A stretch of 62,831 bases of DNA, counting the filler. It is 4 parts of 4 records of this genome, joined end to end, with 100 filler letters (N's around TTAATTAATTAA, not from the genome) between each part and the next. Parts side by side here need not be neighbours in the genome. Positions count along the whole stretch, not along the records: positions 1 to 28,179 come from SRR31156797_4766; 3 more parts are not named here. One strand, written 5' to 3'. This document shows, one piece after another, positions 1 to 62,831 of this stretch. Both the position numbers and the translations under genes were made by a program. The notes beneath the pieces were generated by a model. That model made no database searches. It had not been told where the DNA came from and saw nothing but the letters and a program-made list of their open reading frames with translations. Each line of letters begins with the position of its first letter. Position 1 is the first letter of the stretch.

Positions 1-65
1 AAGGAGCTAAGCCCCTTTGGAATCCCTAATAGTTTTTGTTTTTTATATTAGTTAAGTCGTTTTAA

Positions 66-497
66 TTAAACGGCTTTCATGGACAGGTTATAGTCAACTT
101 CCATGCCTTCCTCGAGGGAGTAAGTCAGCAGGGAACCGTTGAGCATGTTGTCTTTTACTGTTTCGAAAATTTCACGGTCCTTCTCTTCAAGACCGACTTC
201 GATAGTGATTTCCAGTTCGGTGTAGCGGGTACGCATCACTTCGTCTTTGTCCTTGCTGGCTTCAGCGGAACCGGTCATGGACTTAACTTCTGCGCCGTTG
301 CGCTCGAGAGCATTGACAAAGGTGTTGCTGTAGCAGGCAAGAGCTGCAACACAGAGCATGCGGGAGCCCATGCTTTCCTGATTGCGCTCTTCAGGAGTGA
401 TACTGGAGAAATCCATAATGATTTCAGGAACAGCTTTGGCACCCACTTTGAAACAATCGCGATTCTTATCAAGACGTTCGAATTCTACTTTGGACAT
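66..497 (-). CDS. OsmC/Ohr-like protein
   Basis: 143 aa. 'MLCVAALACYSNTF' matches the OsmC first-Cys helix; the second-Cys position reads 'NGSLL'. Last gene of the minus-strand operon. Confidence 0.65.
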   Translation of the reverse strand: MSKVEFERLDKNRDCFKVGAKAVPEIIMDFSSITPEERNQESMGSRMLCVAALACYSNTFVNALERNGAEVKSMTGSAEASKDKDEVMRTRYTELEITIEVGLEEKDREIFETVKDNMLNGSLLTYSLEEGMEVDYNLSMKAV

Positions 498-517
498 TTT
501 CCTTCCCTCAAATTCTT

Positions 518-850
518 TTAGAAATAGTTGACGGTTTCGAAATCTTCACAGATCTCAGCCACTTCATCAGCATCAATGAGTTCTACGCCATCCACCAGCG
601 CATCTTCATCAATACCGCGCTTCTCAAGATCTTCACGAATACAAACGACTTCGCCGTCTTCGCCGAGGAAATCCTTGATCATTGAATTGTGGTAGCCGGG
701 CTTATCAGTCAGACACCAGACGCCTTCTTCGGAGAAGACCAGCTTGCATTCAAAGCCGTTCTGGTGGCAGGCCCATGCAGTGCGGATACCGAGAGCGGAA
801 ATTTCTACACCGAGAGGCTTGGATACTATCAGACATGCGGAATTGATCAT
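518..850 (-). CDS. DsrF/TusC-like (DsrE-family) protein
   Basis: 110 aa. 'LVFSEEGVWCL' and 'VVCIREDLEKRGI' fit the DsrE/F fold. RBS GGAGG upstream. Confidence 0.7.
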   Translation of the reverse strand: MINSACLIVSKPLGVEISALGIRTAWACHQNGFECKLVFSEEGVWCLTDKPGYHNSMIKDFLGEDGEVVCIREDLEKRGIDEDALVDGVELIDADEVAEICEDFETVNYF

Positions 851-861
851 GAAATTCCTCC

Positions 862-1260
862 TTAGTGGCCCACGGACAGCAGTACGTCCGAAGTCATCAG
901 GTATTTAGTGAAAGAACCGCCTACATCGCCCCATTTAACGCCTTCAACGTATTCCTTGGACTCGATGCCGCGAGCATGTTCGTTGGTGTGGCAGGTGGAA
1001 ATATCAGCACCTTTTTCAATTAAACTGGCCACGCGTTCGAAGTTCTTGGTAGGCTCAATATGATCAACAAGTCTGGGGGCGATATGCAGGTCGCCTTCGA
1101 TGGGCACTTCATTTTTGGAAATATTTACGGCATTGCCGAAAAGATACATCTGTACTTTGTGGCCTTTCTCAAGAGCCGCTTCTGCGAGATTGGTTGCAAA
1201 CTGTGCATCCTCATTCTCAGCGGAACCGGACATAAGCATGATGGTCAGAGTCTTGGACAT
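862..1260 (-). CDS. DsrE/TusD-like sulfurtransferase subunit
   Basis: 132 aa. 'ALEKGHKVQMYLFGNAV' and 'STCHTNEHARG', where the Cys...RG matches the DsrE active-site Cys region. Confidence 0.75.
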   Translation of the reverse strand: MSKTLTIMLMSGSAENEDAQFATNLAEAALEKGHKVQMYLFGNAVNISKNEVPIEGDLHIAPRLVDHIEPTKNFERVASLIEKGADISTCHTNEHARGIESKEYVEGVKWGDVGGSFTKYLMTSDVLLSVGH

Positions 1261-1272
1261 CTCACATTCTCC

Positions 1273-1554
1273 TTAAAGTGAAACGACTTTTTCATCGCTG
1301 CCCAGCAGCAGGTCCACGATCTCGCCGTAATCCACCACTTCACAGTTGTCGCTGAGTTCGATGTTGCGGGCATCCGCGGCGTCTTTAGCCACGTAGATGT
1401 CTTCCACATCCATATCTTCAAGTTTTTCTTCCCAGTGGGCAGTACCGAGTACAACGGCATCACCGACCAGAAGCAGAGCTTTGTCCTCATCGCCGCCAAC
1501 AAGCGCGATGCGTTCAAGGACTTTCTCTTCCGGCTTATTTACGAAAAAGAGCAT
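1273..1554 (-). CDS. DsrH/TusB-like protein
   Basis: Start refined to ATG at 1554 after GGAGAA. 93 aa with 'ALLLVGDAV', 'YVAKDAADAR' and 'VVDYGEIVDL', typical of TusB. Confidence 0.7.
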   Translation of the reverse strand: MLFFVNKPEEKVLERIALVGGDEDKALLLVGDAVVLGTAHWEEKLEDMDVEDIYVAKDAADARNIELSDNCEVVDYGEIVDLLLGSDEKVVSL

Positions 1555-1621
1555 TAAGTGTTCTCCATTTCTTTTTCCCGCCTCCCCCTCACTGGAGCTG
1601 CAGGATTGTTTCAAAAATGCC

Positions 1622-1751
1622 CACCCTGTTCCGGGGCCGGGCCGAACGGGCCGAAGTTCCGTTGACTCCGGGCCCCGCTGGCGGTGTGGTTCACTAGGAG
1701 GGAACCACACCGCTTAAGCGGAATCGGGTGTGAAATGACCCATGGGGGTCA
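1622..1751 (-). other. Multi-hairpin GC-rich intergenic structure
   Basis: Perfect 12-bp stem GCGGTGTGGTTC/GAACCACACCGC (1681-1713), a second stem at 1632-1677, a closing helix CACCC/GGGTG, and the hairpin TGACCC/GGGTCA (1736-1751). Confidence 0.55.
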
Positions 1752-1758
1752 AATGCTA

Positions 1759-3639
1759 TTACTTATCGTCTTCGAAGATCTGGTAGCAGATTGCACCTTC
1801 AGTATCTGTGGGAACCGGGTTGCCGGTTGCGTGGCAGAAGGTAGGTACAACGTCAGCCAGCCAACGGGGACGGTCGTAGACAAAGCCCTGCTTAACGCCG
1901 GGACCACGCCACATCATGACGTTCTTCAGGGAACCGCATCCGGATTCACCGGTGGGGAAACCGTAGCCGTGCTCAGCCATGTATTCAGGCTTGAGAACGT
2001 AAACAACGTCACCGGCCTGCTCGCCGCCCATACCGAAGACCTTTGCGTCTTCTTTAGGGATGGCACACATTACCGGACGCTCGCCGGTTTCGGGGTGTTT
2101 GTAGTCGTAGAGTGCGTCGATGATTTCGTTACGTACTTTTTCGTAATCTTCGTCCTCAACGATACCGCCGGGGTACTTGGATTTGAGGTTTACGTAGACG
2201 AACATGTAGCGCTGGGGAACAGCCTTGGATTTCTCGGGGATGAGTTCGTAGTTGAAACCTTCAGACTCATCAAAGAAGTTACCGTCGCCTTCACGAGCTT
2301 CATAAGCGGTAAGGCCAGCCTGTTTCAGAGCTTCAGCAGTGTTGAGGATCGGTCCGATGGGAGTTGCACCGTGGTCGGAAATCAGACAAGTCAGCGCATC
2401 TTCAGGCATGATTTCCATCATGATACCAAGGAATTTGTCTTCAATCTGATAGATGGCACGCTCAAGGTTCATAGCGTGTTCACGAACTGCTTCATCATCG
2501 CTGTCCATCTGATCGAGGAAACCATGGTAGAACCAATCAATGAGGTGGGTGTGCATGTAAACCAGATCCCAATCCGGGTTGTCCTTCATGAGAGTGGTCA
2601 GCACTTCAGTCAGCCATTCGGAATGGAACTGTGCCAGCTCGATAATGGTTTCGTCATCGATGATGCCGTTAGCGTGACCGACAAAACCCATGTCGTTGGC
2701 AAGAATGTTCTTAGTGAAATCTACGTTCTTCAGAGCATCTGCGGGTGCGCAGTAACCCTTGGTTCCGTTAATACCGGAAATGTAGAGTTTAAAATCATCA
2801 CCATCATCGGAAAGTTCCATCAGTTTGCAGCGGAAATAACCAGGCTCAATGCGGCCATCGGATTCGATGGGGAACTGGTGCTCGACAACGTCGGACCACT
2901 CTTTAAGCTTGATGGTGAAGAAAGCTTTGGAAAAGTCTTTTTCAGGACAAAGAGCGAAGATGTCGTAACCGTCGTCATCGGATTCCCAAGTCAAGCCATA
3001 CCAGGTCTGAGGCTTGAGGGGATCCATGGCATGGCCGAATTCCATGGGAATGACCATTTCGAGAGGTTCCTGATCTTCAACTTCTTCGGGGATGTTCTTC
3101 CAGCCTTCTGCTTCTTCGAAACGGGCCTGAACGCCGATGGGGTAGAAATCAGTGGCTACGCAGGATTCAGCACAGAGCCATTCTTTATGTTCGTAACCTT
3201 CGATCTGCCAGCGGTGTTCAGCAGCGGAGAGACCTTCACCCTGAACCATGATGCCGTTTTCCATTTTGGAAGGCCATGAGGTGGGGTAGTTGACAACGAT
3301 AGACTTCTTGCCGGCTTTATCCCATGCATCCCAGATGGTCTGGGCAGTCAGCATGTCGGAGCCGAAAGCCTGAACGCACTTGGAGAAGTGAAGGGATTCA
3401 CCTTCGTTGTAATAGTAGTAGTCCTCCACGCCGTGGGTGCGGGGGAATGCACCGGTGCAGATGGTAGCCCAGGAAGGAGGGGTAACTGTGGGCATATTGT
3501 ACCCTTCAGTCATGTAAGAGCCTTCAGCCTTGAACTTTTTAAAGTTGGGCAGTGCGCCTTCTTCAATAAGAGCTTCGAGTCTCTTGGGGATTGCGCAGTC
3601 AAATCCGAGCAGTGCTACTCTTTTAGCTTGGTCTGCCAT
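1759..3639 (-). CDS. Alkaline phosphatase superfamily (NPP/type I phosphodiesterase-like) hydrolase
   Basis: 'LLGFDC', 'PTVTPPSWATICTGAFPRTHGV' (Thr nucleophile), 'DWFYH', 'ISDHG' and 'AEHG' metal ligands. No signal peptide. Confidence 0.85.
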   Translation of the reverse strand: MADQAKRVALLGFDCAIPKRLEALIEEGALPNFKKFKAEGSYMTEGYNMPTVTPPSWATICTGAFPRTHGVEDYYYYNEGESLHFSKCVQAFGSDMLTAQTIWDAWDKAGKKSIVVNYPTSWPSKMENGIMVQGEGLSAAEHRWQIEGYEHKEWLCAESCVATDFYPIGVQARFEEAEGWKNIPEEVEDQEPLEMVIPMEFGHAMDPLKPQTWYGLTWESDDDGYDIFALCPEKDFSKAFFTIKLKEWSDVVEHQFPIESDGRIEPGYFRCKLMELSDDGDDFKLYISGINGTKGYCAPADALKNVDFTKNILANDMGFVGHANGIIDDETIIELAQFHSEWLTEVLTTLMKDNPDWDLVYMHTHLIDWFYHGFLDQMDSDDEAVREHAMNLERAIYQIEDKFLGIMMEIMPEDALTCLISDHGATPIGPILNTAEALKQAGLTAYEAREGDGNFFDESEGFNYELIPEKSKAVPQRYMFVYVNLKSKYPGGIVEDEDYEKVRNEIIDALYDYKHPETGERPVMCAIPKEDAKVFGMGGEQAGDVVYVLKPEYMAEHGYGFPTGESGCGSLKNVMMWRGPGVKQGFVYDRPRWLADVVPTFCHATGNPVPTDTEGAICYQIFEDDK

Positions 3640-3683
3640 TTCATTTCTCCTTTAATTTCAACTACTTATGATTTTTCTCTTGC

Positions 3684-3740
3684 GCAAGGGGAGACCCCTG
3701 AGAGGGTTATCCGTCAGGACTCAAGGGTCTTTCCCTTTGC
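3684..3740. repeat. Imperfect intergenic inverted repeat
   Basis: GCAAGGGGAGACCCCTGAG ... CTCAAGGGTCTTTCCCTTTGC, between the BCCT and hydrolase genes. Confidence 0.55.
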
Positions 3741-3753
3741 TACGCGAGGTTGT

Positions 3754-5307
3754 TTATTTCTTTGGTTTGCAGCACATTAGCAATGCGTTGTCTTCCTTGA
3801 CCATCTTGAACCATGAAGCCACAGCAAACCCGATGGGGATAAGCATAAGTGCCCCGGCAAAGTTTGCAAAAACCTTAACAGGTCCAAGCCCACCCATGGT
3901 GATTGCCGCCAGTGCAAGTCCTGCCTGAACAGCAGCCCAATAGAAGCGGTGTCCGCGAGTAGGTTCATAACCGGGAGCCAGTTTGGTGGTTGCTGCGCAG
4001 GAGATTACGTATGCACAGGAGTCAACACTGGTTGCCAGGAAGATGGTTGAGAAAACACAGTAACCGATGAGAACTACGGAGCCTGCGGGCAGGGTGCTAA
4101 GTACAGCAACCAGTGCAGCAGGACCGCCGCTTGCCTTGAGGACGCTTACAGCATCAACAACACCGTTGAGCTGAGCCCACATGGTGTAGCCGCCGAAGAC
4201 AGCGTGGATCATGTAAGAACCGGCGATACCGCCAGCCAGCCCCATACCTACTACGTTTCTTACAGTACGTCCGCGGGAGATGCGGGCGATGAACAGTCCC
4301 ATGAAAGGACCGTAGGAAGCCATCCACAGAGCATAGAAGATTGTCCAGTCCTGCGGGAAGGAGCCGTCGGTGTAGGGATCGGTCCAGAAGATCATGGACC
4401 AGAAATTACCAACCATATTCCCGAAGGAGTTGGTAAAGTTGTCCATGATGAATACGGTGGGGCCTGCCACGAGACAGAAGAAAACCATGGACAATGCGAT
4501 AATAACGTTGGTGTCGGAAAGGATTTTAATACCTTTCTTCAAGCCCATGGAAACACTGGCGGTGAAGATAACAGCACTGACAGCAAGAATAATCATTTCC
4601 ATGGTGAAGCTGGGCTCAGTACCGAGAGTCTTAGCCAGCGCGTGGTTTACGATGGGAACAGAAACACCCATAACCGCGGCATTGGAGAACATGAGACCGA
4701 TGATGAAGAAAATCTCGATTCCCTTGCCGATGCCGCCGTTGACTTTATCGCCGAGCACAGGCTCTGCAGCAGCGCTGATACGAAGAACAGGCTTCTTGCG
4801 CTTGTAGAACATGTAGCAAATGGGCAGTGCTGTAACCATATACCAGGGCCATGTTACCGGTCCCCAGTGCAACAGAACGTAGGACATGGCCCACTCAAAA
4901 GACTCCCTGCTCAGGGGTTCTGCAAATTTGGGGGGGTAAGCCAGGTTGAACAGAGGCTCAACAATTGACCAGAACATAACTGCACCGGCAACACCGGAGC
5001 AGAACATCATCGCGATCCATGAGAAGTTGTTAAACTCTGGCTTTTCATCTTCTTCGCCAAACTTAATGTTGCCGTAGCTGGAGAACATGAAAAAAGCGCA
5101 AAGGATCATCATACCTACGGTTACCCACAGGTAGAGAGTTCCGGTGTTATGGGTGAAAACGGAGTACGCCGTCTTGAGAACTTTTTCACTTGTCTCGGTG
5201 AAAAGAATGGAGCAAGCGATGATACCGATAAGCACCAGCGTCGCCGGGACAAGAATCTTTAAATCAGGTCGAAGGTCCGCCCCTTCGCCTTTACCATTTG
5301 TAGCCAT
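3754..5307 (-). CDS. BCCT family transporter
   Basis: 517 aa, about 12 TM. 'EKPEFNNFSWIAMMF', 'HWG..W..Y', 'GLKKGIKILSDTN' and 'WTIFY...FIARISRGRT'. Confidence 0.92.
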   Translation of the reverse strand: MATNGKGEGADLRPDLKILVPATLVLIGIIACSILFTETSEKVLKTAYSVFTHNTGTLYLWVTVGMMILCAFFMFSSYGNIKFGEEDEKPEFNNFSWIAMMFCSGVAGAVMFWSIVEPLFNLAYPPKFAEPLSRESFEWAMSYVLLHWGPVTWPWYMVTALPICYMFYKRKKPVLRISAAAEPVLGDKVNGGIGKGIEIFFIIGLMFSNAAVMGVSVPIVNHALAKTLGTEPSFTMEMIILAVSAVIFTASVSMGLKKGIKILSDTNVIIALSMVFFCLVAGPTVFIMDNFTNSFGNMVGNFWSMIFWTDPYTDGSFPQDWTIFYALWMASYGPFMGLFIARISRGRTVRNVVGMGLAGGIAGSYMIHAVFGGYTMWAQLNGVVDAVSVLKASGGPAALVAVLSTLPAGSVVLIGYCVFSTIFLATSVDSCAYVISCAATTKLAPGYEPTRGHRFYWAAVQAGLALAAITMGGLGPVKVFANFAGALMLIPIGFAVASWFKMVKEDNALLMCCKPKK

Positions 5308-5472
5308 ACTTCCTCCCTTAAGTCAGTACGCTTGCAACTCTTTTATATAACTTACTTTTCAGTAAAGAGCATATGTTGATTGTGCTATTTGCAACTGCCG
5401 GTCATCCGGCAATCACCCCTTGGGTGCATGAGATTCATGCTAATGCGTCTGCAGCCGCATCGCCCCTTCTTG

Positions 5473-5488
5473 AGCAATAAGCGGGCCA
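5473..5488 (-). promoter_or_regulatory. sigma54 (-24/-12) promoter of the BCCT operon
   Basis: Minus strand reads TGGCCC-GCTTA-TTGCT, with correct GG-N10-GC spacing, about 165 bp upstream of the BCCT start. Confidence 0.75.
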
Positions 5489-5567
5489 AAATAGTAAGGA
5501 CTCACGAAAACCCACAGCCAGCTTGTGAAAGTTAGCGCAATAGTCGAATTTTACATTCCCAACAGTA

Positions 5568-5654
5568 TGCGACGATAGTGTCGCAAAATCCAACAGAATT
5601 GAGAAATTCCCCGAACCATCAAGGCTCGAGCGCCCTTGCGACGATTTTGTCGTC
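5568..5654. promoter_or_regulatory. Paired palindromic upstream activator sites (bEBP binding)
   Basis: TGCGACGATAGTGTCGCA (5568-5585) and TGCGACGATTTTGTCGTC (5637-5654), 80-170 bp upstream of the sigma54 site. Confidence 0.65.
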
Positions 5655-5944
5655 ATAAAACAAAAAATGTCACTTATTACTACTACCCTCTATATATCAC
5701 ACTCTGTGAGTCTATTTTGGATCTAAGAAAAGCACAAACGTAACAAGAGCCACCTTATTTCTAAACAAACACTCCCAACAACACTGTGAAAGACAGAAGT
5801 AACACACATTTTTATTATCCCGGTTGATCTTTTCCACTCTGTGTCGTAGAACTTTAAGATAACTGTAAACTCCTAAAAAACATTGGAAGAATGCTGCCTA
5901 GTTCTCACCACGGATATCATTACAATATATAAGGAATACTGCTT

Positions 5945-7396
5945 ATGCCAAGTCCTGCTAAAAAAAGATTATCGGTATTTACTCTTTCCATGATGACCGT
6001 GGCGGCAGTATGCAGCCTGCGAGGCCTTCCCATGATGGCCCGAGAAGGCTTATCCATGATTTTCTACATCCTTTTTTCCACTCTTATCTTTCTGATTCCG
6101 GCCTCGCTGGTCGCAGCAGAACTAGGCGGAGCCTTTTCCAAAGAATCGGGGGGAATCTACACATGGGTCAAAGCAGCCTTCGGTTCCAGATGGGGCTTTA
6201 CAGCAATCTGGCTGCAATGGATCCAGAATGTTGTCTGGTATCCCACTGTACTTGGATTTGCTGCCGGAGCACTGGCCTACTTGTTCATGGATCCCGGTCT
6301 AGCCAACAGCGGCGCATACACCGGTTCCGTAATTCTGATCGCTTACTGGGGCGCCACCTTTATTACTCTTGCCGGGACAGATCTTGTCAGCAAGGTAACC
6401 AAATACGGAGTATTGCTGGGAACGGTACTTCCGGGAATCCTGATCATTGTGCTCGGACTGCTGTGGGTCAACATGGGTAATCCTCTGGAGTTCCTACAGG
6501 TCTCACCGACTATTGAAGCTGCGGAGAAGGCAGCAGGAGAACTTCCCCACGCAAGACTTTTCCCAAGTATCAGTGGACTTGGAAGCGTGGCCTTCCTTGC
6601 CGGGATCATCCTCCTTTTCGCCGGTGTGGAAGTCCATGCGGTTCATGCCAACGAACTTGAAGATCCGGGCAAACAATTCCCGGAATCAATGTTTCTGGCC
6701 GCGGCTGTAATATTCCTGCTTTTTACTCTTGGCTCACTCTGCGTAGCCGCAGTAATCCCGGCCCGGGAAATCAGCCTGACAGCGGGTCTCATGCAGGCCT
6801 TTAAAATGCTTCTTTCCAAATTCAACCTTAGTTTTATGACCCCCGTAATCGGCCTGCTGGTTGCCTTCGGAGCCATCGGCGGGGTTATGTCGTGGATCAG
6901 CGGCCCCAGCCGGGGACTTTTGCATACTGCAGATCAGGGAGAACTGCCTCCCCTGCTGGCAAAAACCAACAAAAACGGAATGCCCATCAATATTCTCATG
7001 ATTCAGGCTGTAATCGTAAGCCTGCTCGCCGGACTGTATTTCATCATGGATAATGTGAGCGTGGCCTTCTTCATGATCTCGGCCATGACCGTAACTTTAT
7101 ATCTGGTCATGTACATTATGATGTATGCTGCAGCCATCAAACTGCGCTATACCCGCCCCGACCTGCCAAGGACCTATCAGATCCCCGGAGGGCTGGTCGG
7201 TCTATGTGCAGTTGCCGGCATCGGCCTTTTGGGAGTCTGCTTTGCCCTGATCGTCGGATTCTTCCCCCCCACAAACCTCAAGGTAGGTAATCCGGCACTG
7301 TATGTGGCACTAGTGGCTGCAGGCATGGTTGTTTTTGTTGGCCTGCCCTTATTGATAAACGCTTTAAAAAAACCGGATTGGAAACGGGACCAGTAA
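5945..7396 (+). CDS. gadC: Glutamate/GABA antiporter-like APC transporter
   Basis: 483-aa APC permease ('SLVAAEL', 'GGIYTWV', 'FAGVEV') immediately upstream of glutamate decarboxylase. Confidence 0.8.
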   Translation: MPSPAKKRLSVFTLSMMTVAAVCSLRGLPMMAREGLSMIFYILFSTLIFLIPASLVAAELGGAFSKESGGIYTWVKAAFGSRWGFTAIWLQWIQNVVWYPTVLGFAAGALAYLFMDPGLANSGAYTGSVILIAYWGATFITLAGTDLVSKVTKYGVLLGTVLPGILIIVLGLLWVNMGNPLEFLQVSPTIEAAEKAAGELPHARLFPSISGLGSVAFLAGIILLFAGVEVHAVHANELEDPGKQFPESMFLAAAVIFLLFTLGSLCVAAVIPAREISLTAGLMQAFKMLLSKFNLSFMTPVIGLLVAFGAIGGVMSWISGPSRGLLHTADQGELPPLLAKTNKNGMPINILMIQAVIVSLLAGLYFIMDNVSVAFFMISAMTVTLYLVMYIMMYAAAIKLRYTRPDLPRTYQIPGGLVGLCAVAGIGLLGVCFALIVGFFPPTNLKVGNPALYVALVAAGMVVFVGLPLLINALKKPDWKRDQ

Positions 7397-7445
7397 TCGG
7401 CCCCGACATCATCTTTCAGTAAACAAATAAATCAGGAGCTACGAC

Positions 7446-8840
7446 ATGCTGCACGAAAAGGACAAAATAAGGGGAGAACTGCTGGATGACATTTACGCCT
7501 CATCTGATCTCTCTCTGACCATGCCCAAATACAAATTCCCTGAAGATGAACACCTTCCCAGAGATGTATATCAGGTAGTCCATGATGAATTGATGCTCGA
7601 TGGAAATTCCCGCCAGAATCTGGCGACCTTCTGCTCCACCTGGGTAGATCCTGAAATCCACCAGCTCATGGACGAGTGTGTGGACAAAAACATGATCGAC
7701 AAGGATGAATATCCCCAGACTGCTGAACTGGAAAACCGCTGCGTGCACATGCTGGCCGACCTCTGGAATTCCCCGGATGCAGCAAACACCCTCGGCTGCT
7801 CCACCACAGGTTCATCCGAAGCAGCCATGCTCGGCGGCATGGCTATGAAATGGCGCTGGCGTGAAAAAATGAAAGCACAAGGCAAGCCCGTGGATAAGCC
7901 GAACATGATCTGCGGTCCGGTTCAGATATGCTGGCATAAATTCGCCAAATACTGGGATGTTGAATTGCGCGAAATCCCTATGGAAAAAGACCGTTTGATT
8001 ATGAGTCCGGAAGAAGTAATCAAACGCTGCGACGAAAATACCATCGGCGTGGTGCCCACCCTTGGAGTGACCTTCACCTGCGATTACGAGCCAGTAAAAG
8101 AAGTCTGCGAAGCACTGAACAAACTACAGGAAGAAACCGGCCTTGATATCCCTGTTCACGTGGATGGGGCAAGCGGTGGATTCATTGCTCCGTTCTGCGA
8201 CCCGGACCTTGAATGGGATTTCAGAATTGAACGGGTGAAATCCATCAACACATCCGGGCACAAGTTCGGTCTTTCCCCGCTCGGCGTAGGTTGGATCATC
8301 TGGCGGGACCGCGAGGATCTCCCGGACGACCTTATATTCTGGGTTAACTATCTGGGCGGCAATATGCCTTCCTTCGCCCTGAACTTTTCCAGACCCGGTG
8401 GCCAGATCGTGGCCCAGTATTACAACTTCCTGCGGCTGGGCAAAGAAGGCTACCGTAAAATTCATCAGGCCTGTTACGACACCGCCGCATACATTGCCGA
8501 TGAAATCGAAAAACTGGGTGTGTTCGAGATCGTTTACAATGGACGAGGCGGCATCCCCGCTGTTTCATGGTCGCTAAAAGAATCCGTAAAAGGATTCAAC
8601 TGCTACGACCTTTCAGACAAGCTGCGCTCCAGAGGCTGGCAGGTTCCGGCCTACTCCATGCCCGCCCACCGTGAAGATCTGGTGCTGATGCGCATTCTGG
8701 TCCGCCACGGGGTCAGCCGCGATCTCGGATCACTGCTCATTGAGGACATGAAAAGATGTCTGGATTACTTTGAAAAGAACCCGGTAGCCAATTCCCTCGG
8801 GGCTGAATACGGCGGATATTCGCATAATTCTGTCAAGTAA
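7446..8840 (+). CDS. gadB: Glutamate decarboxylase
   Basis: '[12 protein letters not shown]', '[12 protein letters not shown]', 'HVDGASGG' and the PLP-lysine motif 'SGHKFG'. Confidence 0.95.
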
Positions 8841-8847
8841 AAAACAC

Positions 8848-8882
8848 CGCCCCAGATATTCAATAAATGAATTTCTGGGGCG
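8848..8882 (+). terminator. Probable intrinsic terminator after gadB
   Basis: CGCCCCAGA...TCTGGGGCG stem followed by a T-rich stretch. Confidence 0.6.
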
Positions 8883-9001
8883 ATTTTAATTTATCAGCTT
8901 CAACTCCAAACCTCATCATACAGCAAACTCCTTGTCATAATTCCCGCCCCTATGGCATAGTTAACACAACTATAAAAACGACCCTACAACTGGAGCTGAA
9001 T

Positions 9002-9349
9002 ATGACCTTCGAAGAACTAATCGCCACCACTGACAAACCCGTTATTGCCGCAGACATTAATGGAATCATCTCCATGATCAATACTGCTTTCAGCAATGAA
9101 TTCGGCTGGCAACCGGAAGAACTTGCGGGCAAAGCTTTGACGACCATAATTCCTTCTGCTTTACGTGATGCTCATCAACTTGGGTTCTCCGCTTATGTTT
9201 CAACCGGCAAAGCCTCCCTGCTCGGACAACATCTGGATCTTGAGATCGAAAATAGCGACGGTTCGATATCACTTGCTGACCATTATATCCTAAACGGTGA
9301 GATTGACGGAGAAAAAAGTTTCGCAGCCTGCATTTCCCCACGCAAATAA
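9002..9349 (+). CDS. Stand-alone PAS domain protein
   Basis: Start refined to ATG 9002 after GGAG. 'INTAFSNEFGWQPEELAGKALTTIIP...RDAHQ' is PAS-like with a FixL-position His. Confidence 0.7.
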   Translation: MTFEELIATTDKPVIAADINGIISMINTAFSNEFGWQPEELAGKALTTIIPSALRDAHQLGFSAYVSTGKASLLGQHLDLEIENSDGSISLADHYILNGEIDGEKSFAACISPRK

Positions 9350-9358
9350 GGCATCCTG

Positions 9359-11809
9359 ATGAAAGGAAGAGATCAAATCATTGCAGAATTGCGTTCAGTT
9401 ATCGGAAGACTGGAAGCGGTTTTAAGCTCCATTGATGAAGCTATCCTCTGGACCGACCACGAAGGCAAAGCTAAATGGTGCAACGACAGCTTTGCGCAAT
9501 TGCTAAGTTTAAAACGCATCTTCATCATGGGGAAGGAAGTCAGCAAAATATTTCCCCTCTCCCAGCGAGGTCAGGAACTTCCGCCTGAAGCCCATCCTCT
9601 TGTTGTTGCCCTGCGCAATCAAACATCACAACAGGGTAACTACACCTTCGGCCCGGAAAACATTCCCTTTGTCGTCAAGGTCCAGTATCTGAGAACAGTG
9701 GAAGGCCCGCCGACTACAATCATCATTGCCCGTGACTCATCTCAGGAAAAAGAACTGGCCGAATATCGCATTCAAGGAGCCGCACTGGCCGCAGCAGCCA
9801 ATGCTATTGTCATTTTGGACAGCATCGGCCGGGTCCACTGGATTAACAATGCCTTCACTTCTATGACCGGATACAATTTCGATGAAGTGTATGGAAAAAC
9901 CCTGAAAATCCTTAAATCAGGCAGACAATCATCTGAATTTTATAAAAACCTGTGGAACACAATCCTCTCCGGAAAGACATGGACTGGCGAGCTCATCAAC
10001 CGTCGCAAGAACGGCGAAACATATTATGAAGAACAGCGCATCACCCCGGTGGTGGATACGCAAGGCAATGTTATCAATTTTATCGCCATCAAAAGCGACA
10101 TAACTGAGAAAAAACTAGCCCAAAAAGCCCTTGAAGACCGGGAAGCAAAGTTATCCGCCCTCTTTAACGGAGTTATCGATGCCATTGTCACTGCCGATTC
10201 CAGTGGGAAAATATTATCCGTAAACCCGGCTGCGGAAAAAATATTTGGATACGCTCCCGGTGAGCTTGATGGACAGAATGTTCGAATCCTTGTTCCCCCT
10301 GAATTAAGGCCAAATCATGATAGTTTCATCAGACGGTATTTAAAGACAGGCATCCCAAAAGTGATCGGATTCGGAAGAGAAGTAGAGGCTATACATAAAA
10401 ACGGAACACGTTTCCCTGTTGATCTTTCCATTAATGAAATACGAACTCCTGACGCGGTTATGTTTACCGCCATTGTGCGCGACATCTCCGAGCGCAAGGA
10501 GCAGGAAAGACGGTTGCGCATGCTAAATGACCAGTTGGAACAACTCGTTGATGAACGCACAGCAGCCCTGACCCGCAAAACGGAAGAACTGACCATAGAA
10601 GTAGCCGAACGCAAAAAAGCCGAAACCGAAATACGGCAGAACCGAGAACTACTCCGGTCACTATTGGATGGGATATCTGCTGCTTTTCTGATTATTGATC
10701 TTGAAGACAGGATCATTGCCGAGACAAATGAAATAGCGGAAAACATGTTCGGGCTATCAAGGGGGAAACTTCTGGGGCGCAATTGCGATCGAATTTTCGC
10801 CAACCAAGGTAAATATCAGGAAGAAATCTGCCCCAGATCATATGAAGAAGAATCCACCAAGGAAACTGTGATTTTCGGCAGTGACGGACGAACACTTCCC
10901 GTGACCCGCCATGTTTTGCCTATCACCATAGGCACCCGCCCACATCTGGCGGTAATTCTCTTTGATATTTCCGAACGGAAAAGTCTTGAGCGCAAACTTG
11001 AGATGGCCCGCAAGTTAGAATCCATCGGCAGGCTGGCCTCAGGAATTGCCCATGAAATCAACACTCCGATCCAGTACGTTGGCAACTCAGTCCATTTTCA
11101 AAAAGAAGCATTTGCTGATTTCCTGAGGATTCACCAGATGGACAACCGCATCCTTAAAGAGTGCCGCAAGACGGGGCTTTTTCCGAACCTGCTTAACGAA
11201 CGGGACCGCATTGCTGAAGATGAAGATCTTGATTTTCTCGTCACTGAAATCCCTGAATCCTGTGATCGCGCACTTGAAGGGGTCAGCCGTGTAGCTGGAA
11301 TTGTACAGGCAATGAAAGACTTTTCGCACCCCGGACAACAAAAGATGCAACCCGCTGATATTAACAGTCTGATCACTACTACAACCACAGTTTCGCGCAA
11401 TGAATGGAAGTATTATGCCGAGATGGATATGCAGCTTGGGAAAATACCGCTGGTTAACTGTTTTCAGGGCAATATAAATCAGGTCCTTTTAAATATGATC
11501 GTCAATGCTGCCCATGCCATCAGGGATAAATACAAAAACACAGGCAAAACCGGAAAAATAACCATTTCCACATATCAAAAAGACGAAGAAGTTCGAATCA
11601 GTATCAGTGATGATGGTACTGGAATTCCTGATCAAATCAGGGACAAAATATTTGAACCATTCTTTACGACGAAGAAGGTTGGGGAAGGCAGCGGGCAAGG
11701 ACTTGCGATTGTTCATGATATTATCGTCACCAAGCATGGCGGAGCCGTCGACCTTGATTCAATACCGGATGTAGGCACAACCTTTACCATTCGCCTGCCC
11801 CTCATGTAA
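9359..11809 (+). CDS. Cytoplasmic multi-PAS sensor histidine kinase
   Basis: Four PAS repeats, H-box 'AHEINTPIQY', 'NAAHA', 'DDGTGIP' and 'GSGQGL'. No TM segments seen. Confidence 0.92.
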   Translation: MKGRDQIIAELRSVIGRLEAVLSSIDEAILWTDHEGKAKWCNDSFAQLLSLKRIFIMGKEVSKIFPLSQRGQELPPEAHPLVVALRNQTSQQGNYTFGPENIPFVVKVQYLRTVEGPPTTIIIARDSSQEKELAEYRIQGAALAAAANAIVILDSIGRVHWINNAFTSMTGYNFDEVYGKTLKILKSGRQSSEFYKNLWNTILSGKTWTGELINRRKNGETYYEEQRITPVVDTQGNVINFIAIKSDITEKKLAQKALEDREAKLSALFNGVIDAIVTADSSGKILSVNPAAEKIFGYAPGELDGQNVRILVPPELRPNHDSFIRRYLKTGIPKVIGFGREVEAIHKNGTRFPVDLSINEIRTPDAVMFTAIVRDISERKEQERRLRMLNDQLEQLVDERTAALTRKTEELTIEVAERKKAETEIRQNRELLRSLLDGISAAFLIIDLEDRIIAETNEIAENMFGLSRGKLLGRNCDRIFANQGKYQEEICPRSYEEESTKETVIFGSDGRTLPVTRHVLPITIGTRPHLAVILFDISERKSLERKLEMARKLESIGRLASGIAHEINTPIQYVGNSVHFQKEAFADFLRIHQMDNRILKECRKTGLFPNLLNERDRIAEDEDLDFLVTEIPESCDRALEGVSRVAGIVQAMKDFSHPGQQKMQPADINSLITTTTTVSRNEWKYYAEMDMQLGKIPLVNCFQGNINQVLLNMIVNAAHAIRDKYKNTGKTGKITISTYQKDEEVRISISDDGTGIPDQIRDKIFEPFFTTKKVGEGSGQGLAIVHDIIVTKHGGAVDLDSIPDVGTTFTIRLPLM

Positions 11810-11981
11810 TTACGCAAGAGCTTGTTTTATAAAGGTTTCGAACTGAAAACATACTCTATTACACACTCGCCAATATCGTTTCAAACCTAAAAAACTATTT
11901 ATTTAATAGACCTTTTCCCAAAATTCATATTAATATTATACCAACGCTTAACTCTTTACTGGTTTGCTGAGGTTTGCACTG

Positions 11982-13127
11982 ATGAAGCCCAGAATTCTCT
12001 TTGTAGACGACGACCCGAACATACTCACTTCCTTTCGTAGTCTGCTGCGCAAAGAATTTAAAATTGATACCGCCGACCATCCTGAAAAAGGATTGGCACT
12101 TTTCAAAGAGAACGGCCCGTATCCCGTTGTTGTGTCCGACCTTAAAATGCCGGATATGAACGGGCTGGAATTTCTTGCGGAAATTGAAAAAATAGACAAA
12201 GACGCCGTCGGCATAATTTTGACCGGACATGCAGACATCAAGGCTGCGCTCACTGCTCTCAATCAAGGACATGTCTTCCGTTTTCTGACTAAACCGGCGG
12301 AACGCGACACTATTACCAATATCATCAATGCCGGACTTGCTCAGCACAAGCTGATCACCGGAAATAAACATAAGGCCCGGATCATCAAAGAGGACCTCGC
12401 GGCTGCAGCGTTCATCCAGCAAAGTTTCTTGCCCAAAGAAACCTGTGCTCTGGGCAGTGTCTGCCTGAGCTGGGTGTTCAAACCAAGTGGCGATGTTGGC
12501 GGGGATATGTTTAATCTGGTTCCCCTTGATGACGACAAAACTGCGTTCTACCTGCTGGACATCAGCGGGCATGGAGTTTCCGCTGCGTTAGCTGCAATCT
12601 CCGTCTCCCGGCTGCTCTCACGATCCGATCATTTCACCGCACAGCAGAACAGGGTAATTCCTCCCTCAGAACTGCTCAAACAACTCGATGCTGACTTTCC
12701 CATTGAGCGGATGAACAAACATTTCACTATGTTTTACAGCGTGGTCAGCAAATCGGAAAAAACTCTCACTTACAGCAGTGCCGGACACCTGCCCCCGCTT
12801 CTGCTGCGCCAAAACAGCGACATTGAGTATCTTGAAAAAGGCGGAAGTGTCATCGGCGTTAATGCGGGTATCCCTTTTGAGCAGGAAACAGTGCCATTTT
12901 ATCCCGGAGACCGTCTAATAAGCTACACCGACGGCCTTTCTGAATATGAATCCCCAAGTGGAGAACAATTCGGAGCACCGCGCCTTGAATCCTGTATACT
13001 GAACCATTCTTCGGAAGGTTCAGCTCGCCTGCTGGACTATGTCTACAATGAAATGCTGACCTTTGGCGAGAATCATCCTTTACAGGATGATGTAACTCTC
13101 TGCTGCCTTGAGTTCATGGAAGAGTAA
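11982..13127 (+). CDS. Response regulator fused to SpoIIE/PP2C phosphatase (RsbU-like)
   Basis: REC 'ILFVDDD', 'VVSDLKMP', 'FLTKP'. PP2C 'VGGDMF', 'DISGHG', 'YTDGLSE', 'DDVT'. Confidence 0.9.
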   Translation: MKPRILFVDDDPNILTSFRSLLRKEFKIDTADHPEKGLALFKENGPYPVVVSDLKMPDMNGLEFLAEIEKIDKDAVGIILTGHADIKAALTALNQGHVFRFLTKPAERDTITNIINAGLAQHKLITGNKHKARIIKEDLAAAAFIQQSFLPKETCALGSVCLSWVFKPSGDVGGDMFNLVPLDDDKTAFYLLDISGHGVSAALAAISVSRLLSRSDHFTAQQNRVIPPSELLKQLDADFPIERMNKHFTMFYSVVSKSEKTLTYSSAGHLPPLLLRQNSDIEYLEKGGSVIGVNAGIPFEQETVPFYPGDRLISYTDGLSEYESPSGEQFGAPRLESCILNHSSEGSARLLDYVYNEMLTFGENHPLQDDVTLCCLEFMEE

Positions 13128-13129
13128 CC

Positions 13130-14101
13130 ATGAGCAGCAATCCACTTCCACACGACATATACTCCGCCCTTGCACGGCGTATGGGCGAAACCGCAGTTTC
13201 GCAACGCTTAAGGATGCAGGTCGAGCATGCTGCATCATGGTTCGGCAAAGGATTCGGGCATATTCATCTGGAAAATCTGGATACTTTTATAAATTTTGTG
13301 GACGGCACCCTCCGCATAAGCAGAATGCGTGAGCGGGGCAGGCGAAACAGCCTTGATTTTAGAATTAAGAGAAATGAAGTCCACATCCCCGGACTTCCTG
13401 ATCCCCTTGACGGGCTCAGAATACTGCACCTGACCGATATTCATATCGATGGTTTCATTGACGGCGGAGAAGCTCTATTGTCTACGGTCACCCCCTTGCA
13501 TTGTGACCTCTGCGTGCTCACCGGAGACTACCGCTTACTGACCCATCACAGCCACAAGCCCTCTGCTATCGGCATGTCCCGGCTGGTCACCAAGATAAAC
13601 GCACCTCACGGGATATACGGTATCCTCGGAAACCACGACTTTATTGAGCAGGTTCCGGCCCTTGAAGAAAGCGGCGTGCGCATGCTGCTCAACGAAGGAG
13701 AAACCATCAAACACAACGGTGCCGAACTTTTCATTGCCGGGGTGGATGATCCCCATTTCTATGGGACCTATGACCTTGACCGGGCTTTCCGGTCCCGACC
13801 GCAAGTAACACCAACAATCCTGCTCAGCCATTCCCCGGAACTATATGCGGAAGCTGCCGCCCGTTCCGTGGAACTCTATCTCTGCGGTCACACCCATGGC
13901 GGCCAAATCTGCCTCCCCGGAGGAATTCCGATCATCACCCACGCAGCCTGTCCCCGTTCTATGACATCTGGCAGCTGGGTTTATGAAAACATGTCCGGCT
14001 ACACTTCTCGTGGAGCCGGATGTTCCGGTGTACAGGCTCGTTTCAATTGCCCGCCGGAAGTCACAATTCACATTTTACGCAGCACAGGAGACGGGGCATG
14101 A
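13130..14101 (+). CDS. Calcineurin-like metallophosphoesterase (YkuE/YaeI-like)
   Basis: 'HLTDIH', 'LTGDY', 'LGNHD', 'LLSHSP' and 'GHTHGGQ'. Confidence 0.9.
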   Translation: MSSNPLPHDIYSALARRMGETAVSQRLRMQVEHAASWFGKGFGHIHLENLDTFINFVDGTLRISRMRERGRRNSLDFRIKRNEVHIPGLPDPLDGLRILHLTDIHIDGFIDGGEALLSTVTPLHCDLCVLTGDYRLLTHHSHKPSAIGMSRLVTKINAPHGIYGILGNHDFIEQVPALEESGVRMLLNEGETIKHNGAELFIAGVDDPHFYGTYDLDRAFRSRPQVTPTILLSHSPELYAEAAARSVELYLCGHTHGGQICLPGGIPIITHAACPRSMTSGSWVYENMSGYTSRGAGCSGVQARFNCPPEVTIHILRSTGDGA

Positions 14102-14520
14102 ACAAACCGCTTTTCATGAACCGCAGATTCAGCGCAGACCTGAAAAACATGTCCATCAGTGCGGAAATGGTCCGCCAATGCAGGGCCATCCTGCCCATGG
14201 ATGAGAAGATAGGACAGGACATTGACCTTGCTGTTTCTGAAGCGGTCTCCAACGCGATCAGGCATAGCAATTCCTTGGGAGAATCCAGTATTGCCCTGCG
14301 CTTAATCTCAGATGGTAAAAAGCTGATTGTCGAAGTGGAGGATTCCGGTCCCGGATTTGATTTTGAACTTATTCAGACTCCTGACCTGAATACCCCGCAA
14401 GAAGGCGGCTACGGACTTTTCCTGATAAAACAGGTAATGGATTCGGTCAGCTATGAACGCAGACAGGGCGGCAATGTCCTGAGCATGGAAAAACTGCTTA
14501 CGGCAAAGGAGGACACATAA
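14098..14520 (+). CDS. Anti-sigma-factor-type Ser kinase (RsbW-like)
   Basis: 'LAVSEAVSNAIRH', 'VEDSGPGFD' and 'GGYGLFLIKQVMD'. ATGA overlap with the upstream gene. Confidence 0.88.
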   Translation: MNKPLFMNRRFSADLKNMSISAEMVRQCRAILPMDEKIGQDIDLAVSEAVSNAIRHSNSLGESSIALRLISDGKKLIVEVEDSGPGFDFELIQTPDLNTPQEGGYGLFLIKQVMDSVSYERRQGGNVLSMEKLLTAKEDT

Positions 14521-14871
14521 ATGGAATACCTGCTCGTTGTTCTATCCGTGACCATGACCACACTGGGCCAGATATTCCAAAAGCTGGGAGCAGTGCGTAT
14601 CAAGGAAGAAATGTCTGCAGGAAAATCTGTCGTTGCCGCAGCAGCAAATATACACATTATTCTGGGCATCGCAGCCCTCGGGTCAGGAGCTTTCCTCTGG
14701 CTCATGGTTCTTTCACGCATGGAACTAAGCCTTGCCTATCCCATGATGAGTCTGGGCTACGTGCTGGTGACCATTGCTTCAAAATACTTCTTTAAAGAAG
14801 AGATTCCCATGCACCGCTACATCGGCATCGCAACCATCATAATGGGCATAGTCCTGATCTCAAGGAGCTAG
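14521..14871 (+). CDS. ArnE-like SMR/EamA flippase subunit
   Basis: 116 aa, 4 TM. 'GQIFQK' and 'LSLAYPMMSLGYVLV'. Confidence 0.75.
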   Translation: MEYLLVVLSVTMTTLGQIFQKLGAVRIKEEMSAGKSVVAAAANIHIILGIAALGSGAFLWLMVLSRMELSLAYPMMSLGYVLVTIASKYFFKEEIPMHRYIGIATIIMGIVLISRS

Positions 14872-14874
14872 ACA

Positions 14875-15231
14875 ATGAAATCGTATCTACTTGTTGCCTG
14901 CTCGGTGATCCTCGGTGTTCTGGGACAGCTTTTCATGAAAAAAGGCATGGTCGTGCTCGGTCCGCTGAACGAGCCGACTATCATGACCGCTTTTACCATT
15001 GTCTTCCAGCCGTGGGTCTTCAGCGGTCTTGTCTCCTATGGATTGGCCATGATGATCTGGGTGGCGGTTTTAAGCCGTCTGGACCTCAGCTATGCTTATC
15101 CATTGCTCAGCTCAGGGTACGTGTTGGTAGCCCTTGGCTCATGGTGGATGTTCGGGGATTCAATTTCCGCAACACGTTGGGCCGGAATTCTGGTAATATC
15201 AGCAGGTGTCGTACTCACGGCCAAAAAATGA
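14875..15231 (+). CDS. ArnF-like SMR/EamA flippase subunit
   Basis: 118 aa, 4 TM. 'GQLFMKKG' and 'LDLSYAYPLLSSGYV'. Paired with the preceding paralog. Confidence 0.75.
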   Translation: MKSYLLVACSVILGVLGQLFMKKGMVVLGPLNEPTIMTAFTIVFQPWVFSGLVSYGLAMMIWVAVLSRLDLSYAYPLLSSGYVLVALGSWWMFGDSISATRWAGILVISAGVVLTAKK

Positions 15232-15239
15232 GGTATCTC

Positions 15240-15986
15240 ATGAGTGATAAAAATTTTGAATATTATCTCTCGGTGGTCATCCCGGCCTACAATGAACAGG
15301 AGCGCATTGCCGACACCCTATACACGGTCAAGGAGTTCCTCGATGAGCAGCCTTACAAAAGCGAGATCATTATCGTGGATGACGGCAGCCGGGATTGGAC
15401 CACTGAAGTGGTCAAGACTGTGGACATCTACAATCAGGAGATGAAAGCCCAGAACGTCAGTGCCATCATGGAAAACGTAAAAAACGTGGGCAAAGGATTT
15501 TCCGTGGCCCGGGGCATGCTCCGCGCCAAAGGCAAGTTCGTGCTTTTTTCCGATGCTGACCTATCCACGCCCATCAGCGAAATCAACAAACTGCTGCCCG
15601 CACTCGAGCAGGGCTGCGATATTGCCATAGGTTCCCGGCGTATGGCCGAATCAGAAGTTGAAAAGAAACCATTTTACCGCGATCTGATGAGCTTTGTCTT
15701 CAATTCGGTGGTTGGTTTATTCGCCGTTCGCGGCATCAAAGACACCCAATGCGGATTCAAGGCCTTTCGCAATGAGGTAGCTCACAAAATTGCCGACAAA
15801 CAAAAGCTGTACGGATTCAGTTTCGATGTGGAGCAACTTTTTCTGGCCCGCAAGCTTGGCTATTGTATCGAAGAAGTACCCGTAAAATGGGAACATGCCG
15901 AAGGGTCCAAGGTCGACCCGCTACGTGATTCCATCCGCATGTTCATGGATGTAATGCGCATTCGAATGCTGCACAGGAATTTATAG
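15240..15986 (+). CDS. GT2 polyprenyl-phosphate glycosyltransferase (dolichyl-P beta-glucosyltransferase-like)
   Basis: 'LSVVIPAYNE', 'VDDGSRD', 'NVGKGFSV', 'FSDADL', 'DTQCGFKAF' and 'FDVE'. Confidence 0.88.
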   Translation: MSDKNFEYYLSVVIPAYNEQERIADTLYTVKEFLDEQPYKSEIIIVDDGSRDWTTEVVKTVDIYNQEMKAQNVSAIMENVKNVGKGFSVARGMLRAKGKFVLFSDADLSTPISEINKLLPALEQGCDIAIGSRRMAESEVEKKPFYRDLMSFVFNSVVGLFAVRGIKDTQCGFKAFRNEVAHKIADKQKLYGFSFDVEQLFLARKLGYCIEEVPVKWEHAEGSKVDPLRDSIRMFMDVMRIRMLHRNL

Positions 15987-15999
15987 AGGAGGACTTGAT

Positions 16000-16335
16000 A
16001 TGCTGAAAGTGGATATTAAAAATGTGAATGACATTTGCGTAGTTAAACCCGGAACCCAACGCCTTGATGCCAGCACTGCTGTTGATTTCAAAAATACCCT
16101 GCTCAAGCTGATTGAGGAAGGGAACCTGCGGCTGCTGATCAATCTGGAAAATGTGAATTTTATCGACAGTTCCGGCCTTGGAGCAATCATCTCCGCCATG
16201 CGGCAGGTCGGTGTAAAAGGAGACATCAAACTCTGTGACGTTGCCGAACAAGTGGAAGAACTGCTGCGGCTGACCAGACTGAACAAAGTTCTGCAAATCT
16301 TCCCCGGCGAAAAAGAGGCACAGGAAGGGTATTAA
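16000..16335 (+). CDS. STAS anti-anti-sigma factor (RsbV/SpoIIAA-like)
   Basis: 'VNFIDSSGLGAII' contains the phosphoacceptor Ser. Confidence 0.9.
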   Translation: MLKVDIKNVNDICVVKPGTQRLDASTAVDFKNTLLKLIEEGNLRLLINLENVNFIDSSGLGAIISAMRQVGVKGDIKLCDVAEQVEELLRLTRLNKVLQIFPGEKEAQEGY

Positions 16336-16341
16336 TCGACC

Positions 16342-18153
16342 ATGAAAAACTTCTATTTCTCGGAATATGAACACAGGAAACCTTATCGTCCGGTGCCGTT
16401 CTCGGCGGGGCGGCAGTTTCTTTACCAGTATCTGGCGACCATCAATATTGCTATGGGCGTTTGGTACTTCCACTGGCGCTGGTTCTATTCCCTGAACACG
16501 GAAGCCCTTTGGTTCTCCATCCCGCTGGCACTGGCTGAAACATTGGCCTTCCTGAGTACGGCCCTGTTCATTGTGAACCTCTGGGCGCACAAGGATGAGC
16601 CGAGTAAACCGGCCCCGGCCATGGTCAGCGAAATTATGGCTGAAAAGGAACGTCCCCCTGAAGACCGACCCATCAGCATCGATATTTTCCTGCCGACCTA
16701 CACGGAAGACCCGGAGCTGGTGCGCTATTCCATTCGCGATTCCAAGGCGGTGAACTACCCCCATCCGGCGGATATAAAAATCCATGTCTTAGATGACGGC
16801 AAAAGGGAGGAAATGCACGCCGTTGCCCAAGAGGAAGGAGTCAACTACATCACCCGCACGGACAACCGGGGCTTCAAAGCCGGGAACTTGCGTAATGCCA
16901 TGGAACTGACCCACGGCGATATTATCGTCATTCTGGATGCCGACACCCGTCCGTTCCCGCAATTCCTTGAACGGACCATTGGCTATTTTCGCGACCCGGA
17001 CGTAGCTTGGGTTCAGACCCCACAATGGTTCTACGACATTCCCGAAGGAGAAGGGCTGCAATCTCTGTTTGAACGCAAACTTGGTTTCCGGGCTGGTAAA
17101 ATAGGGGCGTTCATTGAACGGGTCATCGGAAAGGTTCATGTGGGCAAGGACATTTTCGGCAGTGATCCACGCATGTTCTATGACTGCATCCTGCGGCGGC
17201 GTATGAATTACAATGCCTCCTTTTGCTGCGGTGCCGGATCGCTGCATCGACGTGAAGCTGTTTTGCGGGCGGCACTGCTGCGTTACATGGACGAAGTTGA
17301 AAACCACGCCAATGAGGCCAGCAAAGATATGGCTGACCCGGAACTTGCCGAAGCAATCCGGCTTGGCGCGGCTCGCGGCTTCATGAGCGATACCGAAGTC
17401 ACACCCTATAAGTATCATGTCTCTGAGGACATCTACACCTCAATGCTCCTGCATGCGGACCGCAGCAGGGAATGGAAATCCATCCACCACGCGGAAGTTC
17501 TTTCCAAAATGCTTTCCCCGCAGGACCTTGAAGCCTACCTGACCCAGAATTTCAAATATGCCGGAGGCACGCTGGACCTCTTGCGCCGGGATAATCCCCT
17601 GACCCTGCCCGGCCTGCATACGGGACAGCGGATGATGTATTTCGCCTCCACTTTTTCATATTTCGCGGCCTTCTGGATGATCATTTTCCTGATCACCCCG
17701 GCCATATTTTATTTTACCGGACTGGTTCCGGTTAAGGGATTCGACCTTGATTTTTTCATCCACATCCTCACTTTTCAAATAATCAGCCAGATCACTTTCA
17801 TGCTTGGAACATGGGGAGTGAACACCTTGCGCAATGTGCAATATTACGTGGCTTTCTTCCCTCTGAACATCAAGGCAATCTGGACCGTGCTCAAGGGAGA
17901 CACCATTAAATTCAAGGTCACCCCCAAAAGGGGAGCCAGCCGGGCAAGGCTTGATCTGGTTAGACCACAACTGTTTATGATCGCACTCAATGTCGCCGGA
18001 ATCATCTGGTATCTTGGCCGGATAGCGCTGGGTTATGAATATGACCTGATGGGGTTCATCATCGCCACTTTCTGGTCGATGCTGAACATGTCCTCACTGA
18101 TGGTGATTGTCCGGGCCGCCACATGGAAAACAGACGAGAGCAGGTTGTTATGA
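16342..18153 (+). CDS. Cellulose-synthase-like processive GT2 (BcsA-like, no PilZ)
   Basis: 'VLDDG', 'FKAGN', 'LDADT', 'QTPQ', 'FCCGAG' and 'SED'. QxxRW reads 'QNFKY'. N- and C-terminal TM helices and 'FKVTPK'. Confidence 0.88.
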   Translation: MKNFYFSEYEHRKPYRPVPFSAGRQFLYQYLATINIAMGVWYFHWRWFYSLNTEALWFSIPLALAETLAFLSTALFIVNLWAHKDEPSKPAPAMVSEIMAEKERPPEDRPISIDIFLPTYTEDPELVRYSIRDSKAVNYPHPADIKIHVLDDGKREEMHAVAQEEGVNYITRTDNRGFKAGNLRNAMELTHGDIIVILDADTRPFPQFLERTIGYFRDPDVAWVQTPQWFYDIPEGEGLQSLFERKLGFRAGKIGAFIERVIGKVHVGKDIFGSDPRMFYDCILRRRMNYNASFCCGAGSLHRREAVLRAALLRYMDEVENHANEASKDMADPELAEAIRLGAARGFMSDTEVTPYKYHVSEDIYTSMLLHADRSREWKSIHHAEVLSKMLSPQDLEAYLTQNFKYAGGTLDLLRRDNPLTLPGLHTGQRMMYFASTFSYFAAFWMIIFLITPAIFYFTGLVPVKGFDLDFFIHILTFQIISQITFMLGTWGVNTLRNVQYYVAFFPLNIKAIWTVLKGDTIKFKVTPKRGASRARLDLVRPQLFMIALNVAGIIWYLGRIALGYEYDLMGFIIATFWSMLNMSSLMVIVRAATWKTDESRLL

Positions 18154-19516
18154 GCCTAAAACAACAAGTTATGGAAATGCGCAGTCAGATAGCTGTAATT
18201 CTGGGGTTGATCACCAGTTGATCACCACCGGATTCATAATATTTTTCCTGACGGACTTAAGCTACCTTCAGGAAAAACGTACCCTGGCAGGGACGGACGA
18301 GAACGGGCGGGCTGTGCTCGCCGTGGAATTCACTGATGATATTCCAAGTCCGCCCCTGCGTAATCTTTCCCCTGAAGAAATGGCCATAGCCCACACGGCG
18401 TGGAAGTATTTCGAAACCAACTACAACGCCGATACCGGGCTGGCCGACTCTGTGGCCGGATTCCACTTTACAACCCTCTGGGACACAGCCTCCTATCTGC
18501 TGGGCCTTATTTCGGTTCATCGTCTGGAAATCATCGGAGATGATGAATTTCACACCCGCATGGAAAAAGCCTTGGACGCGCTGGAACGCATCCCGCTCTA
18601 TAACGGGGAACTCCCCAACAAGGCCTACGACACCAAATCCCTGTCCATGACTGACTACCAGAACAAGCCATCCGACACAGGTACGGGCTGGAGTGCCATT
18701 GATATCGGGCGTCTTTTCGTGCCCTTGAATGTCATTCTTTATGAGTACAGCGAATACACGCCGAGGGTACGCAAAATTATTTCCCGCTGGGATTACACCC
18801 GCATGTTCAAGAACGGTGTGCTCTACGGGGTGACCTACAAAAACGGGTCCGAAGAACTTAACCAGGAAGGTAGGCTTGGTTATGAAGAATATGTATCCAA
18901 ATCTTTTGCCCTGCTCGGCTTTGATATCAGCGATGCCTACAACTACCTCGACCATACAGGACTGGTGGAAATCGAAGGTGTGGAAGTCCCTGTGGATGTG
19001 CGGGCCTCGGCAATTTTCGGGGCACACACCTACGCGCTCAGCGAACCGTACATTCTAGACGGTATTGAATTCGGCTTTGACCATTACTCGCGGGAATTTG
19101 CTTACCGCATATACCTTGCACAGGAAAAACGCTACGAAAATGAGGGCATCCTTACTGCGGTAACTGAAACCGCACTGAATGAAGACCCGTACTTTGTATA
19201 CAACACGGTTTACGGAGAAGGGAAGAAATGGGCCTGCATCACTTCCGAAGGTATGCAGTCCCCGGATTGGCGAACCCTTTCCACTAAAGGCGCTCTAGGT
19301 TGGCATTCTTTATACGAAACGGATTACACAACAAAACTGGTTAATAAAATTTCAAATTTAACAACTGAGGAAAATGGCTTTTACGCCGGGGTTTATGAGG
19401 ATGACGGACGGGTGAACGCAATTAACACCTGCAACACCAACGGAATTATTCTAGAAACCCTTTATTACAAAAAATTCGGCCCCTTTCTGCGCATTCAGGG
19501 CAAGGGAGGGCTTTAG
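18150..19516 (+). pseudogene. DUF3131-type protein 1, frameshifted by an 11-bp tandem duplication
   Basis: ATG 18150 overlaps the synthase TGA and reads MSLKQQVMEMRSQIAVILGLITS* (TGA 18219). GTTGATCACCA is present twice (18206-18227). Removing one copy joins it to the 'LITTGFIIFFL...' frame carrying 'AWKYFE', 'GWSAIDIGRL' and 'EGRLGYEEY'. Confidence 0.8.
18206..18227 (+). repeat. Perfect 11-bp direct tandem repeat
   Basis: GTTGATCACCA GTTGATCACCA. Confidence 0.95.
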
Positions 19517-19522
19517 GCGAAA

Positions 19523-20566
19523 ATGATGGTCAGGTCTTTGTGCATGGGGCTATTAATGGTGCTTTTTATGGGTACCCCCTGCCACGCCTATGACCTTTAC
19601 ATGGAAAGTATCCCTGATCCCGGCCTGAAAAAACTGCATAACAGCGAGGAAAAAGACTGGAGTTTCTGGGACATGCTGGAACGCTCTTTTAAAATCGATA
19701 CGGAAAAATTCAACGGCGAAAGCAGCTTCGGGGAAGTGCTGGCAAGGGAAATGTCTATTAACGTTGGTTACACAACTGCGGTGCGCAGTATTGAACAAGC
19801 CAACAAGGACGGCAATTCTCCTAAAGAGATAGTCAAACAGTCCTTTACTCAGACCATCGGATTCAACGGACTATCCCCCTATTACGGCAGGGTGACTTTC
19901 TACCAGTACGCGGACCCCAGTTACCAGCAGGGGTACGAACCGGATTTCAGCTACAGCTTCGGGGTTGCCAACTACGCCCCGGATACCTTGTCCATTGAAT
20001 ATTCCAACTACGGCGGAAACAGGCTTTCGCCCAAGGCCGGAGAAGAGTTCACCGACCTGAACGCGGGAACCATAACCTCGACTTATAGGTTCGAGGTTCC
20101 TGAAAATATTGTGCGTTTTCTGCACCCGGATGATGATGCGCGCATCTTAGGCTGGACGTCTTATAACCTGACCCCGGAATATCAGGAAGGACGTTGGTGG
20201 AAACAATGGTTCGGACTGGGTTTTTCCGTACCCATCTGGGGAAATATCAGTGCATGGGCACAGGGCAACCTCTACCCGGATTCGTCCCAGACCACAGCCG
20301 GAGATCCGGATTTCACTTACGGATTCGGATATTACGACTGGTCGCCGGGTGGATTCATTCTGGCCTTCTCCAGTTATGCTCCTAATGGTTTTCCGTGGGG
20401 CAACAGTGCCAAGGATGGTGATTTTTTCGATGGTTCAGTATTCTTCGGCTACAACCTGGATTTGCAGACTATCTGGGAATTTCTGACCGGACGGGACAAC
20501 GGACGTAAGCGAGACAAGCCAAGCAAAACAAGGCCCCCATGGGGCCCACGATACATGGAATGGTGA
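19523..20566 (+). CDS. Secreted protein, probable outer-membrane beta-barrel
   Basis: Signal peptide (CHA|Y), many aromatic/Gly alternating strands, and the internal repeat 'PDFSYSFG'/'PDFTYGFG'. Confidence 0.5.
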   Translation: MMVRSLCMGLLMVLFMGTPCHAYDLYMESIPDPGLKKLHNSEEKDWSFWDMLERSFKIDTEKFNGESSFGEVLAREMSINVGYTTAVRSIEQANKDGNSPKEIVKQSFTQTIGFNGLSPYYGRVTFYQYADPSYQQGYEPDFSYSFGVANYAPDTLSIEYSNYGGNRLSPKAGEEFTDLNAGTITSTYRFEVPENIVRFLHPDDDARILGWTSYNLTPEYQEGRWWKQWFGLGFSVPIWGNISAWAQGNLYPDSSQTTAGDPDFTYGFGYYDWSPGGFILAFSSYAPNGFPWGNSAKDGDFFDGSVFFGYNLDLQTIWEFLTGRDNGRKRDKPSKTRPPWGPRYMEW

Positions 20567-20573
20567 GTTGCGG

Positions 20574-22088
20574 ATGGAAAATGCAGTTTTCATAAGACTA
20601 GTTCAAACCAGCATATTTATTGTGCTGCTCTTTTGCTGCGGCTGTAAATCCATGCACAGCAGCAAGGGAGAACCGTTTGTTTACCGCATTGCTACGGCTG
20701 AGATAAAACCGCGTAGTGCCGCATCCCCCAATTTCTTCTGGTCCAAAAACGAAACTACCCAGTTGACTGACAAAGAGCAGGAAATGGGACGATACGCATG
20801 GCAATACTTCACCCGCACAGTTTTCCCGGAAACCGGACTTCCACAGGGTGCAGTGGGCAGCGACACCCTGACCATGGATAACGTTGCCGGATACCTTGCC
20901 GCACTGACCTGCGCCAAACGAATCGGTGTGTTGGAGGATATTGAATTTCATGAGCGCATGACCAAGCTGATTACGTGGCTGAACAAGATGAAACTCAACT
21001 CGCTGGGCGTTCCGAATACATTCTACAGCGGGCGTACCGGACAATCTCTTAACGGTATCAGTCAGCCCGGAGAAGACGGACATTCAGCCCTTGATATCGG
21101 GCGGTTGCTGATCTGGCTGCGCATTGTGCATAATGAATTCCCCACCCACGCTGCCGCCATCGACCGCGCGGTACTGCGCTGGAATTTCCGCAAACTCATT
21201 GATGCCGAAGGCTTGCTCTACGGATCATACTACCGCGACGGGAGGCTTCATCCCTATCGCGAAGGCCGTTTCGGGAAATTACAATATGCGGCCAAGGGAT
21301 TGGCTCTTTGGGGATTCAGGGTGGACGCATCAATGGAGTCGGGCAAGACCTCATTAATGACCATCAACAATATTCTGCTGCCCTTTGACAACCGCTACTC
21401 CCATATTTCACCCATCCCGCGTCCGCAGGGAGAACCGTTTCAGCCCGGAGCGGTAACAACAACTGCACCGCTGCTGGACGGTATGGAATTCGATTGGAAA
21501 ATCCCCACCCCAAAAGAGGATTCAAAAAATTGGAAGGTCGACCAAAAATCGCTGCAATTGGCCCGCTCCATCTATGCAGTCCAGAGATCCCGCTATGCAA
21601 CCAAAGGTTTGCTCACCGCCCGCGCAGCCCACAACCTTGACCGACCACCGTATTTTGTCATCGATTCAGTTTTCGCACTGGGTGATCCATTCGTCACCAT
21701 GGATAAATCCGGCAATCCACAACCCAAACAAGCCTGCGTCTCCAGCAGTGCTTCTTTCCAGCTCTGGGCTATGTTCGAAGGGCAATACACTGACATGTTG
21801 ATGGATGCGGTTGAAACACTCTTTGACCAATATGGCGGCTGGTATGCCGGATTTTACGAAGACGGAGGAGCAACGAACAAGGCAATTTCCTTAAATGACA
21901 ATGCGGTCATTCTAGAATCGCTGGCTTTTATACTGAACGGCCCGTTGTTCAAAACGAATTTACAGCCGGGATATTGGGAGCTGACCCTTGAAGCTAAATC
22001 GTTTGAAGCACAAGGGTTGCCCCCGGCAAAATTCCAGCAGCAATTCCAGCCCATGCTGGACATTAGAAAAGCGGAGCCGCGTCCATGA
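20574..22088 (+). CDS. DUF3131-type protein 2 (probable lipoprotein)
   Basis: Lipobox-like 'LLFCCGC', plus 'AWQYF', 'SALDIGRL' and 'NAVILE'. Confidence 0.75.
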   Translation: MENAVFIRLVQTSIFIVLLFCCGCKSMHSSKGEPFVYRIATAEIKPRSAASPNFFWSKNETTQLTDKEQEMGRYAWQYFTRTVFPETGLPQGAVGSDTLTMDNVAGYLAALTCAKRIGVLEDIEFHERMTKLITWLNKMKLNSLGVPNTFYSGRTGQSLNGISQPGEDGHSALDIGRLLIWLRIVHNEFPTHAAAIDRAVLRWNFRKLIDAEGLLYGSYYRDGRLHPYREGRFGKLQYAAKGLALWGFRVDASMESGKTSLMTINNILLPFDNRYSHISPIPRPQGEPFQPGAVTTTAPLLDGMEFDWKIPTPKEDSKNWKVDQKSLQLARSIYAVQRSRYATKGLLTARAAHNLDRPPYFVIDSVFALGDPFVTMDKSGNPQPKQACVSSSASFQLWAMFEGQYTDMLMDAVETLFDQYGGWYAGFYEDGGATNKAISLNDNAVILESLAFILNGPLFKTNLQPGYWELTLEAKSFEAQGLPPAKFQQQFQPMLDIRKAEPRP

Positions 22089-23497
22089 TTCCACGGGTAG
22101 TAAAATATATATTTACTCTGAGCGTATTTGTTACGCTGCTCGGCTCCGCTGCCGTCTGCATGGCTGAAATCAAGCCTGCCATGCGCCAGATTCCACGCCA
22201 AGGACCGCTTACCGAACGTGAGGTAGGCTGGGCCAAAACCGCATGGAGCTACTTTCAAAACAACGTAAATCCTGAAACCGGCTTAGCCGGAGCACAGCCC
22301 AATTATTCGCCTTTCACCATGTGGGATCTCTCCGCGCACATGGCCGCGATTCTCTCGGCAAATGAGTTGGGACTGATAGATGATAAAGAATTTGATTCGC
22401 GCATGCGTAAGATCATCTCATGGTTAAATGTCATGGAACTTTTTCGCGGGGACCTGCCCAACCAGTTCTACAGTGCAGACAACGGGGCCATGGTTGATTG
22501 GTCCAACCAGCCCGGTGCGCTCGGCTGGTCTGCATTAGATCTCGGCAGGTTGCTCATCTGGCTGCGCATCATCAAGGAACGCCACCCTGAATACGCGGAA
22601 CAAATCGACCGCGCCATAATGCGCTGGAACTGGACCAAGCTCATGGACCGCAACGGAACCATGTTCGGGGCCAGCTATTACCAACGCGACGAAAACAATC
22701 TCATCCATTACGCCGAAGGACGGCTTGGTTATGAAGAATATGCCGCGCGCGGATTCGGTCTATGGGGAGCGGACACAACTGCGGCCTCTAAAATTCATCC
22801 CTATTCCACAGTTACAATTTACGGCGTCCCCATTCCCTTTGACGCCCGTGATCCTGAAAATGAACATGCCCCAAACTTTGTGGTCACCGAAAATTTCGTT
22901 CTCGATGGCATTGAGCACAATTGGGATCTGCCCGAGAACCGCAACACCAACGTGCATAAGCATACTGATCCCATGCAGGCCAAATTTGCGTGGGCGGTTT
23001 ATAAGGCACAGGAAGGACGATTTCTGAACACAGGGATTCTCACCGCTAAAACCGAGGATGCCGTGGATCAGGCCCCGTATTTTGTCTACGACACCATCCT
23101 CGGACACGGCATTCCTTACGCAACCATGAGTCATGAAGGTAAGGCCATGCCGGAACTTGCCTGTTTGAACACCAAAGCAGCCCTCGGACTTTGGGTGCTT
23201 TTCAAGTCCGACTACACCGATCTTTTAGCCGAGGTAGCCTCAACCATGTTTGAGCCGGGAAAAGGATTCTACGTGGGCCGTTACGAAAAAACAGGCAAAA
23301 TCAATAGGGCCATAACCATGAACGGAAACGGGGTAATCATGGAAATCCTGCTCTACAAGACGCAGGGCAAATTGCTCAAGTACAGCAACAAGGAAAGTTA
23401 TTGGGACAAGTTTTTTGAAAATTATTCACTGCCTTCCAAGGCCCTGCCGCCATGGAAGTATCAACCGTATATTACTATTCATAAGTATGATCCTTAG
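22085..23497 (+). CDS. DUF3131-type protein 3 (secreted)
   Basis: Signal peptide, plus 'AWSYFQNN', 'TMWD', 'GWSALDLGRL' and 'EGRLGYEEY'. Confidence 0.8.
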   Translation: MIPRVVKYIFTLSVFVTLLGSAAVCMAEIKPAMRQIPRQGPLTEREVGWAKTAWSYFQNNVNPETGLAGAQPNYSPFTMWDLSAHMAAILSANELGLIDDKEFDSRMRKIISWLNVMELFRGDLPNQFYSADNGAMVDWSNQPGALGWSALDLGRLLIWLRIIKERHPEYAEQIDRAIMRWNWTKLMDRNGTMFGASYYQRDENNLIHYAEGRLGYEEYAARGFGLWGADTTAASKIHPYSTVTIYGVPIPFDARDPENEHAPNFVVTENFVLDGIEHNWDLPENRNTNVHKHTDPMQAKFAWAVYKAQEGRFLNTGILTAKTEDAVDQAPYFVYDTILGHGIPYATMSHEGKAMPELACLNTKAALGLWVLFKSDYTDLLAEVASTMFEPGKGFYVGRYEKTGKINRAITMNGNGVIMEILLYKTQGKLLKYSNKESYWDKFFENYSLPSKALPPWKYQPYITIHKYDP

Positions 23498-23501
23498 GGA
23501 T

Positions 23502-23537
23502 GCCTCCGGCGGCTTAAACCTTTTATTAGGCTTCGCC
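23502..23537 (-). repeat. Short copy of a REP-like intergenic repeat
   Basis: Reverse complement GGCGAAGCCTAATAAAAGGTTTAAGCCGCCGGAGGC matches the start of the element at 28141. Confidence 0.6.
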
Positions 23538-23555
23538 TTTTTGAATGGAGAATTA

Positions 23556-24962
23556 ATGCTAAAACGGATGACTGTCATATTTTTACTGTGTCTGCTCATG
23601 TTGCTGGCAGGCTGCGGTGCTGTTTATGAGACAGTCAAATGCGGTTTCGACTTCGGCGATGACCGTGGCGATATTGTGCTGACCAATTGCCACCGCCTGT
23701 CGGATCGCGGGCAATTGTTTGCTGAAGTGGCGTGGACCTATTTTGAAAAAAATTACAATGTTCAAACCGGATTGGTAAATGCGGCGGAAAATTACCCCTA
23801 TACGTCCATCGGTGAAATCGCGGCTTATCTTTCGGCGCTGATTTCTGCCCACGAAATGGATCTTCTTGATGAACGCCGTTTTTGCCAGCGGGTGGGGAAA
23901 CTGGTGGAATGGCTCAATGCCATGGAACTTTATGCCGGGGAGCTGCCCAACCTGATTTACAATTCACACACCGGACGCATGGTCGGCTTTGATATGAAAC
24001 CGGGTAAGGCCGGGTTCTCCTCCATGGACATCGGGCGACTCTTGATCTGGTTGCGGGTATTGAAAACAAAATATCCGCTCTTTGCTGAGGGTGTGGACCG
24101 CGCGGTGCTACGCTGGAATTTCTGCATGATTATAGACAAAGACGGAACCCTGCGCAGCGGGCGGTTTGTGAATGGACAGACTGAATTTATCCACGAAGGA
24201 CGCCTCGGCTGGGAAGGTTATGCTGCACGCGGATATGAGATGTGGGGCATTGATGTAAAATCCACTGTTCCTTCGCCGCTCAGGTATATTGAAATTTACG
24301 GACGCAAAGTTCCCTATGATCCGCGCGATTCCATTACCACCGGGATTCCGGTTTACCTCACCTCCACACCATTCCTGCTGGAAGGTATGGAATTCGGATA
24401 TTCTGACGTGGGCATACCGGAAGAACACCGCACCGGAGATGACGCTCTTGAGCGTTACGATCTGGCCCGTGGCATCTATGAAATTCAGGAAGAACGTTAC
24501 CGCCGTGAAGGTATCATGACTGCCCGCAGTGAAAATGGAGTGGATAAACCGCCCTATGCGGTAATCGGCACCATCACTGCCGAGGGCAAACTCTGGCCGA
24601 CCATCTCCCGCGGCGGAGATATGCATTACGATCTGGCCATGTTCTCCACCCGGGCTATCTTCGGCATGTGGTCCATCTGGGACACCGATTACACTAAATT
24701 TATCATGGCTGCCGCTGCCTGCTGCTTTTTCGAAGAAGGACGCGGCTGGTTTGAGGGCCGTTACGAAAAAAACTGGCGCATCAACAAAGTCATGGTTCTG
24801 GAAACAAATGCAGTGGTCCTTGAAGCACTGCTGCATCGCTTGGACGGTCCATTGGTCCGGGTTGCCAAGGAACCTAGCTTTATCGACTTTTACCTGCGTA
24901 AAGAACTGCCCATGAGCGACTATCCGCGCTGTTTACCGGGTAGGGAAAGGGAGGACATATGA
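23556..24962 (+). CDS. DUF3131-type protein 4 (lipoprotein)
   Basis: Start refined to ATG 23556 after GGAG. Lipobox 'LLAGC', plus 'AWTYFEKN', 'SSMDIGRL' and 'EGRLGWEGY'. Confidence 0.78.
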   Translation: MLKRMTVIFLLCLLMLLAGCGAVYETVKCGFDFGDDRGDIVLTNCHRLSDRGQLFAEVAWTYFEKNYNVQTGLVNAAENYPYTSIGEIAAYLSALISAHEMDLLDERRFCQRVGKLVEWLNAMELYAGELPNLIYNSHTGRMVGFDMKPGKAGFSSMDIGRLLIWLRVLKTKYPLFAEGVDRAVLRWNFCMIIDKDGTLRSGRFVNGQTEFIHEGRLGWEGYAARGYEMWGIDVKSTVPSPLRYIEIYGRKVPYDPRDSITTGIPVYLTSTPFLLEGMEFGYSDVGIPEEHRTGDDALERYDLARGIYEIQEERYRREGIMTARSENGVDKPPYAVIGTITAEGKLWPTISRGGDMHYDLAMFSTRAIFGMWSIWDTDYTKFIMAAAACCFFEEGRGWFEGRYEKNWRINKVMVLETNAVVLEALLHRLDGPLVRVAKEPSFIDFYLRKELPMSDYPRCLPGREREDI

Positions 24963-26851
24963 TGTTTAGACCCTTACGCATAGCCATATTTATGCTGCTC
25001 ATGCTGTCAGCTTCTAATATCCATACTGCCCACGCGGCCTTTGACGGTTTGGGACAGCTGGTCTCAAGCCCGACTTTTGCCGAAGCTGTGGTGCTTTATA
25101 AAAATGGTAAATATGATCCATCGGCTTTATTGCTGGATGATCTGGCCCGCAACCTACGCGGCATTTCCCCGGAAGTGAGCGGTCTGGTCTTTGTCATGGC
25201 TTCTCGCGCGGCGGAGAATGCCGGGAATGCACGGGCGTATGAATCGTGGGGCATGGCAACGGCCCGTTTTGCCCGTGCTGGCATGAGCTGGCAACAGGTC
25301 CGCTCTACCTTAGACCAGCAGCTTGAAATGGCAAGACTGGGGGCCTCCGGTCCTGCAGCAGTTGGAGCCGGGCAATCTCCGGGGTTTGCCGGGCCAGCAG
25401 TGAATTTGCCCCCGGAAGCAGGACGGCTCTCAACCGCGTGGAAACTTTTCGGGCTTAAGCATTATAAGCGACCCGCGCCGGGATTGCGCCGCGAAATGAC
25501 CGCAGACCAGATCTGGAATGAAATGGATGGCGGTGCCGAGGCTCCGGTTACGGTCATTCCCTATTCCGAAGGCGTTTGGGGCCAGCCTCAATCTTCCGGC
25601 AAACTCAATGAACAGAATATTGCGAACGGTCCAGCGATACGTCCCAGTCCTTCCACTCCAACACAATTAAAAGATGTGCCCCATAATCACAGTGGGGCGG
25701 CTGCGGCTGCTTCCTATGCTGCTTCAACACAGAAGAAAAAGCCCGCAGTGAGTGAGCAGTATATGCAAGCGGCACGTATTGCTTGGAAATATTTTCAACG
25801 GAATTACCAACCTGCAACAGGACTATATAATGGTCTTGATCTCTACCCGATAACCACAGTCTGGGAGATCGGCACTTCCCTTGCCGCCTTGAACGCGGCT
25901 CACCATCTTGAAATCATCACTGATGCTGAATTCCGGCAACGGACCGGGCTCATGCTTCAGACCCTGTCCTCCATGGACCTTTATAACAATGAGTTGCCCA
26001 ACAAACTTTATTTTGCGGATTCCGCACGCATGGTCGGAAAAGACCAGAAACCAACGTCCACAGGAATCGGCTGGAACGGACCTGACATCGGACGCCTGCT
26101 GCTCTGGCTCAAAAAGACTGCCGAAAAACACCCGGAATTCAAGTCAATCTGCGACAAAATTTTCCTACGTTTGCGCACAGAGCGACTGGTCAAGAACGGC
26201 AATATCATTAGCCTGTCCGTTTATTTGAACAAAGAACAGCTTCAGCTGGCAGCAGGTTTTGGCCAACCCTCATATGCTGCCGAAGCCTTTAAGCTTTGGA
26301 ATCTGGACGCATGGAAAACACGTGATTACCGCCCGCAGCTGGGTTTCAAAAAAATATTCGGAATTAATATTCCATTTAATAAATCCGGTCCGGACATAAC
26401 GTCCACCCCATTTACGCTCATGCTCATGGAGCTGGGCAGAAGCGGCAATGAACAAGACCGTATGATCCGTTCCATCTACGAAGTTCAAGCCGCACGGCAC
26501 GGTAAATCCGGGAAACTTACTGCAGCCGACAGTGGACGTATTGACCGCAGTCCGTGGGTGGCCCAAAGCGCGATAATCACTGCAAATGGTGCCGCGAAAT
26601 GGAAATGCATCAGCCCATATTCAGACAAAACGCTGCCGTTGTTCTGGGCCTCAACCGGTACAGCCTTCTGCTGGGATGCTCTGTTCAATACAGCCTATAC
26701 CCGTAAACTGGTGCAGGAATTAACTCCCCTGCATGACAAGAATAAAGGATTCATGGCCGGTAAATACGACACCGGAGAAACAAATAAAGCCGTAACACTT
26801 GAAACAAACGGCTTGATCCTTGAAGCCGCCATGTACAGGAGGAATCAATGA
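24959..26851 (+). CDS. DUF3131-type protein 5 with N-terminal helical domain and Pro/Ala/Ser linker
   Basis: Signal peptide (AHA|A) and ~260-aa extension, then 'AWKYFQRN', 'PDIGRL' and 'TNGLILE'. Confidence 0.75.
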   Translation: MMFRPLRIAIFMLLMLSASNIHTAHAAFDGLGQLVSSPTFAEAVVLYKNGKYDPSALLLDDLARNLRGISPEVSGLVFVMASRAAENAGNARAYESWGMATARFARAGMSWQQVRSTLDQQLEMARLGASGPAAVGAGQSPGFAGPAVNLPPEAGRLSTAWKLFGLKHYKRPAPGLRREMTADQIWNEMDGGAEAPVTVIPYSEGVWGQPQSSGKLNEQNIANGPAIRPSPSTPTQLKDVPHNHSGAAAAASYAASTQKKKPAVSEQYMQAARIAWKYFQRNYQPATGLYNGLDLYPITTVWEIGTSLAALNAAHHLEIITDAEFRQRTGLMLQTLSSMDLYNNELPNKLYFADSARMVGKDQKPTSTGIGWNGPDIGRLLLWLKKTAEKHPEFKSICDKIFLRLRTERLVKNGNIISLSVYLNKEQLQLAAGFGQPSYAAEAFKLWNLDAWKTRDYRPQLGFKKIFGINIPFNKSGPDITSTPFTLMLMELGRSGNEQDRMIRSIYEVQAARHGKSGKLTAADSGRIDRSPWVAQSAIITANGAAKWKCISPYSDKTLPLFWASTGTAFCWDALFNTAYTRKLVQELTPLHDKNKGFMAGKYDTGETNKAVTLETNGLILEAAMYRRNQ

Positions 26852-28119
26852 AATTTCACCAACTACAAGTTCTTGCGTTTATTCTCATACTGCTTGCAGG
26901 CTGCGCCAAATCCCCCACACCCGACAATCCAATCACTTTAACCGTGTACGGGGATGTAAACCGTGTTTTTGAAAAAAACAGTACCGAAATAGGTTCCATC
27001 AATGATTTCATGGAAATCCATCCGGAAATCGAAGTTAAGGTTATCCCGGAATACAGTGAATGGACCATCCACAAAGAAGCCTTACGCACGTTACGTGATC
27101 CAGAAGCAGAACAGCCGGACGTTATTGAAATGCCCGGAAGCTGGGCCGCTGCTTTCGCGCAAGAAGGACTGCTTCTGCCCATCGGTAAGTGGTACGATAA
27201 CCTGCCGCGCCGGGAAAAAATGGATTTTCTGGAACCTGCAGTCATTGGCTATAAATTCGGTGACGAATTATACGGCTTGCCCGCACTGATCGGAGTGCAA
27301 TATCTTTATGGACGCAAAGACCTGCTCCCGGAATCCGGTCTTCCCCAAACCCTCGAAGAACTGGTGGCAGCCACCCGTTACATAAAAAAAGAACATAACA
27401 TCCAAGGATTGATCTTTCCTTCCAAGGGGATGAATCTCTACAAATTTTATTATACCCTGCTTCAAATCGTTCTGGACGGTCAGGAAGAGGAAGACCGCCT
27501 TGCCGCCCACATCGCAGCCTACAAAACCTTCAAAATTCTGGTGCAGGAAAATCAGCCGGACTATGAAAAATTCGACCATGTTGTTGCTGAAGGCGAATTC
27601 CGTTCCGGGCGAGCAGGCATGTCCATCAACGGCAATTACGTCTGGTATCTGCTTAGTCTTTCCAAAGGAGTAGGTTTCCCGGTGCACCCGGAACATGTGA
27701 CAGTAGGCTTCCTGCCCATGCTGGGACATGAAGCGCACCGGGTCAATCATATATGGACCCGTGGCTACGCCATCAACAAACACACCAAACATCCACAGCA
27801 GGCTCTTGAACTACTCCATCACCTGACCTCAGAGCGGGCCGACTTCATGCGCCTCAAAAACAAATACATCCTGCCCGCGCGCAGGTCTGCCGAGCAATAC
27901 GGAGAGACCCTACCCGGCATGGCACCGAAGCCAGCCCGGGCACTTTACGCCCGCAGCAAAGGAGACCCCGGTGCGCTGGAACTGAACGAATCCCCGGATA
28001 ACTGGTATGATACTGCCAGCAAAATGCTGGAGCTACTCAAAGAAGCACTAAAAACAGACATGGAAACGCTAAAGTTTGCACGCAAAATGCTGGAGACAGA
28101 GAAAGGAATTATGAACTAG
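26848..28119 (+). CDS. Extracellular solute-binding lipoprotein (carbohydrate ABC family 1-like)
   Basis: Lipobox 'LLAGC', plus 'PDVI', 'LYGLP', 'LYGRKDL' and 'PQTLEEL'. Confidence 0.75.
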   Translation: MKFHQLQVLAFILILLAGCAKSPTPDNPITLTVYGDVNRVFEKNSTEIGSINDFMEIHPEIEVKVIPEYSEWTIHKEALRTLRDPEAEQPDVIEMPGSWAAAFAQEGLLLPIGKWYDNLPRREKMDFLEPAVIGYKFGDELYGLPALIGVQYLYGRKDLLPESGLPQTLEELVAATRYIKKEHNIQGLIFPSKGMNLYKFYYTLLQIVLDGQEEEDRLAAHIAAYKTFKILVQENQPDYEKFDHVVAEGEFRSGRAGMSINGNYVWYLLSLSKGVGFPVHPEHVTVGFLPMLGHEAHRVNHIWTRGYAINKHTKHPQQALELLHHLTSERADFMRLKNKYILPARRSAEQYGETLPGMAPKPARALYARSKGDPGALELNESPDNWYDTASKMLELLKEALKTDMETLKFARKMLETEKGIMN

Positions 28120-28140
28120 CACAAACAGACCAAACAAAGC

Positions 28141-28179
28141 GGCGAAGCCCTATTAAAAGTTTTTGGGATTCTTAAACCC
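28141..28179 (+). repeat. REP-like repeat truncated at contig end
   Basis: GGCGAAGCCCTATTAAAAGTTTTTGGGATTCTTAAACCC, related to 23502-23537 and loosely to 1-38. Confidence 0.55.
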
Positions 28180-28279
28180 NNNNNNNNNNNNNNNNNNNNN
28201 NNNNNNNNNNNNNNNNNNNNNNNTTAATTAATTAANNNNNNNNNNNNNNNNNNNNNNNNNNNNNNNNNNNNNNNNNNNN
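28180..28279. other. Artificial contig linker
   Basis: N-run with TTAATTAATTAA (stops in all six frames). Confidence 0.97.
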
Positions 28280-29216
28280 CTATATGATTTCCATGGGCAA
28301 CCAGACCGATCTTACCTTGGGAGACATGCTCCATTATTTCAAGGATTCTTCAGCAGTTGATGTTATTGCAGTGTATGCAGAAGGGTTTAACGATATGGAC
28401 GGACTAGCCTTTTGCGAGGCCGTACGCAGTGCGGTTTTTTCCGGTAAAATGGTGATTTTTTATAAGGCCGGTCGAACCCCGGAAGGAAAGGCCGCTACCA
28501 GCGGTCATACTGCATCGCTTGCCGGTGATTACATGGTCTGTGAGAGCTGTGTTCGGCAGGCTGGGGCAATTGTTGCGAGAACCTTTTCCGAATTTCAGGA
28601 TCTCTTTTTTCTGGCAGAGCGACTGCACGGCTGCAGAATCCATGGGAACCGTTTGGCCGCAGTCAGTGGTGCCGGGTTTGAGGCCGTAGGAATGGCTGAT
28701 TCCCTGACCTCTGATGATTTTCATATGCAGCTTGCCGATTTTAGTGATCAATCGGTCAAAGGGGTGCAGGCTCTGCTTAAGGCGAAACATCTAGATTCCC
28801 TTGTGAGTGTTGTTAATCCCTTGGATATTAACCCCACGGCTGATGATGAGGTCCATGCCGGAGTAGCCGAAATTTTGCTTGAAGACCCCAATGTTGATGC
28901 ACTGGTGATTAGCTTGGATCCTCTCTCACCTGCCATGAGGACCCTTCAGGATCCTGAGGATATCAATTACGACATGAATGCCAACGGCAGCATCAAGAAC
29001 AGGCTGGTAGCACTTTGTGAAAAAGCAGACAAACCTATCGTCACTGTTGTCGACGGAGGGGCATTGTATCAGCCATTGCGACAGGCACTTATTGATGTCA
29101 ATATTCCGGTTTTTGCTGTTTGTGACAGGGCTGTCAATGCTTTATCGTTGTATATGCAGGGAAGACTGGCAGCAGACTCCATCTGTGCTGCCAAGGGGAT
29201 CGATGCATGGCATTGA
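28280..29216 (+). CDS. ADP-forming acyl-CoA synthetase, 5'-truncated
   Basis: 'SMGNQTD' and 'KAGRT...SGHTASLAG' (phospho-His). Starts at the contig edge. Confidence 0.8.
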
Positions 29217-29318
29217 TTAAATACTGAGAGGCCAGGAGCCAATCTCCAGGCCGAGGTGTCCAAGGTGAGTTGTCTCTACAGCTACACTATTTTTCTATTA
29301 TGCACATAAATTGCTTCT

Positions 29319-31715
29319 ATGAATATACATGACCGTCTTCTTCAAATTCAGACCAGTGTGGATTGTAACCAGCTTGAGCAGATTCTGGCACGCGCGGCAG
29401 ACGCTGGGAGAAACTCGCTTTTCGAACATGAAGCCTATGCATTTTTAACCGCTTTAGGATCGGAAACCGTTCCTCGCTGCACCTTGTTGCCGGCAGGTGG
29501 AAAACCTGGAGACGATCAATTGCAGCAGTACCCGGGTGCCTCAGTGGTTATGAAAATAGTGTCTCCTACCATCGTCCATAAAACCGAGGTGGGAGGGGTC
29601 CGAATTGTAGCCAATGATCCTGATACTATTCGTTCAACCTGGCGTCGAATGCTCTATGAAGTGCCTGAAAAAAATATGAGGCTCATGGAAAGCGGCGAGG
29701 TGCCGGTTCCTATTTCCTATGAAGGACTGCATGGAGAAGCACTTTTAGAGGCGATTACCATTGATATCCAGGGGGTATTACTCATAGAGTTCATGCCGCC
29801 GGACTCAGAGGCCTTTGGCAATGAATTAATTGTCGGCCTTCGCAATACCAGGGAGTTCGGGATGATGCTTAGTGCCGGACTGGGTGGAACGGACACTGAA
29901 TTGTACGCCACTTTCTTCCGCAAGAACAAAGCCATTGTGACCGCTGCCACGCATACTATTAGCGGAGTTGAATTTTTTAAGCTGTTCAGGCAAACGGTCT
30001 CCTACCAGAAGCTGATCGGGCTAACTCGGGGCCAGAAGCGTATTGTCACCGACGAGCAGCTTGTAGAATGTTTTTCAGCTATGATAGAGGTGGGTAATCA
30101 TTTCTCATCAGCCAACGCAGAGGCTCTGTTTCACATTAGTGAATTTGAAGTCAACCCCTTTGCCTTTACTGATTTTCGTATGGTTCCTTTAGATGGCCTG
30201 CTTAATTTCAACCTGCCTGAGCAGGCAGCTCCAGAGCGGCCCGTAGAAAAAATTAATAATCTTTTGCACCCTGAATCTATAGGTATCATAGGGGTTTCTT
30301 CAAGACGGGTGAATTTTGGCAAGGTGATCCTGCGTAATATCGTGCAGGCTCGGTTTGACCCACAGCAACTGCTCATCATTCAACCCGATGAACAGAGTAT
30401 TGACAATATACGCTGTATACCTGGTTTTTCAGCGCTGGAGACGCCTCTTGATTTACTGGTGGTGGCCATTGGTTCTGAACATGTTCCGGACTTAATCGAT
30501 ACGGTTATTGAAACGAATTGTGCCAAGAGCGTATTGCTGATTCCAGGTGGGATAGGTGAGACGGAAGCGAGTAAAGAGCGCGCTGGAAATTTGCGTCTGG
30601 CTATCCATGCCTCGCGAAAGACCACGTCAAAGGGGCCAATTATCCTTGGGGCAAATTCCATGGGCGTTATATCCCATCCAGGGAGTTATGATGCCTGGTT
30701 TTTACCTGAAGATAAGCTTGCAAAACAAAAGGAGGGCGGTCGGCAGCGTATAGCTTTTATAAGCCAGAGCGGAGCCTTTATGGGAACCAGGATGAGCCGT
30801 TTCCCCGATTTAAACCCTCAATACCTCGTCTCTATCGGCAATCAGACCGATCTTACTCTAGGCGACTTTATGGAGTATTTCAGCCGGGCTGATAATATTG
30901 ATGTGATCGGTGTGTATGCAGAAGGGTTCAATGATTTGGATGGGGATGTTTTTTCCAGGGCAGTCCGTGGGGCTGTTAAAGCGGGGAAGGATGTTGTTTT
31001 TTATAAAGCAGGAAGGACTCCAGAAGGACAGTTGGCAACATCCGGCCATACTGCCTCTCTTGCAGGTGATTACGTGGTTTGTGAGGCCTGTTTGCGTCAG
31101 GCAGGCGCTGTTGTTGCACAGACCATAGATCAGTTTGCCGATTTGCTGAACCTGGCAGCACAGCTCAACGGGGTCAGGGTGCCGGGAAAACGAATTGCAG
31201 GTTTTTCCAGTGCAGGATTTGAAGCGGTGGGCCTGGCCGACTATATTCATACAGACGATTATTCCATGGAGCTGGCAGCGTTTTCAGAGGAAACGGTGAC
31301 AATGCTCAGTGCGTTGATGAAGGAAAATCGGCTTGATAAACTGGTGACAGTGCAGAATCCACTGGACATCAATCCTGGGGCAGACGACAGGGTCTTTGCT
31401 GAGGTTGTTCGGATTTTGGCTGAGGATGATGCTGTGGACGGAGTTATCGCAGGCCTTATTCCCATTACCCCAGCCATGCATTCCCTGTCAGACGGTAGTG
31501 ACGCCTACAGGCAGGGAATCTATCATCACATCAGTACCCTTAAGGACGGTCTGCAAAAACCTCTGGTGCTGGTTGTTGATGGTGGCAGTGTTTTTAATCC
31601 CTTTGTAGAGGATCTGGAAGCTTTAGGGTATCCTGTTTTTCGCAGTATTGACCGAGCTGTTATGGCATTGGCTCTGTATGTGGAAGCCAGGCTTGACAGG
31701 AGTAGCAGTTGTTAA
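29319..31715 (+). CDS. ADP-forming acyl-CoA synthetase (ATP-grasp N-terminal, CoA-binding/ligase C-terminal)
   Basis: 'KIVSPTIVHKTEVGGV', 'EVNP', 'ILGANSMG', 'ISQSG' and 'GHTASLAG'. Confidence 0.85.
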   Translation: MNIHDRLLQIQTSVDCNQLEQILARAADAGRNSLFEHEAYAFLTALGSETVPRCTLLPAGGKPGDDQLQQYPGASVVMKIVSPTIVHKTEVGGVRIVANDPDTIRSTWRRMLYEVPEKNMRLMESGEVPVPISYEGLHGEALLEAITIDIQGVLLIEFMPPDSEAFGNELIVGLRNTREFGMMLSAGLGGTDTELYATFFRKNKAIVTAATHTISGVEFFKLFRQTVSYQKLIGLTRGQKRIVTDEQLVECFSAMIEVGNHFSSANAEALFHISEFEVNPFAFTDFRMVPLDGLLNFNLPEQAAPERPVEKINNLLHPESIGIIGVSSRRVNFGKVILRNIVQARFDPQQLLIIQPDEQSIDNIRCIPGFSALETPLDLLVVAIGSEHVPDLIDTVIETNCAKSVLLIPGGIGETEASKERAGNLRLAIHASRKTTSKGPIILGANSMGVISHPGSYDAWFLPEDKLAKQKEGGRQRIAFISQSGAFMGTRMSRFPDLNPQYLVSIGNQTDLTLGDFMEYFSRADNIDVIGVYAEGFNDLDGDVFSRAVRGAVKAGKDVVFYKAGRTPEGQLATSGHTASLAGDYVVCEACLRQAGAVVAQTIDQFADLLNLAAQLNGVRVPGKRIAGFSSAGFEAVGLADYIHTDDYSMELAAFSEETVTMLSALMKENRLDKLVTVQNPLDINPGADDRVFAEVVRILAEDDAVDGVIAGLIPITPAMHSLSDGSDAYRQGIYHHISTLKDGLQKPLVLVVDGGSVFNPFVEDLEALGYPVFRSIDRAVMALALYVEARLDRSSSC

Positions 31716-31746
31716 AACTCTAGCTGTAGGCGAAAAGGTGAGCTTA

Positions 31747-33672
31747 TTATGCTTTACGGAGTACCCGCTTGTCACCCACCCGGATGGTGAGTTTGATTTT
31801 GTCAAAGTATTCGAGCAGGGGAATGGAGAATTTACGTGTTAATCCTGTGAACTGCTTAAAGCGCGGTGCATCAATTTCACCTTCTTTTCGTATATAGTCT
31901 GCAAGCTCCAGGCCTAGTTTTTCCACAGCATCAGAACTGAAAAATAATGACTCGTTCACTTTAATAAGTTTCTGCTGCTCAAGCAGGAGGTCAAAAACCT
32001 GCATAATCTGTTGAGAGGGGAACTCATCAAATGTTGCCAGCACATCTTTGAGGATGGGCGGGGTCAGGCCCGATTTTTGATAGAGTGAGCCAATTTTTTG
32101 CTGCATTTCCTGTTCGTCAATCTGCAGGGTTACGGTGTGTCCCGCCAGCTTGATCTCGGCTCCTGCCTGTTCAATTTCCCATTTGCGAGTCATGCTGGTC
32201 AGTGCATATTGGAGAAATTTTGCATCAACTGGTGGCTTTAGCTGGGAACGCAGTTCTTCCTTGGAAAGCCCTGACTTGAGTGGGTTTTCCAGGTGGTAGT
32301 GTTTGAGGAAATTAATTATTTGCTGCTTGAGCTGGGCAAAAACAGGCGCAGAGATCAGGCGTTGGGTTTCTGACTCGACCACCATAACCTGGCCACTGCT
32401 TGTGGGTTGCTGGATTAATTTTTTAAACTTTTTACCAAAAACACCTAGCCGAACAGCTAAGGTTTCAGCCGTAATCCCAGCGCGTCCGCTTTCATCAAGA
32501 AAAAGCAGCATTCTCGCCACATCATCACTGCTATTCATTATGGAAAAGGCCTGCTGGTTATATTCCCTGTGCTTATCTCCGCTTCGTTTTCGTTTGCGTG
32601 GGGCAGAGTTGAGGATAGAACCGCCACCAATAGTGGTTATGGGAGAATAGCTCCTTATCACAAAGGTGTCACCAGGCCAGACGGCCACTGGTTCCTGCAA
32701 GATAAGTTGTACATTAGCATCAGAACCTGGAGAGAGACGATCTTCATCAAGCAGCAGGACTCTGCCGATGATTTCTCTAGTGCCAACATGTACCCGAACC
32801 TGGGCTCGGTTTTTTAACTCTTTGCTCAGCGATGCCAAATAATGAAGTTTTACGTCGAGTAGGGTCGAGTCTGCCAGGGAACCTGGTGTTGCAGCGACAT
32901 CTCCCCGGTTTATCTGTTCCTTTTCTATCCCCTGGAGATTGATCGCCGTTCTATGACCGGCTTCAACCAGTTCGACTTCCTCTCCATGGACCTGGATGCC
33001 GCGTATTTTGGCATTGAGTCCGCCCGGATAAAACATGATTTCGTCCCCAAGACTCACTCTTCCGGAAAGAGAGGTACCGGTGATGACCGTGCCAAAGCCT
33101 TTCATACTGAAAACACGGTCAACTGGCATTCTGAAAGGCCCGAATTCTTCTTGGAAATCAATGGCACGAACGTTTTCATCGAGTAATGCAATTACATCAT
33201 TTATTCCGTCACCGGTAATCGAGGAAACCGGTACGATCGGTGCTTCCTCAAGGAAGCTGTCGACAAAAAAATCACGTACTTCTTCCTCAACCATTTCCAG
33301 CCAGTCCGGCTCCACCATATCTTTTTTAGTGAGTATGATGATCCCGTTACGGACTCCAAGAAGTCTGCAAATGTCGAAATGCTCTTTGGTCTGCGGCATA
33401 ATCCCTTCATCAGCAGCAATGATAAAGGCGACCATGTCCATCCCGGCTGCACCGGCTACCATATTGCGGATGAATTTTTCGTGACCAGGAACATCAACAA
33501 TACCCAGTCGGTGACCGCAGGGAAGATCAAGATGGGCAAAACCAAGCTCTATGGTTATGCCGCGTTGTTTTTCTTCTTTGAGTCGGTCTGTATCCGTTCC
33601 GGTGAGCGCCTTGATAAGGCTTGTCTTACCATGGTCAACATGTCCGGCTGTTCCGAGTACGATTTCGCGCAT
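31747..33672 (-). CDS. selB: Selenocysteine-specific elongation factor
   Basis: '[11 protein letters not shown]', 'RGITIELGF', 'DVPGHEKF' and the C-terminal winged helix '[13 protein letters not shown]'. Confidence 0.96.
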
Positions 33673-33717
33673 AGTTTTTAAGTGGGGCCGTGAGGTTGCT
33701 GGTGTGGTTGGTATAAC

Positions 33718-33895
33718 TAGTGCCGTCCATAAATGGCCTTTTCACTCGATTTCGGCGTTGTGCTCAAAATTTTATCCTCGGAGGTAAGCGAATACTCCGA
33801 TATCAGATATATACCTGTGGTAAAATTAATCGCACGCCTCGGAGTCTACGCTTACCTGAACTTAAGCGAAAAACCTCATTTATGGACAGAAACTA
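33718..33895. mobile_element. MITE/REP-like element with nested inverted repeats
   Basis: Terminal TAGT..GTCCATAAATG / CATTTATGGAC..ACTA and internal GGTAAGCGAATACTCCGA / TCGGAGTCTACGCTTACC. A related sequence starts at 47530. Confidence 0.65.
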
Positions 33896-33950
33896 ACTAA
33901 GTGTCAGGCAGCTGAGTCGTAACAAAAAGTGGTGAGGACTTTTGGTTAAG

Positions 33951-33980
33951 GAAAAAACGTCCCGTATAAGGGACGTTTTC
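33951..33980 (-). terminator. Terminator after MBL hydrolase
   Basis: AAAACGTCCC-GTATAA-GGGACGTTTT stem with a T-tract on the minus strand. Confidence 0.65.
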
Positions 33981-34035
33981 TACAGCTGCAGAGTAACATA
34001 ACAGAAGTGTGAAATTGAAAGAGGATTCTGCTGCG

Positions 34036-34662
34036 TTAGAAGTACGGGTTGGAACGCGATTCCTTTTCAATGGTTGACTTGGACCCACCATATCCGTGGC
34101 CAGGCCATACAATGGTTTCAGGAGGCAGAGTCAGCAGTCTGCTTTTTATGGACTTGCTCAGCTCGGACATGGAACAGCGTGGAAAATCTGTACGTCCGAC
34201 CCCACCAACAAAAAGGGTGTCTCCGGTAAAGAGGTGGGGCGCACTATAGAGGCAGACCCCTCCAGGAGAGTGCCCCGGGGTATGGATGACTTCAAACTCT
34301 TCTTCACCGATTAGTATTTTTTCGCCATCAGCGATGAGAACATCTGCCGGCGGTGATTCAGGCAGTCCCAGAGAGGAAAAATGTCGTTTAATACTTGGTT
34401 CGGCAAAGTATTCAACATCTGCAGCGTGCATAAGAATTTGTGCACCGGTTGCTTCTTTAATAGGCCCGTTGCCACATACATGGTCTGGATGACCATGGGT
34501 GTTGATGATGTATTTTACCTGCAGGTCGTTTTGCCGGCAGTAAGCAAGGATACTTTCTTCATCTCCACCAGGGTCAATAATGGCTGCAATTTTTGTATTT
34601 TCACAGGAAACGACATAAGCACAAACACCCATCATGCCCACTGTAAGTTGTTGAACAAGCAT
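34036..34662 (-). CDS. MBL-fold metallo-hydrolase (glyoxalase II/YcbL-like)
   Basis: 'THGHPDH', 'HTPGHSPG', 'FTGDTLF' and 'PGHG'. Confidence 0.9.
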   Translation of the reverse strand: MLVQQLTVGMMGVCAYVVSCENTKIAAIIDPGGDEESILAYCRQNDLQVKYIINTHGHPDHVCGNGPIKEATGAQILMHAADVEYFAEPSIKRHFSSLGLPESPPADVLIADGEKILIGEEEFEVIHTPGHSPGGVCLYSAPHLFTGDTLFVGGVGRTDFPRCSMSELSKSIKSRLLTLPPETIVWPGHGYGGSKSTIEKESRSNPYF

Positions 34663-34687
34663 AAACAAAGGCTCCCTAAAAAGTAAG

Positions 34688-34722
34688 CCCGCAGCCTGAA
34701 GGAAACAGGCTGCGGGAAAAAA
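34688..34722 (-). terminator. Terminator after mrp
   Basis: Perfect stem CCCGCAGCCTG-AAGGAAA-CAGGCTGCGGG. Confidence 0.6.
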
Positions 34723-34727
34723 GAAAA

Positions 34728-35669
34728 TTAACTACAGCCACCGCCGCCGCAGGCACAACCACTACCGGCTTCAACAGTGTTGAGCGTTACTGAACCGGTG
34801 GGGGGCAGTCTTGTCTCAACGGCTGCCACAACTTTGCCAAAGGCTTGGGTTGCAGGAGTATCCTGGTCAGAGGACAGGTAAGGCGTGCCTTTATCACCGG
34901 CAACAACAACACGTGGATCCATTGGGACCCTGCCAAGAAAAGCAAGGTCAAAGTCACGTGCAGTCTGCTCACCGCCGCCGCTGCTGAAGATATCAACTGT
35001 TTCTTCACAATGCGGGCAGATAAAACCAGACATGTTTTCAACTACACCGACAATCGGCATTTCAACAGTCTTGCAGAAGTTGATGGATTTACGTACATCA
35101 GCAAGTGCAACTTCCTGCGGTGTTGTTACTACCACGGCCTGTACTCCTGGCATGGTTTGAGCAACAGACAGGGGTTCGTCGCCAGTGCCTGGAGGAGCAT
35201 CAACTACAAGATAATCTAATTCTCCCCAAGCCATGTCAGCAACAAATTGACGAATGGCCTGAATTTTTAACGGTCCGCGCCAGATGACAGCTTCGTCGCG
35301 ATCCTTCATCATGTACTCAAGAGAAACAACCTTAAGGTTGTCGTTATAGGTAAGGGGTGGAATCAGATCGTCTGGATTCTCCGGTGCCTCAAGTGAGCCC
35401 TTAAGATCGAGCATTCGGCAGATATCAGGGCCGTGGAGGTCAACGTCCATTAAGCCGACTTTGTGCCCATTGTTTGCCAGGCTCAGCGCAAGGTTGACGG
35501 CAACGGTTGATTTACCTACACCACCTTTCCCGCTCATAACCAGAATTTTGTTTTTAATTTTTCCAAGAGATTTGTTGATGGCGAGATCTTGCTGCGCCAG
35601 GTGTGCATCTGCTGAGTTGCAGCTGCCCCCTTGTTCTGAATCGCAAGATCCGTTGCATGAACTGCTCAT
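34728..35669 (-). CDS. mrp: Mrp/ApbC/NBP35 Fe-S carrier ATPase
   Basis: 'SGKGGVGKS', 'DVDLHGP', 'WRGP', 'DAPPGTGD' and 'ENMSGFICPHC'. Confidence 0.92.
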   Translation of the reverse strand: MSSSCNGSCDSEQGGSCNSADAHLAQQDLAINKSLGKIKNKILVMSGKGGVGKSTVAVNLALSLANNGHKVGLMDVDLHGPDICRMLDLKGSLEAPENPDDLIPPLTYNDNLKVVSLEYMMKDRDEAVIWRGPLKIQAIRQFVADMAWGELDYLVVDAPPGTGDEPLSVAQTMPGVQAVVVTTPQEVALADVRKSINFCKTVEMPIVGVVENMSGFICPHCEETVDIFSSGGGEQTARDFDLAFLGRVPMDPRVVVAGDKGTPYLSSDQDTPATQAFGKVVAAVETRLPPTGSVTLNTVEAGSGCACGGGGCS

Positions 35670-36411
35670 AATTGCCTCCGTTAAAAAAGAATAAATAATG
35701 TGATCAAATGAGGCCGTCAGAAGGTCAGGTCACTACTCCACTTACCCCCGTATCTTTTAGCCGGGTTTAATATAGAGAAGGGTGATTAGATATGGAAAAC
35801 ACCCTTGAAACATGTAAGGCCTAAAACGGGATCACGCCCAAGTCATTCCTGTTGCTATCTGTAATACAGTGTTGGCTGTTACTGAGAACTACCAATGCTG
35901 TTGACAAAATATTTTTCTGCTGTTTAGAGAAAAAAGGCTTGCAGCAAGTGTCTTGATGATCACCTGAAAATAACCGGAAAGTAATCTAATTCCTGTTTAA
36001 TGAAATGCAATGAAAAAAGGAGGGAAAAAAGAGGTCGGTAACTTTTATCGATTATCTTGATTTGTCAGGAAGGCTATAGATGTGAGAAGAACAGAGAGAC
36101 ATGTTGCTTCTATCTCACCGCATACATAGAGAAATAATCCAAGGCTCTGTTGATTATCTTCTGTCTTTTTCTTGATTTATAATTGTCAGAATAGTTATAG
36201 TGCTTATTTATCTTGCATCGCTCAGCCTGACGTTACATGCATATTTTTTCATGTAACGGGAAAGGTATCCCTGCGCGGAGCTTGGCTTTACCTTCCCTGG
36301 TATTTATTTTATCCCAAAAGGGAATGGTTATCATCTTTTAGCTCTTGTGTGAAAGCAATTGATTCTTTCAAAAAAGGGTCGTTGCATCACGCATACAAGA
36401 GGAGGAATACA

Positions 36412-36855
36412 ATGGATCCATTCAGTAAGAAGCTCTTTAAAGAACTGGAGCAGATGCAGCAGCAGACTGGCCGCATGTTGAGGAACATGTCCATAGCGCG
36501 TATGGTGCCCATGGATACGGGTGGATGGGAACCTCCGGTCGATATTTATGAGGCTGAGAATGAGATTTATGTCTATGTGGATATTGCAGGTGTTGATCGA
36601 AAGAATCTCCAGGTCACTGTCGATGAACAGCGATTGCTGATAAGAGGAAATAGACAACTTCCGGCGCAGGAGTCCATTGCTTGTATTCACCAGCTGGAAA
36701 TAGAGTTGGGTGATTTCCAACGGATAGTCGTTCTTCCTTCCATGGTAGACGTAGAAAATACAAGTTCTTCCTATGCAGATGGTCTTTTAGTTGTGAGGCT
36801 TCCTAAGCGAGTCCTAAAGGGAAAAGTCAATATAGAGATACAACCTGGTGAATGA
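36412..36855 (+). CDS. Hsp20/alpha-crystallin small heat-shock protein
   Basis: Start refined to ATG 36412 after GGAGG. 'PPVDIYE', 'GDFQRIVVLP' and 'DGLLVVRLPK'. Confidence 0.88.
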   Translation: MDPFSKKLFKELEQMQQQTGRMLRNMSIARMVPMDTGGWEPPVDIYEAENEIYVYVDIAGVDRKNLQVTVDEQRLLIRGNRQLPAQESIACIHQLEIELGDFQRIVVLPSMVDVENTSSSYADGLLVVRLPKRVLKGKVNIEIQPGE

Positions 36856-36856
36856 T

Positions 36857-39232
36857 ATGACAGAAGAACAGCATACAGAGCAAAAAAAGGTTGATCCAAC
36901 CTCACTTGAAATCCCAGCATCGCTTCCCATATTGCCTTTGCAGGGATTTGTGTTTTATCCAGGAATGGGGTTTCCCTTGCAGGTAGCCAGTGAATCCTCA
37001 AAGAAGCTTATTGATGATGTCCTGCTCGGCGACCGCATGTTGGGCATGGTAACCAGTCGGAAAGAGAAGGTCGCAGAAGGCGAGTCTCTAGGCAAAGAAG
37101 AATTGTACGACATTGGAGTGGTAGGTTACCTCCATAAGTTGACCAAGTCTCAGCAAGGGTATTACCAGGTATTGGTCAGCGGCACCAAAAAAATTAAGAT
37201 TGACGAATATACAACAACAGATCCCTATCTTCGGGCCACAATATCCGAAGTGCCAATGGATATTGTTGAGGACAAGAAGGTTGAGGCACTTGTTTTTAAT
37301 ATTCGTAATCAGTTCCAGAAACTGGTCAACGCCACTGAACTTCCCCAGGAAATGCTGGCAACGGTAAATACCCTGGAAAACCCCTTTTATGTAGCTTATT
37401 TGGTCAGCTCCCAGCTGAACTTAAAGATAGGTATGGAACAGGAGACCCTGGAACTAACAGATCTTCACGAATTGCTCCACCGTGTGACCCGTGAACTCAA
37501 CGACCGTATAGAAACGGTGGAAATGAGCAATGAACTGCAGGAAACCATGAAAAAGGACATGGATGGACGGCAGCGTGAATTTTTTCTCCGCCAGCAGTTG
37601 AAGGCCATTAATAAAGAGCTGGGCGAAGGAGAGGAGGATAAAGTCGAAATTCAGGAACTGCGTGAACGGGTTGCTGAAAAGGCACTTAGCGAAGAGGCAA
37701 GGAAGGTGGTTGACAAAGAGATCGCCAGACTTGATCGTATTTCGCCGTCATCACCGGAGTATTCGGTTTCAAGAAACTATCTTGACTGGATTCTTGATTT
37801 GCCCTGGATGGAATCTACCACTGACACGCTTGATCTTGAACAGGCTGAAAAAGATCTGGATAAAGATCATTACGGGCTTAAAAAAATTAAAAAACGAATT
37901 ATTGAGTTTTTGGCGGTACGTAAGCTGAAGGAAGATATCCATGGGCCGATTCTTTGTTTGAGCGGTCCTCCTGGGGTGGGTAAAACATCTCTTGGGCAGT
38001 CCATTGCCCGTACCATGAATCGAAAATTTGTCCGTATCGCTCTAGGTGGTTTGCGGGATGAAGCTGAGATTCGCGGGCATCGCCGGACCTATATTGGTGC
38101 CCTGCCGGGTCGTATTATTCAGAGTCTTAAACGGGCCGAGTCAAATAATCCTGTTTTTTTGCTGGATGAGGTTGATAAACTTGGTAACGATTTTCGAGGA
38201 GACCCATCTTCGGCTTTACTGGAAGTTTTGGATCCAGAACAAAATTCGACATTTACAGACCATTACCTCGATGTTGAATTTGATCTGTCCAAGGTCATGT
38301 TTATTGCCACCGCAAACGTTTTGGATACTATCCCTGGACCCCTGCGTGATCGGATGGAAGTGGTAGAACTTTCCGGGTATACCCAGCAGGAAAAGGTTGC
38401 CATTGCCACCCGGCACTTGGTACCAAAACAGATCGAGGCCCATGCTCTGACAGCAGATGATGTAGAGATTCCCGAGGAGACTGTTGAAAGCGTGATTGCT
38501 TCCTACACAAGGGAGGCTGGCGTTCGAAACCTGGAGCGGGAGATCGCAACCATTTGCAGAGGAATCGCTGCTGAAATAGCTAAAGGGAAAACAGAAAAGA
38601 CGGTGTTTACCCCTAAGAGCTTGTATAAATATCTTGGGCCATTACGGTTTTTTCCGGAAATGAAGGCCCGCACCTGGGGGCCGGGACTTGCCACTGGGCT
38701 AGCGTGGACACCTGTAGGAGGACAGATTCTTTTTATCGAAACTTCCATCATGAAAGGGCGAGGTGGATTGACTCTGACCGGTAAACTTGGCGATGTGATG
38801 AAGGAGTCAGCAACAGCAGCTCTGACATATATCAGGTCCCATGCAGAAGAGCTGGCTATTGATGAAGACCGTTTTGCAGCCATCGATCTCCATGTCCATG
38901 TGCCGGAGGGAGCTATTCCAAAAGATGGGCCATCTGCAGGTGTTTCCATGGTCTCCGCTCTAGTTTCGGTTATTACCGGTAATACAGTGCGTCAGGATGT
39001 GGCCATGACCGGTGAAATCACCCTCAGAGGTGATGTGCTGCCAGTGGGAGGTATTGGTGAAAAGGTTTTGGCAGCTCTGCGGGCAGGGATTAAAGAATTA
39101 ATCCTGCCGGTTTTAAATGAAAAAGATGTGTTGGAAATTCCAGAAGATATACGAGAGGGGGTAATTTTTCATTATCCTCATACTATTAGTGAAGTACTTG
39201 CAATAGCATTACAAAAAAAGGCGGATAGCTGA
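36857..39232 (+). CDS. lon: ATP-dependent protease La
   Basis: 'GPPGVGKTS', 'RGHRRTYIG', 'LLDEVDK' and the catalytic 'PKDGPSAG'. The start could instead be GTG 36848. Confidence 0.96.
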
Positions 39233-40935
39233 TGCTTGGCTGGTTTAAGAAAAAGTTTGGTCGCAAAAAGAAGGAAGAACCGGAAGTAGTAGAGGTTCCT
39301 CAGGAAGTGCAAATTGAAGAAAGCGTTGCTCCTGAAGCGCCGACTGTGGCTGAAACTCCAGAGGTGGAGAAAAGCCCCCCCCCTGCTGTAGAAGAGGAGG
39401 ATACCGGGGGAGATACTCAACCCGATATTGAGCAGGTAGACGTTTTACCCGAGCCGAAGGAAGAACACGAGGAAGAACAAGAACTGCCTGTAGAAAAAGT
39501 GGAGGCAGTTGTTGGAGTGGTTTTAGATTCTGAAGCTGAGGAAGAACCAAGATTGGCAGATCCTCAACCGGAAATGGTAGAAGAAGTACTTTCTGTGAGT
39601 GAGGCCGAAGACGATGAGCAGGTAAGTGCAGAACCAGTTGAAGCAGCGGTTGTAGAAGAGTCGGAGGTAGATGCAGCCACTGAACAGGAAGGCGTTTCCA
39701 TTGTTGAACCTGAAGAAGAAGCGGGGAGTGCAAAAGATTTTGTTGATGTCCCAACTGGAGAAGCAGATGCTGCACTTGAAGTTGAAACGACGGCTGCTGA
39801 AGAGTTAGAGGATGCAGAGCCGGTAGAAACCGAAGATGCTGTTGAAGCTGTTCCGGCTGCTGAGATAGAAGAGTCTGTAGAAGAATTAGCTGCCATAGAG
39901 GAAGAGCCTTTTGCTCGTGAAGAGGAACTGCCTGAGGATGTTCCTCCTGAGGTCGAGGAAGAGGCCGAACCTGTTGCTCCAGTAAAGCAAAAGGCATCCT
40001 CTCCCTCGCTTTTTAAACGGCTGCACCAACGTTTAGGTAAGACCCGCGACTCATTTGTTCATCGGATTGACAGCCTATTTTTGGGCCGAAAAGAGATTGA
40101 TCAGGAATTGTTCGATGATTTGGAAGAAATTCTGATTACCGCAGATCTCGGTGTGGAGACCACCATGGATTTGCTGGAGCACGCGAGAAAGACTGTCAAG
40201 CGTGATCAACTCAGTGATCCCCGATCGTTGAAAAAGGTGCTCCGCGACCGAATTTATAGTTACATAGAGTCTTCTGATCAAGCAGCAGAATTGGTCATGC
40301 CCGATAAAGGGCCTTTTGTGATTATGGTTATCGGAGTTAATGGGGTAGGAAAGACAACCACCATCGGTAAGATTGCCAATAAATTTGTTAACTCCGGCCA
40401 ATCGGTACTCCTTGTTGCCGGTGATACCTTCAGAGCCGCAGCCATTGACCAGTTAAAAATTTGGGGCAGTCGAGTTGGGGTGGAAGTCGTAGCCCAGCAG
40501 CCAGGTTCAGACCCCTCTTCTGTTGTTTTTGATGGTATGGAATACGGCATTGCCCATAAATACGATGTTATCATCATCGATACTGCAGGTCGTCTCCACA
40601 CTAGCGTGAACCTGATGCAAGAGCTCAAGAAGATCAAACGGGTTATCGGCAAAAAGCTGCCTAAAGCGCCCCATGAGGTCATGTTGGTACTTGACGCAAC
40701 CACAGGTCAAAACGGTATTTCCCAGGCCAAGCTGTTTGATGCAGCCGTGGATGTGACCGGGCTGGCCATGTCTAAACTCGATGGGACTGCCAAGGGCGGC
40801 ATTGTAGCCACTATTTGTCGAGAGATGAAAATTCCGGTACGCTTTATCGGTATAGGTGAGCAAATGGATGACTTGCGGGATTTTGATTCCCGGGAGTTTG
40901 TCGATGCTCTGTTTGCCGACCAGGAAGAAGAGTAG
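39232..40935 (+). CDS. ftsY: SRP receptor FtsY with long acidic N-terminal domain
   Basis: 'GVNGVGKTTT', 'DTFRAAA', 'DTAGR' and 'KLDGTAKGG'. Confidence 0.96.
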   Translation: MLGWFKKKFGRKKKEEPEVVEVPQEVQIEESVAPEAPTVAETPEVEKSPPPAVEEEDTGGDTQPDIEQVDVLPEPKEEHEEEQELPVEKVEAVVGVVLDSEAEEEPRLADPQPEMVEEVLSVSEAEDDEQVSAEPVEAAVVEESEVDAATEQEGVSIVEPEEEAGSAKDFVDVPTGEADAALEVETTAAEELEDAEPVETEDAVEAVPAAEIEESVEELAAIEEEPFAREEELPEDVPPEVEEEAEPVAPVKQKASSPSLFKRLHQRLGKTRDSFVHRIDSLFLGRKEIDQELFDDLEEILITADLGVETTMDLLEHARKTVKRDQLSDPRSLKKVLRDRIYSYIESSDQAAELVMPDKGPFVIMVIGVNGVGKTTTIGKIANKFVNSGQSVLLVAGDTFRAAAIDQLKIWGSRVGVEVVAQQPGSDPSSVVFDGMEYGIAHKYDVIIIDTAGRLHTSVNLMQELKKIKRVIGKKLPKAPHEVMLVLDATTGQNGISQAKLFDAAVDVTGLAMSKLDGTAKGGIVATICREMKIPVRFIGIGEQMDDLRDFDSREFVDALFADQEEE

Positions 40936-40951
40936 GCGCACTACAGTTATA

Positions 40952-40986
40952 AGCCTGTTGAATTACCAGGAGTAAATCAACAGGCT
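40952..40986 (+). terminator. Hairpin after ftsY
   Basis: AGCCTGTTGA...TCAACAGGCT. Confidence 0.55.
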
Positions 40987-41035
40987 CAGTTATTTCTCAG
41001 GTTTTTTTCCTTTATTATTTTCTTAACACACTATT

Positions 41036-41869
41036 ATGGAATATAGACAACACAACCAGCCGGGATGTGGCGGCTGTCTGCTGATTATTGGCCTGTTGCT
41101 TCTGGTAACAGGAGGCGCTCCGGCCCTTTTTAATTTTCTTGGTTTTATCTTTTTTTCAGGTGTTTTCGGCATTCTGCTTTTGGTGGCTGCTTTCTGGGGC
41201 TTTTCCTACTATGTACGCCAGCGGGTGTCGACCTATGAATCCACTCAGACGGAATCCCATAAGCGTTTTGTGTATTTGCTGGTGCATGTGCTGGTCAAAA
41301 TTGCCCAGGCAGACGGCCATTTTACGAGGGCTGAGCTCAATACCATAGTCAGTTTTTTCCAGAATAATCTGCGCTATAATCAGGATCAGATGTACTGGGT
41401 GAAACAACTCATCAAGGACGCCCGTGAAGCTGATGTAAGCATGGACGAATTACTTGAGGAGTTTCGCAGTTCATTTGCTTACGAACCGCGGTTGATCCTG
41501 CTTGAGCTCGTTTATCAGATCATTTATACCAAGCAGCCGCCCGTTGAAAGTGAGTTGGTAACGGCTAGGAGAATTGCCAGCTTTCTGCAGATCTCTGCTT
41601 ATGATCAGCGAACGTTTGAGGCCAAATATAAGTATCATCAGTATCAGGAAGCTACAAATGGCGCAGCAGCAGAAGAACGGTACTACGGAGTGTTGGGGCT
41701 TGATGCCGGTGCAGATTTTGCGGCCATTAAAAAAGCCTACCGGAAACTGTCCATGCAGTATCATCCGGATAAAGTCGCCCATTTAGGAGATGAGTTCAAA
41801 GGGGTTGCCGAGGAAAAAATGAAAGAAATTAACGCTGCTTACGATTATTTTAAGCGTAAATTTGAATGA
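41036..41869 (+). CDS. DjlA-like TerB + J-domain co-chaperone
   Basis: N-terminal TM, TerB-like 'IAQADGH', and a C-terminal J-domain 'YHPDK'. Confidence 0.85.
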
Positions 41870-41940
41870 GAGCAGTCCTTGAGGGTTTAGATACGTTTAC
41901 TAACAGTTTAAAATTACTCATCATATGAGGGGGAAACAGT

Positions 41941-43122
41941 ATGGCAATTGCTAAAAAAATGAGAATCTTTGCTGAAAAGTCGTCCTGGATCAGGAAGATG
42001 TTTGAAGAGGGGGCAAAGATGAAGGCTGAGTTCGGTGATGAGAATGTCTTTGATTTTAGTATCGGAAACCCTGACGTGCCGCCTCCGGAAAAATTCTCTT
42101 CTGTACTTCAGGAGCTCGTGAGCGACGATAAACCAGGGAGTCATGGTTACATGCCCAATGGGGGCTACCCGTATGTGCGGGAGGCACTTGCTGAGAGACT
42201 TTCCCGTGATCAGGAGGTGAGCCTTGATCAAGGGGATGTACTGATGACCTGCGGGGCGGCTGGTGCCCTCAATGTTACCTTCAAGGCCTTGCTGGATCCT
42301 GGTGACGAGGTCATCGTCCTGTGTCCTTTTTTTGTTGATTATCACTTTTATGTGGACAATCACGGCGGGGTTGTCAAAGTCGTGCCGACCGATGATCAAT
42401 TTAACCTGGATCTCAAGGCGCTTGAAGAGGCGATTACCGATAAGACCAAAGTGGTGCTCATAAATAGCCCGAATAACCCTACCGGCCAGATTTATTCTGC
42501 TGAAGCGTTGGCGAGCCTTGGTAAAATGCTGGATGCGGCGAGCGATAAATTTTGTACCTCGATCTACCTGATATCTGATGAGCCGTATCGGAATATTGTG
42601 TACGACAACCATGAAGTACCTGCCTTGATGACAGCAACTACTAATTCGATTGTAGTTTCTTCTTATTCTAAGGAGTTGTCATTACCCGGAGAACGTATCG
42701 GCTATATTGCTGTGCATCCGGATATGGCTGAAAAGCAGAGTGTTCTTAATGCCATGACATTGGCTAACAGGATCCTTGGTTTTATCAATGCACCGGCATT
42801 GATGCAGCGGGCAGTGGCCCAGCTGCAGGATGTTTCCGTAGACAGCAGCATTTATGCTGCCAGGTTGGAAGTTTTTTGTAAGGTTCTTGATGATGCAGGG
42901 TTTGAGTACGAGCGCCCCAAAGGTGCATTCTACCTGTTCCCCAAAGTGCCCATCGATGATGTTGATTTTTGCAGCCTGCTCCAAGAGGAAAAGATTCTTG
43001 CCGTTCCAGGCCGTGGTTTTGGTATGCCTGGCTACATTCGACTGGCTTTTTGTGTTGACGAAGCTATTATAAGTAAGGCAGCTGAAGGGTTTAAGAGAGC
43101 CATGGCAGCAGCTCAGAAGTAA
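41941..43122 (+). CDS. Class I/II PLP aminotransferase (aspartate aminotransferase-like)
   Basis: 'NSPNNPTG', 'SDEPY' and 'SYSKELSLPGERIG'. Confidence 0.9.
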   Translation: MAIAKKMRIFAEKSSWIRKMFEEGAKMKAEFGDENVFDFSIGNPDVPPPEKFSSVLQELVSDDKPGSHGYMPNGGYPYVREALAERLSRDQEVSLDQGDVLMTCGAAGALNVTFKALLDPGDEVIVLCPFFVDYHFYVDNHGGVVKVVPTDDQFNLDLKALEEAITDKTKVVLINSPNNPTGQIYSAEALASLGKMLDAASDKFCTSIYLISDEPYRNIVYDNHEVPALMTATTNSIVVSSYSKELSLPGERIGYIAVHPDMAEKQSVLNAMTLANRILGFINAPALMQRAVAQLQDVSVDSSIYAARLEVFCKVLDDAGFEYERPKGAFYLFPKVPIDDVDFCSLLQEEKILAVPGRGFGMPGYIRLAFCVDEAIISKAAEGFKRAMAAAQK

Positions 43123-43140
43123 TAAGGAAATAACGAAAAG

Positions 43141-43190
43141 AAAAGGAGTTTGGTTTCGCACCTGTGGTTGCGGAACCAAACTCCTTTTTT
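43141..43190. terminator. Bidirectional terminator between convergent genes
   Basis: AAAAGGAGTTTGGTTTCGCA...TGCGGAACCAAACTCCTTTTTT. Confidence 0.8.
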
Positions 43191-43198
43191 ATTGGTAC

Positions 43199-43298
43199 CT
43201 GCTCCCAGGTACCCCATCTTCGGACGATCACGGTTTCCCGTATAGATTGTCTATTACGGCAAACCGAGCTTGTCCAAATATAGCGCACCTGAGAGCAG
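43199..43298 (-). ncRNA. Candidate 100-nt rod-like structured RNA downstream of glmM
   Basis: Long imperfect hairpin whose non-Watson-Crick positions include four G-U pairs on the minus strand. Confidence 0.4.
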
Positions 43299-43418
43299 TT
43301 CCATTTCACAAGTAAGGAAAATCATAGCGTTACAAACTCTATGGGTAATCAATTCTATTGAATGATCTGAAAGGTGAATATGTGCTTGTTGGTGCTATAC
43401 TCAGATTACACCATTGCT

Positions 43419-44768
43419 TTACCTATCAGCTCGCCGGATGACATCGCACAGTTCCAGGGCTATGGTTTCTATCTCCTGCTGGTCTTCTCCCTCTGTCATG
43501 ACTCTGATTACCGGTTCTGTACCCGATGGGCGGACCAAAATCCTTCCCCGCTTGCCCATTTTATTTTCAGCCGCAGCCAGTGCCTCGGGAAACCCGGGGA
43601 TTTGAGTTGGCGCTATCTTGCTCGACATTCGTACGTTTTCAAGCACTTGTGGGTAGGTCGACATGATTTTGGCTAATTCAGAGATTGGCTTTTTCTTCTT
43701 AATCATGATCGCTAAGAGCTGCAAACCGGCGAGAATACCGTCACCTGTGGTATTATGGTCTAGAAAAACCAAGTGACCGGACTGTTCGCCGCCAAAATTA
43801 TATCCTTTGGCACGCATGGTCTCCACCACATAACGATCCCCAACATTACTCCTCACCATTTGACCGCCCATATCGAGCATCGCCTTTTCCAACCCCATGT
43901 TGGACATGACCGTGGCGACAAGGGTTTTTTTCTTTAGTTTCCTGCGACGGAGTAAGTCCTTGGCACATATCGCCATGATATGATCGCCATCAACAATATC
44001 GCCATTTTCATCACACACAATCAACCGGTCACCGTCGCCATCAAGAGCAAGTCCAATATCCGCACCCAGCTGTTTTACCTTCTCAGCCATAAGTTCCGGA
44101 TGTAGGGCGCCGCATTCGTGATTTATGTTTTTACCGTTTGGTGATACGCCCAAGGTTGTCACCTTTGCGCCCAGTTCGGTGAATACGTGAGGTGCTACCT
44201 TGTAGGTCGCTCCATGGGCACAATCAAGTACAATGTGAAAATCATCAAGGGTGTATTGCTTTGGGAAGGTATTTTTGAGGTAAACAATATAGCGTCCCTG
44301 TGCATCATCTATGCGCGAAGCTTTTCCGACCTCGTCTGCCACCGGTCGAAGTGCAGCCATTTTTTGGGAGAAAATAAGGTCTTCTATATCAGCTTCAACC
44401 TCATCCGGCAGCTTGAAGCCGTTATGAGAAAATATTTTGATGCCGTTATCTTGAAATGGATTGTGAGAAGCAGAAATAACTACCCCCGCATCAGCACGCA
44501 TGGAGGTGGTTATAAAGGCAATGCCAGGAGTTGGTAACGGTCCCACTACTTGGACATTGACTCCCATGGAACAGATGCCTGCAGAAAGGGCGTTTTCAAT
44601 CATGTAGCCCGACAGCCGGGTATCTTTACCAATGACAATGGAGTTGCCCTTGGCGCGGTTCTTAACAATAAAGGCTATTGCCCTACCTATTTGCATGGCT
44701 ATTTCAGAGGTCATTGGATAGGTATTGGCGACACCTCTCACTCCGTCGGTGCCAAAAAGTTTACGCAT
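43419..44768 (-). CDS. glmM: Phosphoglucosamine mutase
   Basis: 'LFGTDGVRG', 'ISASHNP', 'DGDGDR' and 'GGEQSGH'. Confidence 0.96.
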
Positions 44769-44932
44769 AGTTGTTCCTCTTGCTTTGGAATAAATGAGCC
44801 TGCTGATTTACTGTTTTTTCGTTCAATCTCTCGGAGTCTTCGCTTACCTTACTATGCAACGACCTTGAAAGAAAATCTTTGTAAATTCAAATACTCATGA
44901 ATAAGACAGATAAAGGTGTGTGTCAAAAAATG

Positions 44933-45910
44933 TCAGGGCTGAGGCAGTGAAGCTGGAGCCGTTGTATCTCTAACAGGTATAAGGCGAACGTTTTTCGGCT
45001 TTACTTTGATAATGGTAATCGGTTTATGACCGGGAACGTTAATTCCGTTGACTGTTACCGGAATGAAACCATCAGTATCCGGATCGGTTTTAGAACTGAC
45101 AGACGCTCTAAACAGCATGGCTAGTTCAGGCGTGTCGCGGATTAAGTTTTCAGCAATATCTGCTTCCACGGTTACCATGGATGGGGTAGTCCGGAAAGGG
45201 AAGTCGGCATCTCGAACATTGACGGGAATACCGCGCACAGTTTTGGTAAGCAGTGTTTCTTCAACCTCCAGGGTCGCTGTTACCACTGTTTCTCCGATTT
45301 GCTTGAACATTTCATTGCTCAGATCGAGCGCCACCTGGAGTTTGGTTGACTGTTCCAGTCCATCAAGGACGATAACCACTGTTTTTAACGCTGTTTGTTT
45401 TTCCAGCAGGGTTTTGGGACCGGTGACCGTGAGTTTGTCAGGGTCTATGGTGATTGACTTCAGTACATACCCGGCATTCGGTTCGCCTTCGAGAACGGGA
45501 TTTATGGCAAAATCTTTTTGTTCAAGTTGGTCTATCAGCAAGGTGAAACTGGTGGGTTGGAGCCTCTGCACAGTAATCCCCTGCGGGAAAGGAATAGAAT
45601 TACGGTCATTGGCGATAACAATAGCACCTGCTTCCACCTTGGAGAGGTCAACCGGCCTGGAAATATTCTGTTGCCGTATTTCTTGGATGATGCGTCTGGA
45701 TCCCCTGATAGAAACTTCGATATCTTTTTTAAACTGATTAGCAATCACCAGGTTTGCAGGCAGATTATGCACTTCAATGGGAACATTGACAGTAATGTCT
45801 ATCTGGTCTTCTCCCACAACAAAATACCAAAGGCTGGCACCGATAATAAGCGCGGTTAATTTGAGTATCCAGTTTTTGGGCATCAATGCGGTGAGTTTGG
45901 TGTTGGTCAT
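44933..45910 (-). CDS. cdaR: CdaR/YbbR-domain protein
   Basis: N-terminal TM 'NWILKLTALIIGASLWYFV' and YbbR-like beta repeats, between cdaA and glmM. Confidence 0.8.
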   Translation of the reverse strand: MTNTKLTALMPKNWILKLTALIIGASLWYFVVGEDQIDITVNVPIEVHNLPANLVIANQFKKDIEVSIRGSRRIIQEIRQQNISRPVDLSKVEAGAIVIANDRNSIPFPQGITVQRLQPTSFTLLIDQLEQKDFAINPVLEGEPNAGYVLKSITIDPDKLTVTGPKTLLEKQTALKTVVIVLDGLEQSTKLQVALDLSNEMFKQIGETVVTATLEVEETLLTKTVRGIPVNVRDADFPFRTTPSMVTVEADIAENLIRDTPELAMLFRASVSSKTDPDTDGFIPVTVNGINVPGHKPITIIKVKPKNVRLIPVRDTTAPASLPQP

Positions 45911-46719
45911 TTTCGTTTTGCTTTTTTGTGCAGTGTGAACCAGTTTTTCCAGCTGTTGGTGACTTTAGCTTTTCTTTGTCTGAGTATTGATTGCAGTGCG
46001 GAATGGAGTGCTTTTTCATCAAACAGCGTTGCGATTCTCCCTTGTTTTACAAGGGAAATTTCTTGGGTTTCTTCGGACACAACCACAATAACGGCATCTG
46101 TTTCTTCTGAAAGTCCCAATGCTGCACGGTGCCTGGTACCGTAGCGTTTATCTATGCGGGTATTCTTTGAAAGCGGGAGCAGGCAGCCGGCTGAATGTAT
46201 TTTTCCTTTATGGATAATCACTCCCCCATCATGCATGGGGGATGAGGGGATAAAGATGGAAACGAGCAGCTCATAGCAAAGTCGGGCGTCAAGGCGGAAA
46301 CCGGATTCAATATAGTCGCGTAACCCTGTTTCCCTTTCAATGACAAGCAGTGCTCCGATTTTCCGTTTAGCCATATATGTTGCCGCCCGCACAATTTCTT
46401 CTATATCTTGTTGGGCGACATCATCTGATTTTTGAAAAGGGGCCTTCCCCACTTGAGTGAGTGCACGCCTGATATCAGCCTGGAAAACAATGATGACAAG
46501 CAGGAGGATGGAGCTGAGGAAGGTCTTGAATAGCCAGTGCAGGGTTTGCAGTTCCAGTTTTCCGGAAATGAAATAGATAATGATAATGACAGCTATGCCT
46601 GCCAGCATTTGAACAGCTCGGGTGCCGCGGATCAGCAGCATGATACGATAAATTAAGAAAGAGACAATCAGGATATCTGCAATATCCTGCCATCGTAGTA
46701 ATCCGAGAGTATCGAGCAT
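45907..46719 (-). CDS. cdaA: Diadenylate cyclase CdaA/DacA
   Basis: Three N-terminal TM helices, 'GALLVIER', 'HDGG' (DGA-motif variant) and 'GTRHRAA'. Confidence 0.92.
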   Translation of the reverse strand: MLDTLGLLRWQDIADILIVSFLIYRIMLLIRGTRAVQMLAGIAVIIIIYFISGKLELQTLHWLFKTFLSSILLLVIIVFQADIRRALTQVGKAPFQKSDDVAQQDIEEIVRAATYMAKRKIGALLVIERETGLRDYIESGFRLDARLCYELLVSIFIPSSPMHDGGVIIHKGKIHSAGCLLPLSKNTRIDKRYGTRHRAALGLSEETDAVIVVVSEETQEISLVKQGRIATLFDEKALHSALQSILRQRKAKVTNSWKNWFTLHKKAKRK

Positions 46720-46941
46720 AATTTGAGTGGTAAAAGGAGTGTGATTAATTAATACTAAAAATTTAGCATGTTAGCGGGTAAATGAACAGAAGAAACAGAA
46801 ACAGTGTCTAAAAAAGGAAACAAGTAACAGAATGTGACAAGCGGCTGCAGTATGTGGTAAGAAGCATCTGGTAACGATAAAAGTACCAGAAGGGTACAGG
46901 AGTATTGTATTTGATTTCGTTTTTTGCAGGGGAGGGGACTT

Positions 46942-47532
46942 ATGACAATGGAACAAATGGTACGGGAAACCAGGACAGTAAGAAGATTTCAAGAAGAAAA
47001 AATTGTCACAGTAGAATTGTTAAAAGGATTGGTTGACACTGCCCGGTTGAGCGGCTCTGCTCGAAATGGCCAGGTTCTCAAGTATATGCTTGTGACCGAA
47101 AAAGAGCAGCGAGACCTTGTTTTTCCGCTACTTGGCTGGGCAGGCTATCTCAGCGATTGGAAAGGGCCTGAATCAGGAGAGCGGCCAGCTGCTTACGTTC
47201 TGTGTCTGCTTGATAGTGAAATCTTGAAAGGGTCTGAAAATGAAGCACACTTTGATTGCGGTATTGCCACTCAGAGTATGTTGTTGGCTGCTGCAGAGCA
47301 GGGAGTGTACGGGTGCCGTATAGGTGCCTTTGCCAAGAATATAGACAAGGTGCTCAATGTTATGGCGCCATTGTCTGTTTTGTTGGTGCTTGCCCTTGGG
47401 TACCCTGCAGAGGCTGTAGTCTTGGAAGAGGTCAGCAATGATGGGGAAATACAGTACTGGCGGGATGAGCAAGGAGTACATCATGTACCCAAGCGAAGCC
47501 TAGAAGATGTGCTGGTAGAAACGACCTTCTAG
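46942..47532 (+). CDS. Nitroreductase family protein
   Basis: 'RTVRRF', 'ARLSGSARNGQ', 'DCGIATQSMLL' and 'LALGYP'. Confidence 0.85.
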   Translation: MTMEQMVRETRTVRRFQEEKIVTVELLKGLVDTARLSGSARNGQVLKYMLVTEKEQRDLVFPLLGWAGYLSDWKGPESGERPAAYVLCLLDSEILKGSENEAHFDCGIATQSMLLAAAEQGVYGCRIGAFAKNIDKVLNVMAPLSVLLVLALGYPAEAVVLEEVSNDGEIQYWRDEQGVHHVPKRSLEDVLVETTF

Positions 47533-47572
47533 GAGGCTGTCTGAGAATGTTATTTTCGCCCGACTCGGCGTC

Positions 47573-47672
47573 NNNNNNNNNNNNNNNNNNNNNNNNNNNN
47601 NNNNNNNNNNNNNNNNTTAATTAATTAANNNNNNNNNNNNNNNNNNNNNNNNNNNNNNNNNNNNNNNNNNNN
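47573..47672. other. Artificial contig linker
   Basis: N-run with TTAATTAATTAA. Confidence 0.97.
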
Positions 47673-47680
47673 AATAAACG

Positions 47681-48649
47681 ATGAACGACCGGATCATGTT
47701 AGCGGTTCAGGCCCTTAAAAAGCATTTCCCTGTCACCAGGGGGACGTTATTCACCAAGGTGGTTGGAAATGTCAAGGCCGTAGACAATGTGACTTTCGAT
47801 ATCCGGCCGGGTGAAACCCTGGGGTTGGTTGGAGAATCGGGCTGCGGCAAATCCACCACCGCCAATACGGTGCTGGCCCTGGAGGCGCCGACTTCCGGAA
47901 GGGTTTTGTTTGAAGGCCGGGACATCAATCAATTCAAGCGGCATGAGCTGTTCGATTTTCGGCGAAATATCCAGGCGGTTTTTCAGGATCCTTTCAGGTC
48001 TCTAAACCCGAGGAAGAAAGTAAGGAACATCATCGGCGAACCTCTTTTGGTTCATAAAGCAGGCACGAAGAAAGAAATGGAAAGCCGCATTGATGAACTG
48101 GCGTCATTGGTCGGATTCACGCGTCAGCAGGTCGGCCAATATCCTCATGAATTCAGCGGCGGCCAGCGGCAGAGGATCGCAATCGCACGGGCCCTGGCCT
48201 TGAACCCGAAAATGATCGTGCTGGATGAGCCTGTTTCAGCCCTGGATGTTTCGATCCAGGCCCAGATACTGAATCTTCTGATCGATCTCCAGAAACAGTT
48301 CGGCTTGACTTACCTGATCATTTCTCACGACCTGGCGGTTGTAGAACACATCAGCACACATATCGGGGTGATGTACCTGGGCCGTTTGGTGGAATTGGCC
48401 GATAGGGACAGCCTGTACAGCCGTCCCGGTCATCCTTATACAAAAGCCCTGCTATCTTCCGTGCCTGTGGCTGATCCGGAGATCATCAAGGAAGTGACAT
48501 TGGAGGGCGAAGCGCCCAGTCCGTTGAATCCGCCCGGCGGATGCCCTTTTCATCCGCGTTGTCCGGACAGTCTGCCCCAATGCCATGAGGAAATGCCTGG
48601 CCGGATTGAGATTTCACCGGGCCATTGGGCGGCCTGCCATTTGTTTTAG
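47681..48649 (+). CDS. Oligopeptide/dipeptide ABC ATP-binding subunit (OppF/DppF-like)
   Basis: 'GESGCGKST', 'FSGGQRQR', 'LDEPVSALD' and the C-terminal 'GCPFHPRC'. Confidence 0.92.
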
Positions 48650-48708
48650 GAACTTTATAACGGTAAATCCGAATGGGTTGCCAAGGTAACAAAACAGGAG
48701 GAATAGAG

Positions 48709-49227
48709 ATGAAAAAGACAAGAGTGTTTTTAATTGTATTGACGGCTTTGGTTTTGATCCCGGCCCTGGCCGTAGGAGCGATGTACAACAACACGGCCCC
48801 CGCTTTTACCGTCTCCTATCCCGATGATTGGGAAAAGAAGGAAGTCAAGGCAAGCGAAGTGCTGCGCGTGGTAAAGCCCGGACCTTACGGGATCCCGGTA
48901 CTCACGGTCCAGGTTGCGGACAAGAAGGCGGACGCCAAGCCTCTGGACCAGGCCGGTGAATCTTTTATGAAATCTGTTCAGGCAACCGCCCCCGGATCAA
49001 AACGCTTCAAGCTGCTGTCTGAAGAAGTGATTACGCTTCCCGGCGGAGAAAAAGCCATGGCCATTACCTTTAAATGGAATCTTAACGCAACTACGAAGCT
49101 ACAAAGCGCGGCGGTAATGGTTTACAAAGGTGAAAAAGCGGTTTCACTCGTGGGCACGACCGTACTCGGCGGATTTACATCCCCGAAAGACCTTCTTGAA
49201 ATGTGCAAGCAGATTCAGTTCAAATAA
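48709..49227 (+). CDS. Secreted hypothetical protein (PsbP/DcrB-like)
   Basis: Signal peptide and 'FTVSYPDDW'. RBS AGGAGG. Confidence 0.5.
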   Translation: MKKTRVFLIVLTALVLIPALAVGAMYNNTAPAFTVSYPDDWEKKEVKASEVLRVVKPGPYGIPVLTVQVADKKADAKPLDQAGESFMKSVQATAPGSKRFKLLSEEVITLPGGEKAMAITFKWNLNATTKLQSAAVMVYKGEKAVSLVGTTVLGGFTSPKDLLEMCKQIQFK

Positions 49228-49281
49228 GAACCGAACAGGGGGCTCCGCCCCCTTTTTCTTATACCAAGGAGATTGACGACC

Positions 49282-50835
49282 ATGAAGAGTATTTTTCGGA
49301 GAGGCGCCGTATTGTTTGCCATGGTGTTGGTATTATACATCAGCGCTGGTTCAGCTATAGCCAAAGACAAGATTCGAGTTGGTTTGCGTTACGACCCTTC
49401 GACAGTGAACATGCTGGAACTCAAGCTGGCCGCTGACATACCGGTGCTGTTGCCCATGCACACGGCTCTGATGGGACCTCACCCTGAAACCGGCGAATGG
49501 GTCAATATCCTGGCCGAATCCATCGAAATTGTCGAAGGCAAGGATCTTAAGATCAAGTTGATCGAGACAGCCAAATTCGAAGACGGAACGCCGGTCACGG
49601 CCCATGACGTCAAATGGACTTACGAACAATGCGCCGACCCTGAAAATGCCAATATTTTGGCCGGACCATTGGATGAAATCGAAGAAATCGAGGTGATCGA
49701 CGATTATAATCTCGTCATGAGGTTCTGGGAGCCGTACGCGCCCTGGCGGGAATTGATGTGGATCGGGATCTGCTCAAAAAAGTATTATGAGAAAGTCGGG
49801 CCGAAGGAATACCGGAAACGACCTCTCAGCAGCGGCGCCTTTCGACTGGTAGAACGGAAGATCGGCGAATCCGTGACTCTTGAATTTGTAGACGGCTGGC
49901 CGTCTTCGAAAATTGCGGCTTATGATGAGTTGCCGCCCCAGTTCAAACAACTGGAATTTGTGACCGTGCCTGACGACGTAACCCGGCTGGCCATGCTCGA
50001 AACCGGGGAACTGGACATGGTGTATGAAATAGCGCCTCACCAATTAAAAAGGCTGAAACGAAACAAGAATATAAAAATCAAGATTTCAGACCAGGTTCCT
50101 AGCCTTTTTGGGTTGTCCGCTTCCCCAATGACCGACCCCATTATGTCCGACCGTTATCTGGGGCTGGCCATTCGGCATGCCATCAACCGGGAAGAAATCG
50201 TTAATAAAATATTCCTTGGGCAGGGATACCCTCTGTTTCAGTTTTCCAGCCGTTCCGAACTTGGTTACGATCCGACTGTTAAATTTGATTTCGATCCTGC
50301 AAAAGCCAAGGCCTTTTTAAAGAAATCGGCTTACAATCCTGACAAAGTGCTAACCCTGACCTATACCAGCATGGTTCCAAACTCGTCCCTTGTGGCGGCC
50401 ATTATTCAGAAATACCTGAAAGACGTGGGCGTCAACACCAAGCTGCAGCAACTGGAGGAAGGAGTCGCGGCCACTTACGTCCGCAGCCGCAACCCTAAAC
50501 TGGGGCACCTGCGCCTTTACGGCTGGGCCGGCGGGAGGGATCCCAACCTCCGCTTTATGCTGGCCGTGGTAAGCGACAGCCCCTATGCCACGGTGACTAA
50601 TCGGCCAAGAAAAAAGGAAGTTGATGATCTTTGCCGGGCCCAGGCGAGAGAGACCGATCCTGAAAAGCGGAAGGACATGATCGCCAAATTACACGAAATA
50701 ATGAGATATGATTCCGTGGGAACGTTTTTGTTCGGTTTGAACATGATTTACGCCATGAATGCGGATATCGATTACACCTGGGTTCCGAACGAGGCGTCTC
50801 CGGTTCACTTGCAGAGAATCAAAGTGATTAAATAA
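49282..50835 (+). CDS. ABC substrate-binding protein family 5
   Basis: Signal peptide, 'KFEDGTPVTAHDVKWT' and 'AIRHAINREEI'. Confidence 0.88.
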   Translation: MKSIFRRGAVLFAMVLVLYISAGSAIAKDKIRVGLRYDPSTVNMLELKLAADIPVLLPMHTALMGPHPETGEWVNILAESIEIVEGKDLKIKLIETAKFEDGTPVTAHDVKWTYEQCADPENANILAGPLDEIEEIEVIDDYNLVMRFWEPYAPWRELMWIGICSKKYYEKVGPKEYRKRPLSSGAFRLVERKIGESVTLEFVDGWPSSKIAAYDELPPQFKQLEFVTVPDDVTRLAMLETGELDMVYEIAPHQLKRLKRNKNIKIKISDQVPSLFGLSASPMTDPIMSDRYLGLAIRHAINREEIVNKIFLGQGYPLFQFSSRSELGYDPTVKFDFDPAKAKAFLKKSAYNPDKVLTLTYTSMVPNSSLVAAIIQKYLKDVGVNTKLQQLEEGVAATYVRSRNPKLGHLRLYGWAGGRDPNLRFMLAVVSDSPYATVTNRPRKKEVDDLCRAQARETDPEKRKDMIAKLHEIMRYDSVGTFLFGLNMIYAMNADIDYTWVPNEASPVHLQRIKVIK

Positions 50836-50846
50836 CTCAATACATT

Positions 50847-50882
50847 TATTTCTCACCAGCTCCCTAAAGGCGGTGAGAAATG
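50847..50882 (+). terminator. Hairpin after SBP gene
   Basis: ATTTCTCACC...GGTGAGAAAT. Confidence 0.5.
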
Positions 50883-51127
50883 ATGAGGATTAACTCTATC
50901 GGTTGAATAATCTTTTATTTGTTTTGACACTTTATCATTATTCAGCTTGATATAATTTAGTCGGACTTGATAAACTGCCTGTATTTTGAAGGCGAACTGA
51001 AAAAGCTAACTACTAAAATATTTTAGTTTTTTCAAGCTGATTGCTAAAAAAAGAGATACATTAGGGCGTTCCAGCCGCTGTTCCGATAAAAACGGTCCGG
51101 AATTATTATGAATATTTGGAGGAATTA

Positions 51128-51799
51128 ATGGCCGTCCAGGACAAGATCGGGATCCGCAAGGAAAAAATCCTAAAGGCCGCGGAAACGATATTTGCTCAAA
51201 AAGGCTACCATGAGGCTACAATCTCTGACATCGCAAAATCGGCGGGCGTTTCCGAAGGTACGATTTACGAGTATTTCAATACCAAGGAAGCTCTTTTGTT
51301 TCAAATTCCGGAAAATTTGACCAGAAGGATGCGCGACGAAGCCCTGGCCAACGAAGGGCTTATCAGGGGCACGGCCAACCGCCTGCGGGCAATTGCCTAT
51401 ATTTATCTTAAGGTTTATCAGGAAAATCCGGATTACGCGGTTGTAACCCTTCTTATCCTGAGATCGAACAACAAATTCAGAGAGACGGAAGGCTGGCGCC
51501 TGATCAGGGAAAGTTTTAGGGACATATACAAAATTATCGAAACAGGTATAGCCAACGGCGAGTTCCGTGAAGATTTGAACCCTTACGTGGCTTTGTCCGT
51601 TCTCATGGGCACGGTGAACGACGTTGCGGCCAATTGGCTGATGTCTGATCGAAAGCGCAACCTGCTTGACCAGGTTGATCCTATTCTGGATACAATAATG
51701 GAAGGTATGCTGTCCCGATGCCCGCCTGATTGTCCCGCCAAGGAATGGCATTGGACAAGTTGGCAGAGAAGGAACATGTGCCGGCGGGAAAATGAGTAA
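51128..51799 (+). CDS. TetR/AcrR family regulator
   Basis: 'ILKAAETIFAQKGYHEATISDIAKSAGVSEGTIYEYF'. Confidence 0.9.
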   Translation: MAVQDKIGIRKEKILKAAETIFAQKGYHEATISDIAKSAGVSEGTIYEYFNTKEALLFQIPENLTRRMRDEALANEGLIRGTANRLRAIAYIYLKVYQENPDYAVVTLLILRSNNKFRETEGWRLIRESFRDIYKIIETGIANGEFREDLNPYVALSVLMGTVNDVAANWLMSDRKRNLLDQVDPILDTIMEGMLSRCPPDCPAKEWHWTSWQRRNMCRRENE

Positions 51800-52071
51800 C
51801 GCCCTGTCGGCGTAAACTTTTTTATTTCTATAAGAAAACCACGTCCTTTGGGCGTGGATTATTTATTTTTTCATGTGTATTTGGTTTATTTCCACATTTT
51901 CTGGCTATGCAATTGCCGAAGCTGAGGATGAGTAATATAAGGCCCCCCCTGTAAGCTTTATCCACAGCCTTGAATTTCAGAAAAATATGCTTGTTCATTT
52001 TTCTGCTATATTCAGATACGATCAATTGTCTGTTAGCTGTATATGATGAAGGCATGGAGAGGAGAACCGAT

Positions 52072-52968
52072 ATGACTGATTACTCAAGCGGCGTCGCCTA
52101 TGTCGATGGACAAATTGTTCCCATCGCCGAAGCTAAAATCTCGATTCTTGACTGGGGCTTTCTCCATTCGGACGCAACCTACGATGTCGCTCACGTATGG
52201 AAAGGTAAGTTCTTCCGGCTCGAAGATCACCTGGATCGCTTTTCAAGGGGCATGGAAAAACTGCGCATGTCTATTCCATACAACCGCGAAGATTTGTGCT
52301 CCATTTTAGCCGACTGTGTTAGGATGAGCGGTCTTCGAGAAGCCTATGTGGAAATGATCTGCACGCGGGGGAAGCCAAAGCCGGGGTCGCGCGATCCCAG
52401 GGAGTGCACAAATCAGTTTTTAGCCTTTGCGATTCCGTTCGTATGGATCGCGAACCCTGAAAAGCAAAAAGAAGGATTGCATCTGATTATCAGCCGTCGC
52501 CGGCGAATACCTCCTGAATCGGTCGATCCCACAGTCAAGAATTACCACTGGCTTGATCTGGTGATGGGGCTGTTCGAAGCATACGATCGCGGTGGAGAAA
52601 CAACCGTTGTAGTTGATGCGGAAGGTAATCTTGTCGAGGGGCCCGGCTTTAATATCTTTGCTGTAAAAGGGCGCACAATAAAGACGCCGGCGCAAGGAGT
52701 GCTCGAGGGTGTTACGCGCAAAACAGCCATTGAACTGGCGACTGATTCCGGTTTCGAAGTCATTCAAGGCGACCTTTCCAAAGACGAAACCCTCTCCGCG
52801 GATGAAGTATTTATCACCAGCACTGCCGGCGGCATTATGCCGATTACTAAAATTGACGGGCAAGACATCGGTTCGGGCGCTCCCGGGGCGGTTACGAGCG
52901 AGTTGCAGGACAGGTATTGGAAGCTGCACGACGATCCAGACTTTACGTTTGAAATTAAATATATTTAA
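52072..52968 (+). CDS. Fold-type IV aminotransferase, probable (R)-selective amine transaminase
   Basis: 'LDWGFLHSDATYDV', 'HLDRF', 'AYVEM', 'VKNYHWLDL', 'EGPGFN' and 'TSTAGG'. Confidence 0.8.
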   Translation: MTDYSSGVAYVDGQIVPIAEAKISILDWGFLHSDATYDVAHVWKGKFFRLEDHLDRFSRGMEKLRMSIPYNREDLCSILADCVRMSGLREAYVEMICTRGKPKPGSRDPRECTNQFLAFAIPFVWIANPEKQKEGLHLIISRRRRIPPESVDPTVKNYHWLDLVMGLFEAYDRGGETTVVVDAEGNLVEGPGFNIFAVKGRTIKTPAQGVLEGVTRKTAIELATDSGFEVIQGDLSKDETLSADEVFITSTAGGIMPITKIDGQDIGSGAPGAVTSELQDRYWKLHDDPDFTFEIKYI

Positions 52969-53188
52969 AAAGAACCAAAACTCGTTCCGATAATAATTTC
53001 ACCAAAAGGTTTAATGATAACCGGTCTGTATCATTGGCTTTTCTTTCTCTGCCCCCTTCCCTCAATAAGTTCAATTTACCAGGCTCTGAAGTGAAAATCC
53101 GTGTAAATGTAATATAATTATCTTAAAAGCACAAAAGCTTCGCCCTGGCATATACCTAAGCCTGATCAACAATGATTGGAGCGCCAAT

Positions 53189-54991
53189 ATGGCTGACAAC
53201 ATTAATGATTCCAAGGCAAACCTGCTTATTGTCGAGGACGAGGTGGTTATTGCCGCCGATTTGGAGAGCCGCCTGAAAAGTATAGGCTACACTATAATCG
53301 GCATGGCGACATCAGCGGACAAGGCTCTGGAACTCGTCGAAAAACATCGGCCCGACCTGATTATGATGGACATTGTCTTACATGGGGAGATGGATGGGAT
53401 CGAGGCTGCAGAGATCATAAGAGACAAATGGGGCATCCCGGTGATCTTTCTGACCGCTTATGCGGACACTGAAAGACTAGAGCGTGCAAAACTGACTTAT
53501 CCTTTTGGCTATATACTCAAACCGTTCCATGACAGGGACCTGAAGATTACATTGGAAATGGCGCTTTATGCGGCTAAGGTGGATGCAAAAAGGAGAAGAG
53601 CCGAGGAAGAGTTAAACCGTATTTTTCTGCTAAACCCCGGCATGATATGCGTCGCCCATGCCGATGGTTATTTTAAGCGTGTCAATCCGGCTTTCGAAAG
53701 GACTCTTGGATACACGACAGAAGAAATTCTATCAAAACCTTTTATGGACTTCATCCATCCTGATGACCGTGAATCAACGATTATTGAAGTGTCAAAACAA
53801 GTTGCGGGTATGTCGACGATTGATTTTGTAAATCGATATATCTGTAAAGATGGTTCAATTAAATGGTTGGAGTGGATAGCTACGCCGGCCGGAGAAGATG
53901 GACATTTATATGCCGCGGCCAGAGATATCACCGATCGAAAAAAAGCCGAAGAGGCGCTTCTGGAAAATGAAGAAAAATACCGGCAGGTTGTCTCTAAAAC
54001 CATGGATGCCATAATGTTATTCGATTCGGAGACTCGGCGGTTTATTGATGTTAATGAAGCTTGCATCGAATTATATGGATATAGCCGGGAAGAATTTTTT
54101 GCCATGAAGCAAAGCGATATTACTGCTGAGCCGGAAAAATCAGATGAGACTATCAAACTGGCCATTAGCGGGAAAATCGGAAGAATACCGATAAGATATC
54201 ATAGGAAAAAAGATGGGACAATATTTCCGGTCGAGATTTCAGCCAGCTCTTTTGTTCAAAAAGGCCGAGTCGTATTGTGTGGAATTGTCAGGGATATTAC
54301 CGCCCTTAAGCTGGACGAAGAGGAACTGAGGCAGAGCGAGGAAAAATTTCGATGCCTGATAGAAGGATCTATCCAGGGAATCCTTATTCACAGGGAGCAC
54401 GAGCCGCTTTTCGCCAATGAGGCATGGGCCTCGATACACGGGTACACGCTTGAAGAAGTCTTGAGTATGGATTCTGTAGTCCCCCTGATATCACCCCGGG
54501 ATCAAAAACGTATGATTGAATATAAAACTGTTCGTATGCGAGGGGATGACGCCCCGTTTCGATACGAATACCAGGGTGTGAGAAAAGACGGATCGCTAAT
54601 CTGGCTTGAAAACAGAGTTATGATGGTTCAATGGAATGAGGAGCCGGCCATACAATCCATTATTGTAGATATAACGGACAGGAAGCAGGCCGAGGCAGAT
54701 TTACAGCAGCATATGTATGAACTTGACGAGCGGATTAAGGAACTTAATTGCCTGTACGGCATATCCGAACTGGTCGAAACGCCGGGTATTGCATTAGAGG
54801 AAATATTGCAAGGGACGGTTGATCTTATTCCTGCTTCCTGGCGGCTCCCGGATATCACTTGCGCCCGTTTAACCATCAATGGCGTGGAATTTAAAACCGC
54901 CAACTTTAAAGACTGCGAAACCAGGCAGGTCAGTGACATTTATTTACATCGGGAAAGAGTCGGTTTGCTTGAAGTAGCCTATTTGGAAAAA
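53189..54991 (+). CDS. REC + multi-PAS signalling protein, 3'-truncated
   Basis: 'LIVEDE', 'IMMDI' and 'ILKPF', then three PAS/PAC repeats. Runs into the linker. Confidence 0.85.
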
Positions 54992-55091
54992 NNNNNNNNN
55001 NNNNNNNNNNNNNNNNNNNNNNNNNNNNNNNNNNNTTAATTAATTAANNNNNNNNNNNNNNNNNNNNNNNNNNNNNNNNNNNNNNNNNNNN
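54992..55091. other. Artificial contig linker
   Basis: N-run with TTAATTAATTAA. Confidence 0.97.
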
Positions 55092-55151
55092 TGTACCAAT
55101 AAGAAACTAAAACTTATATATATTTGTTGATTTTAAAGTTTAAAACAATAA

Positions 55152-55191
55152 AAAATTGCCTCTTTAAGTTTAATACTTAAAGAGGCAATTT
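55152..55191 (-). terminator. Terminator after HMA gene
   Basis: AAATTGCCTCTTTAAGT...ACTTAAAGAGGCAATTT. Confidence 0.6.
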
Positions 55192-55246
55192 AATTTCAAA
55201 TACATCCTAACGTAGGCGAATAGGGGATTAAAATATTTTATTACTT

Positions 55247-55462
55247 CTAAATTTCTTCAATCTCAACCAAGTCATATCCGGCATCATCTACTGCTTCTGT
55301 AAGATGATAATCATCTATTTCTCTTGATAATTTAACGGTTGCACTTCCTTTTCTCAAATCAACTTCTGCATAAGATACTGCTGTTAATTCTTCTAAAGCT
55401 TGTTTTACTTGAATAGCGCAATTTTCTGAAACCATTCCTCTGATATCCAATATTTTTTTCAT
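55247..55462 (-). CDS. Heavy-metal-associated (CopZ-like) protein with SxxC motif
   Basis: Start refined to ATG 55462 after GGAGG. 'IRGMVSENCAIQVKQAL' and 'AVDDAGY'. Confidence 0.75.
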   Translation of the reverse strand: MKKILDIRGMVSENCAIQVKQALEELTAVSYAEVDLRKGSATVKLSREIDDYHLTEAVDDAGYDLVEIEEI

Positions 55463-55605
55463 TATTAATCCCTCCGAGTATCCCCTACATTCTACTACTA
55501 TTATAGTCCTGTTCACTTTTATAAAACAACATTTAATTTCATATTTAATAATAAATATCAAAAAACTATTGATTTTTGCATTACTATGAAATATAATTAA
55601 AATAT

Positions 55606-55627
55606 AAATCAAACGATCGTTTGATTT
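55606..55627. promoter_or_regulatory. Perfect 22-bp palindrome, likely TetR operator
   Basis: AAATCAAACGATCGTTTGATTT upstream of the OM protein/MMPL operon. Confidence 0.65.
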
Positions 55628-55676
55628 GTTGTGAAAAGTTTTTAAATATTTTAATAATAAATTTTTTAACGAAAGG

Positions 55677-56939
55677 ATGAGTAAAATGAGATTTAAAATC
55701 ATTTTGACAGGATTATTTGCAGTTTTATCCACGATGCTATTTTCATCAGAAGGCCTCTTTGACAGTGCTTTAGATGGAGAGGGTAGTTTATTTGAAGATT
55801 CATTGAGTTCTGATGAATCAAAAGATGATCAGTTTTTGCAAAATTACAGACTAAACGGTCTATTGAAAACTGGTGTTTATTTAAATAAAGATATGGATGA
55901 AACTAATGACAGTTATTTCGTAAGTGCACTCAAATTAGAGAGTGATATAAGTGATGAAGGTAAAGCTTATACTGATTTACGATTTGAAGACAGGAAATTA
56001 GAGGATGAAGCCTACCTGAGAGAGGGTTACATTGATATTTATCAAGATAAACTCGATATCAGGTTAGGTAAACAAATCGTTGTCTGGGGAAGAGCTGATG
56101 CGCTAAACCCAACTGATAATATCAATCCAAAAGATAGAACAATATATTCACCTGATGTAGATGAAACTAGAATTGCTAATTTTATGTTAAAAGCTAATTA
56201 TGATCTTTATCCTTATAATGTTGAAGTTATCATAATTCCTGATTACACTCCTTCAGAAGTACCTATTGAACTTAGTTATGCTGATTATGACAATAAAAGT
56301 GCTATTGCCTTAAAATTAACATATGAGTATCCGAAAATCGACGGTTCATTCTCATATTATCAAGGTTATTCAACTACTCCCGGAGTAACTTTCTCCAATT
56401 ATACAGTTTCTCTAAAGCCATATGAATATAAAGTTATTGGATTTGATTTTGCTACTACTTTTGGAAAATACGGCTTTAGAAATGAATTTGCATATAAGCA
56501 AACAAATGATTACGAAGAGAGTGACTATACTCCAAATCCTGAAATGTCATATATAGCGGGACTTGATAGAGAGCTTTTTAAAGATTTTAGTCTCAATATT
56601 CAATATCACATTAAATATGTCAGTGATTTTACAGAAGATAAAACATCTACCGAAGAACAAACTGCTATTGTAAATCAACAGACAGAAGAAGTTCAAAATA
56701 CAATAATTTATAGAATATCATATGACCTTATGTATGAAACTTTACAGCTTGAAAATTTAGCAAGTTATAACTTAGATAGCAAAGAGTTTTATACCAAACT
56801 TGAATCAGAATATGATATAGCAGACTCATTTGTTTTTATACTTGGTGTGGATTATTTTAATGGTGATGAGGATACTTTAACCAGAAAAATTGAAGATTTA
56901 AAAACAACAATATATTCAGAACTTAAGATTGAATTTTAA
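55677..56939 (+). CDS. Outer-membrane beta-barrel (DUF1302-like)
   Basis: Signal peptide, 'LGKQIVVWGRAD..NPTD' and a terminal Phe ('LKIEF'). The start may be 55686. Confidence 0.65.
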   Translation: MSKMRFKIILTGLFAVLSTMLFSSEGLFDSALDGEGSLFEDSLSSDESKDDQFLQNYRLNGLLKTGVYLNKDMDETNDSYFVSALKLESDISDEGKAYTDLRFEDRKLEDEAYLREGYIDIYQDKLDIRLGKQIVVWGRADALNPTDNINPKDRTIYSPDVDETRIANFMLKANYDLYPYNVEVIIIPDYTPSEVPIELSYADYDNKSAIALKLTYEYPKIDGSFSYYQGYSTTPGVTFSNYTVSLKPYEYKVIGFDFATTFGKYGFRNEFAYKQTNDYEESDYTPNPEMSYIAGLDRELFKDFSLNIQYHIKYVSDFTEDKTSTEEQTAIVNQQTEEVQNTIIYRISYDLMYETLQLENLASYNLDSKEFYTKLESEYDIADSFVFILGVDYFNGDEDTLTRKIEDLKTTIYSELKIEF

Positions 56940-56956
56940 GCAGATTGGGAGGAAAA

Positions 56957-57085
56957 ATGGATAATAAAATCGATGGTAAAAACTTAATTGCATTATTTCT
57001 TTTTAATGACTGGTTAATTCCACAATCACTTGAAACTGATGAAAACAAAGAAGATACTCTAAAAGAGATAAAAGAAACTATATAA
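56957..57085 (+). CDS. Small ORF (42 aa), not in the ORF track
   Basis: GGGAGG RBS, then MDNKIDGKNLIALFLFNDWLIPQSLETDENKEDTLKEIKETI*. Confidence 0.45.
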   Translation: MDNKIDGKNLIALFLFNDWLIPQSLETDENKEDTLKEIKETI

Positions 57086-57143
57086 ATTTTATATAAAATA
57101 AATAAAGCTGAAAATGTATAATTTTCAGAAAGGAGTTAAAAAA

Positions 57144-59399
57144 ATGTTATCAAAATTAACTAATTTTTCAATAAAATTTAGGTGGATTGTTATAGTCACT
57201 TTCTTTGCTATAGCTATTATATTTGCATCACGATTACCAAAACTGGAGATTGATACTGCACTTAAGAGTATGCTGCCAAATCATATGCCTGCAAAAATAA
57301 GATCAGATAAAATCGAAGAGATGTTTGGTGGAACAGAAGTTGTCGTTGTAAGTTTGGACACTGATACTATCTTAAAAAAATCTACACTCCAAAGAATAAA
57401 AAAACTATCAAAAGGATTTAACAAACTTGAGGGTGTCGATAGAATAATGAGTTTATCTGATACAAATGATATCAGAGCAAAAAACGGTGAATTGCAAGTT
57501 ACCGGCTTTCTCAGAAGAATTCCTAGAAATGAAAAAGCAATGGAAACTCTAAAAAATTATATCATGGATAATGAATCGATCTATGGAACCCTTGTTGCAA
57601 AAGATTTCTCGGCAGTTGCTATAACAGTTATTTTGAAGCCAAATGTCAGAGATGAGCAAATAATAGCAGGAATACAAGAAGTTTTGGATGAAAATCCGGG
57701 TGATGAAACTGTTCATATTGCCGGCCTACCGTATATTAGGAGTTTGACCAGTAAATATATGAAAAGTGATATGAGGAGATTTATGCCCATTGGATTTGCA
57801 ATTATGCTTATATTTTTATATATCTGCTTTAGAGAGATGAAAGGAGTTTTGCTTCCATTCTTTGCTGTAGTTCTCTCGATTTTAGTAGCAATGGGAAGTA
57901 TCTATTTCTTTGGGTGGAAAGTTCAGCTTGTTACAGTGCTTCTTCCTGTTATACTTATAGCTATCGCTAATGATTATGGAATTCATCTAATCAGTGAATA
58001 TCAAATGATCGTAAGAAGAAATCCTGATATGAAGCAAGCAGATGTTATAAGAGAAGTTATGAAAAGCCTAAGCGGCCCTGTAGTTGTAGCAGGACTTACA
58101 ACTATTATTGGTATGTTATGTCTGTTATCTCACTTAATAGTTCCGGCTAAACAACTGGGAATTCTCGCAGCAATTGGTATAACATTTGCCCTTGCAGCCA
58201 GCTTAATGTTGATCCCGGCAATATTATCATTTATGCCAAAATCAAAATTTAAGCTAAAAAACCAAAACAAAATTAGTTTCACTGAAACTTTATTGGGATA
58301 TGGAGCTAAATACCTTACAGCTTATCCAAAAAAAATATTAATCTTTACAATCATATTACTAAGTGCACTGGCAATTGGAGTAAAAGATATAATTATTGAT
58401 ACAAACCCTATAAATTATTTTAGCAGAACTTCCCCAATAGTTGTCTCTGATAATCTTATAAATGAAAAATTTGGAGGCTCTACAACTATATCCATAGTAG
58501 CGAGCGGAAATATGAAAGATGTAGAAATTGTTCAAAAAATTGCTGATTTAGATGAAACTCTTGAGGCAAGACCAAAAACAGGTGCTGTAGCAAGTATAAG
58601 TGATATTCTTAAAAAAATGAATAAATCATTGAATGATAATGATGAAAATTATGATAAAATTCCTGATACCTCAAGAGGAATTGCTGAATATTATCTCTTA
58701 TACTCAATGACAGGTGATCCTGAAGATTTGGAAAAACTAATAGATTTTAATTATGAAAACGTATTAATAACAGAGAGAATCTCCTCTGCAAGTGCTAAAA
58801 CAATCACGGCAGAATTAGAAGCTATAAATAATGAGATAGCAAAAGATCCTAATTCACCATTTAAAATTGTTGGTGGGTTTGGGGATATCTTGGCAGAACT
58901 GGTAACAGCGGTAGTAAATGGACAACTTATTAGTTTGTTTACTTCTTTAATCGTTGTTGGGATCACAGTTGCACTATTTTTCAGAGCTCCTATCGCCGGA
59001 TTATTATGCAGTGTTCCGATAGCTTTTGCTTTAATAATACTGTTTGGATTAATGGGATATACAGGAATCGAGTTAAATGTTATAACAGCGCTTCTTACAT
59101 CAATAATGATAGGTGTAGGAGTGGACTACAGTATTCATTTCCTATGGAGATTCAAGAAACTGAAAGGGCTGGGCTATGATGATAGTGAAGCAGCTACAAG
59201 AACATTAACTTCAATTGGACGAGGTATTATCTTCAATGCTTTATCAGTAATAATAGGATTTACAGCTCTAACTGTGTCTAACTTCATGCCGATTAGATTC
59301 TTCGGATTATTAATAATTATCTCAATATCTGCATGTCTGTTTGCTGCACTATTTATACTGCCTGCTTTATGTATCGTGTTTAAGCCGTTTAAAAACTAA
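57144..59399 (+). CDS. MMPL/RND family transporter
   Basis: Two RND halves with 'IANDYGIH' and 'GVGVDYSIH'. RBS AAGGAG. Confidence 0.9.
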   Translation: MLSKLTNFSIKFRWIVIVTFFAIAIIFASRLPKLEIDTALKSMLPNHMPAKIRSDKIEEMFGGTEVVVVSLDTDTILKKSTLQRIKKLSKGFNKLEGVDRIMSLSDTNDIRAKNGELQVTGFLRRIPRNEKAMETLKNYIMDNESIYGTLVAKDFSAVAITVILKPNVRDEQIIAGIQEVLDENPGDETVHIAGLPYIRSLTSKYMKSDMRRFMPIGFAIMLIFLYICFREMKGVLLPFFAVVLSILVAMGSIYFFGWKVQLVTVLLPVILIAIANDYGIHLISEYQMIVRRNPDMKQADVIREVMKSLSGPVVVAGLTTIIGMLCLLSHLIVPAKQLGILAAIGITFALAASLMLIPAILSFMPKSKFKLKNQNKISFTETLLGYGAKYLTAYPKKILIFTIILLSALAIGVKDIIIDTNPINYFSRTSPIVVSDNLINEKFGGSTTISIVASGNMKDVEIVQKIADLDETLEARPKTGAVASISDILKKMNKSLNDNDENYDKIPDTSRGIAEYYLLYSMTGDPEDLEKLIDFNYENVLITERISSASAKTITAELEAINNEIAKDPNSPFKIVGGFGDILAELVTAVVNGQLISLFTSLIVVGITVALFFRAPIAGLLCSVPIAFALIILFGLMGYTGIELNVITALLTSIMIGVGVDYSIHFLWRFKKLKGLGYDDSEAATRTLTSIGRGIIFNALSVIIGFTALTVSNFMPIRFFGLLIIISISACLFAALFILPALCIVFKPFKN

Positions 59400-59406
59400 A
59401 AACCCA

Positions 59407-59499
59407 ACCTCATCCGCCCTTCGGGCACCTTCTCCTATTCTTAGGAGAAGGAAAAACTTTCCCCCCTCTCCTTTCACAAGGAGAGGGATGGGGTGAGGT
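59407..59499. repeat. GC-rich REP-like composite palindrome
   Basis: ACCTCATCC GCCC-TTC-GGGC, CCTTCTCCTA..TAGGAGAAGG, CCCTCTCCTT..AAGGAGAGGG, closed by GGGTGAGGT. Confidence 0.7.
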
Positions 59500-59524
59500 A
59501 TGGTTTAAAAAAGGAGAAATTAAA

Positions 59525-60334
59525 ATGAATAAAAAATTTTATATATTTGTAATAATTCAAACTTTACTTCTGTTTAGTTTTACAAATCTCAATGCCGAAA
59601 CAATGACAGCTGAAGAGATTATAGATATTACACTTGAAAGAACAGAATTAATAGGTACAGAATCAGTAAGAAGGTTAATTATTAAAGATAACAGAGGAAA
59701 TAAAAAAGAGAGAAAAATCGCATCAATAAGTAAACTCTATCCAAAAGATAATGATACTCAAAAAATGCTAATGAGATTTTTAGCTCCGGCAGATGTAAAA
59801 GGAAGTGGATTTTTAACTTATGATTATAAAACTAATCAGGATAACGATCAATGGCTGTTTTTGCCTTCACTTAGAAAAGTAAGAAAAATTGTCTCATCTG
59901 AAAAAAGTAACAGCTTTATGGGATCAGAGTTTACTTATTCTGATATCTCAAGACTTAAAAAAATTGATTTTAACTTTGAGCTAACCGGAGAAAAAACAAT
60001 CGATAGTGAACTTTGCTGGGAAATAGAGGAAACTCCTATTACAGAAGACAAAGAGGATGAATATGGCTTCTATAGAAAAGTCGTTTATATCTCGAAAAAC
60101 GACTACATTATAAGAAAAGCTCTGATTTATGATCTGGATGATGAGTTGTATAAAGAGATGAGTGTTAAAAAAATATTTAACATTGATCCAGATAATAATA
60201 AATTCGTACCTACACACATTATAATGAAAAATCTGGAAAATAACAGAGTTTCAGAATTGATTACAGATAAAATTATATTAAACAAAAACGTAAAAGATGA
60301 TTACTTTACACATAGATATCTTCAAAGAAACTAA
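59525..60334 (+). CDS. Outer membrane lipoprotein-sorting (LolA-like) protein
   Basis: 'RFLAPADVKGSGFL', 'QWLFLPSLRKVRKI' and 'SFMGSEFTYSD'. Confidence 0.8.
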   Translation: MNKKFYIFVIIQTLLLFSFTNLNAETMTAEEIIDITLERTELIGTESVRRLIIKDNRGNKKERKIASISKLYPKDNDTQKMLMRFLAPADVKGSGFLTYDYKTNQDNDQWLFLPSLRKVRKIVSSEKSNSFMGSEFTYSDISRLKKIDFNFELTGEKTIDSELCWEIEETPITEDKEDEYGFYRKVVYISKNDYIIRKALIYDLDDELYKEMSVKKIFNIDPDNNKFVPTHIIMKNLENNRVSELITDKIILNKNVKDDYFTHRYLQRN

Positions 60335-60342
60335 TTTATATT

Positions 60343-60361
60343 TTTAAACAAACGTTTGAAA
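60343..60361. promoter_or_regulatory. Second (degenerate) TetR operator copy
   Basis: TTTAAACAAACGTTTGAAA resembles 55606-55627 and lies just upstream of the tetR gene. Confidence 0.5.
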
Positions 60362-60420
60362 TAAAGTGCAAAATAATATATACTAATCCTGTAAAGTGTA
60401 ACATTTAAGGAGGATTAAAG

Positions 60421-61041
60421 ATGCCTGATAATAAAAACGCAAAAGAAAGAATACTGGAAGCAAGTATTAAGCTTTTCTCAGAACATGGATTTGATGCTGC
60501 CGGAATTAGAAAAATATCCCAGGAAGCAGATGTGAATCTTTCAATGATAAACTATTACTTCAAAACCAAAGAGGGAATTTTATTAGAACTTTCAAATATT
60601 TTTTTCGATGAAATTGAAAATAGAATGAAAAAAGCAGATCTGGCTTCACTTAATATAGAAGAGAGATTTACGAAAATTTTTGAAGTATTAACTAAATTTT
60701 TAAGAGGAAACCATGAATTATTCAAAGTAATTGTTTTTACCAACTCTACTGTTAAAATAGAATTTAACGAAATAAAAGCTAACAGGTTAAAAAAAATAAT
60801 TGCGATGGTTTATGGTCCAAATGTTGTTCAAAAATATATTGCACATGAGAATTCTGAATTTCACTTGAATATGATCGGTCCCGGAGTTGTTGGATTAGCA
60901 TTTTCACACTTCCTACTTCGAGATTTAATATCTACTATCAGCTCAAGCGATTTTGATGACAAATTTTACGAAGAGTATCCAAAAGTTATGAGTAAACTTT
61001 TCTTGCACGGAGTAAAAGATGATTTAGAAAAATTTCTATAA
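60421..61041 (+). CDS. TetR/AcrR family regulator
   Basis: 'ILEASIKLFSEHGFDAAGIRKISQEADVNLSMINYYFKTKE'. Confidence 0.9.
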   Translation: MPDNKNAKERILEASIKLFSEHGFDAAGIRKISQEADVNLSMINYYFKTKEGILLELSNIFFDEIENRMKKADLASLNIEERFTKIFEVLTKFLRGNHELFKVIVFTNSTVKIEFNEIKANRLKKIIAMVYGPNVVQKYIAHENSEFHLNMIGPGVVGLAFSHFLLRDLISTISSSDFDDKFYEEYPKVMSKLFLHGVKDDLEKFL

Positions 61042-61081
61042 ATAAACAGACGACTAACTATATAAATTTCTCAGATAACTA

Positions 61082-61112
61082 TTGACTCTCCTCTTGGAGG
61101 AGATAGTATACT
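61082..61112 (+). promoter_or_regulatory. MerR-type promoter (19-bp spacer with dyad)
   Basis: TTGACT-19 bp-TATACT with the dyad TCTCCTC-TTG-GAGGAGA. Confidence 0.85.
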
Positions 61113-61138
61113 CGTATTAGAGAAGAAGAGGAGGAAAA

Positions 61139-61951
61139 ATGTTACGGATTGGTGATTTTTCTAAAATGTCAAAACTAACAATTAAAGCTCTACGCCACTA
61201 TGATAAACTGGGGCTTCTTAAACCAGAATACGTTGATAATATCAGTGGTTATCGTTATTACAGCTATAGCCAGCTGTATATCGCATCACAAATAAACCTT
61301 TATAAAGATTTAGGTTTTTCTTTAAATGAAATTCAAGATTTACTAATTCTCTCTGAAAATTCTGTAAATTTCAAAGAGGTACTTTTTCAAAAAAAGATTG
61401 AAATCACTAACTTAATTGATACCGAATCTAAAAAACTTCTCAAGATCAACTCTTATCTAAAAGAGAATAGGGAGGAAAAAAATATGGCTAATATTGAAAT
61501 TAAAAAACTACCTGAGTCAATTGTTGCATCAATGAGGATGAGGGTAGACAGTTATAACGATTTCTTCAAAGTTGTTCCTGCAATGGGAGAAAAGATGAAA
61601 AAACATAATGCTGTTTGCGCTGAGCCGTTTTACTGTTTCAATATCTATCATTCAAATGAATATAGAGAAGAAAATATTGATGTTGAGATTTGTGAAGCAG
61701 TTATAACAAAACTGCCTGACGCCGATGGAGTTATATACAAAACAATTCCGGGCTATGAAACAGCAGCATGTATCTACCACAAAGGCCCATATAGTACTTT
61801 AGGAAAATCATATAATTTACTCTTCAAGTGGTTGGAAGAAAGTGGATATAAAATGATCGACTCACCGAGAGAATCATTTATTGATGGTATCTGGAACAAA
61901 GAGAGTGAAGAGGATTGGTTAACCGAAATACAAATACCTGTAAGTAAATAA
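61139..61951 (+). CDS. MerR family regulator with GyrI-like effector domain (BmrR-like)
   Basis: 'IGDFSKMSKLTIKALRHYDKLGLLKP...GYRYY' and the C-terminal 'HKGPY', 'TEIQIPV'. Confidence 0.9.
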   Translation: MLRIGDFSKMSKLTIKALRHYDKLGLLKPEYVDNISGYRYYSYSQLYIASQINLYKDLGFSLNEIQDLLILSENSVNFKEVLFQKKIEITNLIDTESKKLLKINSYLKENREEKNMANIEIKKLPESIVASMRMRVDSYNDFFKVVPAMGEKMKKHNAVCAEPFYCFNIYHSNEYREENIDVEICEAVITKLPDADGVIYKTIPGYETAACIYHKGPYSTLGKSYNLLFKWLEESGYKMIDSPRESFIDGIWNKESEEDWLTEIQIPVSK

Positions 61952-61952
61952 T

Positions 61953-62000
61953 AAGGAGAGGAGTTGCAACAATTTAATTTTGTCTGCTACTCCTCTCTTT
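61953..62000 (+). terminator. Terminator after merR
   Basis: AAGGAGAGGAGT.GCA...TGC.ACTCCTCTCTTT followed by a T-rich tract. Confidence 0.6.
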
Positions 62001-62064
62001 ATATTATTTTTTAATAAAATTATTAAAAAAATGATATAATGTTTTCAAATACTATATCAGGGAG

Positions 62065-62778
62065 ATGAAAATGAAAAAAATACTAATAATTATATCGATG
62101 CTTTTATCACTTATTTGTTTTGCAAATTCTGAAAGAATACTTGAAGAAAAATCGGGTAAAATTATCATGAATCTAACAACAACAATAAATGGTCAATCAT
62201 CATTTTCTAAACAAACAATGCTCTTTAGAGACTACGGTAAAAAATTATTTACTCGAACTGTTGGTAAGCAGAGTTTTGGTGGTAATGATATAAATATCGA
62301 TACAACTATTGTCTTCAAAGAGGATGAAAGTTTTGCTCTTGATAACCTAACTAAAACATACACAATTTTTGATACTGAAGACGATAACTACGAAAATCAA
62401 ATTGAGCGCATCGGTACAGGTAAATTAATTGGAAAAGAAAAAATACTAGATAAAATGTGTGAAATTAGAGAAACTATTGACGAGGATTTTACGATTACGC
62501 AATGGATATGGAAGGGAATTCCACTAAAATTAATCTCTACTAGCCATTCTGGAATAAAAACTGAAAGCATTGCTACTAAAATAGATTTACGGAATATCTC
62601 TAATGAAGAGTTTGAAATTCCTGATAATTATACTGAAGCTACTATGGATTTCGGTTTCTCAGAAGAGGGACTGGACTTAGAAAATTTTGACCTTGACGCT
62701 CTAAAGAATAGTTTTTCTGAAGAAGATATGAAAAAAGCTGAAGAGATGATGGGAGATTTTAAATCATTATTTGAATAA
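62065..62778 (+). CDS. Secreted hypothetical protein (DUF4412-like)
   Basis: Signal peptide, 'GKEKILDKMCE', 'WIWKGIPLK' and 'FEIPDNY'. Confidence 0.55.
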   Translation: MKMKKILIIISMLLSLICFANSERILEEKSGKIIMNLTTTINGQSSFSKQTMLFRDYGKKLFTRTVGKQSFGGNDINIDTTIVFKEDESFALDNLTKTYTIFDTEDDNYENQIERIGTGKLIGKEKILDKMCEIRETIDEDFTITQWIWKGIPLKLISTSHSGIKTESIATKIDLRNISNEEFEIPDNYTEATMDFGFSEEGLDLENFDLDALKNSFSEEDMKKAEEMMGDFKSLFE

Positions 62779-62831
62779 ACATAACTAATAAATTTTAGTT
62801 TATTTTTGATACATCACTTCGCTAAAAACCC

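Follow-up and report, generated by a model that had tools for sequence, protein, structure and literature searches.

The window analysed here is a stretch of 62,831 nucleotides, and the region between positions 8867 and 28119 is best read, with a probability that we put at roughly 55%, as the Desulfovibrionaceae version of a widespread synthase-dependent system for a β-glycan, most likely a β-glucan, combined with a partner switch that lacks a sigma factor. The cassette itself is real, widely conserved and uncharacterised: a literature search found no publication that describes it, which agrees with its designation as undescribed in a preliminary description of this DNA.

ORF calling and Pfam searches placed 17 genes in the region, all co-oriented on the + strand. 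Of the 16 junctions, 14 have gaps or overlaps of no more than 13 bp; only REC-PP2C (preceded by 154 bp) and D4 (preceded by about 58 bp) stand further from the gene upstream. Every gene listed in the preliminary description is present on this strand, and its account of co-orientation and tight spacing stands; its count of 16 genes starting at 9002 has to be amended to 17 genes starting at 8867, 9002 being an internal ATG. Related loci were used for comparison. The synthase family to which the cassette belongs, PilZ-less and with a QxxKY motif, occurs in at least 584 species genomes (in contigs sampled at one genome per species, 584 of the 600 pattern stretches listed code for a relative of the synthase). 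Eighty loci were kept, and the 56 loci that have 9 kb or more on each side are referred to as fully flanked. The conserved synteny that had been proposed as a check holds across many phyla: DUF3131 is found in 55 of the 56 fully flanked loci, and STAS, RsbW and REC-PP2C in 54 each. The features of the region are as follows:

8867–9349, + strand: small PAS-domain protein (Pfam PAS, E 1.2e-7), with a possible start at 9002; present in the close relative L001
9359–11809, + strand: cytoplasmic sensor histidine kinase with four PAS domains (PAS_9, E 7e-52 in four stretches; HATPase_c, E 1.2e-24)
11964–13127, + strand: REC-PP2C (SpoIIE) protein, RsbU-like arm of the partner switch (SpoIIE, E 1.2e-39; Response_reg, E 3.2e-20); in 54/56 fully flanked loci
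13130–14101, + strand: metallophosphoesterase, YaeI/LpxG-like (Metallophos, E 2.9e-11); in 3/56 loci
14098–14520 (longest ORF from 14020), + strand: RsbW-like serine kinase/anti-sigma-type ATPase (HATPase_c_2, E 7e-25)
14521–14871, + strand: half-size EamA/SMR membrane protein 1, ArnE/F-like, with TM-like segments (EamA, E 1.6e-7; Multi_Drug_Res, E 9e-4); in 3/56 loci
14875–15231, + strand: half-size EamA/SMR membrane protein 2, ArnE/F-like, with TM-like segments (EamA, E 1.1e-5)
15228–15986, + strand: small GT2 with an ArnC/DPM1-like catalytic domain (Glycos_transf_2, E 2.4e-24); its ATG at 15228 overlaps the upstream stop
16000–16335, + strand: STAS anti-anti-sigma-type protein with a DSSG phospho-serine motif (STAS, E 1.3e-16); ends 6 bp upstream of the synthase
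16342–18153, + strand: BcsA-like processive GT2 synthase without PilZ, QRFKY in place of QxxRW
18150–19516, + strand: D1, membrane-anchored synthase partner (DUF3131, E 1.8e-137), split by a frameshift
18206–18227, + strand: perfect 11-bp tandem duplication that frameshifts D1
19523–20566, + strand: secreted 347-aa protein, predicted 12-stranded outer-membrane β-barrel (structure model, pLDDT 80)
20568–22088, + strand: D2, middle exported class (DUF3131, E 3.4e-81); hydrophobic N-terminus ending in CCGC
22085–23497, + strand: D3, middle exported class (DUF3131, E 3.5e-115); signal-like N-terminus
23556–24962 (longest ORF from 23415), + strand: D4, middle class (DUF3131, E 1.6e-95); LAGC lipobox
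24959–26851, + strand: D5, long form (DUF3131, E 3.6e-95 at residues 270–628), with an N-terminal extension of about 265 aa
26848–28119, + strand: MalE-type solute-binding lipoprotein (SBP_bac_1/8; SBP_bac_8, E 6.4e-21) with a LAGC lipobox; in 3/56 loci

Pfam and NCBIfam searches gave no match among the 17 proteins to PilZ, BcsB/C/Z, Wzx/Wzy, GGDEF/EAL or sigma-factor families; except for GGDEF/EAL, these absences had been noted before. The minus strand of the region holds six ORFs of 174–280 aa with no family assigned, and no Rfam family was found.

In a profile search, the best PDB relatives of the synthase were BcsA chains (E 2.3e-59). Like the BcsA-BcsB-BcsZ-BcsC system, the cassette has a processive GT2 in the inner membrane that retains the catalytic Asp motifs (DAD, SED) and the FxVTxK gating loop, together with a periplasmic partner encoded directly downstream, an (α/α)6 periplasmic glycanase and a predicted outer-membrane barrel. 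However, the synthase stops before the PilZ region and has QRFKY for QRIRW, a QxxKY motif shared by 76 of 79 orthologs. A TM-anchored DUF3131 protein is found instead of BcsB, one to five SGL-clan glycanases instead of one GH8, a predicted 12-stranded barrel without the long TPR arm, and apparent partner-switch control instead of c-di-GMP.

The kinship with BcsA raises the possibility, which we consider unlikely, of an unusual cellulose (β-1,4-glucan) operon that makes a high-molecular-weight biofilm matrix polymer, with DUF3131 in the role of BcsZ (perhaps of BcsB) and the barrel in place of BcsC. Aside from the catalytic motifs and gating loop, such a reading would account for the secreted GH9 protein, similar to endo-β-1,4-glucanases (3x17, E 2e-97), encoded directly upstream of the synthase in 16/56 loci, and BcsZ (GH8) is also an (α/α)6 barrel, placed lower in the DUF3131 fold list. 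The near-universal QxxKY and the lack of PilZ argue against it, as do a CelA model score of 214 bits against a cut-off of 699, a DUF3131 fold closest to enzymes acting on β-1,2-glucan, a barrel nearer to 12-stranded oligosaccharide/nucleoside channels (Z 10.7–11.8) than to BcsC (Z 6.2), and a window without GH9. BcsB was detected in one of five cassette genomes only, that of Photobacterium profundum (G002, locus L046), and lies there about 270 kb from the cassette, so two systems coexist. Ordinary cellulose made with bcs partners encoded elsewhere, an outcome that the preliminary description had itself contemplated, is at odds with the closest relative, in whose genome no BcsB was found.

The five DUF3131 proteins are true paralogs, as had been claimed (Pfam E 1e-81 to 1e-137). 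Their number is a lineage-specific expansion in Desulfovibrionaceae, the mode being three per cassette, and all five copies in the close relative's genome sit in the cassette. In D1 orthologs the N-terminus forms a TM anchor, and their reading frames begin at the synthase stop or overlap it; more generally, in 60 of the 71 loci with at least 2 kb downstream, the distance from that stop to the start of a DUF3131 gene lies between −200 and +400 bp. Synthase-DUF3131 fusions were seen in two of 19 long matches, both of them single-member clusters that could be read-through errors; all fusion proteins mentioned in this work (RsbW-synthase, synthase-DUF3131 and DUF3131-barrel) are metagenome gene calls. 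The nearest outside relatives of D3 are the second genes of typical cassettes, while D5 groups with long forms of 630–850 aa. Across 205 DUF3131 domains, the acidic residues D199, E254, D297 and E321 are 96–100% conserved. D5 lacks equivalents of E254 and D297 in the alignment and is therefore probably non-catalytic.

The earlier assignment of DUF3131 to the (α/α)6 clan of β-1,2-glucanases and transglycosylases was borne out by a profile match to GH189 (E 5e-6), by Foldseek, and by the D1 model, which superimposes on the GH189 cyclisation domain with Z 34.5 (rmsd 2.7, 345 aligned). Other Z values were 31 for Cgs, 30–31 for GH144, 27.5 for GH192, 27.4 for GH194 and 23 for GH162; unrelated barrels reached at most 21.8. 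In the top 15 rows of the fold list, all solved clan members either act on β-1,2-glucan or are uncharacterised GH144-like proteins.

Such proximity suggests another product, a linear or cyclic β-1,2-glucan of the OPG kind, from a 'split' version of the cyclic glucan synthase in which a GT2 stands for GT84 and free DUF3131 for GH189; we regard this reading as doubtful. The likeness to Cgs consists in a membrane glycosyltransferase coupled to an (α/α)6 domain that is the closest DUF3131 relative in sequence and fold. In addition, OpgC or Acyl_transf_3 genes are present in 16/56 loci, and these OpgC-type modifiers resemble the succinyl-transferase that modifies cyclic glucan. In Cgs, however, the transferase is a GT84, a GH94 phosphorylase domain is present, and GH189 is part of one large polypeptide, whereas the DUF3131 proteins of the cassette are separate exported polypeptides, each with a signal or anchor sequence. 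OpgGH(C) also pairs an inner-membrane GT2 with periplasmic glucan-processing proteins, and OpgC-family acyltransferases occur in the relatives' cassettes. Yet the cassette synthase, which scores 19 bits with the MdoH model (cut-off 884), is not OpgH, its processing proteins are (α/α)6 DUF3131 and not OpgG/D, reportedly assigned to GH186, and it adds an outer-membrane barrel and a partner switch. OpgG was found in none of the five cassette genomes examined, the closest relative's included, which we count for this reading; the wider anti-correlation (0/10 cassette genomes versus 64/291 others) is not significant (P ~0.08) and is confounded by phylogeny. We know of no BcsA-type GT2 that makes β-1,2 links, and the GH9 and GH2 neighbours of relatives also speak against such a product. 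Clan Group 4 is inactive on β-1,2-glucan (PMC12102758). On the favourable side, four DUF3131 genes of Shewanella piezotolerans make up a module among genes differentially expressed upon salt shock, direction not given (PMC8371737).

More distant DUF3131 proteins go together with other GT2 genes: one such GT2 is fused to a CE4 deacetylase, and another adjoins a DUF3131 protein that also has DUF2334. Clan membership alone therefore does not reveal specificity, and the family seems to follow different polymers. The product might be no plain glucan but a β-mannan, a glucomannan or a polymer of amino sugars to which DUF3131 is adapted; we find this rather improbable. The GH2 neighbour of relatives is closest to β-mannosidases (5n6u, E 2.8e-43), the best model for their nucleotidyltransferase is mannose-1-P guanylyltransferase (170 bits, below cut-off), the altered acceptor motif (QxxKY) might point to a different sugar, and a Sulfitobacter DUF3131 gene adjoins a GT2 fused to a deacetylase. 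But all family matches invoked here fall below their cut-offs, GH2, GH9 and the nucleotidyltransferase are absent from the window, and the associations of GH9, the SGL clan and OpgC are all with glucans. NTP_transferase (33/56) and glycogen phosphorylase (7/56, within the cassette) may represent glucose supply, and we count them for a β-glucan. The evidence on linkage is split: DUF3131 points to β-1,2, whereas the synthase and the GH9 of relatives point to β-1,4. The earlier suggestion of a possibly β-1,2-linked glucan thus keeps the support of the clan and is opposed by the other two.

The 347-aa protein matched no Pfam or NCBIfam family, but it models as an outer-membrane barrel, as the preliminary description had proposed, and Foldseek searches with the model returned outer-membrane barrels. 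Z values were 11.8 for Tsx, 11.7 for KdgM, 10.8 for FapF, 10.7 for NanC and 6.2 for BcsC. Its signal peptide and size resemble those of the 12-stranded KdgM/NanC/Tsx channels; it differs from them in constituting a small, separate family (at E ≤0.001, 309 representatives out of 1.84 billion), in an internal duplicated motif and in its fusions, to DUF3131 in two of the ten long barrel matches scanned (P0141, P0178) and elsewhere to CBM4_9 or an esterase. It is present in 45/56 fully flanked loci.

With an oligosaccharide-type porin, a binding lipoprotein and several exported glycanases, the region looks like a utilisation locus, and one could imagine uptake and catabolism of environmental β-glucans, the synthase being adjacent by chance. 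This is very improbable. The cluster holds no ABC permease or ATPase beside the lipoprotein, whose PDB relatives are generic sugar-binding proteins only, and which occurs in 3/56 loci compared with synthase-DUF3131 coupling in 60/71. The overlap of the membrane-anchored D1 start with the synthase stop, the synthase-DUF3131 fusions and the confinement of the close relative's DUF3131 copies to the cassette also contradict it.

Regulation of the proposed β-glycan system apparently depends on a kinase/antagonist pair that switches the cassette on and off, and not on c-di-GMP. As in the RsbU/V/W and SpoIIE/AA/AB modules, there is a PP2C phosphatase, a STAS protein with the DSSG serine (which 59/76 STAS ORFs in related loci share) and an RsbW-type kinase whose ATP-binding residues are intact (E48, N52, D82 and G106, invariant in 43 orthologs). 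In contrast with those modules, there is no sigma factor in or near the cassette: none appeared among neighbour clusters when representatives of 23 of the 25 listed clusters, each common to at least five loci, were scanned. The kinase gene usually adjoins the synthase gene directly, and in two of 120 listed homologs (P0098, P0114) RsbW is naturally fused to the synthase N-terminus. Because a sigma factor is lacking and such fusions exist, the synthase itself may be the direct target; binding of RsbW/STAS to it is what we infer from these two observations only. This probable coupling of switch and synthase was missing from the preliminary description, as was the D1 frameshift. Partner switches with non-sigma outputs are exemplified by SypE/SypA of Vibrio fischeri and HsbR/HsbA of Pseudomonas, and the output of Syp is a polysaccharide, as proposed for the cassette.

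The PAS-histidine kinase, presumed to be the input to REC-PP2C, lacks both a strong TM segment and the NCRF motif of LOV domains. The qualifier 'redox-controlled' is not supported here: it derived from PAS domains alone, the window has no cofactor evidence, and the H-NOX and hybrid kinases found in 8/56 full loci are suggestive only.

From gene content, folds, synteny and fusions, we infer the following sequence of events. The receiver of REC-PP2C would get its phosphate from a sensor kinase in the cytoplasm (of the PAS type here; in Thiotrichales, H-NOX with a hybrid kinase and Hpt), and the phosphatase would set the phosphorylation state of STAS, opposed by the RsbW-like kinase. The RsbW/STAS pair would then act on the synthase, in place of the PilZ/c-di-GMP control of BcsA. 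The PilZ-less GT2 would polymerise hexose from an NDP-sugar and thread the chain across the inner membrane, where a D1-type DUF3131 protein, anchored through a single N-terminal helix and coupled in translation with the synthase, may receive it. The other exported paralogs might cut or transglycosylate the chain into shorter products, which would either remain periplasmic or exit through the 12-stranded oligosaccharide-type barrel, to which a DUF3131 domain is sometimes fused.

Reception and processing of the chain are probably impaired in this strain. From its native ATG at 18150, D1 runs into a stop at 18219–18221, and the remainder lies in the frame of an ORF at 18107–19516. The 11-bp duplication responsible was read directly in the sequence; it is absent from the 94%-identical relative L001 and recurs unchanged in a contig assembled independently from the probable source run, where the word depth is 281. 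D1 being frameshifted, the locus may be inactive here.

Among the remaining genes, the metallophosphoesterase scored 85 bits with YaeI and 84 bits with LpxG, both below cut-off. The small GT2, described earlier as a polyprenyl-P GT2, is indeed a GT2; it has no predicted TM segment and its best NCBIfam match is ArnC, at 64 bits against a cut-off of 529, so the polyprenyl-P part is a resemblance only. Together with the ArnE/F-like pair and the binding protein, these two genes are Desulfovibrionaceae-specific.

Seventeen consecutive plus-strand ORFs were called between positions 8867 and 28119 of the window, and their family assignments agree with the gene families named in the preliminary description. 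Besides the genes itemized below, the cluster encodes a PAS protein, a four-PAS histidine kinase, a metallophosphoesterase, two half-size EamA/SMR membrane proteins and a MalE-type binding protein with an LAGC lipobox.

11964-13127, plus strand: REC-PP2C protein
14098-14520, plus strand: RsbW-type HATPase_c_2 protein (refined start)
from ATG 15228, plus strand: small GT2 (refined start)
16000-16335, plus strand: STAS protein
16342-18153, plus strand: 603-aa BcsA-like GT2 (the synthase)
18150-19516, plus strand: DUF3131 protein D1 (Pfam E 1.8e-137)
19523-20566, plus strand: 347-aa protein without family
20568-22088, plus strand: DUF3131 protein D2 (3.4e-81)
22085-23497, plus strand: DUF3131 protein D3 (3.5e-115)
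23556-24962, plus strand: DUF3131 protein D4 (1.6e-95; refined start)
24959-26851, plus strand: DUF3131 protein D5 (3.6e-95)

Once the refined starts are used, adjacent genes mostly overlap or lie only a few bases apart. Domain searches of the 17 genes bore out the claimed absence of PilZ, BcsB/C/Z, Wzx/Wzy and a sigma factor from the cluster, and detected no GGDEF or EAL domain either. Six long minus-strand ORFs gave no family match, no Rfam family was found within 7000-30000, and promoter and terminator counts across 8500-28400 were at the level of shuffled sequence (18 vs. 21.3 and 24 vs. 22.4). The neighbours look unrelated: a PLP decarboxylase lies upstream (7446-8840), and genes of the CoA-ligase type (Succ_CoA_lig, CoA_binding_2, ATP-grasp_5) lie downstream. 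Judged by sequence, the host is a Maridesulfovibrio-like bacterium; its synthase is 92% identical to that of Desulfovibrio sp. JC022 and 94% identical to that of a Maridesulfovibrio MAG chromosome.

For the distribution of the cassette, an alignment of the window synthase with 14 of the 120 homologues listed was scanned against one genome per species. Among the 600 matching stretches listed, 584 encode a synthase relative, and the family is present in at least 584 species genomes. Eighty loci were kept for analysis. The window proteins were mapped on all their ORFs by phmmer (E 1e-6 or better), unmatched ORFs were clustered, and one representative per cluster was scanned. Sequence of 2 kb or more downstream of the synthase was available for 71 loci; in 60 of them, the start of a DUF3131 gene falls between -200 and +400 bp from the synthase stop. 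In the other 11, D1 is the next mapped gene but lies farther away (three loci), OpgC intervenes (one), DUF3131 is found elsewhere (four) or is missing (three, all from Acidobacteriota and Acidimicrobiia MAGs).

Components were counted in the 56 loci that have at least 9 kb on each side of the synthase. Synteny, whose comparison across genomes had been proposed as a check, is conserved in many phyla. DUF3131 is found in 55/56, and STAS, RsbW-like and REC-PP2C in 54/56 each. The 347-aa protein is present in 45/56, followed by NTP_transferase (33/56), GH2 (21/56), hybrid kinase (17/56), GH9 (16/56), OpgC or Acyl_transf_3 (16/56), H-NOX (8/56) and glycogen phosphorylase (7/56). The phosphoesterase, the SMR pair and the binding protein are confined to 3/56, which are the three Desulfovibrionaceae loci. 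DUF3131 is absent from one locus and is present in one copy in three, two copies in 12, three in 21, four in 16 and five in three. These counts define a core made of REC-PP2C, STAS, RsbW, the synthase, the anchored DUF3131 protein, further DUF3131 copies and the barrel (the 347-aa protein). By the same counts, the possession of five DUF3131 copies and the ArnE/F-like sub-module are lineage-specific traits.

Carriers include marine Vibrionaceae, Shewanella, Thiothrix/Leucothrix, Rhodobacterales, Ignavibacteria and Desulfovibrionaceae. Large plasmids, among them those of Pantoea, Salmonella, Nostoc and Paracoccus, carry the cassette too (28 plasmid records), and one such copy was mapped in Pantoea stewartii. 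One study reports an accessory 'block 3b' of Klebsiella pneumoniae that comprises cellulose synthase, three DUF3131, OpgC, a hybrid kinase and an anti-sigma factor with its antagonist, and ties this block to an ecological gradient (PMC12974863). A further conserved secreted protein of around 320-390 aa without Pfam or NCBIfam family ('U390', e.g. 16018-17115 of the Photobacterium profundum locus L046) occurs in 22/56 full loci. In cassettes of Vibrionaceae and Shewanella its gene comes after those for DUF3131; it is absent from the window.

Among solved structures, the synthase is closest to BcsA chains (profile E 2.3e-59), and the FxVTxK gating loop is kept in the alignment to E. coli BcsA. 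The same alignment shows DAD for DCD, SED for TED and FCCGAGS for FFCGS, while QRFKY occupies the place of QRIRW; QxxKY is found in 76/79 full-length synthase orthologs. The protein spans from about the third helix of BcsA to around BcsA residue 692, short of the PilZ region, and gave no match to PilZ, the domain for control by c-di-GMP. Seventeen longer synthase relatives with PilZ or TPR domains and without DUF3131 share only 28-38% identity. BcsB (PF03170) was found neither in the cluster nor in the genome of a close relative; it was detected in 1/5 cassette genomes (Photobacterium profundum), approximately 270 kb from the cassette. The cassette differs from the Bcs cellulose system in its scores with curated CelA/BcsA models (TIGR03030, 214 bits vs. 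a cut-off of 699; PRK11498, 164 vs. 992), in the lack of QxxRW and PilZ, and in the lack of BcsB in the cluster. It also differs from the OpgGH system: the synthase scores 19 bits with the MdoH model (cut-off 884), and OpgG/D (PF04349) was found in 0/5 cassette genomes. In contrast, synthase-dependent secretion systems (alginate, PNAG, cellulose, Pel) likewise combine a synthase, a periplasmic glycanase, an outer-membrane barrel and genes for post-translational activation, functions that the cassette products are predicted to perform.

The type of synthase is one of the reasons to consider that the product may be beta-1,4-linked. Another is a secreted GH9, most like endo-beta-1,4-glucanases, which is encoded directly upstream of the synthase in 16/56 loci. 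This possibility conflicts with indications from DUF3131 that favor beta-1,2 linkage. No structure of a DUF3131 protein has been solved. In the PDB, phmmer and profile searches with DUF3131 matched a single type of domain, GH189, which is the cyclisation domain of cyclic beta-1,2-glucan synthases. The match spans around 95 N-terminal residues (E 0.07, 5e-6 and 6e-6), and solved GH144, GH162, GH192 and GH194 chains were left unmatched. A model of D1 was built with the window sequence and 47/59 orthologs (pLDDT 87.8), and compared with solved structures as follows.

Structural comparison of the D1 model
GH189 (8wy1): Z 34.5 (rmsd 2.7, 345 residues aligned)
Full-length Cgs: Z 28.5-31.3
GH144: Z 29.7-31.0
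GH192: Z 27.5
GH194: Z 27.4
GH162: Z 23
Unrelated (alpha/alpha)6 barrels: Z 21.8 or less

Foldseek ranked the matches in the same order. The comparison covers the members of the SGL clan (GH144/162/189/192/193/194) that have solved chains; GH193 and Group 4 have none, and DUF3131 may coincide with one of these two. Because clan members outrank unrelated barrels, the link of DUF3131 with the beta-1,2-glucanase clan, which the preliminary description had put forward, is confirmed at the fold level. According to a recent account, the SGL clan is defined by a Glu that acts as the acid, a Tyr at subsite -3 and a Phe close to the nucleophilic water (PMC12102758). Over 205 DUF3131 domains, D199, E254, D297 and E321 (window ORF numbering) are 96-100% conserved, as are R202, Y174 and Y262; Y407 is also near-invariant. 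Going by proportional position on CpSGL and EeSGL1, D199 may be the base and E254 the acid.

The DUF3131 tree contains three classes. D1 belongs to an anchored class, D2, D3 and D4 to a middle class of exported proteins for which two genes are usual, and D5 to a long form that is extended at its N-terminus. In the window, alignment and a residue table indicate that D5 lacks the equivalents of E254 and D297; D5 is thus probably a non-catalytic binder. An Atlas search with its N-terminal extension yielded best scores of 0.82-0.84, mostly to TPR clusters, and provides a lead only.

Aside from the DUF3131 fold, the case for beta-1,2 linkage includes OpgC-type genes in relatives' loci and the failure to find OpgG in the cassette genomes examined (0/5; 0/10). 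The latter count comes from a sample of one order in which 64/291 other genomes have OpgG; the difference falls short of significance, and phylogeny confounds it. A complementary distribution of cassette and OpgG was discarded on these grounds. In addition, a Shewanella piezotolerans study places four DUF3131 genes in a salt-shock expression module, with the direction unstated (PMC8371737). Distant DUF3131 proteins, however, go with other GT2 genes, which speaks against deducing specificity from membership of the clan. For the same reason, DUF3131 looks like a general synthase-associated glycanase module.

Such distant proteins, of 845 and 943 aa (around 25% identity), are encoded directly after other GT2 genes, which their own genes overlap by 4 bp, in two loci (L082, 4280-10080; L083, 1-4106). 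A GT2 of this kind, with Pfam matches of the NodC/chitin-synthase type, is fused to a CE4 deacetylase in Sulfitobacter, and the DUF3131 protein beside the GT2 carries DUF2334 in Mesorhizobium. These neighbours look like a second kind of pairing.

As to the sugar, glucose is suggested by the resemblance of the synthase to BcsA, by neighbour genes that act on glucans, and by the occurrence of glycogen phosphorylase and a sugar-1-phosphate nucleotidyltransferase in relatives' cassettes, yet the evidence taken together is conflicting, as it is for both linkages. The two latter genes adjoin each other in or beside the cassette in seven loci (L005, L008, L012, L013, L051, L055 and L071), an arrangement which suggests that glucose-1-phosphate derived from glycogen may feed the synthase.

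The claim that the window harbors five DUF3131 paralogs stands, as all five are present, but a defect in D1 had been missed. D1 orthologs start at or overlap the synthase stop, and have a conserved short cytoplasmic tail followed by one hydrophobic helix. In the window, the native ATG of D1 (18150) overlaps the synthase stop, and the reading frame runs for 23 codons and ends at TGA 18219-18221. The frame is broken by a perfect 11-bp tandem duplication (18206-18216 and 18217-18227) that is missing in a 94%-identical relative. The probable source run was also assembled independently, and a contig of that assembly, with word depth 281, is identical across the duplication. The duplication thus does not stem from an error in the deposited assembly, though the sample is shared. 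What is left of the D1 frame has no membrane anchor, so that D1 has probably lost its function in this strain.

The 347-aa protein has a signal peptide and an internal duplicated motif. When modelled with 36/51 homologues (pLDDT 80.2), its best matches were 12-stranded outer-membrane barrels: Tsx (Z 11.8), an autotransporter barrel (11.7), KdgM (11.7), FapF (10.8) and NanC (10.7). BcsC reached only Z 6.2. Foldseek also retrieved outer-membrane barrels, with low TM-scores, and the clusters closest to the protein in the Atlas bear the name outer membrane protein. With 309 representatives at E 0.001 or better among 1.84 billion, this is a small family.

Fusions would tie RsbW, the synthase, DUF3131 and the barrel together. 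An RsbW-type domain precedes the synthase in two of the 120 homologues listed, and DUF3131 follows it in 2/19 long synthase relatives; the latter are single-member clusters and may thus be read-through errors. Ten long proteins of the barrel family were scanned: two have one or two DUF3131 domains ahead of the barrel, one has CBM4_9, one has an esterase, and six have nothing recognisable.

The REC-PP2C, STAS and RsbW-like genes are akin to partner-switching modules of the RsbU/V/W type: they encode a PP2C phosphatase, a STAS protein whose Ser can be phosphorylated, and a kinase of the RsbW type that has the ATP-binding residues. No sigma factor was found in the 17 genes nor in representatives of 23/25 neighbour clusters listed, each common to at least five loci, and a distant one is conceivable. 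In view of the fusions and of the lack of a sigma factor among the neighbours scanned, the simplest reading would be that the synthase itself is the target of the partner switch. Prediction of a complex between the synthase and the RsbW-like protein scored 0.00 against a mark of 0.34, and is uninformative in either direction.

The label 'redox-controlled', used in the preliminary description, found no support in the window, where PAS domains are the sole sign of sensing and give no evidence of a cofactor. In relatives, the input is replaced by H-NOX, a hybrid kinase and Hpt, and a gas or redox input is plausible in some lineages on this basis. Loci of the Thiothrix/Leucothrix type (L016, L018, L022, L030, L042, L053, L059, L067, L074, L079 and others) carry H-NOX, hybrid histidine kinase and Hpt genes upstream of the synthase, which suggests an NO or O2 input to REC-PP2C. 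A candidate haem sensor in the Pantoea stewartii plasmid cassette, annotated as 'globin', had no Pfam match and was not counted.

Searches of full-text literature, subscription-only papers and supplements being outside their scope, retrieved no functional account of DUF3131 (PF11329, IPR021478) and no description of the cassette. The cassette can be placed among synthase-dependent polysaccharide systems as a variant. We give a probability of roughly 55% to the overall mechanism proposed here, in which a partner switch would gate the synthesis of a glycan that DUF3131 proteins process, with products retained in the periplasm or exported through the barrel. The unusual features of the cassette, in part predicted from models, would be a probable direct gate by partner switching, dedicated SGL-clan glycanases in one to five copies, and a small 12-stranded barrel. 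A bolder proposal is that the cassette represents a fifth kind of synthase-dependent glycan system, found in hundreds of species. A sigma-less REC-PP2C/STAS/RsbW module would directly bind and gate the GT2 synthase, with sensor kinases for gas, redox or other cues as its input, and DUF3131, as a new SGL-clan family at both membranes, would turn the nascent chain into short or cyclic beta-glucans acting as OPG substitute or released signal. We consider this proposal unlikely.

If our reading is right, DUF3131 would serve a glycan synthase as its dedicated glycanase or transglycosylase, the beta-1,2-glucanase clan would gain a new family, and a new family of small outer-membrane channels would be named. 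Furthermore, a partner switch would control an enzyme rather than a sigma factor, as an alternative to c-di-GMP in the control of polysaccharide synthases. The reach of the cassette is wide, with hundreds of species, plasmids and an accessory block of Klebsiella pneumoniae.

Minor observations can be added. ArnC-type systems combine a polyprenyl-phosphate GT2 having C-terminal TM helices with an SMR-like heterodimer. In the window, the two half-size EamA/SMR proteins are present, and the small GT2 scores 64 with the ArnC model vs. a cut-off of 529 and has no TM-like segment. The binding protein produced only generic MalE-like matches among PDB sequences; its match to Lin1841, a binder of beta-1,2-oligosaccharides (E 2.3e-5), is one among many and not diagnostic. 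A second REC plus multi-PAS protein is encoded at 53189-55039, 25 kb downstream of the cluster. Lastly, G+C content falls from around 0.47 to 0.30-0.35 at the 3' end of the window (54000-62831), where genes for DUF1302-like, MMPL/RND transporter and LolA-like/DUF1329 proteins and for TetR and MerR/GyrI-like regulators are found; this region may be an efflux or lipid-export island that was gained by horizontal transfer.
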